This document shows, piece after piece, positions 1-64,000 of a stretch of DNA of 64,000 nt. Source of the stretch: Cyclobacteriaceae bacterium. Lineage in GTDB: Bacteria > Bacteroidota > Bacteroidia > Cytophagales > Cyclobacteriaceae. Numbering within the stretch: the stretch's first letter is position 1; each line of letters starts with the position of its first letter. Under the pieces are notes generated by a model. That model was given only the letters and a program-made list of their open reading frames with translations. It was not told the origin of the DNA and ran no database searches. A program made the translations under genes and the position numbers. The stretch spans positions 15-64,014 of the forward strand of contig JBLICU010000005.1 in assembly GCA_047632435.1 (NCBI GenBank). The letters run 5' to 3'.

Positions 1-2
1 AG

Positions 3-713
3 AATGTACTGGTACTTAGAGGGCGCTTTCGGCCAGTCACTCACGTAAGTGTCGATATGATGCTCACCGGCATGCGTGCTTTTAGAAAAGAGGCGGATGT
101 GGAAATCAGAAATATCGTTCCTCTGGTTGAACTCACCTTAAACGATCTAACCCTTGAAGGAGAGCTTGACGAGACCGATTTTTTGGATCGCGTTGACTTG
201 CTGTGCTCTCTTGGACAAAATGTAATGATTTCCAATTATCAGGAGCATTATAAGCTTGCTTCATATCTGTCCAAATTCACACGTCAAAAGAAAATAGGCA
301 TTATTCTGGGCTATTATAATCTTGTGCAGATTTTTGATGAGTCTTATTATAAAAATTTGAATGGTGGAATTTTAGAGTCATTTAGCCGCCTTTTTGGTAG
401 CAATGTAAAACTCTATGTCTATCCTACTTTCTCTACCGAATCAGATGAATTTAAAAACGTGAGCAAATTCGCACCCCCACCTCACTTATTTCATCTTTTC
501 GAATACATCAGGTCAAATGGAAAGATTGACGATGTGACAGGAGCCAACAAAGAATTACTTCACATCATTTCGGACGAAGTTTTAGAGATGATTGAAAAAG
601 GAAATTTAGAGTGGGAAGCCTACGTACCGCACCGAGTAGCCGCTTCAATCAAAAAAAATCATTTATTCAATTTTCCCTATGAAATCCCACAGGATGAGGA
701 TGATTTGAACTAA
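3..713 (+). CDS. Conserved Bacteroidota nucleotidyltransferase-like protein (5'-truncated by window edge)
   Basis: Frame is open from nt 3 (NVLVLRGRFRPVTHVSVDMM...) to the stop at 713. RGxFRPVT resembles the start of a Rossmann nucleotidyltransferase signature. Confidence 0.55.
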   Translation, partial: NVLVLRGRFRPVTHVSVDMMLTGMRAFRKEADVEIRNIVPLVELTLNDLTLEGELDETDFLDRVDLLCSLGQNVMISNYQEHYKLASYLSKFTRQKKIGIILGYYNLVQIFDESYYKNLNGGILESFSRLFGSNVKLYVYPTFSTESDEFKNVSKFAPPPHLFHLFEYIRSNGKIDDVTGANKELLHIISDEVLEMIEKGNLEWEAYVPHRVAASIKKNHLFNFPYEIPQDEDDLN

Positions 714-759
714 TTAAATCACCAATTATATTTTAAATACTCAGACAAACGCATTTTAC

Positions 760-767
760 TATATTTG
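760..767 (+). promoter_or_regulatory. Bacteroidota sigmaA -7 element (TAnnTTTG)
   Basis: TATATTTG 21 nt upstream of the ATG at 789. No clear -33 element. Confidence 0.45.
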
Positions 768-788
768 GTGTTTTAATTATCAAAATTT

Positions 789-2201
789 ATGACTGCAAGA
801 GGTTCGTTTTCCAACAAGTTGGGTTTCATTTTAGCAGCAGCCGGATCCGCTGTTGGTTTAGGTAATATATGGAGTTTCCCATTTGTGGTTGGAGCCGGTG
901 GTGGAGCCGCCTTTCTGTTGGTATATCTTTTCTTTTGTTTCGTATTATGCTTTCCGGTCATGGTTACTGAAATAGCCATCGGGAGAAAGACACAACTAAA
1001 TCCAGCAGGAGCTTATGAAGCTCTAGGGTATAAAAAATGGCGATTACTTGGAGTCCTAGGTATTATTAGTGGTGTGGTTATTTTGTCTTTCTACAATGTG
1101 GTCGCCGGATGGGCTTTTGGATATTTCCTTGAATTGTCAATGGGACATTTTGAGATCGGGAGTCAATTCTCCACTTTCATAAAAGACGTTTTCAAGGTTG
1201 GCTTATATGCTTTTGTTTTCATGTTAGTCACAGCGTACATTGTTTCAAAAGGAGTCGCAGGTGGAATTGAGAAAGCATCTAAAATTCTCATGCCGCTATT
1301 GATCATAATGATCAGTGGACTTGTTATTTACTCGCTTACTCTTGACCATGCATATGAGGGTTTGAAATTTTATTTGGTTCCAGACTTTTCTCAACTCACC
1401 CTTGAGGTAATTGGAAAAGCCATGGGTCAAGCCTTCTTCTCACTTTCGCTAGGCATGGGTGCATTGATCACTTATGGTAGCTATCTGTCAAAAAATGATA
1501 ACATCGTTTCCTCTGCAGCCTTCATTACGTTGGCTGATGTGGGCATTGCTTTTATAGCCGGATTGATGATGTTCCCATTGGTGGCATACCTCACACATGG
1601 AACGATGGAGGGTGCTGGACAAGGCGCTGGTTTGATATTTACAGTACTTCCAGGTGCTTTTCAAGGACTAGGGCCTGTACTTGGTGTGGTTGTCGGTTCT
1701 ACTTTTTTCCTTTTGCTTTCTTTTGCAGCACTCACTTCAACTGTTTCGTTATTGGAAGTACCAGTGGCATATATTGTTGATGAAAAAGGGATAGAAAGAA
1801 AAAAAGCAGTTTGGTTGGTCGCTTTGGGTATTTTCGTTTTGGGAATTCCTTCTTTGATATCTAATGGTTATTCTGGTTTCTTCACAAACTTTATCACTTA
1901 TATAGGTGCCGAAAAAGCTACATCTTTCATGGATTTCGCGCAGAATGTGGCCAATGACACGTTCCTACCACTAGGGGGTTGTTTGATTTCAATTTTCGCA
2001 GCACATATGTGGAAAACCAAAAAATTGCATGAGGAAATCGCGCAAGGATATCCTGGTTATGTAGGTTCATTTATTCAGAAATTTCTGGGTTTCGCTATTA
2101 TGTTTTTATGTCCCGTTGTTCTGGGCACTATGTTTGTCCTGACGCTATTCCAGACCTTCTTTGGGATTAATCTAGGAGAGTTGATTCTTTCGATATTCTA
2201 A
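789..2201 (+). CDS. Sodium-dependent transporter, NSS/SNF family
   Basis: N-terminal GSAVGLGNIWSFP motif, GGGAAFLLVY, QAFFSLSLGMG and about 11-12 hydrophobic helices. Confidence 0.93.
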   Translation: MTARGSFSNKLGFILAAAGSAVGLGNIWSFPFVVGAGGGAAFLLVYLFFCFVLCFPVMVTEIAIGRKTQLNPAGAYEALGYKKWRLLGVLGIISGVVILSFYNVVAGWAFGYFLELSMGHFEIGSQFSTFIKDVFKVGLYAFVFMLVTAYIVSKGVAGGIEKASKILMPLLIIMISGLVIYSLTLDHAYEGLKFYLVPDFSQLTLEVIGKAMGQAFFSLSLGMGALITYGSYLSKNDNIVSSAAFITLADVGIAFIAGLMMFPLVAYLTHGTMEGAGQGAGLIFTVLPGAFQGLGPVLGVVVGSTFFLLLSFAALTSTVSLLEVPVAYIVDEKGIERKKAVWLVALGIFVLGIPSLISNGYSGFFTNFITYIGAEKATSFMDFAQNVANDTFLPLGGCLISIFAAHMWKTKKLHEEIAQGYPGYVGSFIQKFLGFAIMFLCPVVLGTMFVLTLFQTFFGINLGELILSIF

Positions 2202-2204
2202 TAA

Positions 2205-3008
2205 TTATTCTCTTATAAACAGTCCAGGATCATCTTCATTGAAGTAAATGACATAACTGCCAGAAGGCAGCTTGCTTATGTCTACATCCTTGCCGATACC
2301 TTCCATTACTATTGAATTGCCACCATCGTAGACTTTATATGATGCAGTTCTTGAGAAAAAAATCATTTTATCCGTTTTCTGAGGTCTGAAAGTGACTGGA
2401 TCTGGATAAAAATGAAAGTCAATTTCTCTGGAATAAAGATATTTCCCATCAGGCAGGAGGTATTTGATTCGAAACTTATTGGAGCCTTCTTCAATTTTTG
2501 GGTAATGTTTATAAGAAGCACTCTCAAAGTGTCCGCTGGCCTCAATCACAGCTTCTTCCTGCCAGATTCCCATATCTATTTTTTCAATGAGAAATTGCCC
2601 ATGCTCCTTCTCTCCTAGCGTTTTCCATATCAAAGTGGAATCTGACATATTGATCTCACTGAATGAGAATATGCTGTGATAAAAAATTGCATCCGGATTG
2701 ATGACAATTGGGCGACAAGATTCCTTATGAACAATGTGAATAGTGACTGGCGCGTATAAATCCAATCCTTTGAAATCCAGCTTAATAGCGCTCATTTTCA
2801 TATTGAATTCTATCGTGCGTTCATTCACCCTTATTTCCTTGATGCAAAAATCCTTCTCTTCTGGATCAAAGGTATTTTGAATGAAAATAGGCCTCCCCTG
2901 ATACACTCCAGCCACATTTGTTGCACCAGGAACCTGCCCTAAAACCATTACGAAAAGAAATAAAAAGTAAGACGGTATCAAAGACAAAATTCTTGCGCTT
3001 AGTAACAA
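2205..3008 (-). CDS. Secreted hypothetical protein, possible T9SS-like C-terminus
   Basis: 267-aa ORF with signal peptide. C-terminus DISKLPSGSYVIYF resembles a type A T9SS sorting domain. Confidence 0.6.
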   Translation of the reverse strand: MLLSARILSLIPSYFLFLFVMVLGQVPGATNVAGVYQGRPIFIQNTFDPEEKDFCIKEIRVNERTIEFNMKMSAIKLDFKGLDLYAPVTIHIVHKESCRPIVINPDAIFYHSIFSFSEINMSDSTLIWKTLGEKEHGQFLIEKIDMGIWQEEAVIEASGHFESASYKHYPKIEEGSNKFRIKYLLPDGKYLYSREIDFHFYPDPVTFRPQKTDKMIFFSRTASYKVYDGGNSIVMEGIGKDVDISKLPSGSYVIYFNEDDPGLFIRE

Positions 3009-3221
3009 AAATGAATTTAAGAAAAAAAGCGTTAATCACGTGACTACCATTCAAAATAGGCGAGTAATAAGAAAACAAAAAATATTGATTGAACAATTCA
3101 ATTCATCATCAAACCTAAAAATGATACTCTACCTGATTAATTATATCATCTAGTTTTTTAAAAAATGGTTACTTTCTAATAACAATTTGTATTAAACTTG
3201 AAAATACACAAGGACTAAGAC

Positions 3222-3410
3222 ATGCAACTAATTATTTGGTACAACCCCGATATTGATTCTTATCAGAAGGGATATATTCGAGAATATGACAAACTCTTAA
3301 TGTTTAGTCCAAATAAAGATCGATTCGACATACTTTATGAATTTTCAGAAACATCCAAACGAATCATTGACAAAATTTTATCTTCTTTAAACACAGCCAG
3401 ACTCCTGTAA
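3222..3410 (+). CDS. Small hypothetical protein (62 aa)
   Basis: ATG-started ORF with natural amino-acid composition, filling an intergenic gap. Confidence 0.55.
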   Translation: MQLIIWYNPDIDSYQKGYIREYDKLLMFSPNKDRFDILYEFSETSKRIIDKILSSLNTARLL

Positions 3411-3451
3411 TCCGAGGCTTGTGTTTATTAATGATTTATCTTTAGCCACGA

Positions 3452-4006
3452 ATGAAAAAGTGGCTTTTTATTTTCCCTATTATTCTCCTTTGCAAGTGTG
3501 CTACAGTGAAGGTGATCCATTTTGTAAATGAAGATGCATCATTCAAATCTTATACAAATTTCTCCGTAGTAAATTATAAGACCCAAGGAGTTGATATCTC
3601 TGCTGAAGGTAGTCTCCTTTTTAATGAAATTGAGACGAACATAGAAAATCAGATGTTCAGAAGGGAATATCAAAAATCAAATCTCAATCCGGATATTATT
3701 GTTCGCTATGAAATCATCTCCAATCAAGTATCAGAAACACGCACTGTTTCGCCTTATGCCAATCCATATTCTGGATTTGGCCCATCATTTAGCACCAGAA
3801 CATTTCTTGAATCTGCTCTACTCATCGAATTGACAGATATAAGTACCAGAAAAATGGTTTGGCAAGGCAGTGTGGATTTGAGCAAATATGATCAAGGAAA
3901 TGAACAAAATAAGCTACTTAAAAAGGCCATAAGCCAAATATTTGATACCTATTTGTACCATTCAGGAAGTGATGTGCCTGATCCAACACTCATTGAGAAT
4001 AAATGA
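3452..4006 (+). CDS. DUF4136-like lipoprotein
   Basis: Lipoprotein-like signal (ILLCKC). F..Y..F start and LLIELTDISTRKMVWQG are typical of DUF4136. Confidence 0.7.
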   Translation: MKKWLFIFPIILLCKCATVKVIHFVNEDASFKSYTNFSVVNYKTQGVDISAEGSLLFNEIETNIENQMFRREYQKSNLNPDIIVRYEIISNQVSETRTVSPYANPYSGFGPSFSTRTFLESALLIELTDISTRKMVWQGSVDLSKYDQGNEQNKLLKKAISQIFDTYLYHSGSDVPDPTLIENK

Positions 4007-5418
4007 AAGAATTAGGGTTACTGACAATACTCCCTCCTGTCCTGGCTATCATTCTGGCTATACGAACGAAACAGGTAATCCCATCGCTCATTCTTGGGCT
4101 CTTACTGGGTTGGTTAATCCTATGTGACTGGAATCCATTGATGGGAATAATGGCTACTATAAACGGCCTGGTAAACGTATTTGCGAGCGCAGGAAACACA
4201 AGAACTATACTATTCACTTTGTTAATCGGCTCGCTGATTCATCTTATTCAAAAAGCCAAAGGAATTGATGGATTTGTAGTACGTCTCCAAAACAAAATAG
4301 ACCAATCAGAAAACCCAAAATCTAAACTTCAGGTCTTTGGGGCACTGACAGGATTTTTGATTTTTATTGAATCGAATATTTCAATACTTACTGTAGGAAC
4401 TGTTTTTCAATCGCTCTTTAAACGATATGGTATTCCCAAAGTAAAGCTCGCGTATATCGCTGATTCAAGCAGCGCGCCTTCTTGTATTCTATTTCCTATC
4501 AATGCCTGGGGTGCTTATATTATTGGCTTGTTAGCGGCGTATGAAACACTGCCTCCTTTTAAAACATTGCTCTACTCTATTCCATTCAACTTCTATCCGA
4601 TCCTTACATTAATCCTTGTTTTTTATACCGCTTTTTCCAACAAGAGTTTTGGTTTAATGAATACTTTTGACACGACCGAAAAAATACATGAGGCTGAATC
4701 AGCGGTCATCACATCGGAAGGAAAATCATTCAACATGATCGTGCCACTCGGGGCAATGGTATTGAGTATGCCGGCTTTTCTGTTGTTTACCGGATATGAT
4801 GCCGAATTTTCGGGTTCGATAATGGGGAAATTATGGCAGTACATTGGTAATGCTTCCGGATCTGCATCCGTACTTTATGCGGTGTGTACAGGTCTATTAA
4901 CAGCCGGAATTTTGTTTTCAGTTCAGAAAATTGTGACTCTTTCTACTTTTATCACTCAATCGCTTGAAGGAATGAAAGAAATGCTTTCAATGGCCATTTT
5001 AATGGTTTTAGCCTTTGCATTGGGTGATTTGTGCAAGGAAATGGGAACCGGAACTTATGTTGCTTCGGTGACTGAAAGCTGGTTGGCACCAGGTTTAGCA
5101 CCAGCTGTGATTTTTCTTACGAGCTGTTTCATCGCATTTTCTACCGGAACTTCCTGGGGAACTTTTGCCATCATGATTCCAATAGCCATTCCACTGGCTC
5201 AAACACTGGATATTAACATTCACCTGGCACTTGCTGCGGTCTTAGGTGGTGGCGTTTTCGGAGATCATTGCTCCCCTATTTCAGACACTACCTTAATATC
5301 CTCTATGGCTTCTGGCGTGGATCACATTGATCACGTGAAGACACAACTCCCATATGCACTTTTTACAGGCGGACTGGCAATTATAATGTATCTAATTTTT
5401 GGTTTTTTAATGGCCTAA
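4003..5418 (+). CDS. Na+/H+ antiporter NhaC-family protein
   Basis: AYIADSSSAP, AFSTGTSWGTF and GGGVFGDHCSPISDTT motifs. Polytopic membrane protein. Confidence 0.9.
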   Translation: MKELGLLTILPPVLAIILAIRTKQVIPSLILGLLLGWLILCDWNPLMGIMATINGLVNVFASAGNTRTILFTLLIGSLIHLIQKAKGIDGFVVRLQNKIDQSENPKSKLQVFGALTGFLIFIESNISILTVGTVFQSLFKRYGIPKVKLAYIADSSSAPSCILFPINAWGAYIIGLLAAYETLPPFKTLLYSIPFNFYPILTLILVFYTAFSNKSFGLMNTFDTTEKIHEAESAVITSEGKSFNMIVPLGAMVLSMPAFLLFTGYDAEFSGSIMGKLWQYIGNASGSASVLYAVCTGLLTAGILFSVQKIVTLSTFITQSLEGMKEMLSMAILMVLAFALGDLCKEMGTGTYVASVTESWLAPGLAPAVIFLTSCFIAFSTGTSWGTFAIMIPIAIPLAQTLDINIHLALAAVLGGGVFGDHCSPISDTTLISSMASGVDHIDHVKTQLPYALFTGGLAIIMYLIFGFLMA

Positions 5419-6558
5419 TTCGTCAGAATAATAAGCTTTTGCGAACTCGCGACCATTGTAGTTGTTACGCATGGTTTCACCGTAAGCGCCAGTAGAGCGG
5501 ATGACTATGAGGTCCCCCCTTTTCGTCTTGGGAAGTGCTGTTTTCTTTCCGAAAAAATCCGAAGATTCACATATTGGACCCACTACATCATATACGTCAT
5601 CAGGTTGATGACTAGAAATGTTTTCAAGCTTATGTACAGCTTGATAGAGTGCCGGGCGCATTAGTTCCGTCATACCTGCATCTAGAATGGCGAATTTTGT
5701 ATGGCCACCCTCCTTCATGTAAAGCACACGACTAAGGAGCGATCCACATTGTCCGACGATAGATCTACCTAGCTCAAAATGCACTTGCTGACCTGGAAGA
5801 ACTTTCAAATGATCATGAAAAATTTTGAAATAACCTTCGAAATCCGGAATTGGCTCATTGTCCGGGTCTTCATAATTGATCCCAAGGCCACCACCTAAAT
5901 TGAGATGAGGGAGCTTAAATCCATTTTCATGCAATGTATCCTGAAGTAGGTTGACCCGATCAGTCAGCGCTTGAAAGCGTTGCAAATCTGTTATTTGTGA
6001 CCCAATATGATAATGTAATCCAATAAATGCAACATGCTCACATGAGCGAATGAAGTCCATGGAACGGATCAGTTCATCAGTAGATACACCGAATTTGTTT
6101 TCCTTTGATCCTGTGGTGATATAATGATGTGTTCCAGCTTCAATTTCAGGATTGATTCTCATTGAAATCCTTGCCTTTTGACCGATTCGGCTAGCTATTT
6201 CGTTGATAACTTCAAGCTCAGCGATAGATTCAACATTGAATGAAAAAATGTCACTACGAAGAGCAAATTCAATTTCCTTATCTGTCTTTCCTACCCCGGC
6301 CAATACAACCTGATCTGGTCTAAAGCCATTTTCAAGAGCTATTTTGATTTCTCCCCCACTGACACAATCAACACCCAACCCAGATTTTCGGATTTCATCC
6401 AAAATTCTTGAATTGATATTTGCTTTCAATGCATAATGTATGTGATAACCGTATCTATTGGCCTTTTTTAATGCCTCAAGTGTGCTATTGAGCAGTGAAA
6501 TATCGTAAAAATAAAATGGCGTTTCTATGCCTCGGAAGTAGTTAAGATATCTTTTCAA
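5407..6558 (-). CDS. lysA: Diaminopimelate decarboxylase
   Basis: PLP Lys in YALKAN, HIGSQI, GGGLG, ELGRSIVG and GPICES motifs. Confidence 0.95.
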   Translation of the reverse strand: MKRYLNYFRGIETPFYFYDISLLNSTLEALKKANRYGYHIHYALKANINSRILDEIRKSGLGVDCVSGGEIKIALENGFRPDQVVLAGVGKTDKEIEFALRSDIFSFNVESIAELEVINEIASRIGQKARISMRINPEIEAGTHHYITTGSKENKFGVSTDELIRSMDFIRSCEHVAFIGLHYHIGSQITDLQRFQALTDRVNLLQDTLHENGFKLPHLNLGGGLGINYEDPDNEPIPDFEGYFKIFHDHLKVLPGQQVHFELGRSIVGQCGSLLSRVLYMKEGGHTKFAILDAGMTELMRPALYQAVHKLENISSHQPDDVYDVVGPICESSDFFGKKTALPKTKRGDLIVIRSTGAYGETMRNNYNGREFAKAYYSDELGH

Positions 6559-6564
6559 CGTGAA

Positions 6565-7161
6565 TTAGTTGCAGTATTTTGTTATGATAGCGCTAACCTC
6601 TTTAACATTAAGAACTTGCGCTTTTCTAAAATCTTCACAGGCACTTTGAATTTTACCCAAATGGATTTTTAATGCACCTCGATACAAATAAGCCTCACCA
6701 AAGTCACTATTGAGTTTAATTGATAAAGTGTATGACTCTAATGCACCATCAACATAACCAAGCTGGTGTTTTGCTCTGGCAGCTAAAAAATGTGCTTGGG
6801 AAGAATTTTCATTGATTTCCAACGCCTGCTCTGCCCACAACACTGCTTTGTTGTAAAACTCTTGCTCATAATAAAGCTTTGAAAGACTCAAACGCGCATT
6901 TACATTTTTTGTCTCAGATTTGATCGCTGAAATGAAATCTTCTTCTGCTTTGTCAAAGTCACCCAACTCTTGATAAGCTCTGCCGCGGTTATAGAGTGTT
7001 TTGACATCACTTGAATTGGATTCCAGATAATTGTTATAAGAAGCAACAGCGTCCTTGTATTTACCTTTTTCGAATAGTGCATCCCCTTCATTTGAACCAC
7101 TACTACATGCCAGCAATAAAACGATAAGAGTTAAAAACAAGAATATTTTTTCAAACTTCAT
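6565..7161 (-). CDS. TPR-repeat lipoprotein
   Basis: LLAC lipobox and several TPR repeats (YNRGRAY..LG, AYLYRG). Confidence 0.85.
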   Translation of the reverse strand: MKFEKIFLFLTLIVLLLACSSGSNEGDALFEKGKYKDAVASYNNYLESNSSDVKTLYNRGRAYQELGDFDKAEEDFISAIKSETKNVNARLSLSKLYYEQEFYNKAVLWAEQALEINENSSQAHFLAARAKHQLGYVDGALESYTLSIKLNSDFGEAYLYRGALKIHLGKIQSACEDFRKAQVLNVKEVSAIITKYCN

Positions 7162-7182
7162 GAACCCAAATTTTTAAGAACG

Positions 7183-7190
7183 CAAATATA
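7183..7190 (-). promoter_or_regulatory. sigmaA -7 element for the TPR-lysA unit
   Basis: TATATTTG on the minus strand, 21 nt upstream of the ATG at 7161. Confidence 0.45.
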
Positions 7191-7252
7191 TGCCTGTATG
7201 TGCTTAAACTCACATGCAATTTTCCTTAAACAACTTGTAAAATCGAATAATG

Positions 7253-8065
7253 TTAGACGCTCACATTATTTTCCCTAAGGGCAGAATTCAATGAAGTTTT
7301 CTTATCGGTACTTTCCTTTCTCTTACCAATAATCAAAGCACATGGTACTTGGTAAATACCAGATGCGAATTCTTTAGGAATAGTGCCAGGTATCACTACA
7401 GATCTTTCTGGAACATAACCTTTGTATTCTACAGGCTCTGGGCCAGTAACATCAATTATTTTGGAACTTCCTGTCAAAACTACATTGGCCCCTAAAACGG
7501 CCTCTCTGCCGACTCTTACACCTTCTACAACAATACATCGTGAACCAATGAACGCATTATCCTCAATAATTACCGGAGCAGCCTGAATGGGTTCAAGTAC
7601 TCCACCAATACCGACTCCCCCACTTAAATGAACATTTTTACCAATTTGAGCACAACTACCCACGGTAGCCCAGGTATCCACCATGGTTCCTTCATCCACA
7701 TAGGCACCAATATTCACGAAAGAAGGCATCAAAACAGTTCCTCGTGAAATAAATGATCCATATCTGGCAATTGCATGAGGAACCACTCTCACACCTAATT
7801 GGTCGTAGTTTGACTTCAATTTAATTTTATCATGGAATTGGAATGGACCCACTTCAATCAACTGCATTTTCATCAGAGGAAAATAAAGAATGACAGCTTT
7901 CTTAATCCACTCATGCACCACCCATCCATCTGCCGTAGGAGAAGCTATTCTACGTTTGCCAATATCAAGATCATCGATCAACGTTTTTATTGCCACTGAT
8001 ACATCCTTCTCTTCAATAAGGGATCTATCTTCCCACGCCGATTCGATTAATTTTTGTAAATCCAT
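7253..8065 (-). CDS. dapD: 2,3,4,5-tetrahydropyridine-2,6-dicarboxylate N-succinyltransferase
   Basis: W.VHEWIKKAVILYF, VDTWATVGSCAQIGKNVHLSGGVGIGGVLEP and TSLNSALR. ATG at 8065 is preferred; an in-frame GTG lies at 8086. Confidence 0.95.
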   Translation of the reverse strand: MDLQKLIESAWEDRSLIEEKDVSVAIKTLIDDLDIGKRRIASPTADGWVVHEWIKKAVILYFPLMKMQLIEVGPFQFHDKIKLKSNYDQLGVRVVPHAIARYGSFISRGTVLMPSFVNIGAYVDEGTMVDTWATVGSCAQIGKNVHLSGGVGIGGVLEPIQAAPVIIEDNAFIGSRCIVVEGVRVGREAVLGANVVLTGSSKIIDVTGPEPVEYKGYVPERSVVIPGTIPKEFASGIYQVPCALIIGKRKESTDKKTSLNSALRENNVSV

Positions 8066-8105
8066 ATATAGGTTTGTATTTTCCACTCCTTAATTCTTTT
8101 GTAGA

Positions 8106-9215
8106 GTGAATTATAAAAAAATATTTATTGCTTCAGTTCTAAAGCCTGTTGATGATGTCAGACACTTTGACAAGCTAGCTTGTTCTTTAGCTAAGGCAAA
8201 TAAATACCAAATATTCATTTTAGGAAAAGGAAGCATAAAAAAAACCGAAAATGATCTCATTTCATTTTGGAACACTGGCTATTTCAAAAGAAAAAGCTTC
8301 CATAGATTAATAGTTCAAATCACTTTTCTTAGAAAAATAAGTGCCTTAAAACCTGATCTAATAATCATCACATCACTAGAACTGCTTCCGCTGGCAAGCT
8401 TGTTTAAAAAATGGTTCAGATACAAATTGGTTTATGATGTTCAAGAAAATTATTTATCCAACATCCGTTATCAAAATGAATATCCGACCTTAGAAAAACT
8501 GATACTCATTCCCATCATCAATTTGACACAAAGGATTTTTCACCGAAGGGTTGATCACTTCCTATTAGCTGAAAAATCTTATAGCACAGAGGTTGCTAAT
8601 TTGGGTAATCGTTATACCATTTTAGAAAACAAAACCGGCTTATCAAAAATAAAATTAAAAGTAAAAAAATGGGATGGAAATGAGCCACTCATCTTAATTT
8701 TTTCAGGCACCATTTCAGAGTATTCGGGAATTAAAATTGCCATTGAAATATTTGAAAAAATTCAGAAACATGTACCAAGTAGCCGACTGAAAGTCATAGG
8801 ATGTTATCATGATTTGAACCTTCAGAAGTTCCTAAAATCTAAAGCCGAAGAAAACCCTTCAATAGAATTATATACAGATTCTACACCCATAGAACATGAT
8901 CTAATACTACAGGCTATAACAACCTCACATCTAGGAATGATCTCCTACAAACCCAATGAAACCAATAAGAAAAGAGTCCCAACTAAACTCTTCGAATACG
9001 CAAGTTATGGTCTACCATATCTGATAGACCAACATCCATATTGGTTATCAAGGTCACAGGAAATGGGTGGAGCCATACCCATAGATATAGGCTCATTCGA
9101 CGTTGAGAAAGCCATCAAGCAATACCGTCAACTCCTGGAATGGGATAGGAAAAAGAGCTTGTGGTTGGACGAAGAAGTAACATTAATCAACCTCATAAAA
9201 CAATTAATCAAATAA
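8106..9215 (+). CDS. Glycosyltransferase, GT-B fold (GT4-like)
   Basis: YDVQENY N-terminal motif and PTKLFEYASYGLP C-terminal motif. Confidence 0.8.
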   Translation: MNYKKIFIASVLKPVDDVRHFDKLACSLAKANKYQIFILGKGSIKKTENDLISFWNTGYFKRKSFHRLIVQITFLRKISALKPDLIIITSLELLPLASLFKKWFRYKLVYDVQENYLSNIRYQNEYPTLEKLILIPIINLTQRIFHRRVDHFLLAEKSYSTEVANLGNRYTILENKTGLSKIKLKVKKWDGNEPLILIFSGTISEYSGIKIAIEIFEKIQKHVPSSRLKVIGCYHDLNLQKFLKSKAEENPSIELYTDSTPIEHDLILQAITTSHLGMISYKPNETNKKRVPTKLFEYASYGLPYLIDQHPYWLSRSQEMGGAIPIDIGSFDVEKAIKQYRQLLEWDRKKSLWLDEEVTLINLIKQLIK

Positions 9216-9271
9216 ACTTAATTGGCTGGTTTAATGTTACTTATGTGGTTGAAAAAAATACACACGAAAAT

Positions 9272-9295
9272 TATATTTAGATTTGTCTAAATATA
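9272..9295. promoter_or_regulatory. Palindromic operator, candidate MntR/DtxR-family box
   Basis: TATATTTAGA-TTTG-TCTAAATATA with perfect 10-bp arms, 21 nt upstream of the mntR ATG. It overlaps TAGATTTG (9278-9285), a TAnnTTTG element. Confidence 0.7.
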
Positions 9296-9316
9296 TATTT
9301 AGCTTTGATAACTGAT

Positions 9317-9979
9317 ATGGAACTTAGTTTAGCAGAAGAAAATTATTTGAAGTCAATTTATCATCTTTCGGAAAATGGAAATGGTGAAGTTTCCACTAAT
9401 TCAATAGCTGAAGATATAAACACCAAACCGGCATCAGTTAGTGACATGATGCGTAAGCTGTCTGATAAAGGGGTCATTCAATACCAGAAATATAAGGGTG
9501 TTCAGATCTCTGAAAAAGGCAGAAAGATCGCATTAGGCGTCATCAGAAAACATCGACTTTGGGAGGTTTTCCTTTTAGAGAAATTAGGATTTAAATGGGA
9601 TGAAGTACATGACATAGCTGAACAACTAGAGCATATTAAATCACCCCTTTTGATTAAAAAACTCGACGAGTTTTTAGGACATCCTACTGTTGACCCACAT
9701 GGAGATCCCATACCTGATGAGCATGGTGAAATCCATTTTGAACCTCAGCTTTCTTTAGCAGAAATGGAAGTTGGAAAATCTGGAATTGTGGTCAATGTGC
9801 CTGACAGTAATCCTGCTCTATTGAGACATCTGGATCAGATAAAAATGCAGTTGGGTTCCAAAATCAAGATCAAAGATAAAGTCGAATTTGATGGATCTGT
9901 TTTGATATCAATTAATGAACAAACGCCCATCTATTTGTCAGGAACTATTTCACAAAATATAATGCTCAAAGTCAAATGA
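9317..9979 (+). CDS. mntR: Metal-dependent transcriptional regulator, DtxR/MntR family, with C-terminal FeoA-like SH3 domain
   Basis: EENYLKSIY, KHRLWEVFL, VHDIAEQLEH and DPHGDPIP motifs. ATG at 9317 preferred over TTG at 9305. Confidence 0.9.
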   Translation: MELSLAEENYLKSIYHLSENGNGEVSTNSIAEDINTKPASVSDMMRKLSDKGVIQYQKYKGVQISEKGRKIALGVIRKHRLWEVFLLEKLGFKWDEVHDIAEQLEHIKSPLLIKKLDEFLGHPTVDPHGDPIPDEHGEIHFEPQLSLAEMEVGKSGIVVNVPDSNPALLRHLDQIKMQLGSKIKIKDKVEFDGSVLISINEQTPIYLSGTISQNIMLKVK

Positions 9980-10992
9980 TTCCAGATCCTAAAATTGCGT
10001 TGACCATCTTTTTCGCCTTTGTCGCTTTGGTAATTGTTATTATTAAAACCGGACTTTGGAAAAGAAATTTTCGAAGCGAGACAGAAGCCAGAAAAACTGA
10101 GGTTGAGGACATACTCAAGCAACTGTACCATGTAGAATATAGTGGCCGAAAGGCAAGCCTGAATGCCATGGCCGGCGCACTAAAATTGAGTGATCGTAAA
10201 TTGGTTGACCTGATAGAATATATGTCCACTTTGAATTTTATTCGAGTCAAGGACGACACTATTTACCTTACCCCGGCTGGTAAGGATTACGCATTAAAAA
10301 TTATAAGAATCCACAGGCTTTGGGAAAAATACTTGTCTGAAAAAACTGGTATTGATAAATCCGAATGGCACGATCGGGCTGAAAAAATGGAACATTCCCT
10401 TACACCAGAACAGGCTGAAGAGCTGTACCAGGAGTTGGGAAGTCCCAGATATGATCCACATGGTGATCCAATTCCACTAAAATCTGGAGAAATCATTGAC
10501 ACCATCGGAGTGCCTCTTTCCGGAGTAAAGTCAAATACCATTGCCAAGATTACACATATTGAGGACGAACCAGAAGTCATATACAAACAAATCATTGACA
10601 AAAAGCTGCACATCGGGCAACACATAAAACTCATAGATGGCAATGATAGCGTGGTGAAATTCCAATCTGAAGGAGAACTATATGAACTTTCGAGTATTGT
10701 GGCAAGTAACATTGGAGTGAAACCCTTGAGCGACGAAGAGGAGTATGAAGATCAAAAAGTAAGACTGAGCAGCTTAAATGAGGGAGAAAAAGGTAGAATA
10801 CTTGGTATATCCAGAGAATGCCGTGGTGCAAGTAGAAGGCGTTTACTTGATTTGGGATTTATTGATGGCACACTGATAGAAAATCAATTGAATGGCCCAA
10901 TGAAGGAACCCAGAGCCTATTTGATTAAAAATACGCTAATCGCCCTCAGAAATGATCAGGCAGATTTAATATTAATTGAAAAAATAGCATGA
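9976..10992 (+). CDS. DtxR-like protein with N-terminal TM helix and two FeoA domains
   Basis: Hydrophobic residues 7-23, IHRLWEKYL, HDRAEKMEH, DPHGDPIP, then C-terminal RRRLLDLG...LIALRNDQA (FeoA). Confidence 0.8.
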   Translation: MIPDPKIALTIFFAFVALVIVIIKTGLWKRNFRSETEARKTEVEDILKQLYHVEYSGRKASLNAMAGALKLSDRKLVDLIEYMSTLNFIRVKDDTIYLTPAGKDYALKIIRIHRLWEKYLSEKTGIDKSEWHDRAEKMEHSLTPEQAEELYQELGSPRYDPHGDPIPLKSGEIIDTIGVPLSGVKSNTIAKITHIEDEPEVIYKQIIDKKLHIGQHIKLIDGNDSVVKFQSEGELYELSSIVASNIGVKPLSDEEEYEDQKVRLSSLNEGEKGRILGISRECRGASRRRLLDLGFIDGTLIENQLNGPMKEPRAYLIKNTLIALRNDQADLILIEKIA

Positions 10993-11765
10993 TGGAAAAC
11001 AAGGAAACAATCAACGAAGGATGTGAGACATGCGCTTTTCACAATGTGGCCCAACTTAAAAAACTTGGTATAAATGTCGATAACGCCGATTATGTAATTG
11101 CATTGGCTGGAAACCCAAACACAGGCAAAAGCACTGTTTTTAATGCGTTAACAGGCCTAAGACAACATACAGGAAACTGGTCTGGCAAAACGGTGACCCG
11201 TGCAGAAGGCGGATTCCTTTATAGTGATAAACGTTACAAGCTAATTGATTTACCAGGTACCTATTCTTTGTTATCAACCTCAGAAGACGAAGAGGTTGCA
11301 AGAAATTTTATCCTGTTTGGAAGACCAGATGTGACAGTCATTGTTGTGGATGCGTCCAGATTGGAGCGTAATCTTAATCTCGTGCTTCAAGTATTGGAAA
11401 TCACCAACAAGGCGGTGCTGTGTTTGAATCTGATGGATGAAGCAAAGCGTCATGGCATTGCCATCGATGAGCGCACCCTAGCTAAGGATCTGGGTATTCC
11501 TGTGGTAGCTACCAGTGCCCGAACAAATGAAGGAATCCCCGAATTGATAAAAGTGATATCTCAAGTCGCTTCAAATGAAATAGCCTGCAAGCCTCATAAA
11601 ATCAAAAACCTAGCTCCAAAAGTGAATGAGGCTATTGAAGAATTAAGTGATAAAATATTGAGGCTTTATCCCAGCCTACCAAATAGCAGATGGGTTGCTA
11701 TGCGATTACTGGATGGCGATCAGGAAGTATTGAATGCGCTAAATGATGGAGAATTGACAGTTTAA
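10989..11765 (+). CDS. feoB: FeoB N-terminal GTPase domain (split FeoB)
   Basis: G1 [17 protein letters not shown]3 DLPGTYSL and G4 NLMD. N-terminal CETC motif. Confidence 0.9.
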
Positions 11766-11770
11766 TTGAT

Positions 11771-13198
11771 ATGGTAGACAATAAAAAAAGTTTAGACGAG
11801 ATCACCGCTTTTACATCTTCACTCAGATGGAAAGTAGGTGACGATTTTCATGATAAGCTTACCGAGGCGATCTATTCAGATGCTTCGGCGATTACTTTGA
11901 GGGCAGAGATTAAAAATACAGAAAAAGAGACCTATCATTTTGATCGGATGCTTGATCGGATCCTGACAAGCAAAAAATTTGGATTCCCAATCATGGCATT
12001 GATATTATCAACCATTTTGTGGATCACCATACAAGGCGCAAATTATCCTTCCGGACTACTAAATGATCTTTTATTGGGAATCGTCTACCCATTTCTTAAG
12101 TCCATCGCAAGTAGCATTGGAATGGTATGGTGGCTAGATGGATTTATCATTGATGGCGTTTATATGGCGGTTGCTTGGGTGATTGCGGTGATGTTACCTC
12201 CCATGGCAATATTTTTTCCCTTGTTCACGCTGCTAGAAGATTTTGGGTATCTGCCACGCGTAGCTTTTAATCTCGATGGATTATTCAAAAGAGCTGGCGC
12301 TCATGGCAAACAGGCTTTAACCATGAGCATGGGCTGGGGATGCAATGCCGCCGGAGTGGTGGCAACTCGAATCATTGATAGCCCCCGGGAGCGATTGATT
12401 GCTATTATTACCAATAATTTTTCGCTTTGTAATGGTCGTTGGCCAACTCAGATTTTGATTGCTACCATTTTTATTGGGGCATTGGTTCCAGCTGGTTTAT
12501 CCAATCTAATCAGCACTGTGGCAGTGATATCAATTGCCTTTTTAGGAATATTTTTCACGTTTTTTACTTCATGGCTCCTATCCAAAACCATGCTTAAAGG
12601 TGAAGTATCAACCTTTACATTGGAGCTTCCACCCTATCGACCACCAAGATTTTGGCAGACGGTTTATACTTCACTTATTGATCGCACATTAATTGTGCTT
12701 TGGAGGGCTGTTGTATTTGCTGCTCCGGCTGGAGCTGTAATCTGGCTCATTTCAAACATAGACATTGGAAGTCTTTCTATAGCCTCACACACCATTGATT
12801 TTCTCGATGAGTTTGGTATTCTCATCGGATTGAATGGAGTTATATTATTGGCTTATATTGTAGCGATACCGGCAAACGAAATTGTGATTCCCACAGTATT
12901 GATGCTTACCGTTGCTCAATTTAATATTGCTGGATTTGGCTCAGGGGACGGTGTTATGTTTGAATTAGATTCTACTGCTGACACATCTGATATTTTAAAA
13001 GCCGGCGGCTGGACAATCCTAACCGGGATTAATTTGATGCTTTTCAGCTTACTACACAACCCATGCAGTACCACTATTTACACCATCTATCAAGAGACAA
13101 AAAGCTGGAAATGGACAAGCGTGGCAACTATTCTTCCTATCATTATGGGATTTGTGGTTTGTTTCCTCGTTGCGCAGTTTTGGCGATTATTAGCTTAA
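11771..13198 (+). CDS. feoB: FeoB membrane domain (split FeoB, Gate domains)
   Basis: [35 protein letters not shown] and HNPCSTT motifs. Confidence 0.9.
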
Positions 13199-13644
13199 CA
13201 TTTGATTACCTGAATTATCCTGTTTGCTGAAAAAAATGATCTGATACCGATCTTACATTTGTATACACAGTAGACCTGCTATCGTATGCACACTAGAATA
13301 TCCCCAACATCTTTGGATCGGCACCCAGGGTGCGCATGGGTTAAATTATAGATTATTGGACATGCTTAATCCAGCACAAACGATACTGGTACCTGACTCT
13401 GGGTTTGAGGATGTCTGGCGCAAGAAGTGCGCACGCAAGTTTCATATTATATCGATATCTGAGTTTGTGAAAGAGGGTGAAGATTTGGGGGATGTCAAAG
13501 GTGATTGATTAATTGATAGGATGCTCTTACAATAGATCATTGAAATTTAAAATTCTAATGGTACAGGAATAACTGTTTGTGTGCACACCAATAATTAATT
13601 CTTTAAGATCAGATATTAGGCATGATCTTCAAACCTCGTTTATC

Positions 13645-13673
13645 CTGCTTAATTGATTTAATCAATTAAGCAG
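13645..13673. terminator. Perfect 29-bp palindrome just downstream of the last PUL gene (terminator-like or protein-binding)
   Basis: CTGCTTAATTGATT-T-AATCAATTAAGCAG, 12 nt past the GH2 stop. No clear U-tract on the minus strand. Confidence 0.45.
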
Positions 13674-13685
13674 ATTTTGGATGAA

Positions 13686-15512
13686 TCAAGGCCTTACTTT
13701 TTCATTCTCAGCTGGTTTATTGGTTTCGGAATAAAACTTCTGAAGTATGTAAAAAGCTTCCTTTTTCTGACCTGTATCCGATATTAGTCCTTTTCGGTTA
13801 AAGTCATTTTGGATATGCCTCAGGTTTCTTCTAGGGGATAGGAAGTCTTTTAAGATCCAAGGCGATACACCAGCAAGAAAATCTACCTTTTTCATCATTT
13901 CTATATTACAGCGGTATACTTCACTTTGATACTCCTCGGTCCAGCGCTCGTTCACGTCACCATGCAGACCCTGCAATGCTCCTGCCCCAAGTTCACTAAA
14001 AATCACAGGCTTATCAGATGGATTAGCCCAGGTTATATCAACACATTCCTGAGGTTTTTTGGAGTACCATCCACAATATGTATTAATTCCAATCACATCT
14101 ATGTAATTACCCAATGGATCATCTATAACTATCTCATTGTCTTTGCCTCGTTGTGTGTTTAATGCAGCTGTGATCAAACGTGTCGGATCTATCTTTCTGG
14201 CAGTATCGATAAGCGATTTAAGAAACGCTAAACGCTCCGCAGTGATAGGTGTCTCATTGGCCACTGACCATAACCCAATTGCAACTCTGTTCTTATCCCG
14301 ATTGATCATATCTGTGAGTTGCTTCTCTGCATTTTTATAAGTTTCGGGATTATCATAGTCAATAGTCCAGTAAACGGGAATCTCAGACCAGATCAAAAAA
14401 CCCATTTCCTCAGCAAGTTTCACCATAAACTCACTGTGAGGATAGTGTGCCAATCTCACATAATTACAACCCAATTCTTTCGCCCATCCTAATAGTATTT
14501 TGGCTTGATCAACAGAGACCACCCGCCCTGCTCCAAATGGAGCTTCTTCATGGATGCTAATTCCCTTTAAGAAAAGGTACTCTCCATTTAGTAAAATCTT
14601 TGACCCATCGGTGCTTATGGTCTTGAATCCTATTTGGTCTTCAATAATATCCTCTCCGAATTGGATACTTATTTCATAACGAATAGGATCAGATGGTGAC
14701 CATTTCTGAAGCTTTGGTACCAAAAATGAAAACGAAGCTTTACCTTCATTATTCGTTTTTACAGAAATACTTTTTCCAAGTTTGGGAATGCTAACAGTGA
14801 CTTGCTGCTTCCCCCTCTTAGCCCCGTCTAACGATACCCAGCCAACAACTTTATTGGCATTTTCTTGATCAAGCGAGAATGAGTAATCATTGATAAAAGT
14901 TTCAGACAATTCAATCAAAGACACGGTCCGTGTGATCCCGCCATAATTCCACCAATCAAAATTCACAGTTGGCACTCCATCTCGCAAACGTTTGTTATCG
15001 ACTTTGAGGATCAAAAAATTTTCATCCTGCAGCTGATCTGTCACATCAAAACCAAAAGAAGTATACCCTCCTACATGGTCGCCCAAATAAGTACCATTGA
15101 GATAGACTTTGCATTGATAGTTTACACCTTCAAAATTGAGGGCAGTTCGCACTCCAGTCTTTCGTTTGTATGAAAAAGAACGCTTATACCATACAGTGCC
15201 TTCATAATAGTAGAGTTTTTCCATCTGAGTATTCCAATCTCCCGGCACTTCCAGCTGGTAACTCTGATCAAAATCATATTCAATCAGGTCATCTGGCTGA
15301 TTCATTTTCTCATTTTTGAAGTAGCCATTTTTCCGCTCCTCTAAGCTATGATTGTATAATCCGTTTTCAAGCGGATCAATGATGATTTGCCAAAGTCCGT
15401 TCAAACTGACCTTATTTCTAGCGTCAACATTCTGGAGTGAGTACTCTTTAGACTGAGAGTGGCAGATAAAAGCCACTAACAAGAAGGCTGCTACAAATAC
15501 AGAATTTCTCAT
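13686..15512 (-). CDS. GH2 beta-glucuronidase, secreted
   Basis: Signal peptide, RLAHYPH, acid/base WSVANET, nucleophile SELGAG and the NxKG (FNRKG) motif that distinguishes beta-glucuronidases from beta-galactosidases. Confidence 0.88.
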   Translation of the reverse strand: MRNSVFVAAFLLVAFICHSQSKEYSLQNVDARNKVSLNGLWQIIIDPLENGLYNHSLEERKNGYFKNEKMNQPDDLIEYDFDQSYQLEVPGDWNTQMEKLYYYEGTVWYKRSFSYKRKTGVRTALNFEGVNYQCKVYLNGTYLGDHVGGYTSFGFDVTDQLQDENFLILKVDNKRLRDGVPTVNFDWWNYGGITRTVSLIELSETFINDYSFSLDQENANKVVGWVSLDGAKRGKQQVTVSIPKLGKSISVKTNNEGKASFSFLVPKLQKWSPSDPIRYEISIQFGEDIIEDQIGFKTISTDGSKILLNGEYLFLKGISIHEEAPFGAGRVVSVDQAKILLGWAKELGCNYVRLAHYPHSEFMVKLAEEMGFLIWSEIPVYWTIDYDNPETYKNAEKQLTDMINRDKNRVAIGLWSVANETPITAERLAFLKSLIDTARKIDPTRLITAALNTQRGKDNEIVIDDPLGNYIDVIGINTYCGWYSKKPQECVDITWANPSDKPVIFSELGAGALQGLHGDVNERWTEEYQSEVYRCNIEMMKKVDFLAGVSPWILKDFLSPRRNLRHIQNDFNRKGLISDTGQKKEAFYILQKFYSETNKPAENEKVRP

Positions 15513-15514
15513 GT

Positions 15515-17410
15515 TTATCGTTTTATAAATTTTGCTGAGAACTGGGTATCATTGGCATCAATCCCTTCCATGAGATAAACACCGTCCCCCAAATTCGACA
15601 GATCAATGGCTTCATTATTTTCTAATCGTAATTGTTTCACCAAAATGCCTTCTAACGTCCAAATTTTGATCGATCGAATCTGTAGATCAGTTCTTAACCA
15701 CATTTGATTATTGGTCACTGGGTTTGGGTATAATAATGCACCGGCAGAAAAATCAGTATTTAATACCTCATCTGATTCAATTAATTCATTTGATGCCTGA
15801 TGGATACCTATGTCAATAGAAATATTGCCAGCTATTGAATTACCGAAAAAATCAAATTTGGGTATACTTTCAAGCCTCAACCCTGATGCTCTTGCGGGTG
15901 AACTCTGGAGGAGCTGATAGCTGTTTTCACCCATGCCGATAGCGTTCAATTGTGGATCTTCAGTTACGGCATTTGTATCTTGAGGGGTCTTATAAGTGGT
16001 TTTTCCGAAATAAAGATTATGACTAAAGACATTCCTCAAACTAGGACCTAAATCATATTCACAACTGGCTCCCTCCACATAGAATATATTGTTATGAAAG
16101 AATGTGTCCTCAGGCTTGGCGCCACTCCAGCTTTTTGAGTAAATAACATGGGTAAAGTCTTGACCTTCTGGTATATAAACCAAATTGTTGTGGAAATAGG
16201 TATTGGTAGCAGATCCTGAAAAACGAACGGAAAACTTTCCATCAGAGCCTTTCCTAGCCATGTGGCCATCTCCTTCGATTATGTTGTATCTTATGATGGT
16301 GCGATCATTAAATCGACCTGGACCTCCCGTCACCAACAAACCAAAATCATTGTCATGAAGGTAATTATATTGGATAGTCGTGTTTTTAGAGCGATAATCA
16401 CTATCCACACCCCCAGCATCTTCATCATCCAAATTGGCCTTTGTTCGTTCAAATTCATTGAATTGCCAAAGCGTGTTGTCAGTATTGAAGTTAAATGCCG
16501 CATTGCCTGATCCTTTAATAGAACAGTCTGAAAATAAACATTGCTCTATAACCGCACCATCAGACACCCGCACGATCAAAGCGTTTACACCCGTTCTTAC
16601 AAACGTACAATTCCTAATCACATAGCTTTTGTTTGGCTTCCAATTTGAGTTTGAATTGAACTCACGGTTATCATAGTAAGACCAGTTGGAGATGCCTGTA
16701 CGATCAACATCATGGATATGGCAGTTTTCAATCAATAGGTCTTCAAAGTGACTAGAGGTAATTCCCTGAAAGATTTCCATGAAAATACCGCCATTGTCTT
16801 TTGTCCTTATATCTCCATTTATTCCATGAATCTCCAGGTTTCGAAAGGTCAGACCCTTAATTGCACCAGCGCTTTTCCCTTCCACAAGAACGCCACTCTT
16901 TTTTGAATTGCTACCAGCATATTGATGTGGTTCAACCATATCAACATAATCTGTAATGTTGCGCTGCTCCCACTCAGATAAAGTAAGGTTTGCCTCCTCG
17001 GAAGCTTCATAATTGGTAATTTCTAAATCTTCTATTACCCAATATTGCTGATTGTAGAGAAAAATGGTGCAGTAATGGCTCTCGCCAGCTTCATTTGTAC
17101 AATTAGTAAGCCCAGCTCCATTAATCACCGGATTGGATCCATCCCCATATCTTCCGATCACAATGGGCTTACCCTCAGCCCCAGAACCCTGGGGCTGAAG
17201 GGTACCCACCCATAGCTGGTCAGCTCTCATTAATATACTATCACCAGGATAAAATATGGTCGTATTAATATTGGCTAGTAACCTCCAGGCTGTTTCAGTA
17301 GAAGTACCTTCACCTGTGTCACTCCCACTTACCTGATTAATGTAGTAGTTAGTGCCATAGACATTCTGTATTAACAGAATAAGAATACTTACCATCAAAC
17401 ATAATTTCAT
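15515..17410 (-). CDS. Right-handed beta-helix carbohydrate enzyme with T9SS CTD (paralogue 1)
   Basis: YYINQVSGSDTGEG...PGDSILMR...GSGAEGKPIVIGRYG, DAGGVDSD and CTD LYPNPV...LGDGVYLM. ATG at 17410 preferred. Confidence 0.85.
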   Translation of the reverse strand: MKLCLMVSILILLIQNVYGTNYYINQVSGSDTGEGTSTETAWRLLANINTTIFYPGDSILMRADQLWVGTLQPQGSGAEGKPIVIGRYGDGSNPVINGAGLTNCTNEAGESHYCTIFLYNQQYWVIEDLEITNYEASEEANLTLSEWEQRNITDYVDMVEPHQYAGSNSKKSGVLVEGKSAGAIKGLTFRNLEIHGINGDIRTKDNGGIFMEIFQGITSSHFEDLLIENCHIHDVDRTGISNWSYYDNREFNSNSNWKPNKSYVIRNCTFVRTGVNALIVRVSDGAVIEQCLFSDCSIKGSGNAAFNFNTDNTLWQFNEFERTKANLDDEDAGGVDSDYRSKNTTIQYNYLHDNDFGLLVTGGPGRFNDRTIIRYNIIEGDGHMARKGSDGKFSVRFSGSATNTYFHNNLVYIPEGQDFTHVIYSKSWSGAKPEDTFFHNNIFYVEGASCEYDLGPSLRNVFSHNLYFGKTTYKTPQDTNAVTEDPQLNAIGMGENSYQLLQSSPARASGLRLESIPKFDFFGNSIAGNISIDIGIHQASNELIESDEVLNTDFSAGALLYPNPVTNNQMWLRTDLQIRSIKIWTLEGILVKQLRLENNEAIDLSNLGDGVYLMEGIDANDTQFSAKFIKR

Positions 17411-17475
17411 CCTCCCCTCTTGCCAATTAGCCATATGAGTTTTAATTTTTATCTATTTATCCTTGTCTATTCTCT

Positions 17476-20394
17476 TTAATATTTGATGATTCTTTCAGTA
17501 TATCGGTGACCAAAAACGTCGGTAAACCGAATCATATAGATACCTCGCTCGATTCCGCTCAGGTCAATCCGATCGCCTACAAGCTCACTTTGAGTAAGCA
17601 CCTTCACTTCTCTACCTTTAAGATCATATATACTCACAGCGTTAATGGGTGATTCACTTTGAAAGTTGAGATCTGTAGATGTAGGATTAGGGTATGTTTT
17701 GAATGTAGAAATCACTTTTTTAACTTCCGGTCCGGAGATCGCCATCCTTGCTCCAGAATTCAAAGTAATTTCCAGATAAGGTCTAAAGCCTGTGTTGGTA
17801 TTTTCAGAACTATAAAGCTGCGCCAATGCCCCGCTTTCCGCATCGTCACTCAACTTAATAGAGATTACACCATCTATTCCCAACTGCGTGTTAACAGCAG
17901 AGCCTATATCCAGTGTGTACCAGCTATTACTTGTGCCAACGCTTAGATCTCCGAGTGAATACGAGACTCCAGGTGCTGAATTATACGTGACAGTGGACTC
18001 ACTCCAGCTATCGGTGGCAGCTTTATATACATCTATGTTCATACTATAATCAGCATTTCCATAAATATTAAAAACAGCTGAAGCAACGCTACTGACTCCA
18101 AGTGAATTCATGTCAAATTTCAAAAAAGCCTCCCTCCTAAAGTTGACATTGGTAGTCCCTTTCACAGCCAATGTCTGTTCAGAACCATAGTTTGTGCTCG
18201 CGTAAGTTCCTGCACGGACGTAAGCATCATCACCAGGTGAAACAGCCGTAATTGTCGTACCCGCAACCACCAGGTAGGCCTTATATTGACTTTGCGTATT
18301 TTCTTTGCTGTAGAGATCTATGGTTTTGACGAGTCCCGCATCGTCCATCAGTCCAATCGAAAAGGTGCCGTTCCCGGTCATTTCATCCTGCGCAGCACTT
18401 GTCACATCCAGCTGTATCCAGCCATCGGACGTACCTACCGATGCGGCTGATATTAGCGAAGTAAATGAAGGGGCATTGCTCCAGTTGACAGTGGATTCAG
18501 TCCAGGTATCAGAAGATGCTTTGTAAGCATTGATATTCATATTTAGCTCCGCATTTCCGTACACAAACAAATGCGCTGAAGTAATTGCGCTATAGCTTGT
18601 CAGGTCAAACTTCAGGAGTGTCCTCCGAGTGAAACTGGCATTGCTACTTTCCTTCACCGTTAATAATTGTTCACTCCCATAATTTGTGCTGCTGTATGAT
18701 CCGCCTCTGATATGTGCATCTTCATTTACGTAAAGCGTGTCGCCCCCAGTACTGGCTGTACTCACTTGGTGCACACCTCTGTCAACAGGAGCCAGTGTAG
18801 CAATCTCGTTTTGATAATAATCTTCATCCGGGATAGATGCTATCCGAATGCCACTACCCAATGCTGGAGAACCTGACCCTAATTCATAGCCACTATCCCC
18901 TCCACCAGGATTGGACAGCAATGGATCTAAAGTGAGACCATTATTGTCCGTTGGCACATTTGACGCTGTATTGCCATAGAAGGTATTGTAAGCAAACAGA
19001 TTATCCGTGCTACTGGTGAACTCATAGGTACTATTTGATCCCAGGTTATAAAAAATATTATTGTAATAGGACGTATTATCTGGATAGCTACCGCTCCAAC
19101 CTTTGTGAAAAACAATCTTGGTAGAATCCTGGGAGCTACTTAAATAGATCACATTGTTGTGAAAGGTTGTATTAGTGGCCGCCCCAGAAGATCTTAAAAC
19201 AAACCACTTATCGTCCCCGTACCTTTTTACTTGTCCATCACGCTCGAAAATATTATACCTGACTATGGTTCCATCATTAAAATCCCCAGGACCTCCTGTT
19301 ACAAGCATCCCAAAATCATTATCGTGAAGATAGTTGTATTGGATAATAGTCCCTTTGGTGCGATAGTCACTATCTACTCCACCTGCATCATGATCTCCTA
19401 CATTCGCTTTTGTATATTCAAATTCATTGTATTGCCAGATGGTATTATCCGTATTAAAATTAAACGCAGCATTTCCAGACTCTTTTATTGAACAATGGTC
19501 AAAATGACAATTTTCAATCACTGCATTATCAGCTACTCTAACTATCAAGGCATTTGCTCCAGTGCGCTCAAAACTAGTGTTTCGTATCACCAAATTAGTT
19601 GTTGGTGTCCAATCGGTGTTGGTTGACAAAGTCCTATTATCATAATCTGATTCATTGGAAATACCCGTGCGATCTACATCATGGATGTAGCAATCTTCAA
19701 TCAGAATGTCATCGAAGTACGTTGGGGTTTCGGAACCAAAATTGAATATGCGAAAGAAAATTCCGCCGTTGTGTTTTTGCGAAATCTGGCCATTTACACC
19801 ATGTACTTCCAAATTAATAAAATGCAATTGACTCAATTCCCCTACATCATTGGCCTGAACCAGTACACCACATTTCTTCGTATTCGTGCCCGTGTACTTA
19901 CCCGGATTCGTGACATTCGCATAATCCGTTTCATTGTCACTTTCCCACTCACTTAGCGTAATGCTTGACTCTTCACTTGAGTCATAATTGGTAATTTCAA
20001 GATCTCGGATAACCCAATATTCCTGATTGTAGAGAAGTATGGTGCAATACTTTGTCTGACCAGGCTCCACGGTACAATTCGAGGATCCATCCCCATTGAG
20101 TGCTGGTCTACTGCCACTGCCGTACATTCCTATTACAATAGGGTTACCTGATGAACCAGAACCTTGTGGTTTTATCGTTCCGGTCCATGATTGACCCGCT
20201 TTAAAAAGGATACTATCTCCCGGCTGAAAAGTAGTCGTGTTAATATTTGCAAGTGTTTCCCATGCTGCCATCTGCGAAGTTCCACTATTGCCATCATCTC
20301 CTGAGACAGAGTCAATGTAGTAGTTGGTCGCAAGACAAGGCCATGCTGCACTGAGCATTATAATGGCCAATAAGCGTTGAGCGTGTTTCATCAT
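17476..20394 (-). CDS. Right-handed beta-helix enzyme + two DNRLRE (CBM96-like) modules + T9SS CTD (paralogue 2)
   Basis: Same catalytic-domain motifs as paralogue 1. Two modules of form DA[HY][IV]R.G.Y...NYGSE...R...LKFD at ~18270-18745 and ~17760-18250. CTD TYPNPT...RGIYMI. Confidence 0.85.
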   Translation of the reverse strand: MMKHAQRLLAIIMLSAAWPCLATNYYIDSVSGDDGNSGTSQMAAWETLANINTTTFQPGDSILFKAGQSWTGTIKPQGSGSSGNPIVIGMYGSGSRPALNGDGSSNCTVEPGQTKYCTILLYNQEYWVIRDLEITNYDSSEESSITLSEWESDNETDYANVTNPGKYTGTNTKKCGVLVQANDVGELSQLHFINLEVHGVNGQISQKHNGGIFFRIFNFGSETPTYFDDILIEDCYIHDVDRTGISNESDYDNRTLSTNTDWTPTTNLVIRNTSFERTGANALIVRVADNAVIENCHFDHCSIKESGNAAFNFNTDNTIWQYNEFEYTKANVGDHDAGGVDSDYRTKGTIIQYNYLHDNDFGMLVTGGPGDFNDGTIVRYNIFERDGQVKRYGDDKWFVLRSSGAATNTTFHNNVIYLSSSQDSTKIVFHKGWSGSYPDNTSYYNNIFYNLGSNSTYEFTSSTDNLFAYNTFYGNTASNVPTDNNGLTLDPLLSNPGGGDSGYELGSGSPALGSGIRIASIPDEDYYQNEIATLAPVDRGVHQVSTASTGGDTLYVNEDAHIRGGSYSSTNYGSEQLLTVKESSNASFTRRTLLKFDLTSYSAITSAHLFVYGNAELNMNINAYKASSDTWTESTVNWSNAPSFTSLISAASVGTSDGWIQLDVTSAAQDEMTGNGTFSIGLMDDAGLVKTIDLYSKENTQSQYKAYLVVAGTTITAVSPGDDAYVRAGTYASTNYGSEQTLAVKGTTNVNFRREAFLKFDMNSLGVSSVASAVFNIYGNADYSMNIDVYKAATDSWSESTVTYNSAPGVSYSLGDLSVGTSNSWYTLDIGSAVNTQLGIDGVISIKLSDDAESGALAQLYSSENTNTGFRPYLEITLNSGARMAISGPEVKKVISTFKTYPNPTSTDLNFQSESPINAVSIYDLKGREVKVLTQSELVGDRIDLSGIERGIYMIRFTDVFGHRYTERIIKY

Positions 20395-20443
20395 TTTAGG
20401 GTTTTTGGGTTAGTTAAATTTTAACGCCGAATCTGATTCTCCC

Positions 20444-22522
20444 TTAAGGCTTCATGATTCTGGTTGCGTAAACATGCTGGTCAATATCCAATGCATGAAT
20501 GATATATATCCCGGGATTCAAGAAGCTTAAATCCATTGATAACTGATTTGAATGAATATCTTTTAATTGGTAAACTATCGCACCTTTCATATCCACCACC
20601 TTAATTCCCACAAAGGCTTTGCCCGATTGAAGTTTGAGTGCTCCATTTATTACAGGGTTTGGGTAAATCCGTAATTCATCCATGGGCAAATCAAAATCTG
20701 CTTCCAGATTCTTAAATACTGCACCAGTACGCGATCCACTGGAAAGCTGATCTGTGACGTAATCCACCAATATATATGGCCTTACATGCTGATACGTCTG
20801 ATTCTCCTTACTGGTTACCTTGAGTTGTGACGTGGTTACAGCATTGTCCTTCAGACCTATGGAAACAATCGAATCACTCTCATATTCCTGATTCACAAGG
20901 CTTGTAGCAAAAACAGTGTAGCTCTTGTAGGAACTACCTTCCACAGGTAGTGTATAGAATTTATTGCTCATGGCCGGGCGATTATTCCAAGATAAACTTC
21001 CTTCTGCCCAGTCATCCGCGGCTCCATAGAAACCCACCTCAAAACTTTCATTGTCATTCACATAACCATTGATTTTCAGACTCGCGTCAACGATATAACC
21101 GTTAATCCCTTGTAGGTTGAATTTTAAATAGGTTCTTCGGGTGTAACCAGAAGTAGTGATTTCCTTGACCCGCAAAAGATCTTCTGTACCGAAGTTGGTA
21201 TCTCCAAAACTCCCATCCTGAACATGTGCATCCTCGGTAACCCAAATCGTGTCCTGCATGTACTGATAGCCATACTGCATTTCCAATACTTTGCTGGCAT
21301 ATCTTCTTCCCAGGATCCGCTGGCTTTCAGAATCAAAATGCGTACTATCAAAAGCCATTAAACCGAAGGACTCCACAATATCAGTGTTGGCAACAGAATC
21401 AGGTAACGTCCTAATTAACTTATTAAAATTGGAATTTTCAGGTCTTAGCTGACTGATTTGCCCTGCAATAAACGATAGGTTTGGCATGTCCAGTGTATCT
21501 CTAAAATCAGTGATTAAAGACTTCAACTTGGATAAGTAAGTCAGGGTATCATTCTTATTACTTTCTCCTTGGTGCCAAAGAATTCCTTTGAGTTGCGTAT
21601 TGGGAAGGGCTAGCGCTGCGCTGATACGGACATAAGCAGAATCAAAATAGCCCGCATTTGCACCTTTGAGCCATTCATTGATATTGGAACCCCCTCTCGC
21701 ATTCACAACCAGGCCTATGTCCTTGCCTGTCACCCTGTGCACCATTTCACCAAAAGTATAGGCATAACCCAATTTCTGGTGAACTAAATCTTTGCGTATT
21801 GTTGAATAAGCGTTCAATGGATTTTTAGCCGGAATCCAACTGTTTACATCATTCAAGAGATAAACATCGTTTAAAGAGACTGTATCCTGTGCTTCAATTT
21901 CGGCTCTTCCGGCTGTATTCGATTGACCAATGATAAAATAGACATCCTTTGTTGCCGACTCACCTTCCACCACCAAACGCGCTTTGTATTGACTTGAGCT
22001 ATTCTCTTTGCTATACAAAAAAACAGTTTTGACTAGCGAAAAATCATCCTTCAGCCCGACGGAGAACGACTTATTTCCCCCGTTCATTTCATCCTGTGCA
22101 GCCGATGTAACATCGAATTCAACCCATTGATCAGTTGTAGTAACTATTGCAGAATCTATGAAGGCATTGAAAGATGAAGCGTTGTTCCAGGTAAGGGTAG
22201 ACTCAGACCAAGTATCAGGATATACCTTGTATGCACTTACGGTCATCTCTTGTTGGGCACTCCCATAGACCAATAACTTTGCTGAGGAAATAGCCCTATA
22301 AGCTCCCAAATCAAATTGCAAATAAGTCCTACGGGTGTAGGAAGCATTATTACTTTCCTTGATCTCCATCTTAATTGCGTCTCCATGGTTGTCATTGCTA
22401 TAGGAACCTCCACGGATATGCGCGTCCTGATCAATATAAAGCGTATCAGTGACCATACTGAAAACTATATTTGCAATAAAAGCAAAAACACTAAAAAGCA
22501 ATATTCTAAATAGTAGATTCAC
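20444..22522 (-). CDS. DNRLRE - SASA/CE6-like acetylesterase - DNRLRE - T9SS CTD
   Basis: SGNH-type GQSN (catalytic Ser), WHQGESN and DSTH (DxxH), flanked by two DNRLRE modules. CTD IYPNPV...PGIYII. GTG start. Confidence 0.85.
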   Translation of the reverse strand: MNLLFRILLFSVFAFIANIVFSMVTDTLYIDQDAHIRGGSYSNDNHGDAIKMEIKESNNASYTRRTYLQFDLGAYRAISSAKLLVYGSAQQEMTVSAYKVYPDTWSESTLTWNNASSFNAFIDSAIVTTTDQWVEFDVTSAAQDEMNGGNKSFSVGLKDDFSLVKTVFLYSKENSSSQYKARLVVEGESATKDVYFIIGQSNTAGRAEIEAQDTVSLNDVYLLNDVNSWIPAKNPLNAYSTIRKDLVHQKLGYAYTFGEMVHRVTGKDIGLVVNARGGSNINEWLKGANAGYFDSAYVRISAALALPNTQLKGILWHQGESNKNDTLTYLSKLKSLITDFRDTLDMPNLSFIAGQISQLRPENSNFNKLIRTLPDSVANTDIVESFGLMAFDSTHFDSESQRILGRRYASKVLEMQYGYQYMQDTIWVTEDAHVQDGSFGDTNFGTEDLLRVKEITTSGYTRRTYLKFNLQGINGYIVDASLKINGYVNDNESFEVGFYGAADDWAEGSLSWNNRPAMSNKFYTLPVEGSSYKSYTVFATSLVNQEYESDSIVSIGLKDNAVTTSQLKVTSKENQTYQHVRPYILVDYVTDQLSSGSRTGAVFKNLEADFDLPMDELRIYPNPVINGALKLQSGKAFVGIKVVDMKGAIVYQLKDIHSNQLSMDLSFLNPGIYIIHALDIDQHVYATRIMKP

Positions 22523-22538
22523 ATTGTTCGTTTAATGG

Positions 22539-24185
22539 TTAGAAATTAATTCCAATATTGAGGCTGTCCGCATGAATGCGCTTACCCTCGTAATCTTTGG
22601 TTGGCATCTTAATCAATTCAATCCCTGTATTTCGTAAAAGGGAATTTTCAGATGGCACATAGCCATCATTATCTGATTTGAATAGTTCACGCACATCAAC
22701 AATATTAGCATCTCTCGATGGCCATGACCGTACCGGCTTGTTCGCAATCACATTGTTTTCAAAGTGGTTTTCAGTACTTTCAGTCATCTGGAGATAGGTA
22801 CCCACCCCATCATTAATAATAACGTTATTATAATAGGTGGACTTAGATGGATAGCCGCCCCAGTTTTTATGATAAACTGCTGCGCGACCTTTCTGCTTCG
22901 AGCCAATTTTAAAAATATTATTATGAACCCATGTGTTCGTTGCATTTCCAGAAATCTTAAATGAGTAGTCCAATCTACCATCTGAAGTATCTCTTGTGAT
23001 GCCATCATTTTCAAAAATATTGAATCTGACAATTGTTCCTTCATTGAACCCTCCAAAGCTCCTTTGACCGCCTGTAACGAGTGGCCCAAAATCATTGTCA
23101 TGAATATAATTGTATTGCATGATGGTCCACTTCGTCCGAAAATCACTGTCAATACCACCGGCATCATGGTCACCAATGTTGTATTTTGTAAATCGACCTT
23201 CATTATATTGAAGCAAAGCACTATCAGTGTTAAATACAAAAAAAGCATTGCCACTCTCCTTTATGGCACAGTGATCGAAAAGGTTATTTTCAATTATTGG
23301 TTTGTCAGCCACACGGAGTATCAGTGCATTCGCACCTGTTCGTTCAAACCGGCAATTTCTAACTATATAACCCAGCGATGGAGTCCAATTATCAATAGAA
23401 TCAAGCGTGCGATTTTCATAGTAAGATGAATTTGAAATTCCAGTTCTGTCAACATCATGTATGTAACAGCTGTCAAATACCAATCCATCAAAATAGGTTG
23501 GTTTTTCAGATTCCGAACCTAGAATTTCAAGAAAAATACCCCCATTATTTTTGGTTCGAATGTCCCCATTTATTCCGTGAATATATAGGTTATTATAAGT
23601 TAGGTTGTGAATAGCACCATAGTTTCTGGCTTGTACGAGAATTGCGCTTTTTCTTTTTCTGGGTTGTTGATACTGTTTTGGGTGATAATAATTAGCAAAG
23701 CTGTCAATATTATGTTGCTCCCATTTCGTGAGCGTGATTCCTTCCTCTTGCTGATCATAGTTGGTGATTTCAAGATCTCTTATTGCCCAATATTCCTGGT
23801 TGTAAAGGAATAGCGTACAGAAATGCTCATCTTCAGCTTCCGGAGTACAGTTGTAAGCGCCTTGCCCCTGTATTTTAGGGGCTTTCCCTTCGCCATATTT
23901 ACCCATTGTTATAGGTTTATTTGGAGCGCCTGATCCTTTTGGCAACAATGTCCCTGACCATTCACAACCAGCCTTGAAGAGCAGCTTATCACCAGGCTCG
24001 AAAGTAACCTGATTTACCCGCTCAAGTGATTGCCATGCTTCGGCAGCACTCGTGCCTTCATTAAGATCTGAACCTGATTCACAGTCAACATAATAGCTAA
24101 TGACTGTCACTTCCTGACAGGAAAATAGACATATCACGGCAGCTACTAAATAGCATAATCGAACATATAAAAAAGAACCAGTCAT
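22539..24185 (-). CDS. Lipoprotein right-handed beta-helix enzyme (paralogue 3)
   Basis: LFSC lipobox, YYVDCESGSD...PGDKLLFK and DAGGIDSD. No CTD. Confidence 0.85.
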   Translation of the reverse strand: MTGSFLYVRLCYLVAAVICLFSCQEVTVISYYVDCESGSDLNEGTSAAEAWQSLERVNQVTFEPGDKLLFKAGCEWSGTLLPKGSGAPNKPITMGKYGEGKAPKIQGQGAYNCTPEAEDEHFCTLFLYNQEYWAIRDLEITNYDQQEEGITLTKWEQHNIDSFANYYHPKQYQQPRKRKSAILVQARNYGAIHNLTYNNLYIHGINGDIRTKNNGGIFLEILGSESEKPTYFDGLVFDSCYIHDVDRTGISNSSYYENRTLDSIDNWTPSLGYIVRNCRFERTGANALILRVADKPIIENNLFDHCAIKESGNAFFVFNTDSALLQYNEGRFTKYNIGDHDAGGIDSDFRTKWTIMQYNYIHDNDFGPLVTGGQRSFGGFNEGTIVRFNIFENDGITRDTSDGRLDYSFKISGNATNTWVHNNIFKIGSKQKGRAAVYHKNWGGYPSKSTYYNNVIINDGVGTYLQMTESTENHFENNVIANKPVRSWPSRDANIVDVRELFKSDNDGYVPSENSLLRNTGIELIKMPTKDYEGKRIHADSLNIGINF

Positions 24186-24223
24186 ACTTTAAAGGAAATA
24201 ATTTAAAAGGATTTAAATATTAG

Positions 24224-24253
24224 AGAAGTGAGATGATCCCTCATCTCACTTCT
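24224..24253. terminator. Intra-operonic hairpin (attenuator or mRNA-stability element)
   Basis: AGAAGTGAGATGA-TCCC-TCATCTCACTTCT with perfect 13-bp arms, between the surface lipoprotein gene and the enzyme genes. Confidence 0.6.
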
Positions 24254-24266
24254 TTCTAATTGTTTA

Positions 24267-25280
24267 TTAACGCGCAGCAATACTTACTTCATCCACAGCT
24301 ATACCTCTAGAATAAGTCCCCTCAGGAAGGTCTGCTTCTATTTTGAATTTCAAATTTCCATCTATATCAGCAGTTCCATTGATTGTATACATCGTATAAA
24401 TACCACTATCACCGGTTCCATCAGTGAATGCATTATCCATTGTGTCTCCACCGGTAAAACTCGCATCCAATCCTCTTTCTGAGCTACCATGGAGTCTCAG
24501 CCAATACGTAACAGTGGCTGGCTGACCTGCTTCCAATCCACTTACAGCAATTTCAACTGAAGTACCCGGGCCTTGCACAGAAAATGCATTTCCACAATTT
24601 CCATCTGTATCGTCATTATTATCAGCATCTGCTACACCGTCTGAGGCTGTGTCTGTGCACATTGCTCTTTGAGATTGTACCCTTGCACCAATGTCTGTAT
24701 TAGTGTCATCTCCATCATTATAATGCGTAATGGCATAAGCCACAGTCAATCCTTCCATGACAGTACCGGCAGACTCTAAATCTTCTACGAACAGCTCGCT
24801 TCCATGTCCACCATCACCTGACGTACTGGATTTGCCCATTTCAAAGCCACTGGAATATATTACAGTACCTGCATCAAGGAAAGTAATAGGCACTGCAGTA
24901 ACATTGGCGGTAACATCAATGATTTCAGTCAAATCGCCAGATGATACGGTGATTTCTCCAGTAACTGCACCAAGAGTTGCTTCCAGACTTGGCGCAAAAG
25001 TAAGAGTAACCGTGTTCAAGGCATTCGCAATAGGAAATACCGTTTGACTTAAACTGAAACCTTTTCCCGTTACGGATAGCGTTACAGTTCCAGTTATATT
25101 CTCACCCGTCACAGTAAACTCTTTCGTAGCAGTAACCCCAGCTTGTACATCTCCAAAAGCTAAGGATGAAGCGCTTAAGGTTACTACGGGATCTGGAGCG
25201 GGCTCATCTTCGCTGCATGAGATAAATCCTATGCAAGAAATAAAAAGGATAATGAGTAAATAGTTTTTAGAAGATTTCAT
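24267..25280 (-). CDS. Surface lipoprotein, candidate glycan-binding protein (SGBP)
   Basis: FISC lipobox followed by acidic residues, an Ig-like beta domain and a C-terminal beta-sandwich with a Cys-flanked Asp-rich loop. Lies directly downstream of susD. Confidence 0.7.
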   Translation of the reverse strand: MKSSKNYLLIILFISCIGFISCSEDEPAPDPVVTLSASSLAFGDVQAGVTATKEFTVTGENITGTVTLSVTGKGFSLSQTVFPIANALNTVTLTFAPSLEATLGAVTGEITVSSGDLTEIIDVTANVTAVPITFLDAGTVIYSSGFEMGKSSTSGDGGHGSELFVEDLESAGTVMEGLTVAYAITHYNDGDDTNTDIGARVQSQRAMCTDTASDGVADADNNDDTDGNCGNAFSVQGPGTSVEIAVSGLEAGQPATVTYWLRLHGSSERGLDASFTGGDTMDNAFTDGTGDSGIYTMYTINGTADIDGNLKFKIEADLPEGTYSRGIAVDEVSIAAR

Positions 25281-25359
25281 AATTTAAAGTTGTTTAGTTT
25301 GTACATATTAGTTTAATAAAATATCTAGTTTACTGGGCATGTATTTAATTCAAGAGGTT

Positions 25360-27024
25360 TTAATAACTAGGGTTATTACTTATTTTGAAATCAAGATTTG
25401 CATCAATAAAAGATTGCGGAATCGGAAATAGCTTATCTCTTTCTATCATTTTTCCAGATGCATTTACATTGTACAGATTGGTTCTTTCAATCCATTTATT
25501 ATTTCTGAGTAGCGTGTATCTCCTATGCTCTTCCGAAAAAAGCTCCCGAGCTCGCTCATCTAAAATAAGATCAATGTCAATTTCTGCCGGAGTTACTTGA
25601 GTTGCATTGGCACGATTTCTTAATTCATTGATATAGAATGCAGCATTGTTAGGGTCACTATTTTTGAAATACGCCTCTGCCAATAAGAGATAAGTATCAG
25701 CAAGCCTTAGATAAATCTGATCATTAAAAGCTCTGCTTTCGCTTGGATCAACCACATGTGACCAATCCCACTTACGAGTGTAGGGTCTAATTCTATCTCC
25801 AAGAGGATCCTCCGGGGTGAAGTCCAGCCATAATGTATCACCGACACTTCCAGCTGTGGATGGATCTTCTTCGCTCACTACAAAATAAGTCCGCCAGCTA
25901 AACTCATCGCCCCTATCATCTATCACCACCCCATTGTTATCCCGATAAAGATCAAACACAAACTTGGTGGCTGAAAGACGAGTATTTCCTCTACCACCTC
26001 GATCTATGGTGACAGCCAACCCAGGAGCTCCGCCACTAGAACTGCTATACTCACTCATGAACCATCGTCTCATGATATTGTGCCCTTGTCCTCCTTCCAC
26101 TTCATATTCATTTTGTAGCACCCACAAGGCTTCTGTATTACCCTCACTCGGATTGGAATTGCCGCTCAGAAACATATCACTATAAGGAGTTCCTGGAAAC
26201 GAAGAATTTACACCATATCTATTAGTTACAAGTGAGCGAGAACCTCCTATGGCTTCAAGTGCTAATGAAATAGCCGCAGAATACTCCTCCTCGATTATCA
26301 ACAATTCAGTTAAATAGTGCTGAGCCACAGCTTTGATAATCTTACCATCATTTAAATGAACTTCTGGTAAGTGCATGACCGCAAATTCTAAATCCTCTTT
26401 TATAAATTCTCGAATATCAGCAACAGATGTTCGTTCCCAGTCAAGACGAACATTTTCACCCGTAGATTCCTCCTTGACCAAAGGCACATCACCATATAGA
26501 AAGGTAAGATGACGGTACGCCCACGCTCTCATGGTTTTGGCTTCACCTGAAATTCTATTCAAAGTACTTTCATCAATACCTCCTCCTCCAAATTGATCTG
26601 CTCTATTGATTATGGTGTTGGAAGCATTGATAATTTCATATAACCAATTCCATGTCCCACTGAAGTATCCTTGAGCAGCATTTCCCAATACTTGCTCTCC
26701 CCAATCATTGAGGAAAAGTTCAGCATTCCATGGTCGGTTGCCGTAGATGATGTCCGTTCCAGCCATCATCATTGCACATGTCAGGTTATTACTATTGCCA
26801 GTAGGGTTACTATTACTTGGTAGTCCGGCTCGTTCAACACGTGCCAGCGCATAGAGGCCATTTAGTCCTGCATCAAACCCCACCTCATCTACATAGAGAT
26901 TATCAGGTGCTATGACATGAGGGATTTCTTGATCTAAGAATTGGTCTTGACATGACACACTAACCAAGATGGTAACTGCCAAAATGAATGTTTTGATTAT
27001 GTAATGTTGGGGTTGCTTTTTCAT
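25360..27024 (-). CDS. susD: SusD/RagB-family glycan-binding lipoprotein
   Basis: SVSC lipobox, GEAKTMRAWAY..L...YGDVP, YLRLADTYLLLAEA and DERARELFSEEHR...L.R. Confidence 0.93.
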   Translation of the reverse strand: MKKQPQHYIIKTFILAVTILVSVSCQDQFLDQEIPHVIAPDNLYVDEVGFDAGLNGLYALARVERAGLPSNSNPTGNSNNLTCAMMMAGTDIIYGNRPWNAELFLNDWGEQVLGNAAQGYFSGTWNWLYEIINASNTIINRADQFGGGGIDESTLNRISGEAKTMRAWAYRHLTFLYGDVPLVKEESTGENVRLDWERTSVADIREFIKEDLEFAVMHLPEVHLNDGKIIKAVAQHYLTELLIIEEEYSAAISLALEAIGGSRSLVTNRYGVNSSFPGTPYSDMFLSGNSNPSEGNTEALWVLQNEYEVEGGQGHNIMRRWFMSEYSSSSGGAPGLAVTIDRGGRGNTRLSATKFVFDLYRDNNGVVIDDRGDEFSWRTYFVVSEEDPSTAGSVGDTLWLDFTPEDPLGDRIRPYTRKWDWSHVVDPSESRAFNDQIYLRLADTYLLLAEAYFKNSDPNNAAFYINELRNRANATQVTPAEIDIDLILDERARELFSEEHRRYTLLRNNKWIERTNLYNVNASGKMIERDKLFPIPQSFIDANLDFKISNNPSY

Positions 27025-29969
27025 TATAGGCTGAAGTTTAATCCGAAAACAATTTCCTTTTGCAATGGCACTGATCGTTGGCTACTTAACTCTGGATCTA
27101 GTCCTGTCCAATCTGTTATTGTGATTAGATTTCTTAATGTCGTATAAACTCGTAATCCAGAAATACCTGTCTTACCAAGCAAGGAATCATTAAAAGTGTA
27201 GGATAATGTAATGTCCTTGACTCTCATAAAATCTGCACTTTGATAGAATCCGACATTATAGATATTAGCTTGGGGATGATTTCTGTGAAAGGTTTTAATA
27301 GGATCTTCTTGAGTCCAATAGTCTAATACAAACCAGTTTCGCTTTACACCACCATAGACGTTTTCATCGTAAATGGTATTTCTCTTGGTTACTCCTTCTA
27401 CACCATGTATGAAAACATACAATGAAAAGCCTTTATACTTTAACGTATTAGTAAGTCCCCAGGTAGTTTTTGGGTCTCGCTGACCTTGAATAGCTCGGTC
27501 ATGTTCTGAAGATATTCCAAGGACTGGATTACCATCTGTATCAATTGGGTTGTCAATATCTTTTACTTTCACATCACCTGGATGAGCATTAGGTTGAGCA
27601 CTCTCTGTTGCATCTTCACCCTCTTGCCAGATTCCATCAAACACCAAACTATAATTTGATCTTATAGGCTTTCCAATGAATAATCCATTTCCGATATCGT
27701 CTTGATTTTTCCCGAATAGGGAAACAATCTCATTACGGTTGAAGGACATATTTCCTGCAATATTCCAGGTGAAATCCTTTTTATTTATCGCAAATCCTGA
27801 GGTAGATAGCTCAATACCTTCATTCTGAACTTTACCAATATTCTGAGTGATCTCTGTAATCCCATGGACGGAAGGGATGAGTCTATCCAGCAGCAAATCT
27901 GATGTGCTGGCTCTATAAATATCTGCTGAAAACTGAACACGATCAGAGATGAGTCCTAGATCTAAACCAAAATTGAGGGTTGCCGTTTTCTCCCAACTCA
28001 ATTCATTATTAGCTAATTGATTTGGTACAAACCCCGGTGCAGTTTGACTTCCATTTAAATAAGAGCGATCGCTCAAGCGGGCTAAATTATCATAAGGTCC
28101 CACTGCCTGATTGCCATTCTCTCCGTAAGAGATTCTGAATTTAGCTTTGCTCACGAAACTAGTAGGGAAAAAAGCTTCATCTCCTATATTCCAACCTACT
28201 GCTACTGACGGGAAAATTCCGTACTTGTTTTCATCTCCGAAACCTGAAAACCCATCTCGTCTTACAGTCATGGTTACCATGTATTTATCAGCATAGCCAT
28301 AATTGACCCTAGCCATTTGAGATAGAAGTGTTGTTTGGGTGAAACTGCTTGATGGACTTATTCCTACTGCTAGATGATTTTGATAGTAGGTAAGTAAGTC
28401 ACTTGGGAAACCTACTGCATCTACTCCGTTATCTTCTGATTTGATCTTTTGAGCACTGTAAAGCCCCGTGAATCCGATAGAGTGCTTCCCAAATGTAGCA
28501 GAGTAGTTTAAGATATTTTCTAGCAAAAAGTTTTCATCTGATTGATTGCTCACCTGTGCATCCCCTCCTGATGTAAAACCTCTAGCTGTATTCCTTCCCC
28601 AGTAGGTACCAATCTTTCTTGCACCCACTTCTATACCAGTATTAATCTTGTAGGACAACCCTTCAAGAAAAGGAAATGAATACATTAGGTAATTGGTTGT
28701 GAAAATTTTATTATTTATATCGTCATTCACCGCTAGCGTGGGTGCCAACGCGTTTTCGAAAAACTGATCCTCTGGCCAAGGGAAGATGGTAGGGCTACCA
28801 TCACTATCATATGCTGAACTCAGAGGATTGAGAAAATAAGCTCCAGCAGCTTCTCCCCCAAAGTCTGGATCTAAACCAGACCTATCAATTCTGGAAAGCT
28901 GAGTAGAAGTACCGAATTTCAGATCCTTGGTAATATCAAAACTGAGATTAACTCTCAACGATACTCGATTAAAGTTATCATTAATAGCTACACCCTGAGC
29001 ATCCAGATAACCCATGGACACATAATATTTGGCATTATCAGTCGCACCAGAAACTGACAAATTATGCTCTTGCTTAACTCCTGTCTGTGTAGCGAGAGAA
29101 AGCCAATCAGTGCCTTTACCTTGGGCAAGTAGATCAAGCTCTGATGGAGTGAGCTCACCTGGCTCCCTTGTTTCTTTGAATGCGGCAAAGCCAGGTCCAT
29201 CATATACGGCTGGAACATTGCCAATATCGGAGATACCAATATATCCACTATAGGTGATTTTAGGCTGACCTTTTGTGCCTTCTTTTGTTTGAATTAAAAT
29301 CACACCATTAGCTCCTCTCGATCCATAAATTGCTGTTGCAGATGCGTCTTTCAAGACAGTCATATTTTTAATATCTGACGTATTGATATCAGAAATACTA
29401 CCCGCATAAGGCACGCCATCAAGAACGATTAGAGGGGAGTTGGAAGCATTGATTGAGTTCCTACCTCTAATCAAAATGCTTACATCATTTTGCTCGGCAC
29501 TAGAGGAATTAAGTGTTATGTTAACTCCAGGCAAAGCACCTTGAAGCGCTTGGCTAAAATTGGTGTTTGGCTTGGCATCTATTCTATTCACATCAATCGA
29601 TGCTACCGAACCTGTTAAATCACTTTTCTTTTGAGACCCATATCCTACAACAACAATTTCTTCAAGTGCGTGAATGTCATCTGGAAGCACAAAATTGATT
29701 AAGGATCTTCCACCCACCTTTGCTGTTTTACTTTCAAAACCTACAAAGGAGGCTATAAGGTTTGCTTCGGGATTCACCATAATTTGGTAATTTCCATTCA
29801 CATCTGTTACAGTTCCATTATTTGCACCAACTTCTTGAATGGTGGCCCCAGGTAATGGCTCACCGTTTGAATCTTTAACAACTCCTGTCAATTGAATTGA
29901 AGAATTCTGTGCATTTAGGTTTGTCAATATGACGAATAAAAAAATAATTTGCGTAAGGTATCTCCTCAT
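27024..29969 (-). CDS. susC: SusC/RagA TonB-dependent transporter
   Basis: CarboxypepD-like N-terminus, EEIVVVGYG, LKDASATAIYGSRGANGVILI, WEKT and C-terminal GLNFSL. Confidence 0.96.
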   Translation of the reverse strand: MRRYLTQIIFLFVILTNLNAQNSSIQLTGVVKDSNGEPLPGATIQEVGANNGTVTDVNGNYQIMVNPEANLIASFVGFESKTAKVGGRSLINFVLPDDIHALEEIVVVGYGSQKKSDLTGSVASIDVNRIDAKPNTNFSQALQGALPGVNITLNSSSAEQNDVSILIRGRNSINASNSPLIVLDGVPYAGSISDINTSDIKNMTVLKDASATAIYGSRGANGVILIQTKEGTKGQPKITYSGYIGISDIGNVPAVYDGPGFAAFKETREPGELTPSELDLLAQGKGTDWLSLATQTGVKQEHNLSVSGATDNAKYYVSMGYLDAQGVAINDNFNRVSLRVNLSFDITKDLKFGTSTQLSRIDRSGLDPDFGGEAAGAYFLNPLSSAYDSDGSPTIFPWPEDQFFENALAPTLAVNDDINNKIFTTNYLMYSFPFLEGLSYKINTGIEVGARKIGTYWGRNTARGFTSGGDAQVSNQSDENFLLENILNYSATFGKHSIGFTGLYSAQKIKSEDNGVDAVGFPSDLLTYYQNHLAVGISPSSSFTQTTLLSQMARVNYGYADKYMVTMTVRRDGFSGFGDENKYGIFPSVAVGWNIGDEAFFPTSFVSKAKFRISYGENGNQAVGPYDNLARLSDRSYLNGSQTAPGFVPNQLANNELSWEKTATLNFGLDLGLISDRVQFSADIYRASTSDLLLDRLIPSVHGITEITQNIGKVQNEGIELSTSGFAINKKDFTWNIAGNMSFNRNEIVSLFGKNQDDIGNGLFIGKPIRSNYSLVFDGIWQEGEDATESAQPNAHPGDVKVKDIDNPIDTDGNPVLGISSEHDRAIQGQRDPKTTWGLTNTLKYKGFSLYVFIHGVEGVTKRNTIYDENVYGGVKRNWFVLDYWTQEDPIKTFHRNHPQANIYNVGFYQSADFMRVKDITLSYTFNDSLLGKTGISGLRVYTTLRNLITITDWTGLDPELSSQRSVPLQKEIVFGLNFSL

Positions 29970-30120
29970 ATAGGGGTTGTTTTAATTAAATTGATTCAGT
30001 ACAAATAAATCACAAACAAAATCATGGTCAACAAAAGAGCGCCAATTACAAAAAGTCTGAATGGTAATTTCATATGGCTATGATAGCCTAATTAAATATT
30101 TCTCCTCACAGGAGCTGGAT

Positions 30121-30175
30121 TCATTTTAACCTGACTACCGATACTTACGCATTTTCCATGTATCATTTTAACCTG
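30121..30175. promoter_or_regulatory. 13-bp direct repeat, candidate HTCS operator
   Basis: TCATTTTAACCTG at 30121-30133 and 30163-30175 (42-bp period), in the divergent susC/HTCS intergenic region. Confidence 0.55.
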
Positions 30176-30236
30176 CCAAATGTTTCATCACAGCCTAAAA
30201 GCTTGAATTTGTATCCTTCAATGGTTTTGGTTACCA

Positions 30237-30244
30237 TATTTTTG
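30237..30244 (+). promoter_or_regulatory. sigmaA -7 element upstream of the HTCS
   Basis: TATTTTTG exactly matches TAnnTTTG. Confidence 0.4.
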
Positions 30245-30309
30245 CTACTATATAATTTAATTCAAAATATATCAAAATGACGTTTCGAATTCCATGTAAT
30301 ATTAACTAA

Positions 30310-33300
30310 ATGTTAAAGTCATTTCTCCATGTGATAATTCTTAACCTAGCTGTTTTAGCAGGTTCATTCGGGGCAGATCAAATACAATTTGATCATATAA
30401 TTGAACTTCCCGACAACCCTGTCTTTTGTATAACACAAGACAAAAAAGGTTTTATGTGGTTCGGAACCAAAAATGGTCTTTTGAAATTTGATGGTCATGA
30501 ATTAACCACATTTAACTCAAGTGATGACGACAGCACATCCCTCACCAATGATTGGATTTGGTCAATTTACTGTGACACCCGGTCTGAACTATGGATCGGC
30601 AGTGCGGACGGTCTTAATCTTTGGATAGACAAAGAAAATCGATTTCAAAGAATCGTACTTCCTTCATCGGAAAACGGGAAGAACAAGCCAGTTACCATAA
30701 GAAAAATATATGAAGATAAACAAGGAAATCTGTGGATCGGAACCAATCATGGCCTTTATATTAAATCCTATGATAATCCGGATTTCCATAAATGTGACTT
30801 AAGCTATGGACTGAGTCAATTAACAGATTATGATATCAAAGAAATATTCGAGGGCTCGAACAATCATTTGTATGTCGCAACACAATTTGGTATTTCCTCA
30901 ATTGTTAATAGAAAACTTTCGTATCAAACAATTCCGGCCAACCTAGTTCTTAAAATTGATAATCAAATTGAGGATACAAGATCTGTATACTCCGACGCAA
31001 TAAATGATGTTTTTTGGATCGGAACCCAGTCAGAAATGACTGGTCTTATAAAATCACAAAACCGAAGTGGTAAAAATGAGATAATTACGTTAAAAGGATC
31101 CGTCGAAATTAATAGTATCAGAATAATCCGAAATTTTGGAGATAATACCCTTTGGTTAGGAACAATGAACGGGTTGATACAACTAGATACTCTGACTAAT
31201 ACTACTGAAAAACACTTAAACCACCTTTCAATTAGAGATATTTACCAGGATATCGAAAAAGGGCTCTGGGCGGCCACATACAATGATGGAATATATTACT
31301 ATTCGCCAAATTCCAACCGATTTGAGCATATTTATGAATACGCCAAGCCATTCTCCACACAAGAACAAAACCGAAGTGAGGTGGTCACTGATGTCGTACA
31401 ATCGAAGGACAATCAAATATGGATCGGTACAGAATATGGTCTCAAAGTCTATAGGCCTGACCACAAGAATTTTCCTATTCATTTAAATAGAACAATGCAA
31501 ACAGCTATTGTCAATGATCGTGTAAAATGTCTTGAATATACGAATGATAATATGCTTTGGGTGGGGACATTTAATGGAATTAGCTGTCTCGATTTAACAA
31601 ACGGAAATATAAAAAACTATGTTCCAACATCTAACCCTAAAAATCAGGGTTGGAATGAAATCCATGATCTAATAAAGATTAAGGAAGAGGTGTGGATTGG
31701 TACAAATGGTGGTGGGGTATTTTGCCTTGATAGAGATTTTCGCTTCACACAACATGCCGACCATTTTATTCGAGGAGCGAATTATGTAAACGCTATGCAT
31801 TCCTTTACTGATAGTATCATTTGGATAGGCTCAAATGCCGGATTAAGTGCTATCAAACCTGATGGTAGGGAATTTAAAAAATTTGGATCCAGCAATTATA
31901 TGTTTCCAGAGGTGAACGTAATTTCCATAACACATGATAATAAAAATAATTTATGGTTGGGTACTGAAAGATCAGGACTGATTTACTTTGATCCACAGTC
32001 TTTCGATTTTCTAAGGATCAACAAGGAGAATGGTTTACCGGATAATAACATAAAGTCGGTACAAATTGATGTATCTCAAAACCTTTGGGTCACCACACAA
32101 CAAGGACTTCTAAACATTTCTCTATCGCCCAAAGAAGATCTTCAATCAACATCTTTTGAGGTTTATGATTTTTCTATCAATACAGATTTTGGCAAACCAC
32201 TATTCTTAAGTAATAGCACAACCAAAACGTCATCTGGAGAAATACTTTTTGGAACACATCATGGTATTACCTATTTTGATCCATCTCAAATATCAAGTTC
32301 CCGCAAGTACCCTAAAGTATGGATAAGGGATATCAGTATAAACCAGCAAAAAATAACCATTAACAAGGATTTATCATTGAAATATGGCAATACTGAAGAA
32401 TTGCTTGTGTTGAGTCTGGAACATTACGAGTCTGTTCTATCGTTTTACTTCACGGGCATTAATTATAGTAATCAAGATGAGCTTTATTATGCATACAACA
32501 TAGATGGAATTAATGATAGATGGGAGATAATTAACAAACAGCGTCAGCTAAGCTTCAATTACCTACCACCAGGAAAGTATACATTAAGACTTAAATCAAG
32601 CAATTCAAAACAAAATTGGGGAAGTGACTACACCGCATTAGACCTCATTATAAATCCTCCTTTTTATAAGTCGCTGATTGCTTTTCTTATTTATGGGGTA
32701 ACCATTTTAGCACTACTTTATATATTCTTCTATTACTCTTCCAACTGGCAAAAAATGAAAAATCGCCTTGTAATCGAAGAACTTAATAAGAACAAAGAAT
32801 ATGAACTTCATCAGTTAAAATCGGAGTTTTTTATTAATATTTCTCATGAGCTCAAAGCACCATTGACGTTAATTCTTGCCCCAGTTGAGGATTTACTAGC
32901 TCAAAAAATTGAAAATACTGGAGTGCGCAACCGATTAAAAATGGTCAAACGAAACGCTGAGAGGATTTTGAAATTGGTAAATCAAATTGTGGATGTAAGG
33001 AAAATTGAAACCTCTCGTGAGAGCTTAAATGTAGCTAAATACGACATTATAGCATTCATTCATGAGGTTTCTTCAGTGTTCAATGAATTATCCAGAATCA
33101 AAAATATTGAATTCAATATAAGTTCTAGCAGTGAAAATATTGATCTTTGGTTCGATCGAAATAAATTAGAAACAGCCATTTCGAATCTCCTCTCAAATGC
33201 GTTTAAATACACCAAAGAAAACGGTAAAATTGAAGTGTCTATTGTCACTCAAAAAAGGTCAAAAGGGTTAGATGAAGATGATCAGGTTAATATTATCATT

Positions 33301-34389
33301 GAAGATAATGGGAAAGGAATAGCTCAGGAAGATATCCCACATCTCTTCGACCGTTTTTATCACATTTCAAATAGAAATAAACGTCTTTCTATAGGTGATG
33401 GCATTGGGTTGGATTTGGCTAAAAAATGTATCGAAATACAAAAAGGTTCAATAAAAATTGAAAGTCTTCAGGAAAATGAAAGAACAAGTGGTCTTACTAG
33501 AATCACTATTTCCTTAAAACGAGGAAATCAACATTTTGATGATAATGACGTAACAAATGAGCCGTTACATCATTCATCAACTAAAGACCCTGATCTCAAT
33601 GACTATGCTCTCATAAACCTCATTGATGCAAAAGCTAGCGATAGCAATATTGATGACTATTCCATTTTGATTGTAGATATCAACTCTGAATCGATTCAAC
33701 AAATTCGTGATATATTTTCAAATTGCAATCATATATATGACACTTCTGATGGTTTGGAAGCATGGAAATTGACTCTGGATATAATTCCTGACATTGTAAT
33801 TAGTTCAGAAAGTGCCGGCACAATTGATGGAGAAGAATTATGTCATAGAATAAAAATAGATGAACGCACATGTCACATTCCTGTAATTCTTCTATCTGAA
33901 CAAAATCAATTTAATAATCAAGCTGAGTTTGTGCCTGATGAGTTTATTGCTAAACCAATTAATGCGGATTTTCTAAAGCAGAGAGTTGAATACTTTATTG
34001 ATCAAAGAAACAGAATAAGACGACAATTTGAAAAGAAATCAATATTGAAACCCAATCAGATAACTTCTTATGATGAGAAAATGTTAGATAGCGTAATCAA
34101 CTATATTGAGGATCACCTGTCCGACCCTAATCTATCTGTAGAGCGTATGAGCAAAGAAATTGGGATCAGCAGGGTTCATTTTTATAGAAAAATAAAATCA
34201 GTAATGAACATGTCCCCTAATGAATTCATCCGATCCTATCGAATAAGAAAAGCGGGACAATTGCTTGAACAGAAAAAACTTAATATTTCGGATGTTCGGA
34301 TGATGGTTGGTTTCAATGATGCAGATTACTTCAGATCTTGTTTTAAGAAAGAATTCGGTGTAAATCCTTCGGATTTCATGAAGGACTAA
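30310..34389 (+). CDS. Hybrid two-component system (beta-propeller sensor, Y_Y_Y, TM, HisKA, HATPase, atypical REC, AraC HTH)
   Basis: Repeated LWIGT propeller blades, YLPPGKYTLRLKSSN, SHELKAPLT, NLLSNAFKYT, DNGKGI and AraC (SKEIGISRVHFYRKIK...GFNDADYFRSCFKKEFG). Confidence 0.95.
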   Translation: MLKSFLHVIILNLAVLAGSFGADQIQFDHIIELPDNPVFCITQDKKGFMWFGTKNGLLKFDGHELTTFNSSDDDSTSLTNDWIWSIYCDTRSELWIGSADGLNLWIDKENRFQRIVLPSSENGKNKPVTIRKIYEDKQGNLWIGTNHGLYIKSYDNPDFHKCDLSYGLSQLTDYDIKEIFEGSNNHLYVATQFGISSIVNRKLSYQTIPANLVLKIDNQIEDTRSVYSDAINDVFWIGTQSEMTGLIKSQNRSGKNEIITLKGSVEINSIRIIRNFGDNTLWLGTMNGLIQLDTLTNTTEKHLNHLSIRDIYQDIEKGLWAATYNDGIYYYSPNSNRFEHIYEYAKPFSTQEQNRSEVVTDVVQSKDNQIWIGTEYGLKVYRPDHKNFPIHLNRTMQTAIVNDRVKCLEYTNDNMLWVGTFNGISCLDLTNGNIKNYVPTSNPKNQGWNEIHDLIKIKEEVWIGTNGGGVFCLDRDFRFTQHADHFIRGANYVNAMHSFTDSIIWIGSNAGLSAIKPDGREFKKFGSSNYMFPEVNVISITHDNKNNLWLGTERSGLIYFDPQSFDFLRINKENGLPDNNIKSVQIDVSQNLWVTTQQGLLNISLSPKEDLQSTSFEVYDFSINTDFGKPLFLSNSTTKTSSGEILFGTHHGITYFDPSQISSSRKYPKVWIRDISINQQKITINKDLSLKYGNTEELLVLSLEHYESVLSFYFTGINYSNQDELYYAYNIDGINDRWEIINKQRQLSFNYLPPGKYTLRLKSSNSKQNWGSDYTALDLIINPPFYKSLIAFLIYGVTILALLYIFFYYSSNWQKMKNRLVIEELNKNKEYELHQLKSEFFINISHELKAPLTLILAPVEDLLAQKIENTGVRNRLKMVKRNAERILKLVNQIVDVRKIETSRESLNVAKYDIIAFIHEVSSVFNELSRIKNIEFNISSSSENIDLWFDRNKLETAISNLLSNAFKYTKENGKIEVSIVTQKRSKGLDEDDQVNIIIEDNGKGIAQEDIPHLFDRFYHISNRNKRLSIGDGIGLDLAKKCIEIQKGSIKIESLQENERTSGLTRITISLKRGNQHFDDNDVTNEPLHHSSTKDPDLNDYALINLIDAKASDSNIDDYSILIVDINSESIQQIRDIFSNCNHIYDTSDGLEAWKLTLDIIPDIVISSESAGTIDGEELCHRIKIDERTCHIPVILLSEQNQFNNQAEFVPDEFIAKPINADFLKQRVEYFIDQRNRIRRQFEKKSILKPNQITSYDEKMLDSVINYIEDHLSDPNLSVERMSKEIGISRVHFYRKIKSVMNMSPNEFIRSYRIRKAGQLLEQKKLNISDVRMMVGFNDADYFRSCFKKEFGVNPSDFMKD

Positions 34390-34710
34390 AACAATCATAT
34401 AATTCTTAGGTACACCCCTTCTTCCATTTCATATACAAAAGTCAAAAGTGGATATTTTTATCTAACCTAATATTAAAATTGTTTGTCGCGAAGACGTGCT
34501 AAGAACGTCAACCAAAATTTAGAGGTGTTTAATTACAAAATCGCAAGGAGCCTCAAAAACTTAATCATATATCTAGAGATCAAATGCCCCTTTCTTTTCA
34601 AAAATTCTGCTTAAGCCAGATAAATTTTCTTATTCTCTCATTCTAAAAAATCAACAATTCTTTCAAGCAAAAGAATGAATAAGGTGTACTCTTTTGTGTA
34701 AACCAGACAT

Positions 34711-34743
34711 AAAAAAAGCACTTACGAATTAACGTAAGTGCTT
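34711..34743 (-). terminator. Rho-independent terminator of the tRNA operon
   Basis: GCACTTACG-TTAATT-CGTAAGTGC followed by T7 on the minus strand. Confidence 0.8.
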
Positions 34744-34754
34744 GATTATCAAAG

Positions 34755-34828
34755 TGATCCGCTCGGGACTCGAACACGAAACCTACTGCTTAGAAGGCAG
34801 TTGCTCTATCCAATTGAGCTAGCGGACC
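34755..34828 (-). tRNA. tRNA-Arg (anticodon TCT)
   Basis: Acceptor stem GGTCCGC/GCGGATC, anticodon arm ACTGC-CTTCTAA-GCAGT and T-loop TTCGAGT. One T-C mismatch in the T-stem. CCA not encoded. Confidence 0.92.
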
Positions 34829-34861
34829 ATCGAACTACATTTCCCTTCGGATGAAGTAGTG

Positions 34862-34948
<87 letters not shown>

Positions 34949-35001
34949 GTGTAATTAGCTGTTTTGATTTACTTTTTCAGAGCGATCCCTGAAAAGGACT
35001 G

Positions 35002-35032
35002 CAAACCTAGAGAAAAACAATTATTTAACAAA
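35002..35032 (-). promoter_or_regulatory. Canonical Bacteroidota sigmaA promoter for the tRNA operon
   Basis: TTTG (35032-35029), a 19-nt spacer, then TAGGTTTG (35009-35002). Confidence 0.75.
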
Positions 35033-35213
35033 TAGTAATATTTACAAAAGCCTGATTTTTTAATACTAATCTTCAATTTGATCTTCTATTATCTTTAAAC
35101 AAAGAATCCATCGTTCGCTAATCATACACTTTCTTTTTTGCCATTAAAAAACGTTAAATGAAACCATGGTTTATTGGGCAGTACTACTTACTTGCTTAAT
35201 TTAGCAGCCGTTT

Positions 35214-36182
35214 ATGAATTGGTCATACAGCTTAGGTACGTTTGAGGGGATTGCCATTGCCCTTTTCGCTTTTTTTTATATTCTCTACGCCATCCGTATG
35301 ATACGGATCAGCAGGAAAATTCATGCGCCGATCCACAGGACCTTAATTAAACTCATCCTTCGCACGTCCTACTTTATACTTATTGTCATTGCTTTGCTTG
35401 GCCCCTCTTTTGGTGAAACCAGTCGTGAAATCAAGTCTGTTGGAAAGGATCTCTTCGTTTGTGTGGATTTATCGCAATCCATGAATGCTTTTGACATCCA
35501 ACCGACCAGATTGGAGCGTGTTAAATTCGAACTTAAAAATATTGTAGAGGCATTTAGTTCTGATCGAATAGGGCTGATTATGTTCTCCAATGAAGCATTT
35601 ATGCAATGTCCCCTGACCTATGACAACAATGCGTTAAACATTTTCATACAATCACTGAATACGGATTTGGTGCCAAATACCGGAACAGATTTTGGCCCTC
35701 CTCTTAAAATGGCTCTTAAAAAACTACAAGACGAAGAGTCCGGACCATCAAAACAAAAATCAAAAATCATCATTCTGATCAGCGATGGAGAAGATTTTGG
35801 TGAAGAAACAGATCAAATAGCTGAGGAGATTGAAAATTCGGGTTTGAAATTGTTCACGCTCGGTGTAGGGACGGACAAGGGCTCTAAAATCTTACTCAGT
35901 CGGGGTTATAAAAAAGACAAAAGTGGGAATGAGGTTGTGAGCAAAATCAATCCCACATCATTAAAAAAATTAGCCGCTGATACTGGTGGTAAATATTTTG
36001 AAATCAATGATAACAAAAATGACGTTGAAAGATTAATCAATACAATCAACGAAATAGAAGGAGAACTTAGAGATGCCAAAAAAGTGGACGTCAAGGCCAA
36101 TAAATATTATTATTTCCTCGCTATCGCTCTTTTTCTTATGTTTTTCGATTTATTGATCAGTATTAGAATCATCAAAATATGA
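35214..36182 (+). CDS. VWA-domain membrane protein (BatB-like)
   Basis: MIDAS DLSQSM, CPLTYD, GTDFG and ISDGEDF. N- and C-terminal TM segments. Confidence 0.85.
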   Translation: MNWSYSLGTFEGIAIALFAFFYILYAIRMIRISRKIHAPIHRTLIKLILRTSYFILIVIALLGPSFGETSREIKSVGKDLFVCVDLSQSMNAFDIQPTRLERVKFELKNIVEAFSSDRIGLIMFSNEAFMQCPLTYDNNALNIFIQSLNTDLVPNTGTDFGPPLKMALKKLQDEESGPSKQKSKIIILISDGEDFGEETDQIAEEIENSGLKLFTLGVGTDKGSKILLSRGYKKDKSGNEVVSKINPTSLKKLAADTGGKYFEINDNKNDVERLINTINEIEGELRDAKKVDVKANKYYYFLAIALFLMFFDLLISIRIIKI

Positions 36183-37003
36183 AAACTGCCATTCTTATAT
36201 TACTCCTGCTATTCACAGATCCTTTGGAATTGGCAAGGATTAATGGTTTAAAAAAAGATGCCAATGAGGCTTTCAAATCCGGCAACTATGAACTGGCCGC
36301 TTCACAGTACACCATGCTTGCAGATAGCTTGGGCGTAAATGAAGATGAAATATTCTTGAATCTAGCGCATAGCCATTTTCATACTGGCGATACAGCGGCT
36401 GCAAAAAGGAATTACCAGAGTGTTGCCTCCTCTCATGACAAGAAACTCAAGTCCATTGCTTCTCAACAATTGGGTGTATTGGCCAAGGATGCACAAAAAC
36501 TTGAAGAGTCACTCAGCCTTCTGAAAAACGCGATCAAAGCTGATCCTACTAATTCTGGAGCCAAGTACGACTATGAATTAGTCAAAAAACTACTTGATCA
36601 GCAAAAAGAAAATCAACAAGATCAGGAAGGCGAAGATAAAGACCAAAAAGATCAGGAAAATAAAGAAGAGCAAAAAGATAAGAGCCAAGAAAAAGGAGAC
36701 GAAGAAAAAGGAGACGAAGAAAAACAAAATGAGGAAAAGTCTGAAGAAGAAAAATCAGACGAATCTAAAGACGGGGAACAAAAAGATCAGGAAAATCAAG
36801 AAGAGCAAGAAGGCGAAAAAAGTGACGAAGAGAAACAGAAGGAAATGGATGACGCCACCAAACAAAAGCTGAAAGAAATGAACATCAGCCCAGAAAAGGC
36901 AGAAATGATTCTGGAGGCACTAAAAAACAACGAAATTCAGTATATTCAGCAGCAAAGACGTCAACCCATAGAAAAACAGGATACGGGTAAGCCTGATTGG
37001 TAA
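36179..37003 (+). CDS. TPR protein with Q/E/K/D-rich linker (BatC-like)
   Basis: TPR helices, AKYDYEL, a low-complexity acidic/basic tract, AEMILEAL and the C-terminal KPDW. Confidence 0.8.
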   Translation: MKTAILILLLLFTDPLELARINGLKKDANEAFKSGNYELAASQYTMLADSLGVNEDEIFLNLAHSHFHTGDTAAAKRNYQSVASSHDKKLKSIASQQLGVLAKDAQKLEESLSLLKNAIKADPTNSGAKYDYELVKKLLDQQKENQQDQEGEDKDQKDQENKEEQKDKSQEKGDEEKGDEEKQNEEKSEEEKSDESKDGEQKDQENQEEQEGEKSDEEKQKEMDDATKQKLKEMNISPEKAEMILEALKNNEIQYIQQQRRQPIEKQDTGKPDW

Positions 37004-37025
37004 AGTAGTTATTGGTTTATTTAAA

Positions 37026-37101
37026 GTAAAGAGTAAAGAGTAAAGAGTAAAGAGTAAAGAGTAAAGAGTAAAGAGTAAAGAGTAATAACTAACTAACTAA
37101 C
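37026..37101. repeat. Tandem repeats (GTAAAGA)8 followed by (TAAC)4
   Basis: Eight perfect heptamers at 37026-37081 plus partial GTAA, then four TAAC units at 37086-37101. Confidence 0.95.
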
Positions 37102-37157
37102 TAATAATAATTGTTTACTACCAACTGATAACAGTCCACTACTAATTGCACAAAAAA

Positions 37158-38336
37158 ATGGAAGAAGTATATATCATCTCAGCCGTAAGAACCCCTATTG
37201 GCAGCTTTGGCGGTGCATTGGCAAGTTTCACAGCTGTGGAATTAGGAAGTAAGGCTATAAAAGGAGCATTGGCAAAGGCGAATGTACCAGTGTCAGAAGT
37301 GAATGAAGTATTCATGGGCAATGTGGTTTCAGCAAACTTAGGTCAGGCTCCAGCAAGACAAGCTGCAATTGGCGCAGGCATTGGCTACAACGTACCCTGC
37401 ACCACAGTCAATAAAGTTTGTGCTTCTGGGATGAAATCGGTTATGTTTGGCGCACAATCGATTATGCTGGGCATCAATGACATAGTAGTGGCTGGAGGAA
37501 TGGAAAGCATGTCCAATATCCCTTATTATATACCTAAAGCCCGTTTTGGATATAAATATGGAAATGGACAACTAGTTGATGGTCTGCAGCAAGATGGACT
37601 TTGGGAAGCTTATCATCAGTTTCCAATGGGAAGCTGTGCAGATAACACTGCAAAAGAAAAAGGCATTTCGCGAGAAGAACAAGATGCATTCGCTATCAAT
37701 TCATATAAAAAAGTGGCTGCCTCCACAGAAGCGGGTAAATTCAAAGATGAAATTATTCCAATCGAAATTCCTCAAAGAAAAGGCGATCCTATCATCATGG
37801 ATACAGATGAAGAATACAAAAATGTAAACTTTGATAAAATACCGTCGCTAAGACCAGTTTTCAATAAGGATGGAACGGTAACCGCAGCAAATGCATCAAC
37901 CATCAATGATGGTGCTGCCGCGCTGATTCTGGCAAGCAAGAAGAAAGTAGATGAGCTTGGATTAAAGCCAATCGGAAAAATTCTCGGGTTTGGTGATGCC
38001 GCTCAGGAACCTATCTGGTTTACTACTGCACCTTCTTTGGCGATACCAAAAGCTATCAAACACGCGGGAATCACATCTTCAGACGTGGATTTTTATGAAA
38101 TCAATGAGGCTTTTTCTGTGGTAGCCATTGCCAATAACCGCGAACTCAATTTGAATCCAGATAAAGTGAATGTAAATGGTGGAGCAGTTGCATTGGGACA
38201 TCCTCTAGGCGCTTCAGGTGCCAGAATCATCACCACTCTTGCCTCTGTTTTGCAACAAAATAAAGGAAAAATTGGAGTTGCTGGAATCTGTAATGGTGGC
38301 GGTGGCGCCTCAGCAATAGTGATCGAAAAAATTTGA
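37158..38336 (+). CDS. Acetyl-CoA C-acetyltransferase (thiolase)
   Basis: NKVCASG (Cys), EINEAF, GHPLGASG and CNGGGG. ATG at 37158 preferred. Confidence 0.95.
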   Translation: MEEVYIISAVRTPIGSFGGALASFTAVELGSKAIKGALAKANVPVSEVNEVFMGNVVSANLGQAPARQAAIGAGIGYNVPCTTVNKVCASGMKSVMFGAQSIMLGINDIVVAGGMESMSNIPYYIPKARFGYKYGNGQLVDGLQQDGLWEAYHQFPMGSCADNTAKEKGISREEQDAFAINSYKKVAASTEAGKFKDEIIPIEIPQRKGDPIIMDTDEEYKNVNFDKIPSLRPVFNKDGTVTAANASTINDGAAALILASKKKVDELGLKPIGKILGFGDAAQEPIWFTTAPSLAIPKAIKHAGITSSDVDFYEINEAFSVVAIANNRELNLNPDKVNVNGGAVALGHPLGASGARIITTLASVLQQNKGKIGVAGICNGGGGASAIVIEKI

Positions 38337-38406
38337 TTTTATTAGATTTTGGCCTAAAAAAGATATTGGTGATTTTCGTTTTCCATTTCAGATTTTGTAA
38401 TCAATT

Positions 38407-39705
38407 ATGAGAATCACAATCTCTTTTAGCTTACTATTCCTATCCAAAATTCTCCTTGCTCAAGAGCCGGTAACAACTTTCTATGAATCAAATGGAGCCA
38501 TTAAAGAAAAATACCAAATCATCTGGGAAGACACTGCTGTAGTGCACGGTGATTATAAAATGCTGAGTCCGGCCGGAAAAGTGATTGTAACTGGAAAATA
38601 CGACCATGGCAAGCGTGAAGGATATTTTTACAACTATTATGAAGATGGTTCCATACAAAGAGAAACCTTCTACGAACACGGCTTGAAGCAAGGAGTCACT
38701 AAAGTTTACGCGACGAGCGGGCAGGTTCTTCAGGAAGCCTTATTTCAAAACGATACGCTCACTGGAAACCTGAAAATATATGATGAATCTGGTCAGGTAA
38801 GAGGAGAAACAGCTTTTTTGAACGGAAAACCAGATGGCCTGGTGGTTTCCTACTTTGATACCGGCATCAAATCAGAGGAAATCCAATATGAAAACGGAAA
38901 ACCCAACGGATACACACGGCAGTATTACCAAAATGGAAACATAAAGCTTGAAGCGGAATATAAAAGTGGATTATTGGATGGGCAGTATAAGACCTTTTAC
39001 CCTTCCGGTAAACTCGAAATGGAAGTTTTGAACCTCAGAGGTCAGCGCTCCGGATATGTCAAGTACTATCACGAAAATGGCCAGCTGAAATCAGAAGGTG
39101 TATATGAAGATGGTGCTTTGCAGGGCAAATTTGTGAGCTTCTATGAAGACGGCAGCTCACGTGCTGATTTCAAATACAATGATGGCAATAAAACCGGGAA
39201 AAACATCGAATACCATCCTAACGGAAAAATCAGAATTGAGTCGGTTTACTCCAACCATGGGCTTAACGCTAAAATCAAAGAGTATACAGATAAATCTAAA
39301 TTGGTCTCGGATATATCCTTGGTCAACGAACTACCCGATGGTCAATGGATCTTTTACGACGAGAAAGGACGACCTTCCAAAATCGAAGATTACCAGGCAG
39401 GCAAACTTCATGGACTGTTGCAACATTATGGCAATGGCAAATTGATGTTTAAAGCAGAATATGCTTTTGGAAATCAGCAGGGCGCAACGCTGGAATATTA
39501 TCCGAATGGTGACCTGATGGTCTCCTCCACTTGGAAAATCGGGATGCTCAATGGGCCATATATCCGGTATTACAAAAAAGACCAAAAGGAATATGAAGGG
39601 AACTATGTTCGCAATAAGCGAAACGGTACCTGGATATTTTATGATAAAAAGGGAATTGTGACTGAAACTTTGGAATATACCTTTGGTAAAGTCTCGGAGA
39701 ACTAA
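38407..39705 (+). CDS. Secreted MORN-variant repeat protein (YwqK-like repeats)
   Basis: Signal peptide plus many G.Y..YY.NG.L..E..Y..G repeats. Confidence 0.85.
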   Translation: MRITISFSLLFLSKILLAQEPVTTFYESNGAIKEKYQIIWEDTAVVHGDYKMLSPAGKVIVTGKYDHGKREGYFYNYYEDGSIQRETFYEHGLKQGVTKVYATSGQVLQEALFQNDTLTGNLKIYDESGQVRGETAFLNGKPDGLVVSYFDTGIKSEEIQYENGKPNGYTRQYYQNGNIKLEAEYKSGLLDGQYKTFYPSGKLEMEVLNLRGQRSGYVKYYHENGQLKSEGVYEDGALQGKFVSFYEDGSSRADFKYNDGNKTGKNIEYHPNGKIRIESVYSNHGLNAKIKEYTDKSKLVSDISLVNELPDGQWIFYDEKGRPSKIEDYQAGKLHGLLQHYGNGKLMFKAEYAFGNQQGATLEYYPNGDLMVSSTWKIGMLNGPYIRYYKKDQKEYEGNYVRNKRNGTWIFYDKKGIVTETLEYTFGKVSEN

Positions 39706-40274
39706 AAATAGACTAAAACCTGGGTTGATTCTCTATAGATTGTCTTGATTTTCGGGGAATCATAATCCAACTCGTATCTAAAAGAAGTTGCAAATGCCTT
39801 ATTTGGGATCTCAGAAAATCCAAAATAAAGCATCTCATTATATTCGCTAAAAGCATTGAAACTGATATTTTGAAGTTCGAAGAAATCACTTAAATCAGTT
39901 CCCGGCACCACATAGCTCCTATTGAAGCATAACGTATCGGCAGCATAAATCCTGATGTCATTTATTGGACTATTGTGTCTAAATGAAGGTGAACAGGCAT
40001 AAGCGCTATTTATTAAGCCAAACCTATTGATTTTCTGTTGTGTTAAAAATTCATCGGCTTTTAATTCAATTTGAAATTCAGAAATATGAATTGAATCGGA
40101 CATTTCAAATAAAAAAAATCCATCGCCATGATTATACCTGGCACCTACATTAAAGGAATAAGATTCAATTCTATAAGGTTTACCACCTTCACATTCTTCA
40201 AAATCACAAGAAAATGGGAATCCCGTCAATAGAGTGAGTGAAATCAGAATTTTGAAGCGGAATGTTAAATTCAT
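39702..40274 (-). CDS. Hypothetical lipoprotein
   Basis: 190-aa ORF with PFSC lipobox-like motif and internal AYACSP. AT-rich. Confidence 0.6.
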   Translation of the reverse strand: MNLTFRFKILISLTLLTGFPFSCDFEECEGGKPYRIESYSFNVGARYNHGDGFFLFEMSDSIHISEFQIELKADEFLTQQKINRFGLINSAYACSPSFRHNSPINDIRIYAADTLCFNRSYVVPGTDLSDFFELQNISFNAFSEYNEMLYFGFSEIPNKAFATSFRYELDYDSPKIKTIYRESTQVLVYF

Positions 40275-40373
40275 AACTCATATTTTCAACCAAAAAAAGT
40301 AAATTAACAATTAGCCACCAAAATCTAATCATCATACATCCAATGTATAGCCAGAACACTATCTTTGCCGGCT

Positions 40374-41309
40374 ATGTCACAAGGGATCAAATACACAGAT
40401 TTCGATTTCCCAAACCAAACTGGGAAATACATTGGAAAAGTACGAGACGTCTATTTTTTCGGGGATAAATTAGTTATGGTAGCCTCGGACAGGATTTCTG
40501 CTTTTGATGTGGTTTTGCCACGCCCTATTCCTTTCAAAGGACAAGTGCTCAACCAGATAGCAGCAGTTTTCCTGAACAAAACAAAAGACATTGTTCCAAA
40601 TTGGGTTTTGGATGTACCTGATCCGAATGTGACCATTGGTAAAAAATGTGAACCATATAAGGTTGAGATGGTCATCAGAGGATATCTTGCCGGTCATGCC
40701 TGGAGAGAATATCGTGAAGGAAAAAGAATCTTATGTGGCTGCCCGCTACCCGAGGGGCTCAAGGAAAATGACAAGCTCCCCACTCCTATCATCACCCCTA
40801 CTACCAAAGCCGATGAAGGTCATGATGAAGATATCTCCAAAGAAGAAATTTTGGCTCAGGGGATCGTGAGCAAGTCTGATTATGATCAGCTAGAGAAATA
40901 CACTCATGCTTTGTACCAAAGAGGTACGGAACTTGCAAAAGAGCAAGGATTAATTTTAGTTGATACCAAATATGAATTCGGTAATTTCGAAGGTGAGATT
41001 ACCCTGATTGATGAAGTGCATACCCCTGATTCCTCTCGCTACTTTTACGCTGAAGGATACGAGGAACGTCAACGATATGGCGAAACTCAGAAGCAACTCT
41101 CAAAAGAATTTGTAAGGCAATGGCTTATCAGTAATGGCTTTCAAGGAAAAGATGGCCAGACCGTACCGGAAATGACCGATGAATTCATCGCTTCGGTTTC
41201 GGCAAGATACATTGAACTTTATGAGAAGATTACTGGTCAGCCTTTCGTTAAAGACGAGAGTGCCGGCCTATTAACTAGAATAAAAAACAACATAGAAAAA
41301 ACAGTATAA
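40374..41309 (+). CDS. purC: Phosphoribosylaminoimidazolesuccinocarboxamide synthase
   Basis: [38 protein letters not shown] and SKEFVR. A TATCTTTG -7 element at 40360-40367 supports ATG 40374. Confidence 0.95.
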
Positions 41310-41310
41310 A

Positions 41311-41694
41311 ATGAAATTTTCAATAGACAGGCAAGACCAATATACCATAGTCACTATCAACGAGGAAAAACTTGACTCGACGGTGAGTCCAGAGGTGAAA
41401 TCCGAATTTGTAACACTTCAGGCAGAAGGCGTTCAGAACTTAATAGTGAATATGGAGCAGGTGAAATATTCAGATTCATCTGGCCTCAGTGCACTTTTGG
41501 TTGGTCATAGACTATTCCATGAAAATGGTTCATTCGTGATCTGCGATGTGAACGAGCATGTGACGAAGCTGATCAGCATAAGCCAACTAGATAAAGTGTT
41601 GGATATTCTCCCAACGATTGAAGAATCAATCGACACAGTTTATATGAACGCACTGAAAAGAGGATTGGAAGAAGAAGGCGGCACAGAAGACTAA
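41311..41694 (+). CDS. STAS-domain anti-sigma-factor antagonist
   Basis: V.YSDSSGLSALL motif with the phosphorylatable Ser. Confidence 0.88.
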   Translation: MKFSIDRQDQYTIVTINEEKLDSTVSPEVKSEFVTLQAEGVQNLIVNMEQVKYSDSSGLSALLVGHRLFHENGSFVICDVNEHVTKLISISQLDKVLDILPTIEESIDTVYMNALKRGLEEEGGTED

Positions 41695-41700
41695 TATAAA

Positions 41701-42615
41701 TTGGCCATAGAACTTCAAATACTAGGCTCCAATTCTGCTGCTTTCGCGCACAATCGCCATCAAACTTCACAGCTACTCAGGGTTCAGGATAAATATTTCC
41801 TGATTGACTGTGGAGAAGGTACGCAGTTGCTGCTTAAGAAGTACAAAATCAAATTATCACGAATCAACCATATTTTGATCTCCCACCTTCACGGAGATCA
41901 TTATTATGGACTGATTGGGTTGCTCTCCACTATTCATCTTTATGGCAGGCACACAGAGCTGATGATCATTGGCCCTCCTGGACTTTCGGATATATTGAGC
42001 TTACAGTTCAGATATTCTGAAACAAAATTGGGTTATGAAATCAATTTTGTGGAGTGGACACCAGAGCAGGAACAGGTTGTTTTTGAAGACGAAAAAATGA
42101 CTATCAAAACCATACCATTGAATCATAGAGTACCCTGTTCAGGATACCTTTTTACCGAAAAGACAAAAAGACGTGGGCTCAACCGAAAAATGATCACACA
42201 AAAACTCACGCCTGCGCAAGTAAATGATCTAAAAGATGGAAACGATTTATTTGATGATGAAGGAAATCTTTCGCTGAAAAATGAAGAAGTGACTTTTGAG
42301 GCCAAGAGGCCATTCACCTACGCCTACTGCTCAGATACCAAATACAAGCCTGAACTTTCCAAAAGACTTCAGGGTGTTGATATGGTTTATCATGAGGCGA
42401 CCTTTATGGACGACATGAATGATAGGGCTGAAAAAACTTATCATTCCACAGCAAGACAAGCTGCTGAATTTGCTAAAAACGCCAAAATAGGTCATCTACT
42501 GCTGGGTCATTTTTCTACCCGATACAAAGATCTTACACCTTTGCTAAAGGAAGCAAAATCCGTTTTTGAAAATTCCTCCCTGGCAATTGAAGGTGAAATT
42601 TTTCTGGTATCTTGA
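41701..42615 (+). CDS. rnz: Ribonuclease Z
   Basis: DCGEGTQ, SHLHGDH, HEATF, HST and LGHFS motifs. TTG start. Confidence 0.95.
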   Translation: MAIELQILGSNSAAFAHNRHQTSQLLRVQDKYFLIDCGEGTQLLLKKYKIKLSRINHILISHLHGDHYYGLIGLLSTIHLYGRHTELMIIGPPGLSDILSLQFRYSETKLGYEINFVEWTPEQEQVVFEDEKMTIKTIPLNHRVPCSGYLFTEKTKRRGLNRKMITQKLTPAQVNDLKDGNDLFDDEGNLSLKNEEVTFEAKRPFTYAYCSDTKYKPELSKRLQGVDMVYHEATFMDDMNDRAEKTYHSTARQAAEFAKNAKIGHLLLGHFSTRYKDLTPLLKEAKSVFENSSLAIEGEIFLVS

Positions 42616-42664
42616 AGTGACCATCAGGATTGATCAATCAATTTAGATCTGGATAAATTAAAAC

Positions 42665-43474
42665 GTGAAATTAGCCATGGGTACTAATAAGAAACATAAC
42701 CTATTTATTGCCCTTGCAGCAATATTTCTCACAAACGCGATTCTGGCAGAGATGATTGGTGTGAAAATATTTAGTGCAGAATCTACTTTCAACCTGCCTC
42801 CTGCCAACATCCCACTTTTCGGTGGTTCCGTACTTTCATTCAACCTTACTGCTGGGGTCATCATCTGGCCTGTAGTCTTCCTTACCACTGACATCATCAA
42901 TGAGTACTATGGCAAAAAAGGTGTTCGCAAACTTAGTTATATCGCCGCGGGTTGTATCGCCTATGCATTTATTGTGATTTACATCATTACCCTCCTTCCG
43001 CCAGCAAAATTTTGGACTGAGATCAACGGCACTGATCCAGATGGCAACTATTTCAATATGAATTTCGCTTTTAACAAGATCTTTTCTCAAGGTCTTGGAA
43101 TCATTGTTGGCTCACTCGTAGCATTTCTTTTGGGGCAATTTCTTGATGTATATATCTTTCAAAAGCTCAAGAAAATCACCGGATCTAAAATGATCTGGCT
43201 CAGGGCCACTGGCTCCACCCTAGTATCCCAATTCATTGATAGCTTCGTTGTACTTGGTATTGCCTTTTATGTTTTGGCACCAGAGAATAGCCGCTGGAGT
43301 CTTACCCAACTTGCTTCCGTTGGCATCATCAATTACATCTATAAGTTTTCGGTTGCGATACTGTTTACCCCGCTCATTTATCTTGGGCACAATATCATCG
43401 ATAAGTATTTAGGAAAATCTCTTTCTGATGCAATGACCAAGGAAGCATCTGAAGGCTCTGATGGATTTTTCTGA
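42665..43474 (+). CDS. yhhQ: Queuosine precursor transporter (VUT/YhhQ family)
   Basis: TDIINEYYGK, GSLVAFLLGQFLD and RATGSTLVSQFIDS. Alternative ATG at 42677. Confidence 0.88.
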   Translation: MKLAMGTNKKHNLFIALAAIFLTNAILAEMIGVKIFSAESTFNLPPANIPLFGGSVLSFNLTAGVIIWPVVFLTTDIINEYYGKKGVRKLSYIAAGCIAYAFIVIYIITLLPPAKFWTEINGTDPDGNYFNMNFAFNKIFSQGLGIIVGSLVAFLLGQFLDVYIFQKLKKITGSKMIWLRATGSTLVSQFIDSFVVLGIAFYVLAPENSRWSLTQLASVGIINYIYKFSVAILFTPLIYLGHNIIDKYLGKSLSDAMTKEASEGSDGFF

Positions 43475-43505
43475 ACCCTTTATTATCACACCACAATACA
43501 AACTT

Positions 43506-43823
43506 TCAATTTTTAAAGGTCCGGCTCAATCGAAACTCGATCAGGATGAAAAGTAAGATAAAATAAATGATGAGTGAAAAGGCATGTTCGAATCCTGAAA
43601 AGTCGTTGCTCAAATTTTCGAAGAAATTGAGAAACACAAAATAAAAAATACCTGCTAAAAACATTCCAATCCCGTAGTAGGTATTGGCATAAGCAAACCT
43701 TAGATGCGTTTTTATAGCTCTTGGGGATCGATAACCAAAAATCCAGTTTCGGTTATTTCTCAATAAAAAATTAAGAATGCCAACAATAATGAATATAATT
43801 GAGACCTTGTATTCAATGGGCAT
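43506..43823 (-). CDS. SdpI/YhfL-like small membrane protein
   Basis: NWIFGYRSPRA...YANTYYG matches the SdpI-type GxRT motif. Three TM segments. AT-rich. Confidence 0.65.
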   Translation of the reverse strand: MPIEYKVSIIFIIVGILNFLLRNNRNWIFGYRSPRAIKTHLRFAYANTYYGIGMFLAGIFYFVFLNFFENLSNDFSGFEHAFSLIIYFILLFILIEFRLSRTFKN

Positions 43824-43909
43824 AAATGGTTATTGATATTTGACCTAAATTTAGAATTATAGCCTCCCATTTCCAATGCAGATTATTAATGATACAAAAA
43901 AAATAGTCT

Positions 43910-44575
43910 TTATTGAGACATTATAGCCCCGTCTTCAAGTTGTATGATTCTGCTGCCATATTCTGCGAATTTTTCATTGTGTGTCACTTGAATGATCGCC
44001 ATACCATCCTTGTTGAGTTGCTTTAGCAAACTCATCACCTCTTCACCTTGACTGCTGTGGAGATTACCAGTTGGCTCGTCAGCAAGTAACAATTTGGGCT
44101 TGCCAATGATGGCTCTGGCTACACCCACAAGTTGCTGCTGACCTCCGGATAGCTGTTCAGGAAAAAGATCTTTCTTGGCCACAATACTGAATCTATCCAA
44201 TATTTCTGCTACCATGGATTCACGTTCTTTTCTTTTCACTCCACGATACAACAATGGTGTTTCTATGTTTTCGTATACAGTGAGCTCATCTATGAGATGA
44301 TATGCCTGAAAAATGAACCCTATATGTTCCTTATGTATTTGTGAAGTCTTGCGCTCGTTGAATTTGTGTACCGGTTCATCCAGAAAATAATACTCTCCCT
44401 GAGACGCCTTATCCAACATCCCGATAATATTCATCAATGTAGATTTACCCGATCCACTTGGCCCCATAATACTGACAAATTCGCCGGCATTGATTTCCAG
44501 GTTTATACTCTTCAAAATAAAAGTACGGGCGTATCGCGACTCTATGAATTTATCAACATCGTTTAGTTTAATCAT
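43910..44575 (-). CDS. ABC transporter ATP-binding protein (LolD/MacB-type), no adjacent permease
   Basis: GPSGSGKS, LSGGQQQ, LLADEPTGNL and VTH. ATG at 44575. Confidence 0.92.
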   Translation of the reverse strand: MIKLNDVDKFIESRYARTFILKSINLEINAGEFVSIMGPSGSGKSTLMNIIGMLDKASQGEYYFLDEPVHKFNERKTSQIHKEHIGFIFQAYHLIDELTVYENIETPLLYRGVKRKERESMVAEILDRFSIVAKKDLFPEQLSGGQQQLVGVARAIIGKPKLLLADEPTGNLHSSQGEEVMSLLKQLNKDGMAIIQVTHNEKFAEYGSRIIQLEDGAIMSQ

Positions 44576-44598
44576 TATATCAATTTTGTATTTGCATG

Positions 44599-44613
44599 GC
44601 AAATGTGATACCA
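44599..44613 (-). promoter_or_regulatory. sigma54-type -24/-12 promoter
   Basis: TGGTATCACATTTGC on the minus strand has GG-N10-GC spacing, 23 nt upstream of the ATG at 44575. Palindrome CGTTC-N6-GAACG at 44688-44703 is a candidate enhancer-binding site. Confidence 0.6.
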
Positions 44614-44729
44614 GCTTTATAACAATCTGTATATCTGTATTTTACTAAAATATAACAATAAATAGGTAGTCAATATAGGACACTTATCGTTCAAATCCGA
44701 ACGTTAATTAGGTCTTTTAATAAGATAAA

Positions 44730-45968
44730 TTATGGTGATACCGCCTGCATCAATAAACCACATAAATAAGCACCATATGTGCCCAGCACATAACCAAAAA
44801 CCGCTAGTAAAACCCCTACAGGTGCCAAAGAAGGATGAAAAGCCGCTGCGATAATCGGTGCAGAGGCAGCACCACCTACATTGGCAGTACTACCAATGCC
44901 AACAAAAAAATAAGGCGCTTTGATCAGTTTTGCGACAATGATCAGCAACAAAATATGAAAGAGCATCCAGGTAATTCCAACCAAAAACAACCCTGGGTTT
45001 TCGAAAATAGATAGGATGTTCATATTCATTCCAATGACTGCAACCAAAACATACAAAAAGGCACTCCCAATTCTAGATGCGCCGGCACCTTCCAAAGATC
45101 TGGCCCTGGTAAATGAAAGGGCAACACCAAGGGAAGTAGCGATAACAACTAACCAGAAAAACCCAGATGTCAGACTGTATTCAGCTAAAATCGGAAAATT
45201 GGTTTCCAAAAATGGTGCGATCCAATCACTCATAAAGTGAGCCAATCCGGTACAGCCAAAAGCCACCATCAAAATTTTCATAATGTCCGTTAATGTGGGC
45301 ATTCTAGCAATACTGCGCTGATAGGTATCCATTTTCAGCTTCAGTGATTCAATTGCTGAAGTATCTGCTTTCAATTTGTGATCCAGGTATTTTGAGAAGC
45401 CAACTCCAGCGAGCAAGACACCCAACCAGGTATTACCAACGATGATATCCACAGCGACCATTTTCGAAAAGAGATCTCCATTCACCTCAAAAACTTCTTT
45501 CATGGCAGCCTGATTTGCTCCTCCTCCGATCCACGAACCAGCTATGGTGGTCATACCACGCCATACTTCATTTGGTGGTGCGGCGGTGACTACCTCAGGC
45601 GCAATTACAGAAAATATCAAAATGGCAATTGGCCCCCCAAGAACAATCCCGATAGTGCCTGTAAGAAACATGATCAAGGCTTTGGGTCCTAGCTTGATTA
45701 TTTCTTTTAAATCCACACTGAGAGTAAAAAGCACCAAACTAGCTGGTAATAAATATCTGGAAGCAACGAAATAAAGCTTGGATTTTGAGGGATCAATTAG
45801 GCCGAATGTTGGAAGCAGAGATGGGAGGAAGTAGCACATAAGCAAGGCCGGAACCACCCCATAAAACTTCTTCCAAAATTTATTTTCGCTACTGGAAGTA
45901 ATGAAAACAAAGCCAAGTATGACCATCAAAAATCCAAGAATTACAGCATCATTACTTATTTCACCCAT
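44730..45968 (-). CDS. DUF819 family membrane protein
   Basis: GSWIGGGANQAAM and GSTANVGGAASAP motifs. About 11 TM segments. Confidence 0.88.
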   Translation of the reverse strand: MGEISNDAVILGFLMVILGFVFITSSSENKFWKKFYGVVPALLMCYFLPSLLPTFGLIDPSKSKLYFVASRYLLPASLVLFTLSVDLKEIIKLGPKALIMFLTGTIGIVLGGPIAILIFSVIAPEVVTAAPPNEVWRGMTTIAGSWIGGGANQAAMKEVFEVNGDLFSKMVAVDIIVGNTWLGVLLAGVGFSKYLDHKLKADTSAIESLKLKMDTYQRSIARMPTLTDIMKILMVAFGCTGLAHFMSDWIAPFLETNFPILAEYSLTSGFFWLVVIATSLGVALSFTRARSLEGAGASRIGSAFLYVLVAVIGMNMNILSIFENPGLFLVGITWMLFHILLLIIVAKLIKAPYFFVGIGSTANVGGAASAPIIAAAFHPSLAPVGVLLAVFGYVLGTYGAYLCGLLMQAVSP

Positions 45969-46599
45969 TATTTAATTCGTTTATAATATCAACCAACTCA
46001 CTGAGCATCATGGCCGTAGCACCCCATACAACTCTATTTTCTAATTCAAAATAAGGAGACCACAATCGGTATCCACTTGCCGCTGTGATTTCTTTTTCTT
46101 TCAATAGCCCTCTATCTAAAAGTTGATTCAATGGCACTTCGATCACTTCATCCACCTCCCTTGGATCAGGAATAAAGTGAGGAATCTCTGGATACACCCC
46201 GATCACAGGTAACACCATGTAATTGCTGACAGCCACAAAAAACTCACTCAATGCACCAACAATCTGCACTTTGTGTTGCTCGATCCCTATTTCCTCAAAA
46301 CTCTCACGAAGCGCAGTTTCATATTGATCGGAATCCGATTCTTCCATTCCACCACCCGGAAAAGCCACTTGCCCGCTGTGTATCCCATCATACATGGGCC
46401 GCTGTATCAATGGAAAATACCACTGATTATCTTTCTGATAAAACAAGATTAACACACCTCCTTTGCGAGCATTGGTGGAATCTGTTGACCGAAAGTTGAT
46501 ACCAGAAGGAAGAATGGGTTTCATTTTCATGTGAGCCCCTGCGCCAGGAAGAGGCTTTTTCAATCTATTTTCCAACATTGAGATAAAATCATTCGCCAT
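45961..46599 (-). CDS. CoA pyrophosphatase, Nudix family
   Basis: HSGQVAFPGG, Nudix box TALRESFEEIG and VWGATA. Confidence 0.9.
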   Translation of the reverse strand: MANDFISMLENRLKKPLPGAGAHMKMKPILPSGINFRSTDSTNARKGGVLILFYQKDNQWYFPLIQRPMYDGIHSGQVAFPGGGMEESDSDQYETALRESFEEIGIEQHKVQIVGALSEFFVAVSNYMVLPVIGVYPEIPHFIPDPREVDEVIEVPLNQLLDRGLLKEKEITAASGYRLWSPYFELENRVVWGATAMMLSELVDIINELNNG

Positions 46600-46663
46600 A
46601 GGTTTCAAAAATATCTATAATTTTTCAAAGTAATATTTGATAACTTGACAGAATAGATAAAGA

Positions 46664-47371
46664 ATGGAAGATATCCCTCATTACGTCAGTATCATTTTCA
46701 TAAGCTGCATAGTTTCTGCTTTTTCATTTCTTTATTATGCTGTGAAGCAGTCTGACAAAAAGAGCAACTTACCTACGATCGTACTAACATTGGTATGTGT
46801 TTGGTTATTTATCATGGCACTAGCCACTTTCAATAAGTTTTTCCTTGATTTTGAATCAAAGCCGCCAAGATTGATGATTTTCGGGTTTATAAATCTAATC
46901 ATCATGATTGGCCTTTTTTCGTATAAGCGAACCCGTGATTATATCGGACGGATGCCGATTACCACGCTTACCCATATTCACATTATCCGGGTACCTGTAG
47001 AAATGGTATTGTGGTGGCTATTTCTAAGTAACATGGTTCCAGAGGCTTTAACTTTTGAAGGGGCTAATTATGATATTTTGTCAGGAATAACAGCACCTTT
47101 TGCAGGTATCTTTCTGGTAGGCCTCAGAAGTAAAAGCAAATTTGCTGCTATCGTTTGGAATCTCGTGACGCTAGGGCTTTTGATCAATATTGTAATCCGA
47201 GCCATCATGGCAACCCCCTATTTCTACGATGTATTAGTTTTTGAGCAACCCAACATTGCTATTTTCTATTTCCCGTATATTTATCTGCCTTTATTCGTTG
47301 TTCCAGTGGTTTTGTTTGCACATCTGGCTTCTCTTTATCAGCTTATATTTTTACCTGAAGATCGCTCCTAG
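46664..47371 (+). CDS. Conserved membrane protein of unknown function
   Basis: 235 aa with about 7 TM segments. HIIRVPVE, G.NYDILSG and FPYIYLP conserved-looking motifs. Confidence 0.75.
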   Translation: MEDIPHYVSIIFISCIVSAFSFLYYAVKQSDKKSNLPTIVLTLVCVWLFIMALATFNKFFLDFESKPPRLMIFGFINLIIMIGLFSYKRTRDYIGRMPITTLTHIHIIRVPVEMVLWWLFLSNMVPEALTFEGANYDILSGITAPFAGIFLVGLRSKSKFAAIVWNLVTLGLLINIVIRAIMATPYFYDVLVFEQPNIAIFYFPYIYLPLFVVPVVLFAHLASLYQLIFLPEDRS

Positions 47372-47661
47372 TCCGGCTCTTGGTTATTAGATCAAATAAG
47401 TTGTTGAGTTAATCAGCCTCTATTTGTTAGGATAGAGAAATGGGTAAGTCTTTTTGTAAAATTCAGATTCAAAATCTTAATGTAGTTAAATTTTTGACAT
47501 GATTTTTGACTGTAAAAGGCAAAACAAAACACCAAAACCTGCCAAATTATACCTTTTATAACCACGGGTTTAAATCGGTTGCTATAAAATTGAAGAACAC
47601 ACAGCACTGGGAACCAACTTTCGCTACCTGAGTTATTACAGCTCTTTTTTAAATTTCAATG

Positions 47662-48678
47662 CTAGCGACAATTCGCTTGGTATAAATTAATGGATCGTTT
47701 TTCATTCAAAGCCACTCCTTGTTTCCAGGCATTGCAGGCATTTTCCATATCTCCTTTTCCCATAAATGCTTCTCCCAGATAGGAGTAAATTTCATCGATA
47801 AATTTGTTTCGTTTCAAGGCATCATTCATCAATTTAATTGCTTCATTATAGTTCTTCTGGCTGAGGTGATAAATTCCCTTATTTCTAAATGCCCATGCGT
47901 TTTTAGGATCAAGAAGAATGCTTTTGTTGATGTCCTTGAGTGCTTTTTCATAGTCTTTCATTTCCAGATAAACTTGTCCTCTATTATTTAGAAAATAGGG
48001 TTCCTGAGGCACTATATTCAAGGCCTGATTAATGGTGATCAGCGCATTTTGGTAATCACTTTCAGCCAAATAGATCTGGCTCAAGGTATTGTATACGTTA
48101 GGCTCATTGGGTTGTCTTTTTAATATGTATCTCAGCCAAAATCTGGATGAATCAACTTGATTCTGATAGAAATAAAGTGTGGCTAGATTCACATAAGCAT
48201 CCATATTGGAAGTATCCAGGTTGATGGCTTTTTGAAATTGCCGAATCCCTGATTTGTATTGTCTGTCGGTGGTTAGAAGTAAACCTTTATAGAAATATAT
48301 GTATGCTGAATCGGGGAAAATGCCTTCCAGAAAACTCACGTCTTCCAATGCATTAGAAATTTTCCCTATGTTTTCATAGGCATAGGCACGATTGAATATG
48401 GCTTCATAATAATCCGGGTTGATTGCTATTGCCTGATTATAATCTTGAATGGCTTCATAAGAATGACCATCTTCAATTCTAGCCACACCTCTGTTGTTAT
48501 ATGCACTTGCAAAATTTGGATCATTTTCCAATGATTTGGTATAGAAATCAACCGCTTGATCAAAATCCTGATGTGCCAGGGATTCGTTTCCTTGAAGGAA
48601 AAACCGATCGCGTTTGGTCTCTTTTCCAGTAGAACAACCCAAAATCAAAACAGGAACGAAGAGATAAATTAGTTTCAT
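47662..48678 (-). CDS. TPR-repeat lipoprotein
   Basis: LILGC lipobox after ATG 48678 and many TPRs (AYNNRG, FLNNRG). The ORF track start at 48750 is probably too long. Confidence 0.85.
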   Translation of the reverse strand: MKLIYLFVPVLILGCSTGKETKRDRFFLQGNESLAHQDFDQAVDFYTKSLENDPNFASAYNNRGVARIEDGHSYEAIQDYNQAIAINPDYYEAIFNRAYAYENIGKISNALEDVSFLEGIFPDSAYIYFYKGLLLTTDRQYKSGIRQFQKAINLDTSNMDAYVNLATLYFYQNQVDSSRFWLRYILKRQPNEPNVYNTLSQIYLAESDYQNALITINQALNIVPQEPYFLNNRGQVYLEMKDYEKALKDINKSILLDPKNAWAFRNKGIYHLSQKNYNEAIKLMNDALKRNKFIDEIYSYLGEAFMGKGDMENACNAWKQGVALNEKRSINLYQANCR

Positions 48679-48752
48679 ACCGCAAATAAAACATACCTGC
48701 AATAGGATATCCGAGATAAGCCTCGAAATTATCAATATTACCCGATTCAAAT

Positions 48753-48784
48753 AAAAAAAGCTGCCCCGTTTGCACCGGACAGCT
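48753..48784 (-). terminator. Rho-independent terminator downstream of the DUF2807 gene
   Basis: AGCTGTCCGG-TGCAAA-CGGGGCAGCT followed by a T-tract on the minus strand. Confidence 0.6.
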
Positions 48785-48806
48785 TCAAATTCAATTTAGA
48801 TATTTC

Positions 48807-49550
48807 TTAATGTTTACGTACCGAGCCGCCACTGCTCGACTCCTTGTCTGTGTATTGCGGATTTCCTTCATATGAAATTGATCCCCCACTGCTAGCTCTA
48901 GCAACAATCTCCTTAGTAACAGTAAGATTTATGGAGCCCCCACTACTTGCTCTAAGGTTGGCAGACTCACTGATCAGATCATATCCGGAAAAATCCCCTG
49001 AGCTACTCACCTGCACCTCTATTTCACGAACTTTCCCTTCAATTTCAATTTCGCCAGCGCTTGATGCTGATGCCTCAATCTCCATGGCTTCAATGTTGGC
49101 TTCAATGTTACCAGCACTCGAGGCTTCCAATTCGACTGAATTGGCTTTCAAATCTATCTCAACTTCTCCTGCGCTACTCACATCTATTTCGAATGTGCAA
49201 TCGCAGGAAACATCGTCCCTTACTTGTATGGAACCAGCGGATGATGCTTTCAATCCTTCGAGTTTTCGATAGGTGACATACACTTTCACATCCACATTTC
49301 TAAAATTGTTTCCGTCAAGTGAAATATCAAGTTCTCCACTGCCATCTACATCCGTGAGGACATCTTCAAGATCAAGATTGCCACTGACAACTATCCTTGC
49401 CGATTCAGTTGAGCCTTCGCTTAAATAAGTATTGATTCCCTGCGATACAGAAACTGTTTTAAATGCTTTTAGATTTCTTGTTTCTGTATTTTGAGCTGCG
49501 AGCTGCGAGCCTACAAATAGGAAAAGGAAGAGTATTGTATTTCTGTTCAT
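48807..49550 (-). CDS. DUF2807 / head GIN domain protein
   Basis: Signal peptide and repeated ASSAG.I beta-solenoid rungs ending ASSGGSI.Y.GNP. Confidence 0.88.
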   Translation of the reverse strand: MNRNTILFLFLFVGSQLAAQNTETRNLKAFKTVSVSQGINTYLSEGSTESARIVVSGNLDLEDVLTDVDGSGELDISLDGNNFRNVDVKVYVTYRKLEGLKASSAGSIQVRDDVSCDCTFEIDVSSAGEVEIDLKANSVELEASSAGNIEANIEAMEIEASASSAGEIEIEGKVREIEVQVSSSGDFSGYDLISESANLRASSGGSINLTVTKEIVARASSGGSISYEGNPQYTDKESSSGGSVRKH

Positions 49551-49598
49551 CGTATTGTTTTTATTTCAAAGACGATACGAATTCACAGGGGTTGCATT

Positions 49599-50129
49599 TT
49601 AAAGCGCCGATTTAAAATTTTTCTGATAATCCGGCCAGGAAGTCTTTTTAAAGGCATCTTCCCCAAAGTAGGTTATGATAGGTTCAATAGACGCTGCATT
49701 CATATATCCAGGAATCGGTTGGATAATTTGTAGCTCTTCATTCATAAAAACAGTGGTTGGGTAACTGAGCTTATTGTTTGTAAGCGCAGCGGCCAACTCA
49801 TGAACTCCTCTGCTTCCATTTGCCTGAAACTTAAAAGTATGCCCATCAAAATCAACGTTAGTTTTTTGTTCTGCATTGAACTTTACAGCATAATAATTAT
49901 CGTTAATGTATTTGGCCAATGTTTGATTTTCATAGGCGTCTTTATCCATTTTCTTACACCAACCGCACCAATCAGTATAAATGTCAATTAAGATTTTTCG
50001 TGGTTCCTTTTTAGATCTTTCCATCGCCTCTTCGAACGTAATCCATTGGACATGTTCCTGAGCATTGACCTGATTTGCGCCTATTAAAAGGAAAAAAGAA
50101 AAACTTAGTAGCACCAATCTCATTTTCAT
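49599..50129 (-). CDS. Periplasmic thioredoxin-family protein (DUF255-like)
   Basis: Signal peptide, YTDWCGWCKKMD (CxxC) and YPTTVF (cis-Pro). Confidence 0.9.
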   Translation of the reverse strand: MKMRLVLLSFSFFLLIGANQVNAQEHVQWITFEEAMERSKKEPRKILIDIYTDWCGWCKKMDKDAYENQTLAKYINDNYYAVKFNAEQKTNVDFDGHTFKFQANGSRGVHELAAALTNNKLSYPTTVFMNEELQIIQPIPGYMNAASIEPIITYFGEDAFKKTSWPDYQKNFKSAL

Positions 50130-50186
50130 TTTGCTAAAATAATTATTTCTCTTTGAACGACGAAGAAGTGTTTTTGGTTCGCTTAG

Positions 50187-50227
50187 AAAAACAAAAGGCC
50201 ATTCTCATGAATAGCCTTTTGTTTTTT
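50187..50227. terminator. Bidirectional terminator-like hairpin
   Basis: AAAAACAAAAGGC...GCCTTTTGTTTTT with A/T tracts on both sides. Confidence 0.65.
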
Positions 50228-50392
50228 ATGTTACGCCAAACTAACATCCGTAAGCTTGACTTTCTAATCATTCATGAAAGTAACTGTTCAAGTCTAGTGT
50301 GCTGATTTGTAAAAAAACTTACTTATTACTAAAGCCTTACAATCTGATATTAAAGTATTTGTAGATAACAACTAAGTACACTTAATAAACAA

Positions 50393-50704
50393 TCATTTTA
50401 TTAGTTCCATAGCAGCAAATTCTGCTGCTTTAGAAGTTGATTCTTCTTCAATGTCAAAATCGTCCTGAAGCCCAAGCCAGAATTTAGGTGTAGTTCCAAA
50501 ATATTGACTCAATCTGATTGCCGTGTCAGTAGTCATTCGCCTATTTTTTTTCAATATTTGACTTATTCTTGTTTGGGCAATTCCAATACCCTTTGAAAGC
50601 CTGTATGCCGTAATTCCCAAAGGCTTTAGGAATTCTTCAAAGAGAACCTCACCAAGGTGTACGTTCGGAAGTTTTTCTATATCATTCGATTTAGTGATAA
50701 TCAA
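50393..50704 (-). CDS. higA: HigA-family antitoxin (HTH), possibly degenerating
   Basis: H[L]GEVLFEEFLKPLGITAYRL...TAIRLSQYFGTTPKFWLGLQ. The usual start position reads ATA (50680), so the upstream ATG at 50704 would be needed. Confidence 0.8.
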   Translation of the reverse strand: MIITKSNDIEKLPNVHLGEVLFEEFLKPLGITAYRLSKGIGIAQTRISQILKKNRRMTTDTAIRLSQYFGTTPKFWLGLQDDFDIEEESTSKAAEFAAMELIK

Positions 50705-50971
50705 TCATTTCTACATCGTTAGCATTTCCATCAACCCAAATGAAAATAATTCGCCACAGATCGTTAATTCGAATGCTATAATAGTCTTTTAAGTTTTCAA
50801 TTAATTTTTCAAGTCTGTTGGAAGGAGGAATTCTTAAATCTGTAATGTTCTGTGAATTATGAAGCATTCTCAACTTTCTTCGAGCAACTGTTTGAATTTC
50901 GATAGGCCACTTTCTTACCCGTTCTCCAATCCAAATTTTTTCAGGTTCCTTCGATCAAAAGATAAAATCAT
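50691..50971 (-). pseudogene. higB: Frameshifted HigB (RelE/ParE family) toxin
   Basis: ATG 50971 gives MILSFDRRNLKKFGLENG*. The shifted frame continues SKEPEKIW...RRKLRMLHN...PPSNRLEKL...YSIRIND.WRI. Gene span is 281 nt, one short of a whole number of codons. Confidence 0.85.
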
Positions 50972-51076
50972 ATTAACGTTCGGCGTTACTAACTTTATAA
51001 ATAACTAGAAGTTTTGATTTCTTGAAACCAATTGCTTTTATACCAAAATACCACCCAACAATTCAGTAAAATCGAC

Positions 51077-51964
51077 TTATCCGCCCGTAAAATATTCCGG
51101 CGATTTGAATAGTTTATCGTAAACCGACTTATCATTGAATATTTCAGCTTCATTGAAACTTGAATTCAACACACCTTCAGCAAATGATTTCACGGTAATG
51201 TCATCGCTACCATTTAAATGAATGATCATCTCTTTATCCGATTCACCAACTGTACCATCTTCAAATTTCTTACTGGTGATGATTCCGAGTCCATTCAGAT
51301 ATTGGGCAACATTGGCTGAATCAGCGGCAACTCCAGCCATGGACCACTTACCATTTGACCCCTTCAACAAGGTATAAGTGCCTGCTGCATAATTGAAATC
51401 GATCGAGTTGATTGAGTCCTTTTTCAATCTCACAATTTGATTGTTTCGATAATCAGCAGCTGTTTTGCCAATACTCATCGCCATGAAATTGTTTGCTACA
51501 TAAGTATCTTCGTCCTCCTCCAACCTCACATAAGAGTAGTAGGAACGCTGACCTTCTACACCAAATCTGCCAAGAATTAAATCCAGGGCCTCATCAGAGC
51601 CTTCGTAGATTTGAACTCTGGTTCCAGTAGAATCTACTTGAAAATCCTGCCATGAAGTCTTTGAGCGTGAAGCAAGTCGCGAAGGCTTGATGGTATTGAG
51701 ACTGTTGAGCATGGAGCGAACTGAAGCGGACATTGCATTTTTATCTTCATTTACAATCCACGCGCCTTCTTTTTTAGCCAATACTGTATTTATTCCACCG
51801 CTGGATATTTCCACTCTGGTCACACGTGCAGTGTCTATATCCACCAGCACTTCTCTGTAGGATTTGCTTCTCGCACCTCCAGAAGTAAGTTTCACGATGG
51901 CATATCCACCAGCCAAAACACCAAGAATAAGTAAAAGCTTTATTGTTGTATTTCCTTTTAACAT
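51077..51964 (-). CDS. DUF4340 domain protein
   Basis: N-terminal anchor. Lies directly downstream of the GldG-like gene, the usual context for DUF4340. Confidence 0.75.
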   Translation of the reverse strand: MLKGNTTIKLLLILGVLAGGYAIVKLTSGGARSKSYREVLVDIDTARVTRVEISSGGINTVLAKKEGAWIVNEDKNAMSASVRSMLNSLNTIKPSRLASRSKTSWQDFQVDSTGTRVQIYEGSDEALDLILGRFGVEGQRSYYSYVRLEEDEDTYVANNFMAMSIGKTAADYRNNQIVRLKKDSINSIDFNYAAGTYTLLKGSNGKWSMAGVAADSANVAQYLNGLGIITSKKFEDGTVGESDKEMIIHLNGSDDITVKSFAEGVLNSSFNEAEIFNDKSVYDKLFKSPEYFTGG

Positions 51965-51975
51965 AGCTCTAAATT

Positions 51976-53481
51976 TTAGTTGTAGTTACCCTGCATCCAT
52001 CTTTGACGCCTTTTGTTATTTATTTGCATTCTCACCAGAGCATAAATCAATAGCAACAATACTGGAGCCAACACATTACCCCACTTCAATATCAATTTCG
52101 TGCTGTCTTCCACTTGTTCCAATGGTCTAGAGGTAATGCCTTTGGTTCTAAGGTCAATCAGACCAGTGTCATCTGCAATCCAATCAATGCTGTTAGCAGC
52201 TAGATTCACATTGTCCTGGCTCAATTGCTGTGGTTTTTGGCCTTCACCATTTACAATAAAAGCTCCATTGGTGATCAGCGTGAGTCTAGACAGACCTTTT
52301 TCCAAACCGGCTGCCATAATCTGCTGGCCGGCATTAAAATCACTATCCTTCCATTTCTTCTGGACATCTATGTATGTGGGTGGGTTCACCAATCCTGATT
52401 TCTCAGATGAATAAATCAGTGGGACAAAAGATGAAGCCGTGTCAGCTGCTGTAAAAGTAATATTACTCGCAAATGGTAACATCAGAGACTCCAAACCATT
52501 GGTGATAGCATGATCTTCAAAATCTGAAACCTGAGGAAAATAAGGGAACATCACCTGACTATTGATTGTGAAGAAGCCCTGTCGCTGCTGCACATTCACA
52601 TTGGCGCATGAAGCATCAATCACAAAATTATCACCAATTGATAGACCTCTTTTTGCTAACCACCTCTTCATACCGACATCAGTGGTCTTAGAAAGCAGTC
52701 CTTTCTGCAAGTCGCCTTCTACATTGGAGTAAGCGATAAACATCCCTCCGCCATTGTTCAAATACTTGTCAAATTTCGCGAAATCACCAGCATCTACTGT
52801 ATCAGTTGGGTTGACCCAAATCAATGATCGATAATAGCCTGGCACTACAGAAGTATCCCTAATGTTGAGGGGTTCTACATCATAAAGCACCGAAAGTTGC
52901 TCCATCAACTGACCCATGGCCTGTGGAGTAGGTTCACCATAACCTTGAATTACTCCAAGTTTAGGTTTGTCCGTGATGGCGATTTTTTTGATCGCGGTTG
53001 TGAGCGAATATTCCAAACCAGCTCCGGGTTGGATCAATGGTATGATTTCCGTTCGGTCTTCCATCTTTAGCACTGCTCCCATATATGCTCTGAGTTGCTG
53101 TACCTGATCTCGTTCCTGAACATTGACCATTACCGGACCTATGCCTTGTTGCTGTGCTTCTTTCTCCATCTCCTCGCTTTCGTTTGGATTGATAAATTCA
53201 AAAACCACATTTCCACCTGAACGATTTTCATATTCAACGAGCTGATCTTTGAAATCCTGTTTGCTTTTCAAAAGCTGGGCAGGTAAGTCTTCTGAGAAAT
53301 ATGCTTTGATCGTGATGACACCATCCAATTCGTTAAGCACATCTTTTGTTGCTTTACTAAATGTGTATCTATTGTCTTCCGTAAAATCCAACCTGAAATA
53401 CAGGCTGTTTGATATCAAATTGGCTACCAGAATAATGGCCAAAACGATTACCAATTGTAGTATGATATTCTTTTTGTTCAT
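51976..53481 (-). CDS. GldG-family ABC accessory protein
   Basis: FRLDFTEDNRYTFS, FEFINP, EYSLTTAI and LIDLRTK..T.RPL. ATG 53481. Confidence 0.85.
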   Translation of the reverse strand: MNKKNIILQLVIVLAIILVANLISNSLYFRLDFTEDNRYTFSKATKDVLNELDGVITIKAYFSEDLPAQLLKSKQDFKDQLVEYENRSGGNVVFEFINPNESEEMEKEAQQQGIGPVMVNVQERDQVQQLRAYMGAVLKMEDRTEIIPLIQPGAGLEYSLTTAIKKIAITDKPKLGVIQGYGEPTPQAMGQLMEQLSVLYDVEPLNIRDTSVVPGYYRSLIWVNPTDTVDAGDFAKFDKYLNNGGGMFIAYSNVEGDLQKGLLSKTTDVGMKRWLAKRGLSIGDNFVIDASCANVNVQQRQGFFTINSQVMFPYFPQVSDFEDHAITNGLESLMLPFASNITFTAADTASSFVPLIYSSEKSGLVNPPTYIDVQKKWKDSDFNAGQQIMAAGLEKGLSRLTLITNGAFIVNGEGQKPQQLSQDNVNLAANSIDWIADDTGLIDLRTKGITSRPLEQVEDSTKLILKWGNVLAPVLLLLIYALVRMQINNKRRQRWMQGNYN

Positions 53482-53492
53482 TGCTCTATAAT

Positions 53493-54218
53493 TTATGATT
53501 GCCAATTTCTTTTTGAAAGCATGATTTGCGATAGCAAAGTGCCCAATACGATGATTGAAAGGAAGTATACCAAATCACGGCTATCCACAACTCCTCGACT
53601 GATTGATTCGAAATGAACGCTCATGCTTAGGTAGTTGAGTATTTCCCCTGTGACACCTCTGATGGTACTGCCCAGGACATCAAAAAGCAGTTGGAACATT
53701 ATGCCTATAGCCAGCGCAAATAGAAATGCCACAATCTGGTTTTGAGTAATACTGCTCGCGAAGAGTCCGATACTGATATAGCTCGCTGATAAAAGCAACA
53801 AACCAAAGTATCCGCCGATCACGGCTCCATCATCAATATTTCCCAATTGGCTAATGGTGATGTAGTAGGGCAAAGTGGTCAATAAAGCCACTCCTACCAA
53901 AATCAGACAAGCCAGAAATTTTCCCCATACAATCTGGCGATCGGAAATGGCTTTGGTTATCAAAAGCTCAATCGTTCCTGCTCTGTTTTCTTCAGCTATC
54001 ATCCTCATCGTGATAGCGGGAATGAAAAAGAACAAAGACCAAAAAGCAATGCTAAAAAACACCTGCATGGTGGCCTGGCCAATAAAAAACACGTTGGTAT
54101 TAGCCAACCATGTAAATATGCCGCTCAACAATAGAAACAATGTGATCAGCACATAGGCGATGAGCGAGTCAAAAAATGACGCTAATTCTCTTCTTGTTAT
54201 TATCCAAATTTTACCCAT
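53493..54218 (-). CDS. GldF-like ABC-2 permease
   Basis: RRELASFF.S.IAY, PAITMR.IAEE...GTIELL.T and SRGVVDSRD. Confidence 0.87.
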   Translation of the reverse strand: MGKIWIITRRELASFFDSLIAYVLITLFLLLSGIFTWLANTNVFFIGQATMQVFFSIAFWSLFFFIPAITMRMIAEENRAGTIELLITKAISDRQIVWGKFLACLILVGVALLTTLPYYITISQLGNIDDGAVIGGYFGLLLLSASYISIGLFASSITQNQIVAFLFALAIGIMFQLLFDVLGSTIRGVTGEILNYLSMSVHFESISRGVVDSRDLVYFLSIIVLGTLLSQIMLSKRNWQS

Positions 54219-54225
54219 CTCTCTA

Positions 54226-55149
54226 TTATTTAGTTAGTTTTTGGAATACATCTTCCAGCCTGGTTTCCATCCCAGTCATTTCCATCAAATACCATTTATT
54301 CTTTACGCAAAGGTCAAAAACCTCTTTTCTTGAGGACATTTCAGGCTTGCTCTGCACATTGAACCAACCATACTTTCCATCAACTCCAGTGACCTTTTCT
54401 ACAGAACCAAGTGCCCGAACAGCACTTTCAACTTTGGCAGGATCTGCTTCAATATTGATTCTCAATAGTTCCTGACCCTGCGATTGTGATCGCAAAGTAT
54501 CTGAAGTTCCATCAGCCACTATGCGTCCACGATTGATGATCAAAATGCGATCACAGGTGGCCTCTACTTCTGATAAAATATGTGAGCTTAGAATAACTGT
54601 TTTCTCCTTACCGAGATCTTTGATCAGTTTACGGATTTCCACTATCTGATTGGGATCCAATCCGGTGGTCGGTTCATCCAAAATCAGAACTTCCGGATGG
54701 TGGATCATCGCTTGTGCCAAACCAACCCTTTGCCTGTATCCCTTGGATAGCTCGTTGATGTTTTTGTGTTTTTCTCTATCTAATCCACACTTTTCGATCA
54801 TTTCGCCAATTCGTGTGGAAATCAATTTTCTATCAACACCCTGAACTTCCGCTGAAAATCTGAGATAATCAACAATGGGCATATCCAGATACAGCGGATT
54901 GTTTTCAGGTAGATAACCGATTTTCTTTTTTATCAACTCAGGATCGCTATGGATTGAGTTCCCGTCAAGTCTCACATCACCTGATGAAGGAGCCATAAAG
55001 CAGGTTATAATCTTCATGGTGGTGCTTTTACCCGCACCATTTGGCCCAAGAAAACCAACAACCTCCCCTGTCTTCACCTCAAATGATATGTCATTAACCG
55101 CTTTTTGCTCACCGAATTTCTTGGTAAGATTTTCTACTATTATTGACAT
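54226..55149 (-). CDS. GldA-like ABC ATP-binding protein
   Basis: GPNGAGKSTT, LSKGYRQRVG and ILDEPTTGLDPNQ. Confidence 0.9.
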   Translation of the reverse strand: MSIIVENLTKKFGEQKAVNDISFEVKTGEVVGFLGPNGAGKSTTMKIITCFMAPSSGDVRLDGNSIHSDPELIKKKIGYLPENNPLYLDMPIVDYLRFSAEVQGVDRKLISTRIGEMIEKCGLDREKHKNINELSKGYRQRVGLAQAMIHHPEVLILDEPTTGLDPNQIVEIRKLIKDLGKEKTVILSSHILSEVEATCDRILIINRGRIVADGTSDTLRSQSQGQELLRINIEADPAKVESAVRALGSVEKVTGVDGKYGWFNVQSKPEMSSRKEVFDLCVKNKWYLMEMTGMETRLEDVFQKLTK

Positions 55150-55394
55150 AGTGTTTTTGATTAATAAGTTGTTCGAGGGCGCAATAATACACGTCTCCTA
55201 ATACATTTTCAAGAATTAGGTGGTGTTAAAAAAAGTTAAACAATTATAAATGACATTTAAGCCATCATTTAAAGACAAATCGCTGATTAATTATCCATGA
55301 AACATACTTATGATTCCTCTCAAATGAGAAACTGATATCACTCATATAATTGATCTTCCAAGCACTATAATTTTATGCCTAAACTAAAAATAGA

Positions 55395-56249
55395 ATGCCT
55401 TCACATTCCATTATCCCTTTTTCGCTGGAGCGAAAGCAGATTACTGACTTCCTTGCGATAGCCAAAGCAAAACATACTGCCTATGCAGTGCTTGAACTGG
55501 ACATTACAGGTATTAGAAACAATCTTCGTAGTGCGAGCAGAAAATCGAAAAAAGCAACATCGCTCACCGGTTATCTGCTTTATTGCTTTGCGCAAGCAGT
55601 CAATGAGGATAAAATGATTCAGGCTTATAGAAAAGGGAACAAACTGATCATTTTTGACGATGTAGATGTTTCTACTATGGTTGAAAGAAACATAAACGGG
55701 GTGCTCGTTCCGGTAAGCTATGTCCTTAGAAAAGCGAACTACAAATCAGTATTTGAGATATCAGAGGAAATTAAAACTGCCAAGACTGGCACCTCGGATG
55801 ACCTAATGGATAGTGATAGCATGTCCAAAAAGAAAAAATTGATTGGCGTCATCAAGCGGATTGGTTTTCTGAGAAGATGGTTTTTAAAACGAATATTCAA
55901 CGACCCCTTTTTAAAAAAAGAATTTAATGGAACTGTTGGTTTTTCATCCATGGGCATGTTTAGCTATAATATGGCAGGATGGGTAGTCCCAATGACTCCT
56001 CAAGTTCTGACAGCTATGGTTGGTGGAGTCAGAGAAGTAGCTGGTATTGTACACGGAGAGATTGTAAAACAGGAAGTAGTAGATTTAACCATAGCTATGG
56101 ATCATGATATCCTGGATGGCGCGCAAACTGCACGGTTTATTGAACGCTTCAGAAAAATACTTTTGAATGGAATAGAAATTGATGAAACATGGGAAAAGAA
56201 CAAATGGGAATCAAAGGAGACATTGGAAATGAGCATGACATCAAAATAA
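55395..56249 (+). CDS. Stand-alone 2-oxoacid dehydrogenase E2-like acyltransferase catalytic domain
   Basis: GTVGFSSMG and DHDILDGA (DHxxxDG). No lipoyl or binding domains. Confidence 0.75.
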   Translation: MPSHSIIPFSLERKQITDFLAIAKAKHTAYAVLELDITGIRNNLRSASRKSKKATSLTGYLLYCFAQAVNEDKMIQAYRKGNKLIIFDDVDVSTMVERNINGVLVPVSYVLRKANYKSVFEISEEIKTAKTGTSDDLMDSDSMSKKKKLIGVIKRIGFLRRWFLKRIFNDPFLKKEFNGTVGFSSMGMFSYNMAGWVVPMTPQVLTAMVGGVREVAGIVHGEIVKQEVVDLTIAMDHDILDGAQTARFIERFRKILLNGIEIDETWEKNKWESKETLEMSMTSK

Positions 56250-56611
56250 TGGTGGACTCATTTTATGAAAAAGTGAATAAAGACGACTTGCTTTCGCCGA
56301 TATTCAACGATTTTTCAAAAGTAAATTGGGAAACGCATCTTCCACGTATGTACGCCTTTTGGAACAAAATGGCATTTGCAAAAAGTGGCTATGATGGGAA
56401 CCCCTTTCAAAAACATATTCCACTACCAATTGACGGGGCTCATTTCGAAAGATGGATTTCCATTTTTGTTGGGAACATGGATGAGCATTTCAGTGGGGGC
56501 GTGGCTGAAGACATTAAAATAAGAGCCCATTCCATTGCCTACATATTTAAATCTAAATTAAATATTATTAATAAAGATAAAAACCATGAAAACATCATCC
56601 CTGATAAATGA
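56204..56611 (+). CDS. Group III truncated haemoglobin
   Basis: DI....DI..MVDSFYEKV..D..L.PIF, W..HLPRM..FW, PF.KH, HF.RW...F and A..I. In-frame ATGs at 56189 and 56204. Confidence 0.87.
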   Translation: MGIKGDIGNEHDIKIMVDSFYEKVNKDDLLSPIFNDFSKVNWETHLPRMYAFWNKMAFAKSGYDGNPFQKHIPLPIDGAHFERWISIFVGNMDEHFSGGVAEDIKIRAHSIAYIFKSKLNIINKDKNHENIIPDK

Positions 56612-56927
56612 TCTAAAATACAATGAAGATAAACCAGTAATCTCAGTACTGTTCGAAACTGAAAACAGCAAAGAAATTCGTATCGCCATGCGGAAGGGGC
56701 AGTCTATGAAAGAGCACCAAACGCCTTTTCCCATCATCATTGAAATATTCGATGGTGAAATCAATTTCGGAGTAGCTGAAGATTTCAAAATCTTGAGAAA
56801 GGGCGACCTTATCTCCTTAGATGGAGGAATACCTCACAACTTAAAAGCCAATGTCAATAGCATTGTCCGACTAACGCTTTCGAAACAAGATAGTGCCAAA
56901 CGAGTATCACTGGTTGCTAAGAAGTGA
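56586..56927 (+). CDS. Cupin-domain protein
   Basis: MKEHQTP...IPHNLKA...VRLTLS cupin motifs. Confidence 0.8.
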   Translation: MKTSSLINDLKYNEDKPVISVLFETENSKEIRIAMRKGQSMKEHQTPFPIIIEIFDGEINFGVAEDFKILRKGDLISLDGGIPHNLKANVNSIVRLTLSKQDSAKRVSLVAKK

Positions 56928-58040
56928 ATCATCTAAACCAGGAATAATGCGCAAGGCATTCTGATAATAGACCTTTTTTAATATTTGATCAGAGAGGCCT
57001 AGTCCATACATTCTCCAAAAAGCGTGGTACTTTTTGTAGTATGGAAAATATTCGTCTTCAGTTTCAAGTACGCGGAAATAAGTATAAAACTCCTCGGGAT
57101 TGTAGGCATCTTTTGCAAAGAGAATTCGGTTCTGATACTTTTCGAAAAATAAGTTAGCAGCTCGTGGCTGTCGTCCCAACTCGGCGATCACAGCACCAAT
57201 CCCAACATTCACATTAAGGTATGAGTCTAGATGCTTGCCCAAAGCTGTCAGATCATTGGCCATCCAACCCATGTGTGCATTGATAAAAGTCGTTTTGGGA
57301 TGCTTTGCAAAAACATGATGCTGTTCTGCGATGATCTGTTCCCATGGTGCGGGATCATCGGCACTGCGTTTTCTACCGGATTTTAATTTTAACTCCAACC
57401 AGCGTTCATTTTTCTCATCGTGTGGATCCCAGAAAGGTTTTGGATCAGCCGCATGGATCAATACCGGAATTCCCAACTCACCACATTTTTCCCAAACTGG
57501 ATCAATTCGTGCATCATCTATTGGTACTCGATTTCCATCTATGTCATTGATTCCCAACCCAAGGCTTTTATAGATTTTCAATCCAACCGCACCATTTTTC
57601 ACATCTTCTTCCAGCTGCCTTACGGCTTCATCTGCCCAGCCTGGGTTGCCAATTTCCTTGAATGACACATTGGTAAACAAGGCAATTTTGCCAGATGCCT
57701 CCCCCTCTATTCGTTTCGCCATGGATGATAGATATTGTTGACTCCCTATATCTCCTACTGCACGGTCATATCCTCTCCCACTCAGGTTGACCATGATAGC
57801 CATATTGAGTTCTCTCATCTCCTTTTCAAGTTGATCAATTTTATCTTTGGTGAGGTTCCATTGATGACTATGCACATCAATAAATGGAAACTTTGCTTTG
57901 GTGATTCGATGCTCAGGAACAACTAGAGTGGAAATAGGCTCATAAAGCTCAAAATCCATGATTTGCTCTTTGTCGGAATCATTTTGTGAGTATACAAGCG
58001 TATATGATATGAAGAGCAAGAGAGGTAAAATGTATTTCAT
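56907..58040 (-). CDS. Secreted amidohydrolase-family protein (Amidohydro_2-like)
   Basis: Signal peptide, IDVHSH, LKIYK, VLIHAAD, AHMG and LFAKD metal ligands. Confidence 0.85.
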   Translation of the reverse strand: MKYILPLLLFISYTLVYSQNDSDKEQIMDFELYEPISTLVVPEHRITKAKFPFIDVHSHQWNLTKDKIDQLEKEMRELNMAIMVNLSGRGYDRAVGDIGSQQYLSSMAKRIEGEASGKIALFTNVSFKEIGNPGWADEAVRQLEEDVKNGAVGLKIYKSLGLGINDIDGNRVPIDDARIDPVWEKCGELGIPVLIHAADPKPFWDPHDEKNERWLELKLKSGRKRSADDPAPWEQIIAEQHHVFAKHPKTTFINAHMGWMANDLTALGKHLDSYLNVNVGIGAVIAELGRQPRAANLFFEKYQNRILFAKDAYNPEEFYTYFRVLETEDEYFPYYKKYHAFWRMYGLGLSDQILKKVYYQNALRIIPGLDDSLLSNQ

Positions 58041-58230
58041 AAATTAGGGATTTTGAGTAGTAATGGAAAGAAGCTGCAGCGGGTAATATTATGGCTATTT
58101 ACCTTAATTTCGGCTCTTCTAGCTCATTAGAGCGATTGTTAGTTTTACATGCCGACGATAAAAGTAAACCGATCCTAATCAAAAAGGTTCTCGATCATAC
58201 AGAAAGAAGTTCAAATATTCATTCTTTTGA

Positions 58231-60933
58231 TTATTGATTCTTACTTGACTCGAATCTCTCCTTGCTATGTTCTTTCATTTCACTGGGAGACTTCCCAAAC
58301 CGCTTTTTAAATAATTGACTGAAATGGGCCAGGTTTTCCATACCGCATTCGTAGGCTATTTCGGAGACAGTATTTTCTTTCGAAGACTCTAACAACAAAC
58401 GCGCTTTTTGCAGTCTTATTTCCCGAATATATGAAGCAGGAGGTTGACCTGTCACCAATTTTACCCGCCTATTAAAATTGCGCTCACTCACTGTAAAGTG
58501 ATAAGCCATATCCGTATTGGAAAGATTCCGATTCCTCAAATTTTCAATAATATAATTGTCCAACTCCAATTTGAAAGATTTTTGCTTTTCGATAGAAAGA
58601 TCAGGAATAATACTTCCTGCAAACTCTATCCTCTGTCTCGATATTTCAAGTAAGTTTTTTATCCTCACGCTAAGTTCATCCAGATCAAAAGGCTTGATGA
58701 TGTAGTCATCCACACCCAGGTTCAGCACTTTTACTTTGTCCTCACTTAATGTTCTTGCAGTAAGGAATATGATGGGGATATTGGCCCATTTGTTTTGTGC
58801 TTTAATTTGTTGTGCCAATTCATAACCATCCATTTCTGGCATCATATAATCTGTGAGGATCAGATCAGGAAGCAACGAATTATTAAGCTTTTTTAAGGCA
58901 CTTTCACCATCAGCCGCTTCCACTATATTATACTCCGTCAGTTTATCTGCCAGATAGCCCCGCATGTCAGCATGATCCTCCACAATCATGAGGGTGAGTT
59001 TAGACGCATCTATTAGGTTTTCAATATGCTCTTGGTTGTCTGTATCAGGGTCTTTTTGGATTGAATTTGGGAAACACAAGCTAAACGTTGAGCCCTTACC
59101 AAGCACACTTATGCAATTCACCATCCCTTCATGTAATTCCACAAATTCTTTGACTATGGAAAGACCAATTCCAGTGCCGATTTCAGGCTTGATGGTAGCC
59201 GATTGAAAGAAGCGATCAAAGATTCTTGGAAGCTCTTTTTTTGAGATTCCTCTCCCTTCGTCGCTGACTTCTACCCAGAGCTCGCACTCTTTTTCCATAA
59301 CTTTAATAAGAATATTTCCAGGCTCATCACTGTATTTGATAGCATTGGAAATCAGGTTGATCATTATTTTTTCAAACTTGTCCTGATCCACCATAGCCAT
59401 GGTGGAGTCATGCGCATGGGTAATAAAAATGGTTTGCCGCTTTTGCCGAGCAAAGGGATCTAAAGTCTCCTTGATATTTTTGATGACCTGTACCACATCC
59501 ATGGGCTGACGGATAATTCCCAACTCACCTTTGTCCAATTTGGCCAAGTCGAGCATCTCATTAACCAGCTGAAGTAGGTATTTGCCATTTTTCAGAGACA
59601 AATTCAATTCCTTTTTTACCTCATCAGATAATTCACCATTCTTGATTGTGTTTTCTAGCGGAGATAGGATCAGCGTAAGTGGTGTTCTTAGTTCGTGCGA
59701 TACATTATTAAAGAACTTGGTCTTTAGTATCTCAATTTGCTTCATTTGCTCCTTTTCTTCCCTCAATTTTTCTATGGTCACATCTCTTCTGATAGATTCG
59801 TCTTGCAACCGGAAATAGTTACGGAACAAGTTTAATGTGAAAAGAGTATCACGTAATATAAAACCTAGAAACACTGCGTTAGTTGTGACAAAGTGATGAA
59901 CAATAAAACCGCTTAAGGCTAATACCATAACCAAAGCTGCTAGAATAGATAATCCATTTGCTAGTATAAATATTTTACACTTCTGTGAGTCAATCCTCCA
60001 TGTGATAGCAACTGAATAGATAATGATAACTAAGCTTATAAGAAAATAGGAAGTAGAAATCCATGGAAAAAAATGACCATTTGAAATAAATATTGACGAA
60101 ATAACTAACGGAAAAATTGGAAAAACTAAAATGTAATGAATTGTCTTTGACGACTGATATACGTTTAGAAAATACGCTGTAAATAAGTTAAATGAATAGA
60201 TAATTAGTACAGCAATTATTAGTTCTGTATAATTCAATTCAATCGCTGACATGCCGATCATATCTACAAAAATTTGGGCATTAAAGTTGGATAAAAAGAT
60301 GCCTGTGAGAATGAAAAACGCATAGGAATATCCTGTCTTACTTGGTTTTAGGTAAATCAAGAAGAGATTGATCATCAAAATGATCAACTCCATTCCAGTC
60401 AATAATGTGTAAGTGGTAAGAATGTTTTTTGATTGATAACCAAGATCTTCTGCAGTACAAACTTCGATATGTGAGAGGGATCTATTATAAATCGAATTCC
60501 CTGTTTCGCTAATTAGTTTAATATAAATGGGGTCTTTAGTTTTTTCTATTTTAAGCACATGCCGATAGAATCCTCTCTTGTAGGAACGGTTTTCAAAATC
60601 TACTAATCTTCCTGTAATGGAAAATGGCTGTGTGCTTCCGCCAGAATAAGCTTCAATTCGATCAAAAAAATTGGAAAACAATAAATAATCCGCGCCCTTT
60701 AGTATACTCGGATCAATTTTAATCCAATAGAAATTGATAGTTGAAGACAGGTCCGCATAGTCTTCGAACTGAATTTCACCCTTTTCTTCTAAAGTAAATA
60801 GCTCCTCAAAAGACAAATTAGTAGTATCCGCATAGATTTTAAACTGATCATAGCTTAACCTTTCTCCGGCCTTAGCAGATAGAAATGAAATGAAGGTTGA
60901 TCCAATCAGGATAAGTCCAAAAATAGAGCGCAT
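58231..60933 (-). CDS. Hybrid sensor/regulator: periplasmic domain + 7TM (7TMR-DISM-like) + HisKA + HATPase + REC + AraC HTH
   Basis: Signal peptide, seven hydrophobic helices, SHELRTPLT, NLISNAIKY, intact REC (PDLILTDYMMPEMDG) and AraC C-terminus. Confidence 0.92.
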   Translation of the reverse strand: MRSIFGLILIGSTFISFLSAKAGERLSYDQFKIYADTTNLSFEELFTLEEKGEIQFEDYADLSSTINFYWIKIDPSILKGADYLLFSNFFDRIEAYSGGSTQPFSITGRLVDFENRSYKRGFYRHVLKIEKTKDPIYIKLISETGNSIYNRSLSHIEVCTAEDLGYQSKNILTTYTLLTGMELIILMINLFLIYLKPSKTGYSYAFFILTGIFLSNFNAQIFVDMIGMSAIELNYTELIIAVLIIYSFNLFTAYFLNVYQSSKTIHYILVFPIFPLVISSIFISNGHFFPWISTSYFLISLVIIIYSVAITWRIDSQKCKIFILANGLSILAALVMVLALSGFIVHHFVTTNAVFLGFILRDTLFTLNLFRNYFRLQDESIRRDVTIEKLREEKEQMKQIEILKTKFFNNVSHELRTPLTLILSPLENTIKNGELSDEVKKELNLSLKNGKYLLQLVNEMLDLAKLDKGELGIIRQPMDVVQVIKNIKETLDPFARQKRQTIFITHAHDSTMAMVDQDKFEKIMINLISNAIKYSDEPGNILIKVMEKECELWVEVSDEGRGISKKELPRIFDRFFQSATIKPEIGTGIGLSIVKEFVELHEGMVNCISVLGKGSTFSLCFPNSIQKDPDTDNQEHIENLIDASKLTLMIVEDHADMRGYLADKLTEYNIVEAADGESALKKLNNSLLPDLILTDYMMPEMDGYELAQQIKAQNKWANIPIIFLTARTLSEDKVKVLNLGVDDYIIKPFDLDELSVRIKNLLEISRQRIEFAGSIIPDLSIEKQKSFKLELDNYIIENLRNRNLSNTDMAYHFTVSERNFNRRVKLVTGQPPASYIREIRLQKARLLLESSKENTVSEIAYECGMENLAHFSQLFKKRFGKSPSEMKEHSKERFESSKNQ

Positions 60934-61136
60934 GATTAAAAATAGAGCTATTTCATTCCTCCAACAACCCGCTTGACTATTGGCGAAAGGTGAACTTAAT
61001 GATATTCAGACCAGTCAGAAAGTCTAAAACACCCCTTGCTATGAATTAGGGCCTAAAAAGACTCAAATTTTTCTTTTATAGCAAAAAATGGCATGTCGCA
61101 AATGAGATAAAGAATGTCAGGAATTTGATAGTGAAC
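60790..61136. repeat. Dispersed duplication, copy 1 (kinase 5' end + divergent promoter region)
   Basis: Aligns by eye with ~61870-62221 (offset 1090, then 1085 after a 5-nt indel). Example: AAACTGATCATAGCTTAACCTTTCTCCGGCCTTA is identical at 60841 and 61931. Confidence 0.9.
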
Positions 61137-61656
61137 CTCTACTAAACTTTTTTGTATTAACTCAAGGTCAGTATCAAGGCAATAACAATTGAAACAACAC
61201 TATGAGGAGAACTTCTCTCACATGATTGCGCGCCCACTGAAAAATCTGAAATGCAGAAATCATAAGTTTTGAACTCCCCGATTTACCTTTAAAGGCCAAT
61301 TTTACTTTCAAAATCAGATTGACCCAAGTGAAAATGGAGTTTCTGGGGGCTCATGATTTAAATGAGTCATGTGATAGATTCTAATTTTAGGAGAATGTCA
61401 ATATAATTAATCCACTAGCTCTTTACTCTTCAATATCTCTTTTAGGGTATTGGTCAAAATCATCCTTTTGCCAGATGCAATTCGGTAGTCAATTCGTCAA
61501 TTTTGAATTCAAATACGCACTAAACAGAATATATTCATCACCAGTAAGACAACAAATATGGTACTATTCGGACGCCTAGGCAGCATCGATAGTATCAAAT
61601 TATAATGTAATGAATGCAGTCAATGACATAAGCTTAAGCCGTAAAACTGTACACCA

Positions 61657-61815
61657 ATGAAAAAACAAAAACTGTCCTTTAATAAATCTTTGATCAGGTT
61701 CCATAAGTACCGCAGAAAACTCCAACGACTGGAGTTAGCCTGGCACAACCAGCGCCGACAAGGTATGCTGCAAAAGCACATAGAAAGGCTACATGGATGG
61801 CTCAGCGCTATGATA
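61657..61815 (+). pseudogene. 5' remnant of a probable large secreted protein (basic N-terminal leader)
   Basis: MKKQKLSFNKSLIRFHKYRRKLQRLE...LQKHIERLHGWLS is an amphipathic basic leader. It then runs directly into the antisense strand of the kinase remnant. Confidence 0.45.
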
Positions 61816-62018
61816 CTCGCGCAAAAACCAAATCAGAGAGTTCTCCAAATCGGCCAAACACAATTTTGCCCTGGCTTGCTAATCTTGATTGCTCCTCAAA
61901 AGACAGATCAATGGTATCGGCAAAGATCTCAAACTGATCATAGCTTAACCTTTCTCCGGCCTTAACAGATAGAAATGAAGGTTGATCCAATCAGGATAAG
62001 TCGAAAAATGGAGCGCAT
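61808..62018 (-). pseudogene. Truncated, frameshifted paralogue of the 7TM hybrid kinase 5' end
   Basis: ATG 62018 gives MRSIFRLILIGSTFISIC* (5-nt deletion relative to 60933). The other frame reads SFLSVKAGERLSYDQFEIFADTIDLSFEE versus SFLSAKAGERLSYDQFKIYADTTNLSFEE in the intact gene. Confidence 0.85.
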
Positions 62019-62221
62019 GATTAAAAATAAAGGTATTTCATTCCTTCATCAACTAGCTCGACTATTGGAGAAAGGTAAGCTTAAGCACATTCAGACCAGT
62101 CGGTAAGTCTAAAACACCCTTTGCTATGAATTAGGATCTAAAACGACTCAGATTCCTCTATTATAGCAAATAATGGCATGTCACAAATGAGATAAAGAAT
62201 GTCAGGAATTTGATAATGAAT
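61870..62221. repeat. Dispersed duplication, copy 2
   Basis: See copy 1 at 60790-61136. Confidence 0.9.
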
Positions 62222-62296
62222 CGGCTCTACCTTTATTCCTTAGCTATTTTTCGAATAGCAAAACCGGACACTACTTTTCACCCAATCAAAAATAAA

Positions 62297-64000
62297 ATGA
62301 AACACTTATTCTACTCTTTTCTACAATTGAAATCAAGTAAGCAAATTCAGAAGACCATTATGGTTTTTGTTTTAACACTTCTCTGTGGAAGCACATTCGC
62401 CCAGACGATCTCCATTCAGGGTGTTCTTCGCGATCCCAACGGACGATCTGTGGACGATGGATCTTACAGTGTTACCTTCAAAATCTATGATGCTGCAACA
62501 GGAGGCTCTACACTATGGACAGACACCTATACCAGTTTGCAGACCAAGCATGGAGTATTTCAAGCCAATTTAGGTGAGCAAACCTCATTAGATGGTTTGG
62601 GATTTGATACACAGTATTTCGTAGGAGTAACAGTAGAGGCATATGCTGAAATGACGCCAAGGATTGCTTTAACAATCTATCCATATGCGAAAGCGATTCT
62701 TGGTCAAGATAATAAGTTCCCTTCCGTAGGAAATGTAGAAATGGCCACTGACGACTTCATCATTCATGAAGGAGAATTGAGATTAGCAGGAGCAGGTGGT
62801 AGAATATTATTCAATGACGGTACATCACTAAACACTGCTAATTTCGGCGGTCCAGCAGGCTCACTGCTCAATTCTTCTAATGTTAACATAAATGCGGACA
62901 ATATCGCCGACTTTTCAGGAGCAATCAATTTTCAGACACGTGGAACCACTAGAGCTTCGATTGCAAATAATGGAAATGCAACTTTCAATGGATCAATAAA
63001 TGCTGCATTTGGAATTTCGTCAGGAACTTACAATACCAGTATAGGATCAATAAATTTATATGGACCTGATGCTGCTTCTGCTTCTGGTGGTCAATTAAAT
63101 CTTTATACAAGCGACACACGGGCTACAGAAAAATGGTATATGCAACCGGTTGAAAACAATTTGATTCTCGGTCATGAAACAGGAGGAGCATTCCCCACTG
63201 TTGCAACTTTTAGTTCAGCAGGCACTACGTTAGCAGGTACTACTGTAATTGATGCATTGACTGTTTCATCAAGTACTACATTATCAGGTACTACTGTAAC
63301 TGATGCCTTGACAGTTTCATCAGGTACATTAACAGTTTCGTCAGGTTCGGTGGCAGTTGGTTCAAATTTTTCTGTTTCAGACAATGTTATATCAGCAGGA
63401 ACATCCAATACGACCAAAGGTATATTACAATTATATGGTTCTAATGGAGCAACCGGTGGCCAAGCAAATTTTTACACAAATGCAGGACAGGCTGTCTCAA
63501 AATGGTTTTTGGAAACCAATGAAAATGATTTCGCGATAGGTCACGAAAACGCAGGATCATTCCCTATTTCCGCATATTTTGATTCGAGTGGTAGTATTGG
63601 TATAGGAGATGATACACCTACTGAAGGCAGACTTGTTGTAAAAGGTTTAGGCGTAGGAGGTACCGTAAGTTTGCTTTCATATTTAGAGGGTGCTGGTGCT
63701 GGAAATACTCCAATTCCGAGTTTCTCGAGCGCTTTTGGTATTTATGCCGATGGAGGTGTTGTAAGTGAAGCTGGTTTTTACGTTATTTCTGATAAGAGGG
63801 TAAAAGAAATACAACGGAGGACAAATACGAGTGAGGATTTAGATGTATTCAGTAAATTAAACGTGACGGATTATGAATTTATCGATAAAGTTCAACACGG
63901 TGATAAAAAAGAGAAGAAGCTAATAGCTCAAGAAGTAAGAGCCGTTTACCCACAAGCAGTATCATTAAGTAAAGGAATTGTCCCGGATATTTATGCTAAG
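62297..64000 (+). CDS. Secreted phage-tail-fibre-like protein with peptidase S74 intramolecular chaperone domain (3'-truncated by window edge)
   Basis: Hand-translated 568 codons with no stop. Signal peptide ends ...GSTFA/Q, then an N-domain QGVLRD...YSVTFKIYDAATGG..LW...PR...YPYA and a G/S/T-rich shaft. C-terminus has the S74 signature FYVISDKRVKE (SD at 63788) and LIAQEV..VYPQAV. Confidence 0.88.
   Translation, partial: MKHLFYSFLQLKSSKQIQKTIMVFVLTLLCGSTFAQTISIQGVLRDPNGRSVDDGSYSVTFKIYDAATGGSTLWTDTYTSLQTKHGVFQANLGEQTSLDGLGFDTQYFVGVTVEAYAEMTPRIALTIYPYAKAILGQDNKFPSVGNVEMATDDFIIHEGELRLAGAGGRILFNDGTSLNTANFGGPAGSLLNSSNVNINADNIADFSGAINFQTRGTTRASIANNGNATFNGSINAAFGISSGTYNTSIGSINLYGPDAASASGGQLNLYTSDTRATEKWYMQPVENNLILGHETGGAFPTVATFSSAGTTLAGTTVIDALTVSSSTTLSGTTVTDALTVSSGTLTVSSGSVAVGSNFSVSDNVISAGTSNTTKGILQLYGSNGATGGQANFYTNAGQAVSKWFLETNENDFAIGHENAGSFPISAYFDSSGSIGIGDDTPTEGRLVVKGLGVGGTVSLLSYLEGAGAGNTPIPSFSSAFGIYADGGVVSEAGFYVISDKRVKEIQRRTNTSEDLDVFSKLNVTDYEFIDKVQHGDKKEKKLIAQEVRAVYPQAVSLSKGIVPDIYAK

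Follow-up and report, generated by a model that had tools for sequence, protein, structure and literature searches.

The closest described enzymes to those discussed here are the lacto-N-biosidases of family GH136, of which LnbX (B. longum, 5gqc), ErLnb136 (E. ramulus, 6kqs/6kqt), BsaX (7v6i) and TnX (7v6m) were used for comparison. Characterised members require a GH136-I/LnbY partner, and in ErLnb136 the acid/base is D568 and the nucleophile D575 (PMC7335108). At the level of whole loci, the predicted PUL 37 of Saccharicrinis fermentans DSM 9555 combines GH2-CBM57, GH136, CE6, SusCD, sulfatases, GH50, GH88 and an HTCS (bioRxiv 10.64898/2026.05.19.726164). This PUL has been screened experimentally and is listed as 'Undetermined' in Suppl. 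Table 4 of that study, with no activity listed for the GH136 protein (bioRxiv 10.64898/2026.05.19.726164). A further GH136 PUL, from Winogradskyella, has been called 'enigmatic' (PMC9723794).

The window analysed here is a 64,000-nt stretch of DNA from a Cyclobacteriaceae bacterium. With a probability of about 0.6, we read the locus that it contains as an accessory PUL in working order, which would break down an O-acetylated acidic glycan with beta-linked glucuronate, or possibly galacturonate, by a wholly hydrolytic route. The presence of a trio of GH136-like proteins alongside an acetyl-esterase and a candidate beta-glucuronidase points to lyase-free digestion of an acetylated glucuronate polymer.

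Organisation of the locus

The locus consists of a divergent HTCS gene and an eight-gene operon on the minus strand encoding SusC, SusD, a lipoprotein, three beta-helix paralogues (BH1 to BH3), a CBM96-CE6-CBM96 esterase and a GH2 enzyme. The first-pass annotation had listed SusCD, the lipoprotein, three beta-helix proteins, an acetylesterase, four DNRLRE modules and a GH2 with the NxKG motif, and every one of these was recovered in its place. The first gene of the operon encodes a SusC-like TonB-dependent transporter (27024-29969, minus strand; Pfam Plug 1e-19 and CarboxypepD_reg), and it overlaps by 1 nt with the adjacent gene for a SusD-like glycan-binding lipoprotein (25360-27024, minus strand; SusD_RagB 3e-29 and SusD-like_3). 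The CAZyme genes are co-oriented with this pair and the gaps between the eight genes do not exceed 81 bp. Compared with their counterparts in syntenic loci, SusC is 47-70% and SusD 42-71% identical. The third gene encodes a 337-aa lipoprotein (24267-25280, minus strand; lipobox FISC followed by an acidic SEDE), probably a surface glycan-binding protein. Searches with this protein gave no Pfam family and no PDB sequence match, and a weak match to a choice-of-anchor-D Ig-like model; orthologues occupy the same position in the related loci L017 (63%), L025, L028 and L034.

All nine open reading frames of the locus are full length and intact, with conserved catalytic motifs. Just 3' of the GH2 stop codon lies a palindromic hairpin with a perfect 13-bp stem (13645-13673), a candidate terminator that would close the operon. 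Housekeeping genes lie on both sides of the PUL. To its left is FeoAB, and to its right are tRNA-Arg(TCT) and tRNA-Ser(GCT) (34754-34948, minus strand; ARAGORN and Rfam), which mark the right edge of the accessory region, together with a VWA protein and a thiolase. Two congeners lack the PUL. No match to GH88, GH105, sulfatase or lyase/PL families was found among the nine locus proteins or in the flanks, in line with the earlier observation that these functions are missing from the locus.

The HTCS sensor/regulator (30310-34389, plus strand; Pfam Reg_prop, Y_Y_Y, HisKA, HATPase_c and HTH_18) has kinase and AraC domains with good Pfam scores; Response_reg, at 26 bits, stays below its cut-off of 30. 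In its receiver a Ser (approximately 33805-33807) replaces the phospho-acceptor Asp, the alignment reading ISSESA where 14 homologous HTCSs read ISD[VIL][ML]MP. The acidic pocket is degenerate as well, with IVDIN instead of the VV[ED]DN of most of the 14 homologues, and the GC content of the HTCS region is 0.33-0.35 compared with about 0.40. Since the receiver lacks the phospho-acceptor Asp, regulation of the locus, and perhaps its expression too, may be atypical or impaired.

The beta-helix proteins

BH1 (548 aa; 22539-24185, minus strand) is a lipoprotein (LFSC-QEV) with sequence and fold matches that mark it as a candidate GH136-like beta-helix hydrolase, and an orthologue is found in L017. 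In BH2 (972 aa; 17476-20394, minus strand) a GH136-like catalytic domain (18751-20328) is followed by two CBM96 modules (aa 552-712 and 723-876; 18259-18741 and 17767-18228) and a T9SS CTD (17482-17694), the Pfam matches being CBM96 (1.3e-70) and Por_Secre_tail. BH3 (639 aa; 15515-17434, minus strand) combines the GH136-like catalytic domain with a T9SS CTD (15518-15733; Pfam Beta_helix 2.5e-10 and Por_Secre_tail), and its orthologues occur in L017, L025, L028 and L034. The three proteins share 46-57% pairwise identity over about 530 residues (49% between BH1 and BH2, 57% between BH2 and BH3), and the 3.9-Mb genome contains no further copy.

When BH1 was compared with the PDB by phmmer, GH136 entries only were returned (2e-21). 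In a profile search of the PDB only GH136 lacto-N-biosidases were significant (E 1e-46 to 4e-31), and the sole match outside the family was marginal (46 residues, E 0.02). The AF2 model of BH1 (pLDDT 92.9) gave a corresponding result in Foldseek, where the best six matches were all GH136 (E 1e-22 to 1e-19, TM 0.59-0.75), followed by GH120 (2e-8) and PL6 (about 1e-7, TM 0.37-0.50).

The motif DxDAGGxDSD is present in all three paralogues, as DHDAGGIDSD at aa 339 in BH1, DHDAGGVDSD at aa 334 in BH2 and DEDAGGVDSD at aa 337 in BH3. It contains D341 of BH1 (23163-23165, minus strand), the candidate acid/base, and D348 (23142-23144, minus strand), the candidate nucleophile. In the profile alignment these residues correspond to D411 and D418 of LnbX, which we take to be its acid/base and nucleophile, respectively. 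A PDB chain of the same protein reads WDASYG where LnbX has WDADYG, which fits a mutant of the nucleophile site. Among 40 family members the equivalent of D348 is invariant and that of D341 is kept in at least 90%, and the conserved F318 aligns with the aromatic platform W548 of ErLnb136. On sequence and modelled fold, BH1-BH3 are relatives of the GH136 lacto-N-biosidases and not unclassifiable proteins, and they are best read as retaining hydrolases of the GH136 type rather than lyases, which agrees with the hydrolase function proposed in the first-pass annotation.

Identity to the characterised GH136 enzymes is just 20-22%, and specificity is for that reason not transferable. The score of 58 bits with the NCBIfam LnbX equivalog model, for which the cut-off is 2500, shows that the match is not that of an LnbX orthologue. 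Nothing resembling the GH136-I/LnbY partner was found among the locus proteins, neither as a gene nor as an N-terminal domain; the beta-helix begins at about aa 29, and alignments with ErLnb136 start from residue 245 of the latter. The gene context argues for a predicted substrate other than that of the lacto-N-biosidases.

The esterase, the CBM96 modules and the GH2 enzyme

The acetylesterase (692 aa; 20444-22522, minus strand) is predicted to be secreted and matches Pfam SASA (PF03629, 3e-48), CBM96 (2.6e-57) and Por_Secre_tail. Its CE6/SASA domain (21284-21949) lies between a first CBM96 (aa 23-187; 21962-22456) and a second one (aa 424-579; 20786-21253), with a T9SS CTD at the end (20450-20668). 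The SGNH blocks are GQSN at aa 199 (GxSx) and DSTH at aa 392 (DxxH), and the nearest solved structure is the acetylxylan-esterase-related 1zmb (3.5e-13). The four CBM96 modules (DNRLRE; PF24517/NF033679) of about 160 aa each are divided equally between the esterase and BH2, and the first modules of these two proteins are 60% identical. The founding member of CBM96 binds alginate (PMC9971899). Type-A C-terminal domains of the T9SS, which received no emphasis in the first-pass annotation, scored above the curated cut-offs in BH2, BH3 and the esterase (PF18962 32.9-38.5 bits, cut-off 27; TIGR04183 29.6-40.8, cut-off 23).

The last gene of the operon (13686-15512, minus strand) encodes a BuGUS-1-like GH2 with a signal peptide, a candidate beta-hexuronidase with a probable location in the periplasm. 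Its best PDB matches are 6d1n (BuGUS-1, 6e-202), to which it is about 58% identical over the full length by a hand count from the alignment, and 7vqm (1.4e-178). WSVANET, with the acid/base NE, and IFSELG, with the nucleophile Glu, align with the BuGUS-1 motifs, and the NxKG motif is present as NRKG at aa 572-575 (13788-13799) with Arg residues upstream (SPRRNLRH). Since 7vqm, next after BuGUS-1 among the distinct solved relatives, carries the deposited name 'GH2 beta-galacturonate AqGalA', GalA is a possible substrate. Pellock et al. reportedly found in 2019 that BuGUS-1 processes both GlcA and GalA. Either epimer offers the C6 carboxylate that is bound by the NxK motif (PMC12243196). The BuGUS-1-like clade is a generalist one, with a GH136-like neighbour in only 2 of the 80 other loci found to carry such a GH2, and the GH2 enzyme alone therefore says little about the polymer.

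Related loci in Bacteroidota

Relatives of the GH136-like family were found in 46 Bacteroidota loci. A candidate beta-glucuronidase is encoded in 36 of the 46; among the 32 loci with a length of 15 kb or more, 28 have one. Three types occur: BuGUS-1-like GH2 in 8 loci, long NxKG-bearing GH2 in 9 and GH50-like in 26. Experiments have shown hydrolysis of pNP-beta-GlcA by GH2-CBM57 enzymes and by the GH50 members of two comparable PULs (bioRxiv 10.64898/2026.05.19.726164). An esterase of either kind is present in 24 of the 46 loci, as a CE6/SASA domain in 15 and as a large alpha/beta-hydrolase esterase in nine further ones, and in six loci CE6 and the GH136-like domain are fused in one polypeptide. 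It is this recurrence of beta-glucuronidase candidates and esterases that suggests a hydrolytic route and an O-acetylated glycan with beta-GlcA or GalA. The idea that the products end in a beta-hexuronate, already put forward in the first-pass annotation, gains from the same gene context, and its suggestion of O-acetylation is corroborated by the CE6 fusions. Relatives also keep minimal versions of the locus (HTCS-SusC-SusD-GH136-like-GH2), which suggests a simple repeating unit of GlcA and one other sugar. A hyaluronan- or chondroitin-like unit of GlcA-beta1,3-HexNAc, the example initially proposed, would be one candidate, compatible with the HexNAc that the GH136 enzymes characterised so far place in subsite -1. 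A SurA/PrsA-like gene, U361, adjoins a separate basal clade of GH136-like genes in other loci and is absent from the window.

Proposed mode of action and alternatives

With gene content, homologies, catalytic residues and sorting signals read from the sequence, we infer the following enzyme activities and order of action. The T9SS would export BH3, the CBM96-CE6-CBM96 esterase and BH2, which carries two CBM96 modules of its own. Extracellularly, the CBM96 modules may hold the polymer, from which the esterase would strip O-acetyl groups, and the retaining GH136-like enzymes would cut the backbone, in exo or endo mode, by means of the Asp-x6-Asp pair. By analogy with lacto-N-biosidases, short units would be released, plausibly disaccharides, with beta-GlcA at the non-reducing end. 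These products would be bound by the 337-aa lipoprotein and SusD and imported by SusC, and the lipoprotein paralogue BH1 would trim them at one or the other face of the outer membrane. The periplasmic GH2 would then remove the terminal beta-hexuronate, which could be catabolised by UxaC and UxuA, for which two genes and one gene, respectively, are found elsewhere in the genome.

The same architecture could act on a polymer with beta-GalA, the GH2 enzyme then being a beta-galacturonidase. The closeness of AqGalA, the two substrates reported for BuGUS-1 and the indifference of the NxK motif to the epimer all speak for this reading, but we consider it unlikely, given that the GH50 and GH2-CBM57 partners in related loci act on pNP-beta-GlcA and that, to our knowledge, beta-GalA is rare in known glycans. 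It is quite improbable that BH1-BH3 retain an ancestral type of specificity and release neutral disaccharides of the Gal-beta1,3-HexNAc type from animal or algal glycoconjugates, with the GH2 enzyme removing an occasional GlcA cap. Such a function would be in keeping with the catalytic pair and aromatic platform that they have kept, and every GH136 enzyme characterised so far is a lacto-N-biosidase or a Lewis-type variant that takes GlcNAc in subsite -1 (PMC7335108). However, these products would need further processing, and neither a beta-galactosidase nor a GH20, GH112 phosphorylase, fucosidase or sialidase is encoded in the locus, the equivalog score is far below its cut-off, and the consistent partners over the 46 loci are of another kind.

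We give very little weight to the reading that BH1-BH3 form an unrecognised family of polysaccharide lyases and that the locus follows the usual lyase route. Many uronate lyases have a right-handed beta-helix, Foldseek returned PL6 and PL9 structures with E values of 1e-7 to 1e-5, and alginate is the ligand of the founding CBM96 (PMC9971899). Against this, the GH136 matches in Foldseek are better by about 15 orders of magnitude, profile matches are confined to GH136 apart from the marginal one, the Asp pair of a retaining hydrolase is conserved, no locus protein has a PL match in Pfam, and GH88/GH105 enzymes for unsaturated ends are lacking. The locus could also be a decaying or silent accessory island in which the regulator has lost its phosphorelay and the enzymes are out of use. 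The altered receiver and acidic pocket, unlike those of the 14 homologous HTCSs, the lower GC content around the HTCS and the absence of the PUL from the two congeners are in keeping with decay, yet the nine intact reading frames with their catalytic motifs and the well-scoring kinase and AraC domains make it doubtful, and we hold a functional hydrolytic PUL to be the better account.

Comparison with known systems

The first-pass annotation did not recognise the type of PUL. This has to be revised, as the combination of GH136, CE6 and beta-glucuronidase is already catalogued: PULDB/CAZy annotation labels such proteins GH136 and CE6, the S. fermentans GH2-GH136-CE6-GH50 PUL has been screened, and the Winogradskyella GH136 PUL has been described. 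The BH proteins and the GH136 lacto-N-biosidases have in common the right-handed beta-helix fold (TM 0.59-0.75), the Asp-x6-Asp pair, an aromatic residue in place of the Trp that stacks at -2, and the N-terminal cap sequence. They differ in their low identity (20-22%) and in that the BH proteins have no LnbY/GH136-I chaperone, either as a partner or as a domain. The enzymes characterised so far come from Gram-positive gut bacteria and, in those cases that are described in PMC7335108, act together with ABC-transporter solute-binding proteins, whereas the BH proteins belong to a Bacteroidota SusCD PUL and carry T9SS CTDs and CBM96. GH112 phosphorylase and LNT are partner and substrate of the lacto-N-biosidases, as opposed to a beta-glucuronidase and CE6 esterase and, presumably, an acidic and acetylated glycan in the window.

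GH136, CE6 and a beta-glucuronidase likewise come together within a SusCD/HTCS locus in S. fermentans PUL 37, and GH136-like proteins in two loci of Saccharicrinis MAGs (L038 and L039) are 40-45% identical. PUL 37 has sulfatases, GH50 and GH88, of which the window PUL has none, and its sulfatases imply that it targets a sulfated glycan. The window PUL in turn has the BuGUS-1-like GH2, three GH136 paralogues and the CBM96/T9SS appendages. The Winogradskyella forsetii PUL, likened here by its description, is likewise a GH136-based system of marine Bacteroidota for which no substrate is named (PMC9723794), but it includes sulfatases, unlike the window PUL. BuGUS-1 of Bacteroides uniformis resembles the window GH2 even in the N-terminal loop, and both BuGUS-1 and AqGalA share with it the catalytic glutamates and the NxKG motif for the carboxylate; the genomic context differs, the clade occurring in many unrelated neighbourhoods. 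Finally, the lyase-based uronate/GAG PULs (PL6 or PL8 with GH88) are, like the window PUL, SusCD systems for acidic uronate glycans, but where they employ a lyase and GH88/GH105, the window PUL would rely on a retaining GH and a glycosidase for saturated uronate.

Results

The PUL at window 13686-34389 is a divergent pair. Its HTCS gene lies on the plus strand (30310-34389), and its minus-strand operon of eight genes runs from 29969 down to 13686 with no intergenic gap above 81 bp. The operon encodes SusC (Pfam Plug and CarboxypepD_reg), SusD (also assigned by Pfam), a 337-aa lipoprotein matching neither a Pfam family nor a solved structure, three beta-helix paralogues, an esterase and a GH2 protein. 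Among the paralogues, BH1 (548 aa) has a sub-threshold match to Pfam Beta_helix, BH2 (972 aa) carries two CBM96 modules and a T9SS C-terminal domain (CTD), and BH3 (639 aa) has Beta_helix and a CTD. The 692-aa esterase (20444-22522, minus strand) reads CBM96, SASA, CBM96 and CTD in Pfam, giving four CBM96 modules in the locus. Every component listed in the first-pass annotation was borne out by gene calls, Pfam and motifs, including the NxKG glucuronidase motif of GH2 (608 aa, assigned by Pfam; 13686-15512, minus strand), seen as NRKG at residues 572-575. The claimed absence of GH88, GH105, sulfatase and lyase families also holds, as Pfam found none of them in the locus or its flanks. Twelve nucleotides past the GH2 stop codon lies a perfect palindrome with a 13-bp stem, CTGCTTAATTGAT TTA ATCAATTAAGCAG (window 13645-13673), a possible bidirectional terminator.

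The HTCS has a degenerate receiver (window 33658-34010) in which Ser replaces the phospho-acceptor Asp (codon at about 33805-33807). In an alignment with 14 homologous HTCSs the receiver reads ISSESAGTIDG against their ISD[VIL][ML]MPxxDG, and IVDIN against VV[ED]DN in most of them; Pfam Response_reg scored under its cut-off, and the kinase and AraC domains appear intact. The GC content of the HTCS gene is clearly below that of the adjoining enzyme operon (0.33-0.35 versus 0.39-0.42; window 30001-34000).

Housekeeping genes flank the PUL on both sides, DtxR/FeoA/FeoB on the left and tRNA-Arg, tRNA-Ser, a VWA protein, a TPR protein and a thiolase on the right. The left border is at the end of feoB (window 13199-13685) and the right border at tRNA-Arg(TCT) and tRNA-Ser(GCT) (34754-34948). 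Two same-genus genomes without the PUL keep both flanks, at 80-94% identity on the protein level, but on separate contigs adjoining unrelated genes. The site is thus a variable accessory region, and for the same reason it cannot be demonstrated that an island was simply inserted between FeoB and VWA.

BH1, BH2 and BH3 are pairwise 46-57% identical across about 530 residues. When BH1 was compared with the PDB by phmmer, the only matches were GH136 lacto-N-biosidases (7v6m at 2e-21, 6kqs and 5gqc), and a five-sequence profile matched GH136 at 1e-46 to 4e-31 with no other significant match. An AlphaFold2 model of BH1 built from 40 relatives (mean pLDDT 92.9) placed GH136 chains in the top six positions in Foldseek (E 1e-22 to 1e-19, TM 0.59-0.75), with the GH120 XylC (2e-8) and PL6 lyases (about 1e-7) next in rank. 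D411 and D418 of LnbX (5gqc), which we take to be its acid/base and nucleophile, align with D341 and D348 of BH1. One LnbX chain has WDASYG in place of WDADYG, which would fit a nucleophile-site mutant. In ErLnb136 (6kqs) the acid/base is D568 and the nucleophile D575 (PMC7335108). The motif DxDAGGxDSD is common to the three paralogues; D348 does not vary among the 40 relatives, at least 90% of which keep D341. The conserved F318 of BH1 aligns with W548 of ErLnb136, a Trp stacking against the −2 sugar. By the PDB matches, the Foldseek ranking and the conserved Asp pair, BH1-3 are predicted to be distant GH136-type retaining hydrolases.

Two other readings of these proteins were considered. Beta-helix proteins acting as lyases would find some backing in the PL6 folds among the Foldseek matches, but the GH136 matches are better than these by about 15 orders of magnitude, there is no PL sequence match and the hydrolase Asp pair is kept. 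The first-pass annotation, which held the beta-helix proteins to be hydrolases and not lyases, is therefore upheld by sequence matches and best folds that are all GH136. Orthology to lacto-N-biosidases, the very enzymes that BH1 retrieved, was rejected on an identity of 20-22% to solved GH136 members, a score of 58 bits against the cut-off of 2500 for the NCBIfam LnbX equivalog model, and the absence of any partner for processing lacto-N-biose. The GH136-I/LnbY partner that characterised GH136 members require (PMC7335108) was not found in the beta-helix proteins or the locus by PDB sequence searches. A distant GH136-type relationship is thus preferred to both. In a maximum-likelihood tree BH1 pairs with an orthologue from another genome (L017), and BH3 clusters with orthologues from L017, L025, L028 and L034 with BH2 as sister, so the paralogues are older than this species.

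Along its whole length GH2 aligns with Bacteroides uniformis BuGUS-1, including the N-terminal loop of that enzyme (6e-202; about 58% identity by manual alignment count). The next distinct match, at 1.4e-178, is an entry deposited as 'GH2 beta-galacturonate AqGalA', on which a literature search found no relevant paper. WSVANET, SELG and NRKG are kept, and judged from these likenesses the protein is probably a beta-hexuronidase for GlcA or GalA. Its clade has at least 593 relatives in many phyla, and a GH136-like gene was near in just 2 of 80 other loci with a BuGUS-1-like GH2 that were inspected; GH2 was therefore rejected as a marker of the substrate.

Few genomes in the GTDB family of the source organism carry the beta-helix family (5 of 201), and both same-genus genomes searched lack it. 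A contig scan with a single protein query gave three distant Clostridia matches and no more; one with an alignment query gave 60 loci, 46 of them in Bacteroidota. A neighbourhood census of the related loci yielded three recurring layouts. Type A, in Cytophagales and including the window, is sulfatase-free and has, besides SusCD and a lipoprotein, between one and three GH136-like genes plus a BuGUS-1-like GH2 (62-67% identical); its minimal form, HTCS-SusC-SusD-GH136-like-GH2, is found in e.g. Agaribacillus aureus and a 9-Mb Cyclobacteriaceae MAG. Type B, carried mainly by uncultured Bacteroidales MAGs with isolate names that suggest lake origin, joins SusCD and an HTCS to a large esterase and two further proteins, one GH136-like (780 aa) and one of 475 aa. 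In type C, from Flavobacteriaceae and Marinilabiliales of mostly marine taxa, a GH136-like gene is accompanied by sulfatases, a small CE6, the 475-aa protein and a GH2 of about 900 aa (range about 830-907 aa, with NxKG); some of these loci add GH88-like, GH39-like or PhoD-like genes.

The 475-aa protein (cluster U475, related loci L021-L062) is GH50-like (BpGH50 5t3b, 3e-65) and neighbours the GH136-like family more often than any other protein (26/46 loci). In Cytophagales type A loci the BuGUS-1-like GH2 appears to replace it, which looks like non-orthologous displacement of a beta-glucuronidase step. Two PULs of this kind encode GH50 enzymes active on pNP-beta-GlcA, CytfeDRAFT_4604 (Saccharicrinis fermentans) and AXE80_10390 (W. 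fucanilytica), and a GH2|CBM57 enzyme shares this activity (bioRxiv 10.64898/2026.05.19.726164). A candidate beta-glucuronidase of at least one of three types (BuGUS-1-like GH2, long GH2 with NxKG, GH50-like) is present in 36 of the 46 loci, and in 28 of the 32 that are at least 15 kb long. The association is one-sided: members of the GH136-like clade tend to have some glucuronidase nearby (36/46), but the reverse hardly holds (2/80), as would be expected if the products of the GH136-like enzymes end in beta-GlcA.

Fifteen loci have a CE6 domain, which in six of them is fused to the GH136-like domain in one polypeptide. These CE6/SASA fusions (L017:2084-8809, L023:3132-6770, L026:4183-7353, L029:416-4399, L033:3-2453 and L055:8852-12844) are giant multidomain proteins of 816-2241 aa and form a Rosetta-stone link between both activities. 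Nine further loci have the large esterase. Together, these loci and fusions tie O-acetyl removal to the substrate of the GH136-like proteins. Within the window, the N-terminal CBM96 of the esterase (21962-22456) is 60% identical to the first CBM96 of BH2 (18259-18741), other CBM96 pairs being about 30% identical, which suggests recent module duplication or exchange between two secreted proteins.

A protein of about 360 aa without a Pfam family, U361, adjoins a GH136-like gene in six of seven loci. For the U361 copies at L025:6124-7197, L028:6125-7198, L034:2478-3587, L041:3009-4094 and L058:3174-4331, this neighbour is of a basal GH136-like clade, separate from the main clade; a truncated copy (L035:9394-9978) lies between basal-clade and main-clade genes, and the copy at L050:16602-17912 lies between HTCS and esterase. 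Its AlphaFold2 model (pLDDT 82) resembles SurA/PrsA/PEB4-type chaperones, including 5ez1, a fold with which the ErLnb136-I domain was compared, and U361 may be what corresponds to LnbY in Bacteroidota. The window lacks U361, and its three paralogues are of the main clade, which has no partner.

Discussion

Homology, sorting signals and gene context suggest how the locus may operate. The esterase, BH2 and BH3 would be exported by T9SS, and CBM96 modules would bind the polymer as it is deacetylated. The GH136-like enzymes would then hydrolyse it to short oligosaccharides capped with beta-hexuronate, possibly disaccharides by analogy with the biosidases. These would be captured by the acidic-lipobox lipoprotein and SusD, imported by SusC and trimmed by the lipoprotein BH1, before GH2 takes off the uronate for catabolism by UxaC and UxuA. 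UxaC (two copies) and UxuA are encoded elsewhere in the genome.

A simple repeating unit is suggested by the minimal PULs, which have just two enzymes. One candidate substrate is an unsulfated GAG-like polymer, in which GlcA-beta1,3-HexNAc would mirror the Gal-beta1,3-HexNAc of known GH136 substrates; another is O-acetylated beta-glucuronan or another polyuronate, which fits the alginate binding of the founding CBM96 member (PMC9971899). We tentatively propose, with a probability of roughly one in four, that the GH136-like clade comprises stand-alone 'glycuronobiosidases' that hydrolytically release beta-GlcA-capped disaccharides, then split by a beta-glucuronidase. Examples would be GlcA-beta1,3-HexNAc from unsulfated GAG-like polymers and GlcA-GlcA from O-acetylated glucuronan.

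CAZy/PULDB annotation of comparable loci already reads GH136, CE6 and GH2, and the S. fermentans PUL 'GH2|CBM57 GH136 CE6 ... GH50 ... GH88 HTCS' was listed as 'Undetermined' after an experimental screen (bioRxiv 10.64898/2026.05.19.726164); GH136 PULs of marine Bacteroidota have been called enigmatic (PMC9723794). As families and PULs were already annotated, the window locus is a new, sulfatase-free form of a catalogued, functionally orphan PUL type. Our literature searches found no paper characterising this GH136-like clade and nothing relevant on hydrolytic glucuronan degradation in PULs.

The clade is large, substrate-orphan and without a chaperone partner, and in environmental Bacteroidota it lies consistently beside beta-glucuronidase candidates and acetylesterases. 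This PUL group is at its simplest in the sulfatase-free locus of the window and in the two-enzyme forms of cultured relatives (e.g. Agaribacillus aureus BMA12), which hence offer the most tractable entry to the substrate and to a possible lyase-free route for acidic glycans. Such a route matters for carbon turnover in aquatic systems and for enzyme tools directed at uronate-containing polymers. To our knowledge, GH136 is otherwise known solely from gut Gram-positive bacteria, in milk- and mucin-glycan metabolism, and we know of bacterial degradation of polyuronate or GAG-like glycans only via lyases. If the proposed glycuronobiosidase activity is true, marine and freshwater Bacteroidota would possess a complete hydrolytic pathway for such a glycan.

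Follow-up and report, generated by a model that had tools for sequence, protein, structure and literature searches.

The window, the whole stretch of 64,000 nucleotides analysed here, contains a PUL with adjacent susC- and susD-like genes, co-oriented CAZyme genes, and a regulator. Intergenic gaps from SusC to the GH2 gene are 2-81 bp. The features are as follows:

30310..34389, plus strand, divergent from the operon: hybrid two-component sensor/regulator (HTCS) with Reg_prop, Y_Y_Y, HisKA, HATPase_c, Response_reg, and HTH_18 (Pfam)
27024..29969, minus strand: SusC-like TonB-dependent transporter (Pfam CarboxypepD_reg, Plug)
25360..27024, minus strand: SusD-like glycan-binding lipoprotein (Pfam SusD_RagB, E 2.9e-29)
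24267..25280, minus strand: 337-aa Ig-like lipoprotein, lipobox FISC followed by acidic SEDE
22539..24185, minus strand: GH136-like paralogue A, 548 aa; lipoprotein, catalytic beta-helix only; predicted acid/base D341 and nucleophile D348
20444..22522, minus strand: CBM96-SASA/CE6-like O-acetylesterase-CBM96-T9SS tail, 692 aa (CBM96 2.6e-57, SASA 3.3e-48, Por_Secre_tail 3.6e-9)
17476..20394, minus strand: GH136-like paralogue B, 972 aa; beta-helix ~18715-20328, two CBM96 modules ~17764-18729, T9SS tail ~17479-17694
15515..17434, minus strand: GH136-like paralogue C, 639 aa; beta-helix ~15770-17353, T9SS tail ~15518-15733, no CBM
13686..15512, minus strand: GH2 (beta-glucuronidase/beta-galacturonidase type); signal peptide; NxK motif N572-R-K574

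The 337-aa lipoprotein is probably a surface glycan-binding protein; it matched the NCBIfam choice-of-anchor D model at 7e-07, under the cut-off, and gave weak filamin-Ig matches in the PDB. Homologues are present in the orthologous loci L005 and L007.

A preliminary description of this DNA had recognised three paralogues with common motifs and had located their DAGG[VI]DSD motifs, and both observations held. The proteins are 48-52% identical in pairs across ~525 aa, well above chance, and HDVDRTGISN, RTG.NAL..RV.D, and QYNY.HDNDFG show no variation in the three-way alignment. Translation of the three 24-nt segments gave DAGGIDSD within 23142-23165 in paralogue A (D341/D348) and DAGGVDSD at exactly 19366-19389 in B (D336/D343) and 16397-16420 in C (D339/D346). 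No copies other than A, B, and C were found in the whole genome. Two ORFs that overlap paralogue A (22784-23254 on the minus strand and 23064-23429 on the plus strand) were regarded as spurious.

The three proteins had also been described as being sent to different locations (a lipoprotein, T9SS cargo without a CBM, and T9SS cargo with two DNRLRE modules), and the lipobox, PF18962, and PF24517 matches agree with this. The signal sequence of paralogue A contains the lipobox LFSC (Cys23). The Cys is retained in its six closest orthologues and in 7 of the 10 members of the A clade, paralogue A included. A T9SS type A sorting domain (PF18962/TIGR04183) is located at the extreme C-terminus of B, C, and the esterase, above cut-offs. 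In C, this Por_Secre_tail (E 8e-8) is the sole appended module and is further backed by a PDB match to 8glj. In B, the tail (E 1.4e-9) is accompanied by two CBM96/DNRLRE stretches (PF24517, E 1.3e-70). CBM96 scores were over the cut-off for both B (236.9 bits, two stretches; PF24517/NF033679) and the esterase (193.7 bits, two stretches). The founding member of CBM96 is an alginate binder (PMC9971899).

Kinship with GH136 had been guessed from the spacing of two Asp residues and was upheld by sequence, profile, fold, and residue alignment. The nearest characterised relatives are the lacto-N-biosidases LnbX/LnbY from Bifidobacterium longum (5gqc), BsaX (7v6i), TnX (7v6m), and ErLnb136 (6kqs). 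Single proteins matched GH136 PDB structures in phmmer searches with E 6e-23 to 7e-15, and identity to the characterised enzymes is 20-23%. The family profile matched each of the five GH136 sequences in the PDB across the whole domain (profile positions 21-536), with E 2.8e-66 for 7v6m, 4.6e-52 for 7v6i, and 4.2e-48 for 6kqs; the match to LnbX (5gqc, 4.9e-52) spans profile positions 21-535 and chain positions 10-596. GH136 lacto-N-biosidases were the only significant profile matches (2.8e-66 to 4e-48), the next being a lyase at 6e-5. Structural comparison gave the same answer. An AlphaFold model (pLDDT 91.6, pTM 0.91) was used to search the PDB with Foldseek, and the best six matches were all GH136 (E 4.5e-22 to 1.1e-19, TMq 0.61-0.76).

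The next-best structural matches were GH120 (XylC, 1.4e-8) and then PL6 lyases (chondroitinase B and alginate lyases; 1e-7, TMq 0.38-0.53). These proteins have the general fold in common with the window enzymes, but their Foldseek values of 1e-7 to 1e-8 compare with about 1e-20 to 1e-22 for GH136. The profile match to PL6 (E 3.6e-4) was confined to the N-terminal cap (profile positions 53-147), and family-level similarity did not extend over the catalytic coils. The catalytic machinery of PL6, Ca2+ with Lys/Arg, differs from that of GH136. The preliminary description had allowed that a Ca2+-dependent lyase might prove to be the best structural match; this was not the case, because GH136 fills the top six Foldseek positions and PL6 reaches only 1e-7.

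The outer Asp residues of the motif align column for column with LnbX chain positions 382/389 (+29 = D411/D418) and with D568 and D575 of ErLnb136, which bears out the proposed likeness to the LnbX pair, seven residues apart. In ErLnb136, D568 serves as acid/base and D575 as nucleophile (PMC7335108). The two outer Asps of DAGGxDSD would by analogy take these roles in the same order, and alignment to ligand-bound GH136 structures provides the basis for their predicted position in the groove. Among 208 family rows, D341 is 99% and D348 100% conserved, and the core as a whole (D341, D346, D348, N328-E329, QYNYxHxN, and RYN) is at least 92-100% conserved. The core residues match those of the lacto-N-biosidases except for H362, which is Tyr in two (LnbX and BsaX). 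The aromatic platform beneath the -2 sugar (W548 in ErLnb136) is Phe in the window enzymes. The trio most likely cleaves a beta-glycosidic bond via a retaining double displacement.

The neighbouring genes, an acetylesterase and a GUS-type GH2, suggest an acetylated, uronic-acid-containing polysaccharide. The nearest solved structure to the esterase is 1zmb (acetylxylan-esterase-related, 2e-12). The GH2 enzyme has the GH2 domains, NRK at 572-574, and hexuronidases as its closest relatives: PDB matches were 6d1n (beta-galactosidase/beta-glucuronidase, 6e-202), 7vqm (beta-galacturonidase, 1.4e-178), and 6ncy (beta-glucuronidase, 1.6e-126), and the best NCBIfam model was beta-glucuronidase PRK10150 (1.2e-70). 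It keeps the NxK carboxylate-binding motif of 6d1n (a Bacteroides uniformis-type GH2) and AqGalA (7vqm), but scores 238 bits against the E. coli UidA-type NCBIfam model, below the cut-off of 544. We propose, with a probability of about 0.65, that the trio are divergent GH136 retaining hydrolases in an HTCS/SusCD operon, with an acetylated hexuronate-containing glycan as the candidate substrate. Our best guess for the latter is an acetylated beta-glucuronic/beta-galacturonic acid polymer, with a GlcA-X disaccharide repeat and beta-1,4-glucuronan as the two options.

In the proposed pathway, B and C would be secreted by the T9SS, with the two CBM96 modules keeping B on its substrate, and A would be an outer-membrane lipoprotein. 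The secreted CE6-like esterase, also equipped with CBM96, would strip O-acetyl groups, after which the secreted GH136-like enzymes would depolymerise the glycan; we infer both this order of steps and endo-action in an opened groove. Fragments would be imported via SusCD, and the periplasmic GUS-type GH2 would take beta-linked hexuronate off non-reducing ends for the uronate pathway. The genome carries two uxaC genes; no sugar-acid catabolic genes were found elsewhere in the window among the ORFs scanned.

The family profile retrieved 2,539 cluster representatives (50% identity) at E <= 1e-30 and 14,839 at E <= 1e-10. Eighty genome loci of relatives were collected, from marine, sediment, freshwater, and soil sources and from Bacteroidota, Verrucomicrobiota, Acidobacteriota, Planctomycetota, Armatimonadota, and Paenibacillus; the closest relatives are marine and soil bacteria. 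A SusC-SusD-(Ig lipoproteins)-GH136-like x1-3-GH2 (~600 aa) operon also occurs in Roseivirgaceae, Flammeovirgaceae, and Fulvivirgaceae, the last in a minimal form with two enzymes. Gene content was counted in 35 Bacteroidota-type loci: 21 contain GH2 genes, most with an NxKG motif, 15 contain sulfatases, and 9 contain a genuine GH88. Fusions of the beta-helix to SASA were found in Pedobacter (781 aa), Hymenobacter (918 aa), Verrucomicrobiota (789 aa), and a Roseivirgaceae protein (2241 aa). Paralogues A, B, and C fall into three separate subclades, two of which have a conserved architecture, while B groups with one fragment only; they are probably old paralogues that have subfunctionalised, each with conserved targeting of its own. 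A group of 178-aa ORFs that recurs among the related loci was dismissed as antisense artefacts, since these ORFs are positioned inside the beta-helix genes. In a sister subclade (Algibacter and Pseudalgibacter, ~50% identical), the locus encodes a GH88 unsaturated glucuronyl hydrolase (3wiw, 1.4e-105). The Algibacter region also holds two large unannotated proteins.

The GH88 genes raise the question of whether these proteins are instead polysaccharide lyases, in which a GH136-derived beta-helix has turned to beta-elimination on 4-linked uronates, with the Asp cluster holding a cation and R259 being catalytic. The beta-helix protein is the sole visible depolymerase in the Pseudalgibacter and Algibacter PULs, and no lyase recognisable by Pfam accounts for GH88 in the 57-kb region of Algibacter miyuki; GH88 in this subclade is thus a hint of beta-elimination. 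PL6, PL9, and PL1 have the same fold, and R259 and the basic residues of DSD[YF]RxK are restricted to the clade. However, both catalytic Asps and the remaining GH136 core are 99-100% conserved in every subclade, the GH88-linked one included, the similarity to PL6 is weak by both profile and Foldseek (TMq <=0.53), and the two large Algibacter proteins could be the lyases. GUS-type GH2 enzymes act on saturated glucuronides rather than on the unsaturated ends generated by lyases. The window PUL and its closest orthologues encode this enzyme and lack GH88; the window PUL also lacks GH105, and the single clear GH88/GH105-type gene of the genome is on another contig. For these reasons hydrolysis is favoured, and we consider beta-elimination by the window enzymes unlikely.

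The characterised GH136 enzymes found in the PDB and literature are all lacto-N-biosidases from gut bacteria, and LnbX provides the only functional NCBIfam model matched by the window proteins. Together with the features common to both groups (the right-handed beta-helix, the Asp pair, YNE/DxD/QYNYxHxN/RYN, and the position of the aromatic platform), this would be consistent with true lacto-N-biosidases, or close equivalents, that free Gal-beta1,3-HexNAc from host-type or mucin-type glycans. The differences make such an activity very improbable. The LnbX equivalog NF047897 (EC 3.2.1.140) has a cut-off of 2500 bits, but the window proteins reached 58 and 45.5, over the N-terminal part only, and the window clade forms a separate tree branch with 100% support. 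Characterised GH136 enzymes depend on an obligate LnbY/GH136-I helper subunit or domain. None is fused to the paralogues, since the beta-helix begins ~6 residues past the signal peptide; none is adjacent, and the operon has no unassigned helical ORF. That no partner is fused or adjacent also weighs against the main GH136 hydrolase reading, as does the low identity to the characterised enzymes. The 337-aa lipoprotein was considered for this role and rejected, as it gave only Ig/filamin-like and choice-of-anchor-D signals. LnbX has a Gram-positive type of surface anchoring, unlike the CBM96 modules and T9SS tail or lipoprotein signal appended to the window enzymes. The clade lacks four lacto-N-biosidase loops (after residues 114, 269, 307, and 504), among them both loops that form the walls of the LNB pocket, which correspond to the regions of Loop 1 and Loop 2 in ErLnb136 (PMC7335108). 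It has insertions of its own, with R259 (98% conserved and absent from the lacto-N-biosidases) and an invariant W267, and the basic residues of DSD[YF]RxK are likewise clade-specific. The SusCD PUL with its acetylesterase and GUS-type GH2 contrasts with the LNB/HMO pathway context of the lacto-N-biosidases; the locus has no GH112, GH42, GH20, fucosidase, or sialidase, and the nearest relatives are marine and soil bacteria. On sequence and locus grounds, the window enzymes are thus predicted not to be lacto-N-biosidase equivalents, and lacto-N-tetraose is not the proposed substrate.

Beta-helix proteins are frequently adhesins, and both B and C are T9SS cargo, but a role as non-catalytic surface or secreted binding proteins that merely keep ancestral residues is scarcely credible given the strict conservation of catalytic residues in 208 diverse sequences, the location of the genes in PULs with exo-glycosidases and esterases, the esterase fusions in several lineages, and the separate CBM96 modules that already serve binding.

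GH136 annotations have been published for other environmental bacteria, and it is by annotation that their genes are likened to those in the window. Examples include marine Bacteroidetes, one with a T9SS tail (PMC10792170), Hebobacteria (PMC10290634), and a Winogradskyella forsetii PUL with GH136 and a sulfatase that was called "enigmatic" (PMC9723794); the window PUL differs from the last in having no sulfatases. Hebobacteria MAGs in our set contain relatives of the window proteins (L035 and L062; E 2e-67 and 7e-62). The GH136 label has therefore probably already been put on this clade by annotation pipelines (PMC9723794, PMC10290634), so the family link is not itself new. The wording of the preliminary description, a candidate new subfamily or activity, is nevertheless fair because the clade is separate and uncharacterised; the trio represents a variant, yet to be characterised, within a known family rather than a novel type of system. 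GH136-labelled genes have been assigned roles on mucin (PMC13502194) and xyloglucan (PMC10290634), and both assignments are unfounded.

Extending the hydrolase reading, we tentatively suggest that the GH136 enzymes of this clade may need no helper and may hydrolyse, by endo-action, an acetylated polyuronate or a polymer of GlcA-X repeats, and that the clade may represent the environmental stock behind the gut lacto-N-biosidases, whose origin has been termed "enigmatic" (PMC8106489). One such enzyme could be a hydrolase that depolymerises beta-1,4-glucuronan; the named glucuronan/cellouronate-degrading enzymes in the literature searched are lyases. The window offers a compact and clean test system, in which the three paralogues are accompanied by a single esterase and a single GUS-type GH2. 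Assignment of an activity would re-annotate thousands of genes, reveal the acetylated acidic glycan harvested by such PULs, and bear on the evolution of milk-oligosaccharide enzymes.

The three GH136-like β-helix genes, here called paralogues A, B, and C, lie in one polysaccharide utilization locus (PUL). Genes from SusC (27024-29969) through GH2 (13686-15512) share a single orientation with gaps of 2-81 bp, in the order SusC, SusD, Ig-like lipoprotein, A, an esterase with CBM96-SASA-CBM96-T9SS architecture, B, C, and GH2.

30310-34389, HTCS gene, divergent from the operon
22539-24185, minus strand, paralogue A, ORF of 548 aa
17476-20394, minus strand, paralogue B, ORF of 972 aa
15515-17434, minus strand, paralogue C, ORF of 639 aa

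The paralogues are 48-52% identical pairwise across ~525 aligned residues. All of the shared motifs quoted in the preliminary description are invariant in the three-way alignment, and the three 24-nt stretches it named translate as DAGGVDSD, DAGGVDSD, and DAGGIDSD. The separate destinations it described were also borne out: the lipoprotein is A, which has an LFSC lipobox with Cys23; the T9SS cargo lacking a CBM is C, which carries a T9SS type A tail only; and the T9SS cargo with two DNRLRE (CBM96) modules is B, which likewise has the T9SS tail. A search of the genome with the proteins did not find a fourth paralogue.

The genes flanking the PUL are unrelated: those at one end belong to Feo iron transport, and those at the other encode VWA/TPR proteins and a thiolase. 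FeoB (10989-13198, plus strand) is divided between two ORFs that are separated by 5 nt and read in different frames, encoding the G-domain (10989-11765) and the membrane Gate/FeoB_C part (11771-13198); either a frameshift or a natural split would account for this. Elsewhere in the window (51976-55149, minus strand), genes for an ABC_tran ATPase and for a protein with ABC_transp_aux/DUF7088 look like a transporter set of the GldA/GldG gliding-motility type, which would fit a Bacteroidota host that has a T9SS.

In a PDB-wide search with single sequences, the only matches were GH136 lacto-N-biosidases (LNBases; 7v6m, 2e-21 to 6e-23; 6kqs, 3e-20; 5gqc, 7e-15). A family profile built from 36 relatives and used against PDB chains returned the same enzymes with E values of 2.8e-66 (7v6m, TnX), 4.6e-52 (7v6i, BsaX), 4.9e-52 (5gqc, LnbX), and 4.2e-48 (6kqs, ErLnb136), in matches spanning the entire catalytic domain. 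The next profile matches were lyases, namely the Paenibacillus alginate lyase 6kfn (6e-5), which we take to be PL31, and PL6 (3.6e-4), both confined to the N-terminal cap. When a confident AlphaFold2 model covering residues 24-548 of A (pLDDT 91.6, pTM 0.91) was compared with the PDB using Foldseek, the top six structures were GH136 (E 4.5e-22 to 1.1e-19, TMq 0.61-0.76), followed by GH120 XylC (1.4e-8) and then PL6 lyases (~1e-7). The GH136 link proposed earlier therefore holds at the level of sequence, profile, and structure, and a lyase family, which had been named as the outcome that would overturn it, is not the best structural match because GH136 tops both the profile and Foldseek lists. 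The sole NCBIfam family model matched was the LnbX equivalog, whose cut-off is 2500 bits, with scores of 58 and 45; the window proteins are thus related to LnbX without being its equivalents.

In HMM alignments, the first Asp of the D-A-G-G-x-D-S-D motif falls at chain position 382 of LnbX and 570 of ErLnb136, and the last at 389 and 577, respectively. The two residues are D341 and D348 in A, D336 and D343 in B, and D339 and D346 in C. ErLnb136 uses D568 as acid/base and D575 as nucleophile (PMC7335108), and its chain numbering is offset from these by 2. An offset of 29 for LnbX would make the aligned residues D411 and D418, and this is supported by PDB 24mr, an LnbX variant with an Asp→Ser substitution exactly at the aligned last Asp. 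With that presumed offset, the alignment columns agree with the earlier comparison of the Asp pair to D411/D418. In an alignment of 212 rows (208 family members and the 4 solved GH136 enzymes), D341, D346, D348, N328-E329, Q357-Y-N-Y-x-H-x-N364, and R387-Y-N389 (paralogue A numbering) are 92-100% conserved. These core residues are the same in the LNBases, except for Tyr at the H362 position in LnbX and BsaX. ErLnb136 W548, which provides aromatic stacking on the -2 galactose, is replaced by a conserved Phe in the window family.

The accompanying enzymes point to a different glycan context. The esterase domain is nearest to proteins related to CE6-type acetylxylan esterases (1zmb, 2e-12 in the PDB). 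The GH2 protein matches 6d1n (6e-202), the β-galacturonidase 7vqm (1.4e-178), and the β-glucuronidase 6ncy (1.6e-126); its top NCBIfam model is β-glucuronidase, its NxK motif is N572-R-K574, and it is predicted to be a β-hexuronidase. A census of neighbors at 35 related loci, mostly from Bacteroidota with a few from Verrucomicrobiota, Ignavibacteriota, and Neomarinimicrobiota, found GH2 at 21 (the NxKG motif being kept in most), sulfatases at 15, GH88 at 9, GH50-like proteins at 8, and GH39 at 7; SASA occurred at 15/86 loci in a wider set. The GH50-like proteins (~480-490 aa; L026:5595-7070, L086:1870-3318, and L090:320-1762) have no Pfam match and resemble 5t3b (5e-73) and β-agarases (~1e-29) in the PDB.

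The operon is found again in other Bacteroidota. A Roseivirgaceae locus comprises SusC, SusD, a 2241-aa fusion, an Ig-like protein, A-type and C-type genes, and GH2. The fusion (L087:2126-8851, MAG CAYGTD010000024.1) reads GH136-like β-helix, CBM96, fn3, CBM96, SASA esterase, CBM96, T9SS tail, and so unites in one chain counterparts of two separate window genes, paralogue B and the esterase. Flammeovirgaceae have an operon of the same kind, and a minimal version in Fulvivirgaceae contains HTCS, SusC, SusD, one GH136-like gene, and one GH2. The Pedobacter heparinus locus has GH2, a GH50-like gene, SusC, SusD, a GH136-like gene, and a GH136-like-SASA fusion. This species and the isolate Fulvivirgaceae bacterium BMA12 are among the carriers of an orthologous PUL. 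Fusions of β-helix and esterase occur in at least four lineages, which argues that the two act on one acetylated substrate. A 37-kb stretch of Algibacter miyuki (G041:C31:488000-525000) contains four GH136-like genes in three adjacent PUL-like units, together with sulfatase, GH50-like, GH2, SASA, and GH88 genes. Two conserved proteins of ~721 and 753-762 aa, without Pfam matches, are encoded in this species (L017:4594-6756 and L017:6831-9089) and at L020, L025, and L029; in Flavobacteriaceae loci the pair adjoins sulfatases, SASA, a GH136-like gene, and a 900-aa GH2. They are candidates for new CAZymes and may be the lyases otherwise missing there.

The GH136-like enzymes could themselves be polysaccharide lyases, given that in Algibacter/Pseudalgibacter loci an enzyme of a sister clade is accompanied by a genuine GH88 (match to 3wiw, 1.4e-105) and that no recognizable lyase was found within 57 kb at these GH88-linked loci. 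However, the predicted hydrolase Asp pair is fully conserved in the GH88-linked clade too, the similarity to PL6 is weak, and the window PUL has a GUS-type GH2 and no GH88, making this reading unlikely.

Assignment as GH136-like hydrolases does not imply LNBase activity. In a FastTree phylogeny of 212 domains, the four characterized enzymes occupied their own branch with 100% support, opposite the 208 relatives. The window proteins lack the LNBase insertions after A-residues 114 (11-13 aa), 269 (15-18 aa), 307 (11-27 aa), and 504 (25-27 aa), of which those after 114 and 307 are the Loop 1 and Loop 2 regions of ErLnb136. The length of these loops sets active-site openness (PMC7335108), and LnbX has a pocket, compared with the cleft of polymer-acting β-helix enzymes (PMC8106489). 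The window proteins may thus have a more open groove and act in endo fashion, consistent with their secretion and CBMs. Insertions of the clade's own carry near-invariant R259 and W267/P269 in the 212-row alignment, and basic residues immediately follow the predicted nucleophile (DSD[YF]RxK in the A/B/C alignment); both are possible contacts to an anionic substrate. Characterized GH136 enzymes require an LnbY/GH136-I partner (PMC7335108, PMC8106489); no such helper is fused to A, B, or C, and the operon contains no candidate ORF. The 337-aa neighbor was considered for this role and rejected as Ig-like. With a separate branch, missing loop regions, no helper fused or in the operon, and a locus built on a GUS-type GH2 and an acetylesterase, true lacto-N-biosidases are highly improbable. 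Residue conservation and the esterase fusions make non-catalytic adhesins more doubtful still.

The tree placed A, B, and C in three separate subclades. Members of the A subclade are ~550 aa without a tail, and the seven nearest A (A included) have the lipobox Cys; C-subclade members are ~640 aa with a T9SS tail; B groups with one fragment only, and a separate ~815-aa subclade has CBM96 and a T9SS tail. Distinct subclades with their own architectures imply that duplication and the split in location predate the divergence of several Bacteroidota families. The gene was absent from 6/6 same-genus genomes and present in 1/34 other relatives, as a weak match; in the host genome the PUL is accessory. 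Species-representative genomes hold at least 514 loci, in Bacteroidota, Verrucomicrobiota, Acidobacteriota, Planctomycetota, Armatimonadota, Ignavibacteriota, and Paenibacillus. A search of 1.84 billion cluster representatives gave 26,520 matches at E ≤ 1e-3, of which 14,839 reached E ≤ 1e-10 and 2,539 reached E ≤ 1e-30.

In the proposed pathway, T9SS would export the esterase, B, and C, with the CBM96 modules tethering B to the polymer. De-acetylation would bare the backbone for retaining hydrolysis by the GH136-like enzymes, in which the two Asps of D-(x6)-D would serve as acid/base and nucleophile. A would act at the outer membrane; its surface exposure is uncertain because its post-lipobox residues are C-QEV, compared with the acidic, export-type C-SEDE of the 337-aa neighbor. 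Oligosaccharides would be imported via SusCD, and the signal-peptide-bearing GH2 would trim terminal β-hexuronate, whose catabolism should be open to the cell, the genome having two uxaC genes. The minimal two-enzyme PUL suggests a substrate that GH136-like and GH2 activities together suffice to dismantle. We infer either a GlcA-β-X-β repeat, cut to "biuronic" units by analogy with LNB release, or β-1,4-polyglucuronate.

The family link itself has probably already been made by annotation pipelines, since published surveys list GH136 in such bacteria: in marine Bacteroidetes, one with a T9SS tail (PMC10792170), and in Hebobacteria (PMC10290634), whose MAGs contain relatives of the window proteins (L035, L062). 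New here are confirmation of that link from structure and individual residues, an architecture with no helper fused or in the operon, a conserved set of paralogues sent to three locations, and the association with a GUS-type GH2 and an acetylesterase. Environmental GH136 proteins have been given transferred functions without evidence, such as "degrades xyloglucan" (PMC10290634) or a role in mucin (PMC13502194), and this is how the uncharacterized clade is currently misread.

Follow-up and report, generated by a model that had tools for sequence, protein, structure and literature searches.

A Hybrid Two-Component Regulator Lineage of Marine Cytophagales Whose Predicted Pseudo-Receiver Lacks the Phospho-Acceptor Aspartate

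Introduction

Hybrid two-component systems (HTCSs) are the main regulators of glycan-utilization loci (PULs) in Bacteroidota. Their accepted mechanism is an intramolecular His-to-Asp transfer that opens the latch joining receiver and DNA-binding domain. In the canonical Bacteroides HTCSs, which include BT4124 and BT4663/BT1754, the residues of this latch (S/CHIP…D…K) have been defined experimentally (PMC11253607, PMC13292587), and the CHIP side forms the receiver part of the inhibitory interface with the DNA-binding domain (PMC11253607). BT4236 and other non-consensus HTCSs of B. thetaiotaomicron have been proposed to work free of phosphorylation; in these proteins, either the phospho-His (Gln in BT4236) or the latch (CSIP-EK, FHIP-QK) is altered (PMC11253607). 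Full-text literature searches returned no description of an HTCS receiver that lacks the acceptor Asp.

Receiver folds that have lost this residue are nevertheless well described elsewhere. RitR, ChxR, HP1043, NblR, FrzS, and PleD-D2 combine the fold with a degenerate acidic pocket, and such atypical response regulators control their output without Asp phosphorylation (PMC4395418, PMC12632262). CikA of Synechococcus and ShkA of Caulobacter carry an active HisKA/HATPase kinase fused to a C-terminal, unphosphorylatable receiver-fold domain that acts via protein–protein contacts (PMC12632262). How pseudo-receivers are switched "remain[s] a mystery," as a 2025 review puts it (PMC12632262). There is precedent for two of the steps that a phosphate-free HTCS would need. 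The histidine kinase DesK can activate its response regulator DesR allosterically without phosphorylation (PMC4251995), and BguR, from marine Bacteroidota, shows that an HTCS-type propeller/Y_Y_Y sensor can drive a DNA-binding domain and control a PUL without a phosphorelay (bioRxiv 10.64898/2026.01.10.698779). Here we describe an HTCS lineage that provides a natural experiment on how a pseudo-receiver is switched and on what a histidine kinase contributes beyond phosphotransfer.

Results and Discussion

The window analyzed is a 64,000-nucleotide stretch of contig JBLICU010000005.1 (GCA_047632435.1) from a Cyclobacteriaceae bacterium, and all positions are counted from its first nucleotide. 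Its GC content is uniform along its length. The ORF at 30310–34389 on the + strand encodes a full HTCS, in which the translation and Pfam place a signal/TM segment, Reg_prop β-propellers, Y_Y_Y, a TM segment, HisKA, HATPase_c, a pseudo-receiver, and an AraC HTH in that order. The features of this gene are as follows.

30310–34389, + strand: HTCS gene, 1359 aa (ORF, translation without stops, Pfam)
30400–32679, + strand: periplasmic sensor, approximately residues 30–790, Reg_prop repeats and Y_Y_Y (718–781) (Pfam)
32818–33012, + strand: HisKA/DHp domain (Pfam 837–901) with the H-box SHELKAPL
33154–33519, + strand: HATPase_c (Pfam 949–1070, 7.7e-21)
33658–34005, + strand: predicted pseudo-receiver, approximately residues 1117–1232 (Pfam Response_reg 1119–1226; 12aw_A alignment, AF2/Foldseek, clade alignment)
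33805–33807, + strand: codon TCA, Ser1166 at the phospho-acceptor position (translation, alignment to 12aw_A, residue map)
33871–33882, + strand: CHIP latch motif, Cys1188-His1189-Ile-Pro, in the α3-β4 loop (motif from PMC11253607)
34072–34386, + strand: AraC-type DNA-binding domain (HTH_18, Pfam 2.9e-18), including the latch partners Asp1255 (34072–34074) and Lys1294 (34189–34191)

The sensor is recognized with E-values of 4.4e-35 (Reg_prop) and 4.9e-15 (Y_Y_Y) and is flanked by hydrophobic segments at the N terminus and at approximately residues 790–812. By its sequence, the protein appears to possess the sensor, the kinase motifs, the AraC domain with its latch, and the SusC/SusD neighbor that characterize the class, and it shares this architecture with the canonical Bacteroides HTCSs. 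What it lacks is a receiver with a phospho-acceptor Asp for intramolecular phosphoryl transfer. Relative to the canonical proteins, the acceptor Asp is replaced by Ser, the second acidic residue by Ile, the H+4 Thr by Ala, and the H+3 Arg by Lys, and helix α4 is shortened. The non-consensus HTCSs of B. thetaiotaomicron differ in the opposite sense; here, the acceptor is what has been lost, and both His and latch remain.

The first-pass annotation of this DNA had proposed a pseudo-receiver with Ser1166 in place of the acceptor Asp and an acidic pocket reduced to VDIN, and the codon, the alignment, and the structural model bear this out. [quoted passage not shown] Because PDIVISSESAGTIDG in the present protein aligns to PDLIISDVMMPVMDG of 12aw_A, Ser1166 falls on the acceptor Asp. 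Similarly, ILIVDIN lies opposite ILVVEDN, such that Asp1123 is retained and Ile1124 occupies the place of the second acidic, metal-binding residue. The remaining equivalents of the CheY active site are Ser1196 (Thr87), Phe1212 (Tyr106), and Lys1215 (Lys109). In the AlphaFold2 model of the receiver (pLDDT 88), which has a β1-β5/α1-α3, α5 topology, β3 comprises residues 1162–1166, and Ser1166 would thus end β3, like Asp57 in CheY. Foldseek superimposes the model on solved receivers, including DivK, CheY, FrzS, and VicR, with target-normalized TM values of 0.8–0.9 and an rmsd of ~2 Å; 12aw is absent from the Foldseek PDB matches, and the residue-by-residue correspondence with this BT4124-type structure is taken from the HMMER alignment. 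By sequence and fold, the top PDB matches include FrzS and PleD.

By sequence and predicted fold, the domain falls within the aspartate-less receiver (ALR) class: the acceptor Asp and the second acidic residue are gone, and all five active-site positions vary across the clade described below. A search of the active-site loops for an alternative acidic acceptor found none that is invariant across the clade alignment, and no other Asp aligns at the acceptor position; an Asp placed there is what the annotation had named as overturning its reading. Helix α4 is 3 residues shorter, with the 3-residue deletion present in 9/11 clade rows; the deletion is larger in homologue P0009 and is offset by an insertion in P0005. 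AlphaFold2 models α4 as helical in a canonical paralogue but not in the present protein. For the receiver-AraC fragment, the pTM is 0.60 here and 0.58 in the canonical paralogue, values that do not discriminate a closed latch. Together, the alignments and the model show that the receiver of the whole lineage is a predicted non-phosphorylatable pseudo-receiver.

The loss extends well beyond this genome. The acceptor Asp is absent from all 10 of the closest homologues, which share 48–83% identity and include proteins from two Reichenbachiella species. The annotation had considered whether orthologues share a D-to-S change or instead have Asp. The loss of Asp is common to all 10, but the replacement is not always Ser: it is Ser here and in P0003 and P0005, Ala in P0004 and P0122, Thr in P0006, and Asn in five sequences. 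This distribution bears on the idea that the receiver is regulated through phosphorylation of Ser1166 itself, with either a Ser/Thr kinase or the His as the donor. Although a Ser lies exactly at the acceptor position here and in two sisters, the Ala, Thr, and Asn of the others indicate that no hydroxyl is selected there. Moreover, the metal-binding Asp is also gone, and the rest of the pocket is variable. The Ser-based activation listed in the annotation is thus very unlikely.

Outside this group, the acceptor Asp is retained almost without exception. It is present in 109 of the 110 other top matches, with the remaining one having a gap, and in 136/136 other representatives at 50% identity. 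It is likewise present in all 94 HTCSs from unrelated loci, a control set composed of paralogues with ≤32% identity, which were the sole return of a whole-protein search for related loci. Across the control comparisons, approximately 340 other HTCSs in total have it. The residue is also kept in all 7 further receiver-AraC hybrids that this genome encodes, and the second hybrid regulator in the window (58231–60933, − strand), which the annotation had noted for its LTDYMMP motif, indeed reads PDLILTDYMMP. The near-universality of Asp in the control HTCSs indicates that the change at Ser1166 is not chance variation. The Asp-less proteins form a monophyletic group with 100/100 support, whose stem measures 1.09 substitutions per site, and this phylogeny points to one ancient loss of the acceptor. 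When 1.84 billion representatives were searched exhaustively, P0122 was the sole further clade representative to be added, with P0008 already known, and the match score falls from 608 to 447 bits past the clade members. The carriers are marine Cytophagales (Marinoscillum-like and Reichenbachiella genomes and metagenome-assembled genomes). Among the genomes of 40 relatives, 6 of them from the same genus, no orthologue was found, and the best match has 32% identity. The distribution of the clade therefore looks patchy, as either loss or horizontal transfer could produce.

To judge constraint on the individual domains, dN/dS was calculated against the 83%-identical orthologue (locus L094); it rises from 0.018 in HisKA through 0.043 in the HTH, 0.075 in the receiver, and 0.091 in the sensor to 0.10 in HATPase. 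These values come from the one usable pair, with dS of 0.9–1.9, which is near saturation; deeper pairs are saturated. They indicate that the receiver and the sensor are under purifying selection. The distribution of constraint within the receiver is nonetheless altered. No domain of canonical HTCSs is better conserved than the receiver, which has a mean pairwise identity of 0.65, whereas in the clade the receiver drops to 0.46 and is the least conserved cytoplasmic domain; HisKA, HATPase, and HTH show no relaxation. The drop in conservation within the active-site loops is 0.46 for β1-α1, 0.22 for β3-α3, 0.42 for β4-α4, and 0.45 for β5-α5. The best-conserved receiver region in the clade is the α3-β4 latch loop (0.89), and conservation is also maintained in α2, α5, and the DNA-binding domain. 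These patterns indicate that constraint is redistributed rather than removed, moving from the active-site loops to the latch between the receiver and the DNA-binding domain.

Pfam and the residue map confirm at the sequence level that the kinase core and the AraC domain are intact, as they had looked in the annotation. His846 (codon 32845–32847) and Glu847 are retained, with Lys at H+3 and Ala at H+4, and the N box (Asn963), the G1 box (D999/G1001/G1003), the F box (LFDRFY), and the G2 box (G1029-D-G-I-G-L) are all present. The His, the Glu at H+1, and the N, G1, F, and G2 boxes are invariant in all clade members. The H+4 position of the HisKA phosphatase motif behaves differently: it is Thr in 105 of 106 canonical HTCSs but Leu in 4, Ala in 3, Thr in 3, and Ser in 1 of the clade. 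That this Thr is unconstrained is an independent sign that phosphoryl chemistry with the receiver is gone.

Kinase motifs that stay invariant over a clade tree length of ~4 substitutions per site despite the missing cis acceptor could reflect signaling in trans. His846~P would then phosphorylate either a separate response regulator or another HTCS at its receiver, the pseudo-receiver would be an autoinhibitory or regulatory module of the kinase, and the AraC domain would act independently or under secondary control. The retained His and ATP-binding motifs could equally serve such trans-phosphorylation, pseudo-receivers that gate autophosphorylation are known in the hybrid kinases CikA and ShkA (PMC12632262), and the 7 canonical receiver-AraC hybrids of this genome would offer acceptors. 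If this were true, one glycan could cross-regulate other PULs. However, no partner response-regulator gene was found in the 8 loci examined (the window and 7 orthologue loci), and a bifunctional kinase that has its own dedicated partner would not usually leave the H+4 Thr unconstrained. The strong conservation of the latch and the DNA-binding domain further argues that cis output is still the selected function. We therefore regard signaling in trans as unlikely, albeit realistic. CikA and ShkA themselves differ from the present protein in having no DNA-binding output after the pseudo-receiver, in having known trans partners (RpaA and a true receiver, respectively), and in their unrelated sensors.

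A different reading is that the regulator no longer responds to ligand. The pseudo-receiver might be locked, possibly aided by the fixed negative charge of Glu1167, so that the protein would bind DNA constitutively, activating or repressing, and control of the PUL would lie at a different level. Glu occupies D+1 in 9/11 clade rows versus Ile or Val in canonical HTCSs, several pseudo-receiver regulators are constitutively active (ChxR, HP1043), and Gao et al. propose that certain B. thetaiotaomicron HTCSs are phosphorylation-independent and partly repressive (BT2391, and BT4236 with Gln for His). Against this, the 760-residue sensor is kept in all orthologues with a dN/dS of 0.09, and uncoupled sensing would make no sense of a sensor that is selected and retained. 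In addition, the inhibitory latch is intact in the subclade of this protein, and the kinase motifs are conserved. Ligand independence is thus rather improbable. The "via another regulator" and "constitutive" options of the annotation, to which these two readings correspond, are possible.

The presumed target of the HTCS and its candidate operator lie next to the gene.

13686–29969, − strand: divergent PUL, presumed target of the HTCS (Pfam)
27024–29969, − strand: SusC (Pfam)
25360–27024, − strand: SusD (Pfam)
30159–30188, + strand: candidate operator, direct repeat TGTATCAT-N14-TGTTTCAT with a 22-bp period, in the susC-HTCS intergenic region

From this gene order, the HTCS presumably controls the divergent SusC/SusD PUL, which further encodes two unknown proteins, a CBM96+SASA esterase, a CBM96 protein, a β-helix protein, and a GH2 protein. 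All 7 of the orthologue loci fetched have intact ORFs with SusC/SusD upstream, along with recurring CBM96, SASA, GH2, or sulfatase genes. SusC/SusD is directly divergent in 5 of them; in the two Reichenbachiella loci, a GH2 gene and an unknown gene lie between. The candidate operator is the sole match in the window, where 0.02 would be expected by chance, and it recurs in the corresponding position of the orthologous loci L094, L095, L096, and L099. In L001 and L098, the CBM96 gene has a related box upstream. A conserved direct-repeat box in the promoter region of the target suggests that DNA binding is still in use.

These loci also speak to simple decay, in which the regulator would be turning into a pseudogene and the PUL would no longer be inducible. 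The receiver score of 26.1 bits, below the Pfam gathering score of 30.2 bits, and the missing orthologue in the sampled relatives would fit such a process. However, the 1359-codon ORF is intact, the receiver is under selection, 10 divergent orthologues share the Asp-less state and have a conserved PUL beside them, and the promoter box persists in the closest five loci, with a related one elsewhere in the two Reichenbachiella loci. The "dying" system raised in the annotation is refuted by these data, with one clade of orthologues down to 48% identity sharing the loss and the same PUL type, and decay in any form is most improbable.

Because the acceptor is gone while the other parts remain under selection, the sequences imply that the lineage must signal to DNA without a phosphate step, in line with the annotation's view that activation bypasses Asp phosphorylation. 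Of the options that it listed, the allosteric one is best supported, given that degeneration has affected the active-site loops and helix α4 but spared the latch motif. We consider it somewhat more probable than its negation that this HTCS is a functional PUL regulator and that its lineage signals without His-to-Asp transfer, likely by allosteric opening of the latch by the kinase dimer. In the proposed mechanism, the propeller/Y_Y_Y sensor would still bind a glycan fragment and shift the conformation of the DHp/CA kinase dimer. This conformational state would be passed directly to the tethered pseudo-receiver, replacing His-to-Asp phosphotransfer; ATP binding or autophosphorylation of His846 is probably still needed, since the kinase motifs are invariant. 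The pseudo-receiver would hold the AraC domain through the latch formed by Cys1188-His1189 with Asp1255 and Lys1294, and its movement would release the domain. The freed AraC domain would then bind the direct-repeat site in the susC promoter region.

This arrangement differs from those of the atypical response regulators, which are mostly soluble and often orphan; in this HTCS, a cognate kinase that appears active is covalently joined to the pseudo-receiver. It also differs from that of BguR, which is devoid of HisKA, HATPase, and receiver and uses a GerE HTH. The present HTCS keeps all modules, with the acceptor site alone inactivated, and therefore looks like a possible intermediate state toward the BguR type. 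We tentatively suggest, as a minority view, that the lineage is a natural intermediate linking phosphorelay HTCSs to one-component transmembrane regulators, with the ATP/autophosphorylation cycle serving only to open the latch, or with phosphate passing in trans to other HTCS receivers. For annotation, the label "HTCS" is no guarantee of a phosphorelay, and the H+4 Thr together with the receiver active-site residues can flag exceptions.

The clade is not uniform in its latch. CHIP is present here and in 7/11 clade rows, whereas in the Reichenbachiella subclade the latch is altered to LNIP…E…K and the Thr87 and Lys109 equivalents are lost. These changes suggest that the mechanism may differ within the clade.

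Domain organization and locus context

By Pfam, the 1359-residue protein has the full domain architecture of Bacteroidota HTCSs. Its gene is transcribed divergently from the PUL, in which Pfam identifies SusC, SusD, two unknown proteins, a CBM96+SASA esterase, a CBM96 protein, a β-helix protein, and a GH2 enzyme.

Features of the HTCS and its locus
30310-34389, +: HTCS ORF, 1359 aa
sensor part: Reg_prop propeller repeats and Y_Y_Y domain
residues 837-901: HisKA
residues 949-1070: HATPase_c
residues 1119-1226: Response_reg, weak match (26.1 bits versus a gathering score of 30.2)
C-terminal part: HTH_18, AraC-type
13686-25280, −: PUL cargo (CBM96+SASA esterase, CBM96 protein, β-helix protein, GH2, two proteins without a Pfam match)
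34754-34828, −: tRNA-Arg(tct), directly downstream of the HTCS gene at the PUL edge
34861-34948, −: tRNA-Ser(gct), directly downstream of the HTCS gene at the PUL edge

The same cargo types recur beside all orthologues, at times with sulfatases. The PUL probably targets an algal glycan bearing acetyl or sulfate groups. Because a thiolase encoded in the window is 91% identical to its counterpart in an uncultured Marinoscillum, the source genome is that of a marine Cytophagales member near this genus.

The receiver lacks the acceptor Asp

Codon 33805-33807 is TCA and encodes Ser1166. The best PDB sequence match is 12aw_A (E = 7e-15), the receiver-AraC portion of an HTCS and probably the BT4124R structure described in PMC13292587. 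The alignment runs without gaps across the active site, placing PDIVISSESAGTIDG opposite PDLIISDVMMPVMDG and ILIVDIN opposite ILVVEDN. On this alignment, Ser1166 occupies the acceptor-Asp position, Asp1123 the first acidic position, and Ile1124 the second, metal-binding one. The replacement of the acceptor by Ser1166, proposed in the first-pass annotation, is thus confirmed. The acidic pocket reads VDIN as described there, with Ile1124 in place of the second acidic residue and the first one kept. Every kinase core residue it named as intact was found, and the second hybrid regulator of the window does retain LTDYMMP. In an AlphaFold2 model covering residues 1105-1359 (pLDDT 88), strand β3 spans 1162-1166, and the receiver part superposes on solved receivers with a target-normalized TM of 0.8-0.9. 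The pTM values of this fragment and a canonical paralogue (0.60 versus 0.58) do not tell the two models apart.

Loss of the Asp defines one lineage

Homologues were compared in a set of the 120 best matches, including the protein itself (P0002). The nine closest others (P0003-P0011, 83-48% identity), among them proteins of Reichenbachiella carrageenanivorans and R. agarivorans, all lack the Asp, carrying S, A, S, T, N, N, N, N, and N, respectively. From P0012 downward (≤43% identity), the motif is the canonical SD[IV]MMP, with the acceptor Asp present in 109 of 110 sequences and a gap in the remaining one. Searching 1.84 billion cluster representatives exhaustively with HMMER yielded just one further clade member, P0122 (Ala), beyond which the score drops from 608 bits to 447; all 136 other new representatives have the canonical residue at each of the five active-site positions. 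The acceptor Asp is also canonical in 94/94 HTCSs of unrelated genomes and in all seven other receiver-AraC hybrids of the same genome. In a maximum-likelihood tree of the cytoplasmic region, the Asp-less sequences form one group with 100/100 support and a stem of 1.09 substitutions per site. The question of whether orthologues share the D-to-S change, raised in the first-pass annotation, therefore has a divided answer: the loss of Asp is common to all the closest sequences, whereas Ser specifically is not (S/A/T/N). Activation through phosphorylation of Ser1166, which had been offered as an option, is contradicted by the Ala, Thr, and Asn found at this position in sister sequences.

Seven orthologue loci were fetched. 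Five are of Marinoscillum type and have the HTCS gene immediately divergent from SusC/SusD; in the two from Reichenbachiella, a GH2 gene and an unknown gene separate them. CBM96, SASA esterase, GH2, or sulfatase genes are recurrent. No HTCS orthologue was found in 40 sampled GTDB relatives, six of the same genus. The clade distribution is therefore patchy, and the PUL may represent an island that was acquired or is often lost. The window has an even GC content.

Selection on the pseudo-receiver

dN/dS was estimated by domain against the 83%-identical orthologue at locus L094, the sole pair with usable dS (about 0.9-1.9, high and near saturation, still estimable).

dN/dS of HTCS domains versus L094
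receiver: 0.075
HisKA: 0.018
HATPase: 0.10
HTH: 0.043
sensor: 0.09
kinase-receiver linker: 0.36

This comparison, suggested in the first-pass annotation, reveals purifying selection on the receiver; because its dN/dS is low with an estimable dS, the sequences indicate that the pseudo-receiver is maintained by selection. A dying system, also suggested earlier, or simple decay is contradicted by an Asp-less state that is shared clade-wide by divergent orthologues, by monophyly, by conserved loci, and by this purifying selection; the loss is a property of a lineage, not of one decayed gene.

Among the domains of canonical HTCSs, conservation is highest in the receiver (mean pairwise identity 0.65; ratio to HATPase 1.37); the corresponding clade values are 0.46 and 0.86. 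HisKA, HATPase, and HTH show no relaxation in the clade relative to canonical HTCSs.

Conservation change in the clade receiver versus size-matched canonical samples
β1-α1 loop: -0.46
β3-α3 loop: -0.22
β4-α4 loop: -0.42
β5-α5 loop: -0.45
α4/β5: -0.19 to -0.27

The α3-β4 loop is the most conserved receiver region in the clade (0.89), and conservation of α2, α5, the linker, and the DNA-binding domain equals or exceeds that in canonical proteins. Nine of the 11 clade rows lack three residues of helix α4; the deletion is larger in P0009 and offset by an insertion in P0005. AlphaFold2 does not predict α4 of the HTCS to be helical, whereas it is helical in the canonical paralogue modeled with the same alignment.

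33808-33810, +: Glu1167, directly after the old acceptor; Glu in 9/11 clade rows, Ile or Val in canonical HTCSs

Close to the former active site, Glu1167 might act as a permanent negative charge. The prevalence of this Glu suggests a locked, ligand-independent regulator, which conflicts with the strong selection on the 760-residue sensor.

Kinase motifs

Although the internal tree length of the clade is ~4 substitutions per site, its members show no or almost no variation at His846, at Glu847, or in the N, G1, F, and G2 boxes. In HisKA kinases, phosphatase activity depends on the E/DxxT/N motif residue, which is the H-box Thr four positions after the phospho-His (H+4). Canonical HTCSs have T here in 105/106 cases, and the clade has L, A, T, or S; at H+3, every clade member has Lys, and 96 of 106 canonical proteins have Arg.

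32854-32859, +: Lys849 (H+3) and Ala850 (H+4), Ala replacing the near-universal Thr

Because H+4 is free in the clade while the kinase motifs are invariant, in our reading it indicates independently that selection no longer maintains receiver phosphoryl chemistry. ATP binding reads as still selected, and autophosphorylation probably is as well. The H+4/H+3 state could flag other HTCSs without receiver phosphoryl chemistry. The intact kinase motifs would be accounted for by phosphorylation in trans, the pseudo-receiver then serving as a regulatory module like those of CikA or ShkA. However, no partner response regulator is encoded in the window or the seven orthologue loci, and the unconstrained H+4 position argues against a dedicated bifunctional pairing.

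The latch and a model for signaling

Gao, Wu, and Stock showed that Bacteroides HTCSs keep the AraC domain inactive via a receiver-to-DNA-binding-domain interface that has S/CHIP in the α3-β4 loop, Asp in α6, and Lys in α8 as its hallmarks and is released by phosphorylation (PMC11253607; crystal structure in PMC13292587). All of these latch residues are kept in the HTCS (Cys1188-His1189-Ile-Pro, Asp1255, Lys1294) and in the other members of its own subclade. Four Reichenbachiella-type sequences (P0007, P0008, P0010, P0011; loci L001 and L098) read LNIP…E…K, the His-Asp pair being altered jointly from CH…D to LN…E. Because the latch residues and the α3-β4 loop are retained, selection on the pseudo-receiver, as judged from the alignments, preserves the face that holds the DNA-binding domain and not the one that accepts phosphate. 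The Reichenbachiella subclade looks like a second divergence step of the pseudo-receiver inside the clade. In these four sequences, the Thr87 equivalent is Met and the Lys109 equivalent is Ile or Thr.

We infer that a mechanism without His-to-Asp transfer, in which kinase conformation leads to latch opening, is the most economical reading. The sensor would alter the conformation of the kinase dimer, perhaps depending on nucleotide or His~P state, and this change would be passed straight to the tethered pseudo-receiver, opening the latch and releasing the AraC domain for DNA binding. [quoted passage not shown]

Several percent of all receiver domains are pseudo-receivers, and there are known hybrid kinases that contain one (PMC12632262, PMC4395418); phosphorylation-independent HTCSs have been proposed for proteins with altered His or latch (PMC11253607). 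In full-text literature, we found no description of an HTCS with a receiver lacking the acceptor but with kinase and latch retained. Although pseudo-receivers are already known, this combination is apparently an undescribed variant. Because the acceptor Asp, one defining feature of canonical HTCSs, is missing while the others are present, it is more fitting to class the protein as an HTCS-derived pseudo-receiver regulator than to treat it as a functioning phosphorelay.

A candidate operator

The direct repeat TGTATCAT-N14-TGTTTCAT occurs once in the window, versus 0.02 expected, and orthologous loci carry TGTwTCAT-N14-TGTTTCAT with the spacer core ACCnGnCA also conserved. This box is likely an AraC/HTCS operator.

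Candidate operator and related boxes
30159-30188, +: direct repeat in the susC-HTCS intergenic region
L094 9851-9880, L095 9871-9900, L096 9872-9901, L099 9849-9878: orthologue boxes at the same intergenic position
L001 18317-18346, L098 18295-18324: related box upstream of the CBM96 gene in both Reichenbachiella genomes

A separate element, ATTTTCAT (window ~30050-30075), is invariant in all six aligned intergenic regions (the window and the L094-L099 equivalents) and does not share the reading frame of the listed susC start; it may belong to a promoter or begin a small upstream ORF on the minus strand.

Follow-up and report, generated by a model that had tools for sequence, protein, structure and literature searches.

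The locus

The window is the whole 64,000-nucleotide stretch of Cyclobacteriaceae DNA that was analyzed. Toward its end there is a gene for a hybrid regulator on the minus strand and, divergent from it, the gene for an S74 fibre on the plus strand, with a partially duplicated region between the two (Table 1).

Table 1. Features of the regulator and fibre locus, in window coordinates
Feature	Position	Strand	Basis
Hybrid one-protein two-component regulator, 900 aa	58231..60933	-	Pfam domains
AraC-type DNA-binding output (HTH_18), residues 810-888	58270..58506	-	Pfam
7TMR-DISM_7TM membrane module, residues 175-369	59827..60411	-	Pfam; AF2 model
Extracellular sensor domain, residues about 23-160	60454..60867	-	AF2 model, Foldseek, hhalign
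Repeat copy B1: regulator 5′ end, regulator's own promoter-like TATTTTTA 4 nt before ATG, operator-like box	60767..61140
Operator-like box copy 1, TGTCGCAAATGAGATAAAGAATGTCAGGAATTTGATA, two half-sites 21 nt apart	61094..61130	+
Spacer X, 516 nt, no ORF or detectable relative	61141..61656
Y′, 5′ fragment of a small gene	61657..61827	+	Similarity to paralogue Y
Regulator stub, codons 1-66 of the second copy	61826..62018	-
Repeat copy B2: regulator stub and control region, now serving the fibre operon	61857..62225
Operator-like box copy 2, one mismatch to copy 1	62179..62215	+
S74 fibre gene, 705 aa	62297..64000, continuing past the window end to 64414	+	Pfam, signal peptide

The regulator consists of a signal peptide, an extracellular beta-sandwich, seven transmembrane (TM) helices, HisKA, HATPase_c, a receiver and an AraC-type HTH, in that order. 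HisKA, HATPase_c, Response_reg and HTH_18/HTH_AraC are all found above their Pfam cut-offs in the one polypeptide, and the membrane module (PF07695) scores 31.8 bits vs. a cut-off of 29, so that the gene is indeed the minus-strand 7TM-kinase-receiver-AraC regulator that a first-pass annotation of this DNA had described. The phospho-acceptors His413 (HisKA) and Asp695 (receiver) are invariant across 10 members of the family, as are E652/D653, K747, N530, D558-G562 and G586-L591, which include the N, G1 and G2 boxes of the kinase. At the level of sequence, the phosphorelay and the HTH are complete and intact.

The sensor domain is probably a divergent 7TMR-DISMED2-like beta-sandwich. An AF2 model of residues 1-380 (mean pLDDT 82.7) contains seven long helices, with GPCR-like fold matches in Foldseek, and the sensor part of the model matches the RetS periplasmic domain 3jyb with a target-normalised TM of 0.52 (prob 1.0). 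Using hhalign, the sensor and the DISMED2 domains of the G035 proteins align co-linearly with an E-value of 0.0035 but a probability of only 9%, and a Pfam scan does not detect PF07696 (7TMR-DISMED2) in the regulator. The Pfam search also gives no match in the regulator to a Reg_prop/Y_Y_Y or PBP-like periplasmic sensor. SusC and SusD are absent beside the gene, the neighbours of which are the S74 fibre, T9SS cargo and an amidohydrolase. The window happens to include an HTCS of the Reg_prop/Y_Y_Y type at 30310-34389, divergent from SusC/SusD, and the contrast drawn earlier between the present regulator and canonical HTCSs holds at least within the window.

On the other side, the ORF from 62297 has the signal peptide and the Peptidase_S74 domain expected of the secreted plus-strand protein proposed earlier as the target. 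The signal peptide is followed by a conserved N-terminal domain (residues 35-226), a variable shaft and the S74 autoproteolytic chaperone. Peptidase_S74 (PF13884) covers residues 498-555 with 29-30 bits vs. a cut-off of 22, and SDKRVK at residues 498-503 (Ser498 at nt 63788) conforms to the SDxxxK catalytic motif, which three fibre orthologues keep in the form SDxRIK. There is also a weak match to the MYRF ICA structure 7dc3. Members of the fibre family exchange their tips (S74 vs. Lcl_C, the latter in L031), and 6/7 of them match NF053851 Bdello_MAT_N, all weakly (best E-value 1.4e-5, 22 bits vs. a 60-bit cut-off). The fibre protein itself carries no T9SS C-terminal sorting domain as defined by PF18962/TIGR04183.

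The operon continues beyond the window end. Another 26 nt after the fibre gene comes a gene for a 2344-aa protein with Laminin_G_3 and a T9SS CTD, and a third gene, overlapping the second by 4 nt, encodes 982 aa with He_PIG/cadherin domains and a T9SS CTD. The C-termini of these two proteins are Por_Secre_tail sorting domains (PF18962, TIGR04183). The three-gene operon recurs in several Cyclobacteriaceae genomes.

A conserved box in the control region

We compared eight control regions, two from this window and six from other records. All 8/8 have a 37-nt box in the same orientation, exactly 12 nt ahead of a TAnnTTTN element that faces the target gene, and in all of them two direct half-sites about 21 bp apart abut the -35 equivalent. 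The putative half-site consensus is TGGCAG-N15-TGGCAG, with TGTC in this genome; in L025 and L027 the box takes diverged forms that retain the 21-nt period. In the comparisons with L018 and L021, the box is the only intergenic similarity that blastn detects. Within the shared intergenic block that the first-pass annotation proposed to look for among relatives, this box is all the intergenic DNA that the compared loci have kept in common.

The genome of the window has two copies of the box, both at this locus. After copy 2 come the 12 nt and then TACCTTTA (62228-62235), a TAnnTTTG-like -7 element, with the fibre ATG 61 nt further on. After copy 1 the -7 element is degraded (TAAACTTT at 61143-61150). 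The assignment of a promoter is tentative, because the spacer between TTTG and TAnnTTTG is 15 nt, below the roughly 19 nt of Bacteroidota promoters. Paralogous fibre operons that have no such regulator also lack the box, which thus tracks the regulator and not the operon.

The pairing in other genomes

Three orthologous loci, including the one in this window, have the regulator divergent from the same S74-fibre operon. At L021 the regulator is 82% identical and divergent from the fibre orthologue; at L019/L028 it is 53-57% identical and divergent from the fibre, a LamG protein (74% identical) and a He_PIG protein. Since these loci are orthologous, their pairing alone could be inherited synteny. 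Three other homologues are likewise divergent from exported or surface-protein genes, though not from the fibre operon, and in two of the three these include T9SS cargo: a 1853-aa Big_12 T9SS protein in G006, an FG-GAP/cadherin CHU_C protein together with PorP/SprF in L027 (where the regulator is 31% identical), and a 504-aa lipoprotein in L020. Recurrent pairing, on which the earlier proposal had been staked, is therefore found in two other records with the fibre operon and in three with other surface-protein genes. As read from these gene neighbourhoods, the partner class is surface or T9SS proteins in general, not the S74 fibre specifically.

What the regulator may do

That related genomes keep a box at the target promoter suggests that the regulator switches the fibre and adhesin genes on. 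We lean with some confidence toward this reading, in which the regulator is an AraC-type activator, specific to its locus, for surface fibre and adhesin genes; it is from comparative evidence that we infer DNA binding, activation rather than repression, and the existence of a signal. An extracellular cue would be sensed via the RetS-like beta-sandwich and the seven membrane helices, and the regulator would autophosphorylate on His413 and pass the phosphate to Asp695 of its own receiver. The AraC-type domain would then bind DNA, probably as a dimer, the candidate site being the two direct half-sites 21 nt apart, which lie directly against the -33 region of the divergent promoter. In this way the regulator would turn on the S74 fibre gene together with the two T9SS adhesin genes behind it, in the manner of AraC at araBAD. 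Export of the fibre would go through Sec, followed by trimerisation and by cleavage at Ser498 through the S74 chaperone that it carries, and the two giant proteins would exit through the T9SS.

Two other readings are unlikely, to about the same degree. The gene order could be inherited without any regulatory link, the box being an autoregulatory site or a promoter element and the real targets of the regulator lying elsewhere. This would agree with the orthology of the fibre-paired loci, with AraC-family regulators often autoregulating, and with the position of the box, which in most loci precedes the regulator ATG by 130-165 nt. The box may act in autoregulation, either in place of target control or in addition to it. 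However, the distance to the regulator ATG varies (67-165 nt overall), whereas the 12 nt to the partner-facing -7-like element are fixed. Neither does the genome contain a further copy of the box that would mark remote targets, and in every regulator locus with enough flank the partner is an exported or surface protein, even where the gene is a different one.

Alternatively, the regulator could repress the divergent operon, or a different protein could bind the box. The direction of control is not readable from sequence, and a protein on the proximal half-site, which overlaps the -33 region, might equally get in the way of the polymerase. But AraC/XylS-type activation classically uses a direct-repeat pair with a 21-nt period that ends beside the -35 equivalent, and the imperfect -7-like elements and the non-canonical spacing are as expected for activator-dependent promoters. 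Activation by the regulator continues to be the reading we prefer.

It is very improbable that a prophage or phage tail left the fibre and its neighbours behind, with the regulator an unrelated chromosomal gene next to them. The Peptidase_S74 domain typifies the tail spikes and fibres of phages, but this fibre has a Sec signal peptide and sits in a tight array with two T9SS cargo genes, no other phage domain appears among the Pfam-scanned ORFs in 20 kb, the same three genes are found together in other Cyclobacteriaceae, and the layout equals that of the cell-surface S74 MAT fibres of Bdellovibrio (PMC10769870).

A duplicated control block and a probable rearrangement scar

The regulator 5′ end and the control region form a direct repeat of about 350 bp with 81-89% identity (blastn E = 3e-116), which has only these two copies in the whole 3.9-Mb genome. 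The segment 60887-61135 aligns with 61972-62220 at 89%, and 60767-60889 with 61857-61979 at 81%. The right edge of copy B1 is sharp, at about 61140, and its left edge fades over 60760-60790. A 5-nt deletion after codon 16 frameshifts the regulator stub in copy B2. To this stub Y′ is joined head-on, at a junction at about 61826. The paralogue Y is found directly after the operon (window-equivalent 74766-74936); the two have about 66-70% nucleotide identity, and their substitutions by codon position (22/10/29) show a coding-like pattern.

That all this is an artefact of a fragmented assembly (198 contigs, with the related contig L018 ending 575 nt upstream of its regulator) is the least credible alternative, as collapsed or chimeric repeats would be near-identical, whereas these copies have 11-19% mismatched positions and a 5-nt indel between them, and lie 1.09 kb apart within an 84-kb contig with unique sequence between them.

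As for how the arrangement came about, the whole regulator-operon cassette may once have been duplicated in tandem. One deletion would then have taken out the first operon copy, and another would have joined the 5′ end of the small gene behind the operon to the second regulator copy at codon 66. The result would be what we see, one regulator and one operon about 1.36 kb apart with an operator copy at each. We infer this order of rearrangements from the sequence of the repeat locus, which on this account neatly illustrates how a cassette can be duplicated and the two copies then lose reciprocal parts. Given that the repeat is 87-89% identical and Y′ only about 66-70%, the duplication model needs gene conversion or selection as an extra assumption.

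The first-pass annotation had proposed two tandem cassettes, the first with the regulator and a target remnant and the second with the fibre and a regulator remnant. The two-cassette layout fits the head-on junction, and the regulator remnant is there, as the frameshifted codons 1-66. The target remnant of the first cassette did not stand up: spacer X has no similarity to the fibre gene, to the two downstream genes or to the post-operon spacer. Spacer X is presumably debris from the lost first operon copy.

Counting against the duplication model is that spacer X has no homology of a kind that would prove the loss of an operon copy.

Relation to known systems

To our knowledge, almost all that has been learnt about HTCSs concerns glycan sensors in charge of polysaccharide utilisation loci, very few of the DNA sites that they bind have been defined, and little is known about how the timing of T9SS adhesin or fibre display is controlled in Bacteroidota. 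The module at this locus is compact, seems to have a single target and comes with a conserved candidate operator. If the Bacteroidota-wide reading given below is true, the candidate operator TGGCAG-N15-TGGCAG and the single local target would make both DNA recognition by an HTCS and the control of T9SS cargo directly testable.

With Bacteroides-type HTCSs such as BT1754, or the one at 30310-34389, the regulator shares HisKA, HATPase_c, receiver and AraC-type HTH in one polypeptide and the divergence from the genes thought to be controlled. It differs in having a 7TMR-DISM sensor where theirs is a periplasmic beta-propeller/Y_Y_Y or PBP, and a fibre and T9SS adhesin operon as partner where theirs is SusC/SusD. 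AraC at araC-araBAD binds two direct half-sites about 21 bp apart, the proximal one beside the -35 equivalent. The likeness here is in the divergent regulator and operon and in the spacing and position of the direct half-sites; the differences are that the proposed switch is phosphorylation and not a small-molecule ligand, that the promoter is of the Bacteroidota type, and that binding is only predicted.

The 7TMR-DISMED2 + 7TM hybrid kinases RetS and LadS, from Pseudomonas aeruginosa, have ties to surface and lifestyle genes. The regulator resembles them in those ties and in its beta-sandwich, seven TM helices, kinase and receiver. Lacking a DNA-binding domain, RetS and LadS signal by way of GacS/Rsm (PMC11330419); in the present protein an AraC HTH is fused on as the output and presumably works at the neighbouring promoter. 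GppX, a non-PUL HTCS of Porphyromonas gingivalis and Tannerella forsythia, is also tied to T9SS cargo and surface proteins, as its loss alters the localisation of gingipain, a T9SS cargo, and surface proteins (PMC5706477). GppX differs in acting on dispersed targets, and no 7TMR-DISM sensor or dedicated neighbouring adhesin operon is reported for it.

The MAT (mosaic adhesive trimer) fibres of Bdellovibrio, in their S74 group, have a signal peptide, a conserved N-terminal domain, a variable shaft and an SDxxxK S74 chaperone (PMC10769870), the same domain order as here, and share the tip swapping. In contrast to them, the NF053851 match here is only weak, the Cyclobacteriaceae host is not a known predator, and the fibre gene is co-operonic with T9SS cargo. 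The locus thus offers a relative of the MAT fibre layout outside known predators.

Other 7TMR-DISM regulators near surface genes

Genes with PF07695 number only 6-8 per genome. A different 7TMR-DISM kinase, with HisKA_2, lies beside two of the paralogous fibre operons, in one case along with REC-LuxR genes; at L029, another paralogous fibre operon, a TPR protein alone is nearby. Among the distant 7TM regulator loci of the DISMED2 type, a small and non-random sample, 6/7 have large Ig-rich, T9SS or LamG proteins a few genes downstream on the same strand, and L040 has no obvious adhesin. Together with this locus, they are evidence that in several lineages 7TMR-DISM modules, as a second sensor type, are coupled to genes for surface structures.

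That 7TMR-DISM hybrid regulators are a Bacteroidota-wide one-protein class, switching on surface fibres and T9SS adhesins and not glycan loci in response to a surface, polysaccharide or cation cue, is an extension that we put forward tentatively and with more doubt than belief. If true, that MAT-like fibre operons are repeatedly and independently linked to 7TMR-DISM sensors, with AraC-fused or LuxR-type outputs, would indicate one shared signal.

The earlier description of the locus as a different regulatory module is right in that a 7TM sensor with a fibre partner sets it apart from the SusC/SusD-linked HTCS. It is not a new kind of module. One database search returned 97 clusters with the 7TM + HK + REC + AraC architecture for one DISMED2-type relative, so the architecture is not rare and the module is better described as an unstudied variant.

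The regulator and its sensor family

The window (C5:15-64014) comes from a genome of 3.9 Mb in 198 contigs with 39% G+C, and the features discussed here are collected in the table below. The regulator carries, all above the Pfam cut-offs, 7TMR-DISM_7TM (residues 175-369), HisKA (404-469) and HATPase_c (516-623) domains, followed in its C-terminal half by Response_reg (649-758) and HTH_18/HTH_AraC (810-888). Ten homologues all keep His413 and Asp695 unchanged, along with the acidic pair E652/D653, K747 and the N, G1 and G2 boxes. The first-pass annotation, which saw a 7TM regulator facing a fibre gene and a second cassette with just a remnant of such a regulator, was essentially right, both in the domains and in the remnant, a stub of codons 1 to ~66.

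Features of the regulator-fibre locus, with the canonical hybrid two-component system (HTCS) of the window
Feature	Position	Strand	Description
Canonical HTCS	30310-34389	+	Reg_prop/Y_Y_Y; divergent from SusC/SusD
Regulator ORF	58231-60933	-	900 aa
Repeat copy B1	60767-61140		regulator 5′ end and control region
TATTTTTA element, two copies	60937-60944; 62022-62029	-	4 nt upstream of regulator ATG
Box, two copies	61094-61130; 62179-62215		37-nt operator-like element
Inter-copy spacer	between repeat copies		516 nt; no ORF, no detectable relative
Y′ fragment	61657-61827	+	66-70% identical to start of Y
102-aa ORF	61657-61965	+	Y′ continuing antisense through regulator stub
Repeat copy B2	61857-62225		regulator 5′ end (stub) and control region
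S74 fibre gene	62297-64414 (end past window)	+	705 aa, signal peptide
LamG gene	beyond fibre end	+	26 nt after fibre; 2344-aa Laminin_G_3 protein, T9SS C-terminal sorting domain
He_PIG/cadherin-like T9SS gene		+	4-nt overlap with LamG gene; 982 aa
Y	74766-75367 (past window end; L001 16766-17367)		small degenerate gene directly after operon

An AlphaFold model of residues 1-380, built from 10 sequences (mean pLDDT 82.7), has a signal peptide, a beta-sandwich and then seven long helices. Its Foldseek matches are GPCR-like bundles; among the 50 listed, the only one that is not a helical membrane protein is the RetS periplasmic domain 3jyb (TM 0.52, target-normalised). The Pfam DISMED2 model finds no match in the regulator extracellular domain, and a profile comparison with DISMED2 gives a co-linear but weak alignment. 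From the 3jyb fold match and that weak co-linear profile, with the Pfam model silent, the extracellular domain is probably a divergent DISMED2.

The family of this sensor part is very small: 6 clusters in an index of 5.8 billion proteins, and 16 matches among 1.84 billion representatives, of which 4 are full-length (894-899 aa). Every full-length member has the identical domain set, and the homologues are labelled Cyclobacteriaceae by source. One 60-aa match coincides in position with the window's own regulator-stub ORF. A search of this genome found no paralogue of the fibre, and none of the sensor part apart from that stub.

The fibre operon and the genes that face the regulator

Given the spacing of its genes (26 nt, then a 4-nt overlap), the fibre, LamG and He_PIG genes form a single operon. 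This operon is rare: a full-length LamG orthologue is present in just three of 201 genomes of the family, namely this one and, in two copies each, G159 and G131. The fibre's Peptidase_S74 domain occupies residues 498-555, its SDKRVK motif starts at Ser498, and the protein has no T9SS sorting domain. Seven members of the fibre family have a conserved N-terminal domain in common (residues 35-226), a variable shaft, and a tip that is either S74 (SDxRIK) or, on contig G159:C24, Lcl_C. This is the domain plan of the Bdellovibrio MAT fibres, in which a signal peptide and a conserved N-terminal domain precede a trimeric shaft that ends in an S74 or some other tip (PMC10769870). The NCBIfam model Bdello_MAT_N matches 6 of the 7 members weakly, far below its cut-off, and we call the window fibre MAT-like by layout without filing it as a MAT member. 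A prophage origin of the locus was rejected.

Recurrence of the divergent pairing was named at first as a check, and the comparison bears it out: at every locus with sufficient flank the gene facing the regulator encodes an exported or surface protein. What lies on the regulator's other side is not conserved between loci.

Divergent partners of the regulator at homologous loci
Locus	Regulator identity	Partner
L019/L028 (G159:C4, Cyclobacteriaceae MAG)	53-57%	691-aa S74 fibre, 2348-aa LamG protein (74% identical), He_PIG T9SS protein
L021	82%	fibre orthologue, 61% identical; contig ends
G006/L023 (same genus)	54%	1853-aa FG-GAP/Big_12 T9SS protein
L027	31%	1359-aa FG-GAP/Calx-beta/cadherin CHU_C protein, then PorP/SprF and OmpA
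L020	59%	504-aa lipoprotein, lipocalin-like domain

The closest relative on a long contig (L018 1-575; regulator 83% identical) carries the box and ~100 nt of L021-like sequence, and no fibre start in the 370 nt before its contig end. That end may be a repeat-induced break, or the locus may be rearranged as in the window.

A box at the partner's probable promoter

A block shared between the intergenic regions had been suggested, and one exists. When the control regions of eight copies are aligned and then anchored on the box, nearly everything has diverged except one element, TGGCnnAAATnAGATAnnGAATGGCAGGAATTTGATA. It has the same orientation in 8/8 control regions, and exactly 12 nt after it, facing the partner gene, comes a TAnnTTTN octamer: TACCTTTA, TAGTTTTA (twice), TAACTTGG, TATCTTTG, TAGCTTTA and TACTTTTA, with the degraded form TAAACTTT in the orphan copy B1. 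The Bacteroidota -7 consensus is TAnnTTTG, which the octamer resembles. The box itself has two TGGCAG half-sites exactly 21 nt apart, in diverged forms with the same period at L025 and L027. Both half-sites of both window copies read TGTC, as opposed to TGGC at all other loci, and this coordinated change may have a counterpart in the recognition helix of the regulator.

In blastn comparisons of the window with L018 and L021, no intergenic sequence other than the box shows similarity. With as many as 8 substitutions allowed, the box occurs nowhere else in the 3.9-Mb genome beyond the two window copies; allowing up to 9, it is absent from the paralogous fibre operons that have no window-type regulator; and it is also found where the regulator faces genes other than the fibre. 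Its distance to the regulator ATG varies (67-165 nt), whereas that to the -7-like element is fixed. Because of this pattern of presence and this fixed spacing, the box goes with the regulator and lies at the probable promoter of the partner. A box so placed beside a promoter is the layout of class II activation by AraC/XylS-type proteins, and the window locus matches it.

On the regulator side, every homologous locus has CTAnTTTTA where the window has TATTTTTA, and a TTG lying 17-20 nt farther up is conserved too. If TATTTTTA is a -7 element, transcripts of the regulator would have little or no leader.

The doubled control region

The repeat block comprises the stub codons, the TATTTTTA element and ~200 nt of control region. 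The two copies, the only ones in the genome (blastn E = 3e-116), are 89% identical over 60887-61135 vs. 61972-62220, and 81% over 60767-60889 vs. 61857-61979. Identity falls sharply at ~61140 and fades near 60760-60790 on the other side. The stub in the second copy has lost 5 nt after codon 16 and with them its reading frame. An assembly artefact was rejected as the source of the doubled block.

A target remnant had been proposed for the first cassette, and this part is not confirmed: blastn, tblastx, blastx and a shuffled local-alignment test found no fibre or adhesin similarity above chance in the spacer. Rfam scans of both junction regions gave nothing relevant. What does remain is Y′, joined head-on to the regulator stub at ~61826. 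The differences between Y′ and Y number 22/10/29 at codon positions 1/2/3, a distribution that marks the stretch as having evolved while coding for protein.

Y encodes a basic extension at the N-terminus and a signal-peptide-like stretch, and its C-terminus resembles by eye a T9SS sorting domain; its first ~57 codons are the part paralogous to Y′. Since codon 24 is an in-frame TGA and the frame changes ahead of the C-terminal part, Y is probably a pseudogene or a carrier of assembly errors. The 102-aa ORF, open, very basic and without a Pfam match, starts with this formerly coding segment and is probably a fusion artefact of the deletion.

In the simplest history that we can reconstruct, the cassette in its entirety, from the regulator across control region and operon to Y, would have been duplicated in tandem, the first operon copy would have been lost, and a deletion would have spanned from codon ~57 of the first Y to codon 66 of the second regulator. 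At orthologous loci a single control region, 292-406 nt long, separates regulator from fibre, which supports the single arrangement as ancestral. Downstream of the operon there is no synteny between this genome and G159. Because the right edge of the duplication cuts into the -7 element, B1 probably no longer drives anything. The control block is far better kept between the copies (87-89%) than Y′ (66-70%), yet orthologous loci share only 37 nt of it, so we suspect gene conversion between the repeat copies, plus selection on the operator.

Proposed regulation

An external cue would act on the 7TM module, phosphate would pass from His413 to Asp695, and a dimer of the HTH domain would occupy the two half-sites and activate the divergent operon. 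The domains and the layout of the sites are as described; binding of the regulator to the box, the sign of the control and the signal are what we infer from them. On these comparative grounds, a regulatory link from the regulator to the fibre operon seems to us reasonably probable.

The contrast drawn at first with canonical HTCSs, which pair a beta-propeller sensor with a PUL, holds within the window itself, where the Reg_prop/Y_Y_Y HTCS faces SusC/SusD; Response_reg has no match in that protein at E <= 1e-5. HTCSs outside PULs are known, for instance GppX (PMC5706477). In the literature that we searched, 7TMR-DISM in combination with AraC, hybrid two-component or Bacteroidetes brought up no paper on a module of this kind, and S74 with T9SS none linking the two.

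Other 7TMR-DISM proteins beside surface-protein genes

Paralogous fibre operons have other neighbours. The one on G159:C24 is flanked by a TPR-HisKA_2 kinase, a REC-LuxR protein, a 639-aa 7TMR-DISM_7TM-HisKA_2 kinase and another REC-LuxR protein; that on G131:C62 by a 633-aa 7TM kinase orthologous to the 639-aa one of G159:C24; and that on G131:C37 by a TPR protein only. With just 6-8 PF07695 genes per genome, two separate adjacencies are unlikely to arise by chance. As members of the regulator's own sensor family these kinases were rejected (no hmmsearch match at E <= 10). The G159:C24 operon (L031, 209-10851) has two tandem fibres with Lcl_C in place of the S74 tip, preceded by the two kinase/REC-LuxR pairs, whose kinases carry different sensors, TPR in one and 7TMR-DISM in the other, which suggests swapping of both tips and regulators inside one fibre family.

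The architecture DISMED2, 7TM, HisKA, HATPase, REC and HTH_18 gave 97 clusters in one search, from Runella, Emticicia, Arcicella, Lacihabitans and Flavobacterium, and it occurs in ~5 of the 301 Cytophagales genomes sampled; it is fairly common yet unstudied. Within a few genes downstream of such regulators, in the same orientation, we find LamG_3, an LRR protein with a T9SS CTD and a 4246-aa CHU_C protein in Flavobacterium; a 1970-aa Ig_7 protein in Emticicia; a 1041-aa T9SS protein and a 3299-aa Ig T9SS protein in Runella; Ig/I-set proteins of 1537 aa and at least 1932 aa in genome G436; and an 851-aa protein with a HYDIN/Filamin-Ig protein of at least 1766 aa in genome G488. A further locus, in G413, is ambiguous. 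As the sample is small and was picked for long contigs, this association with large surface proteins is suggestive only.

Large proteins adjoining DISMED2-type regulators have, after the signal peptide, an N-terminal motif K-T-W-x-G-x-x-S/T-T-x-W (gene starts at L034 11435, L037 12075 and L038 7968), and they may constitute an unrecognised family of Ig-rich surface proteins.
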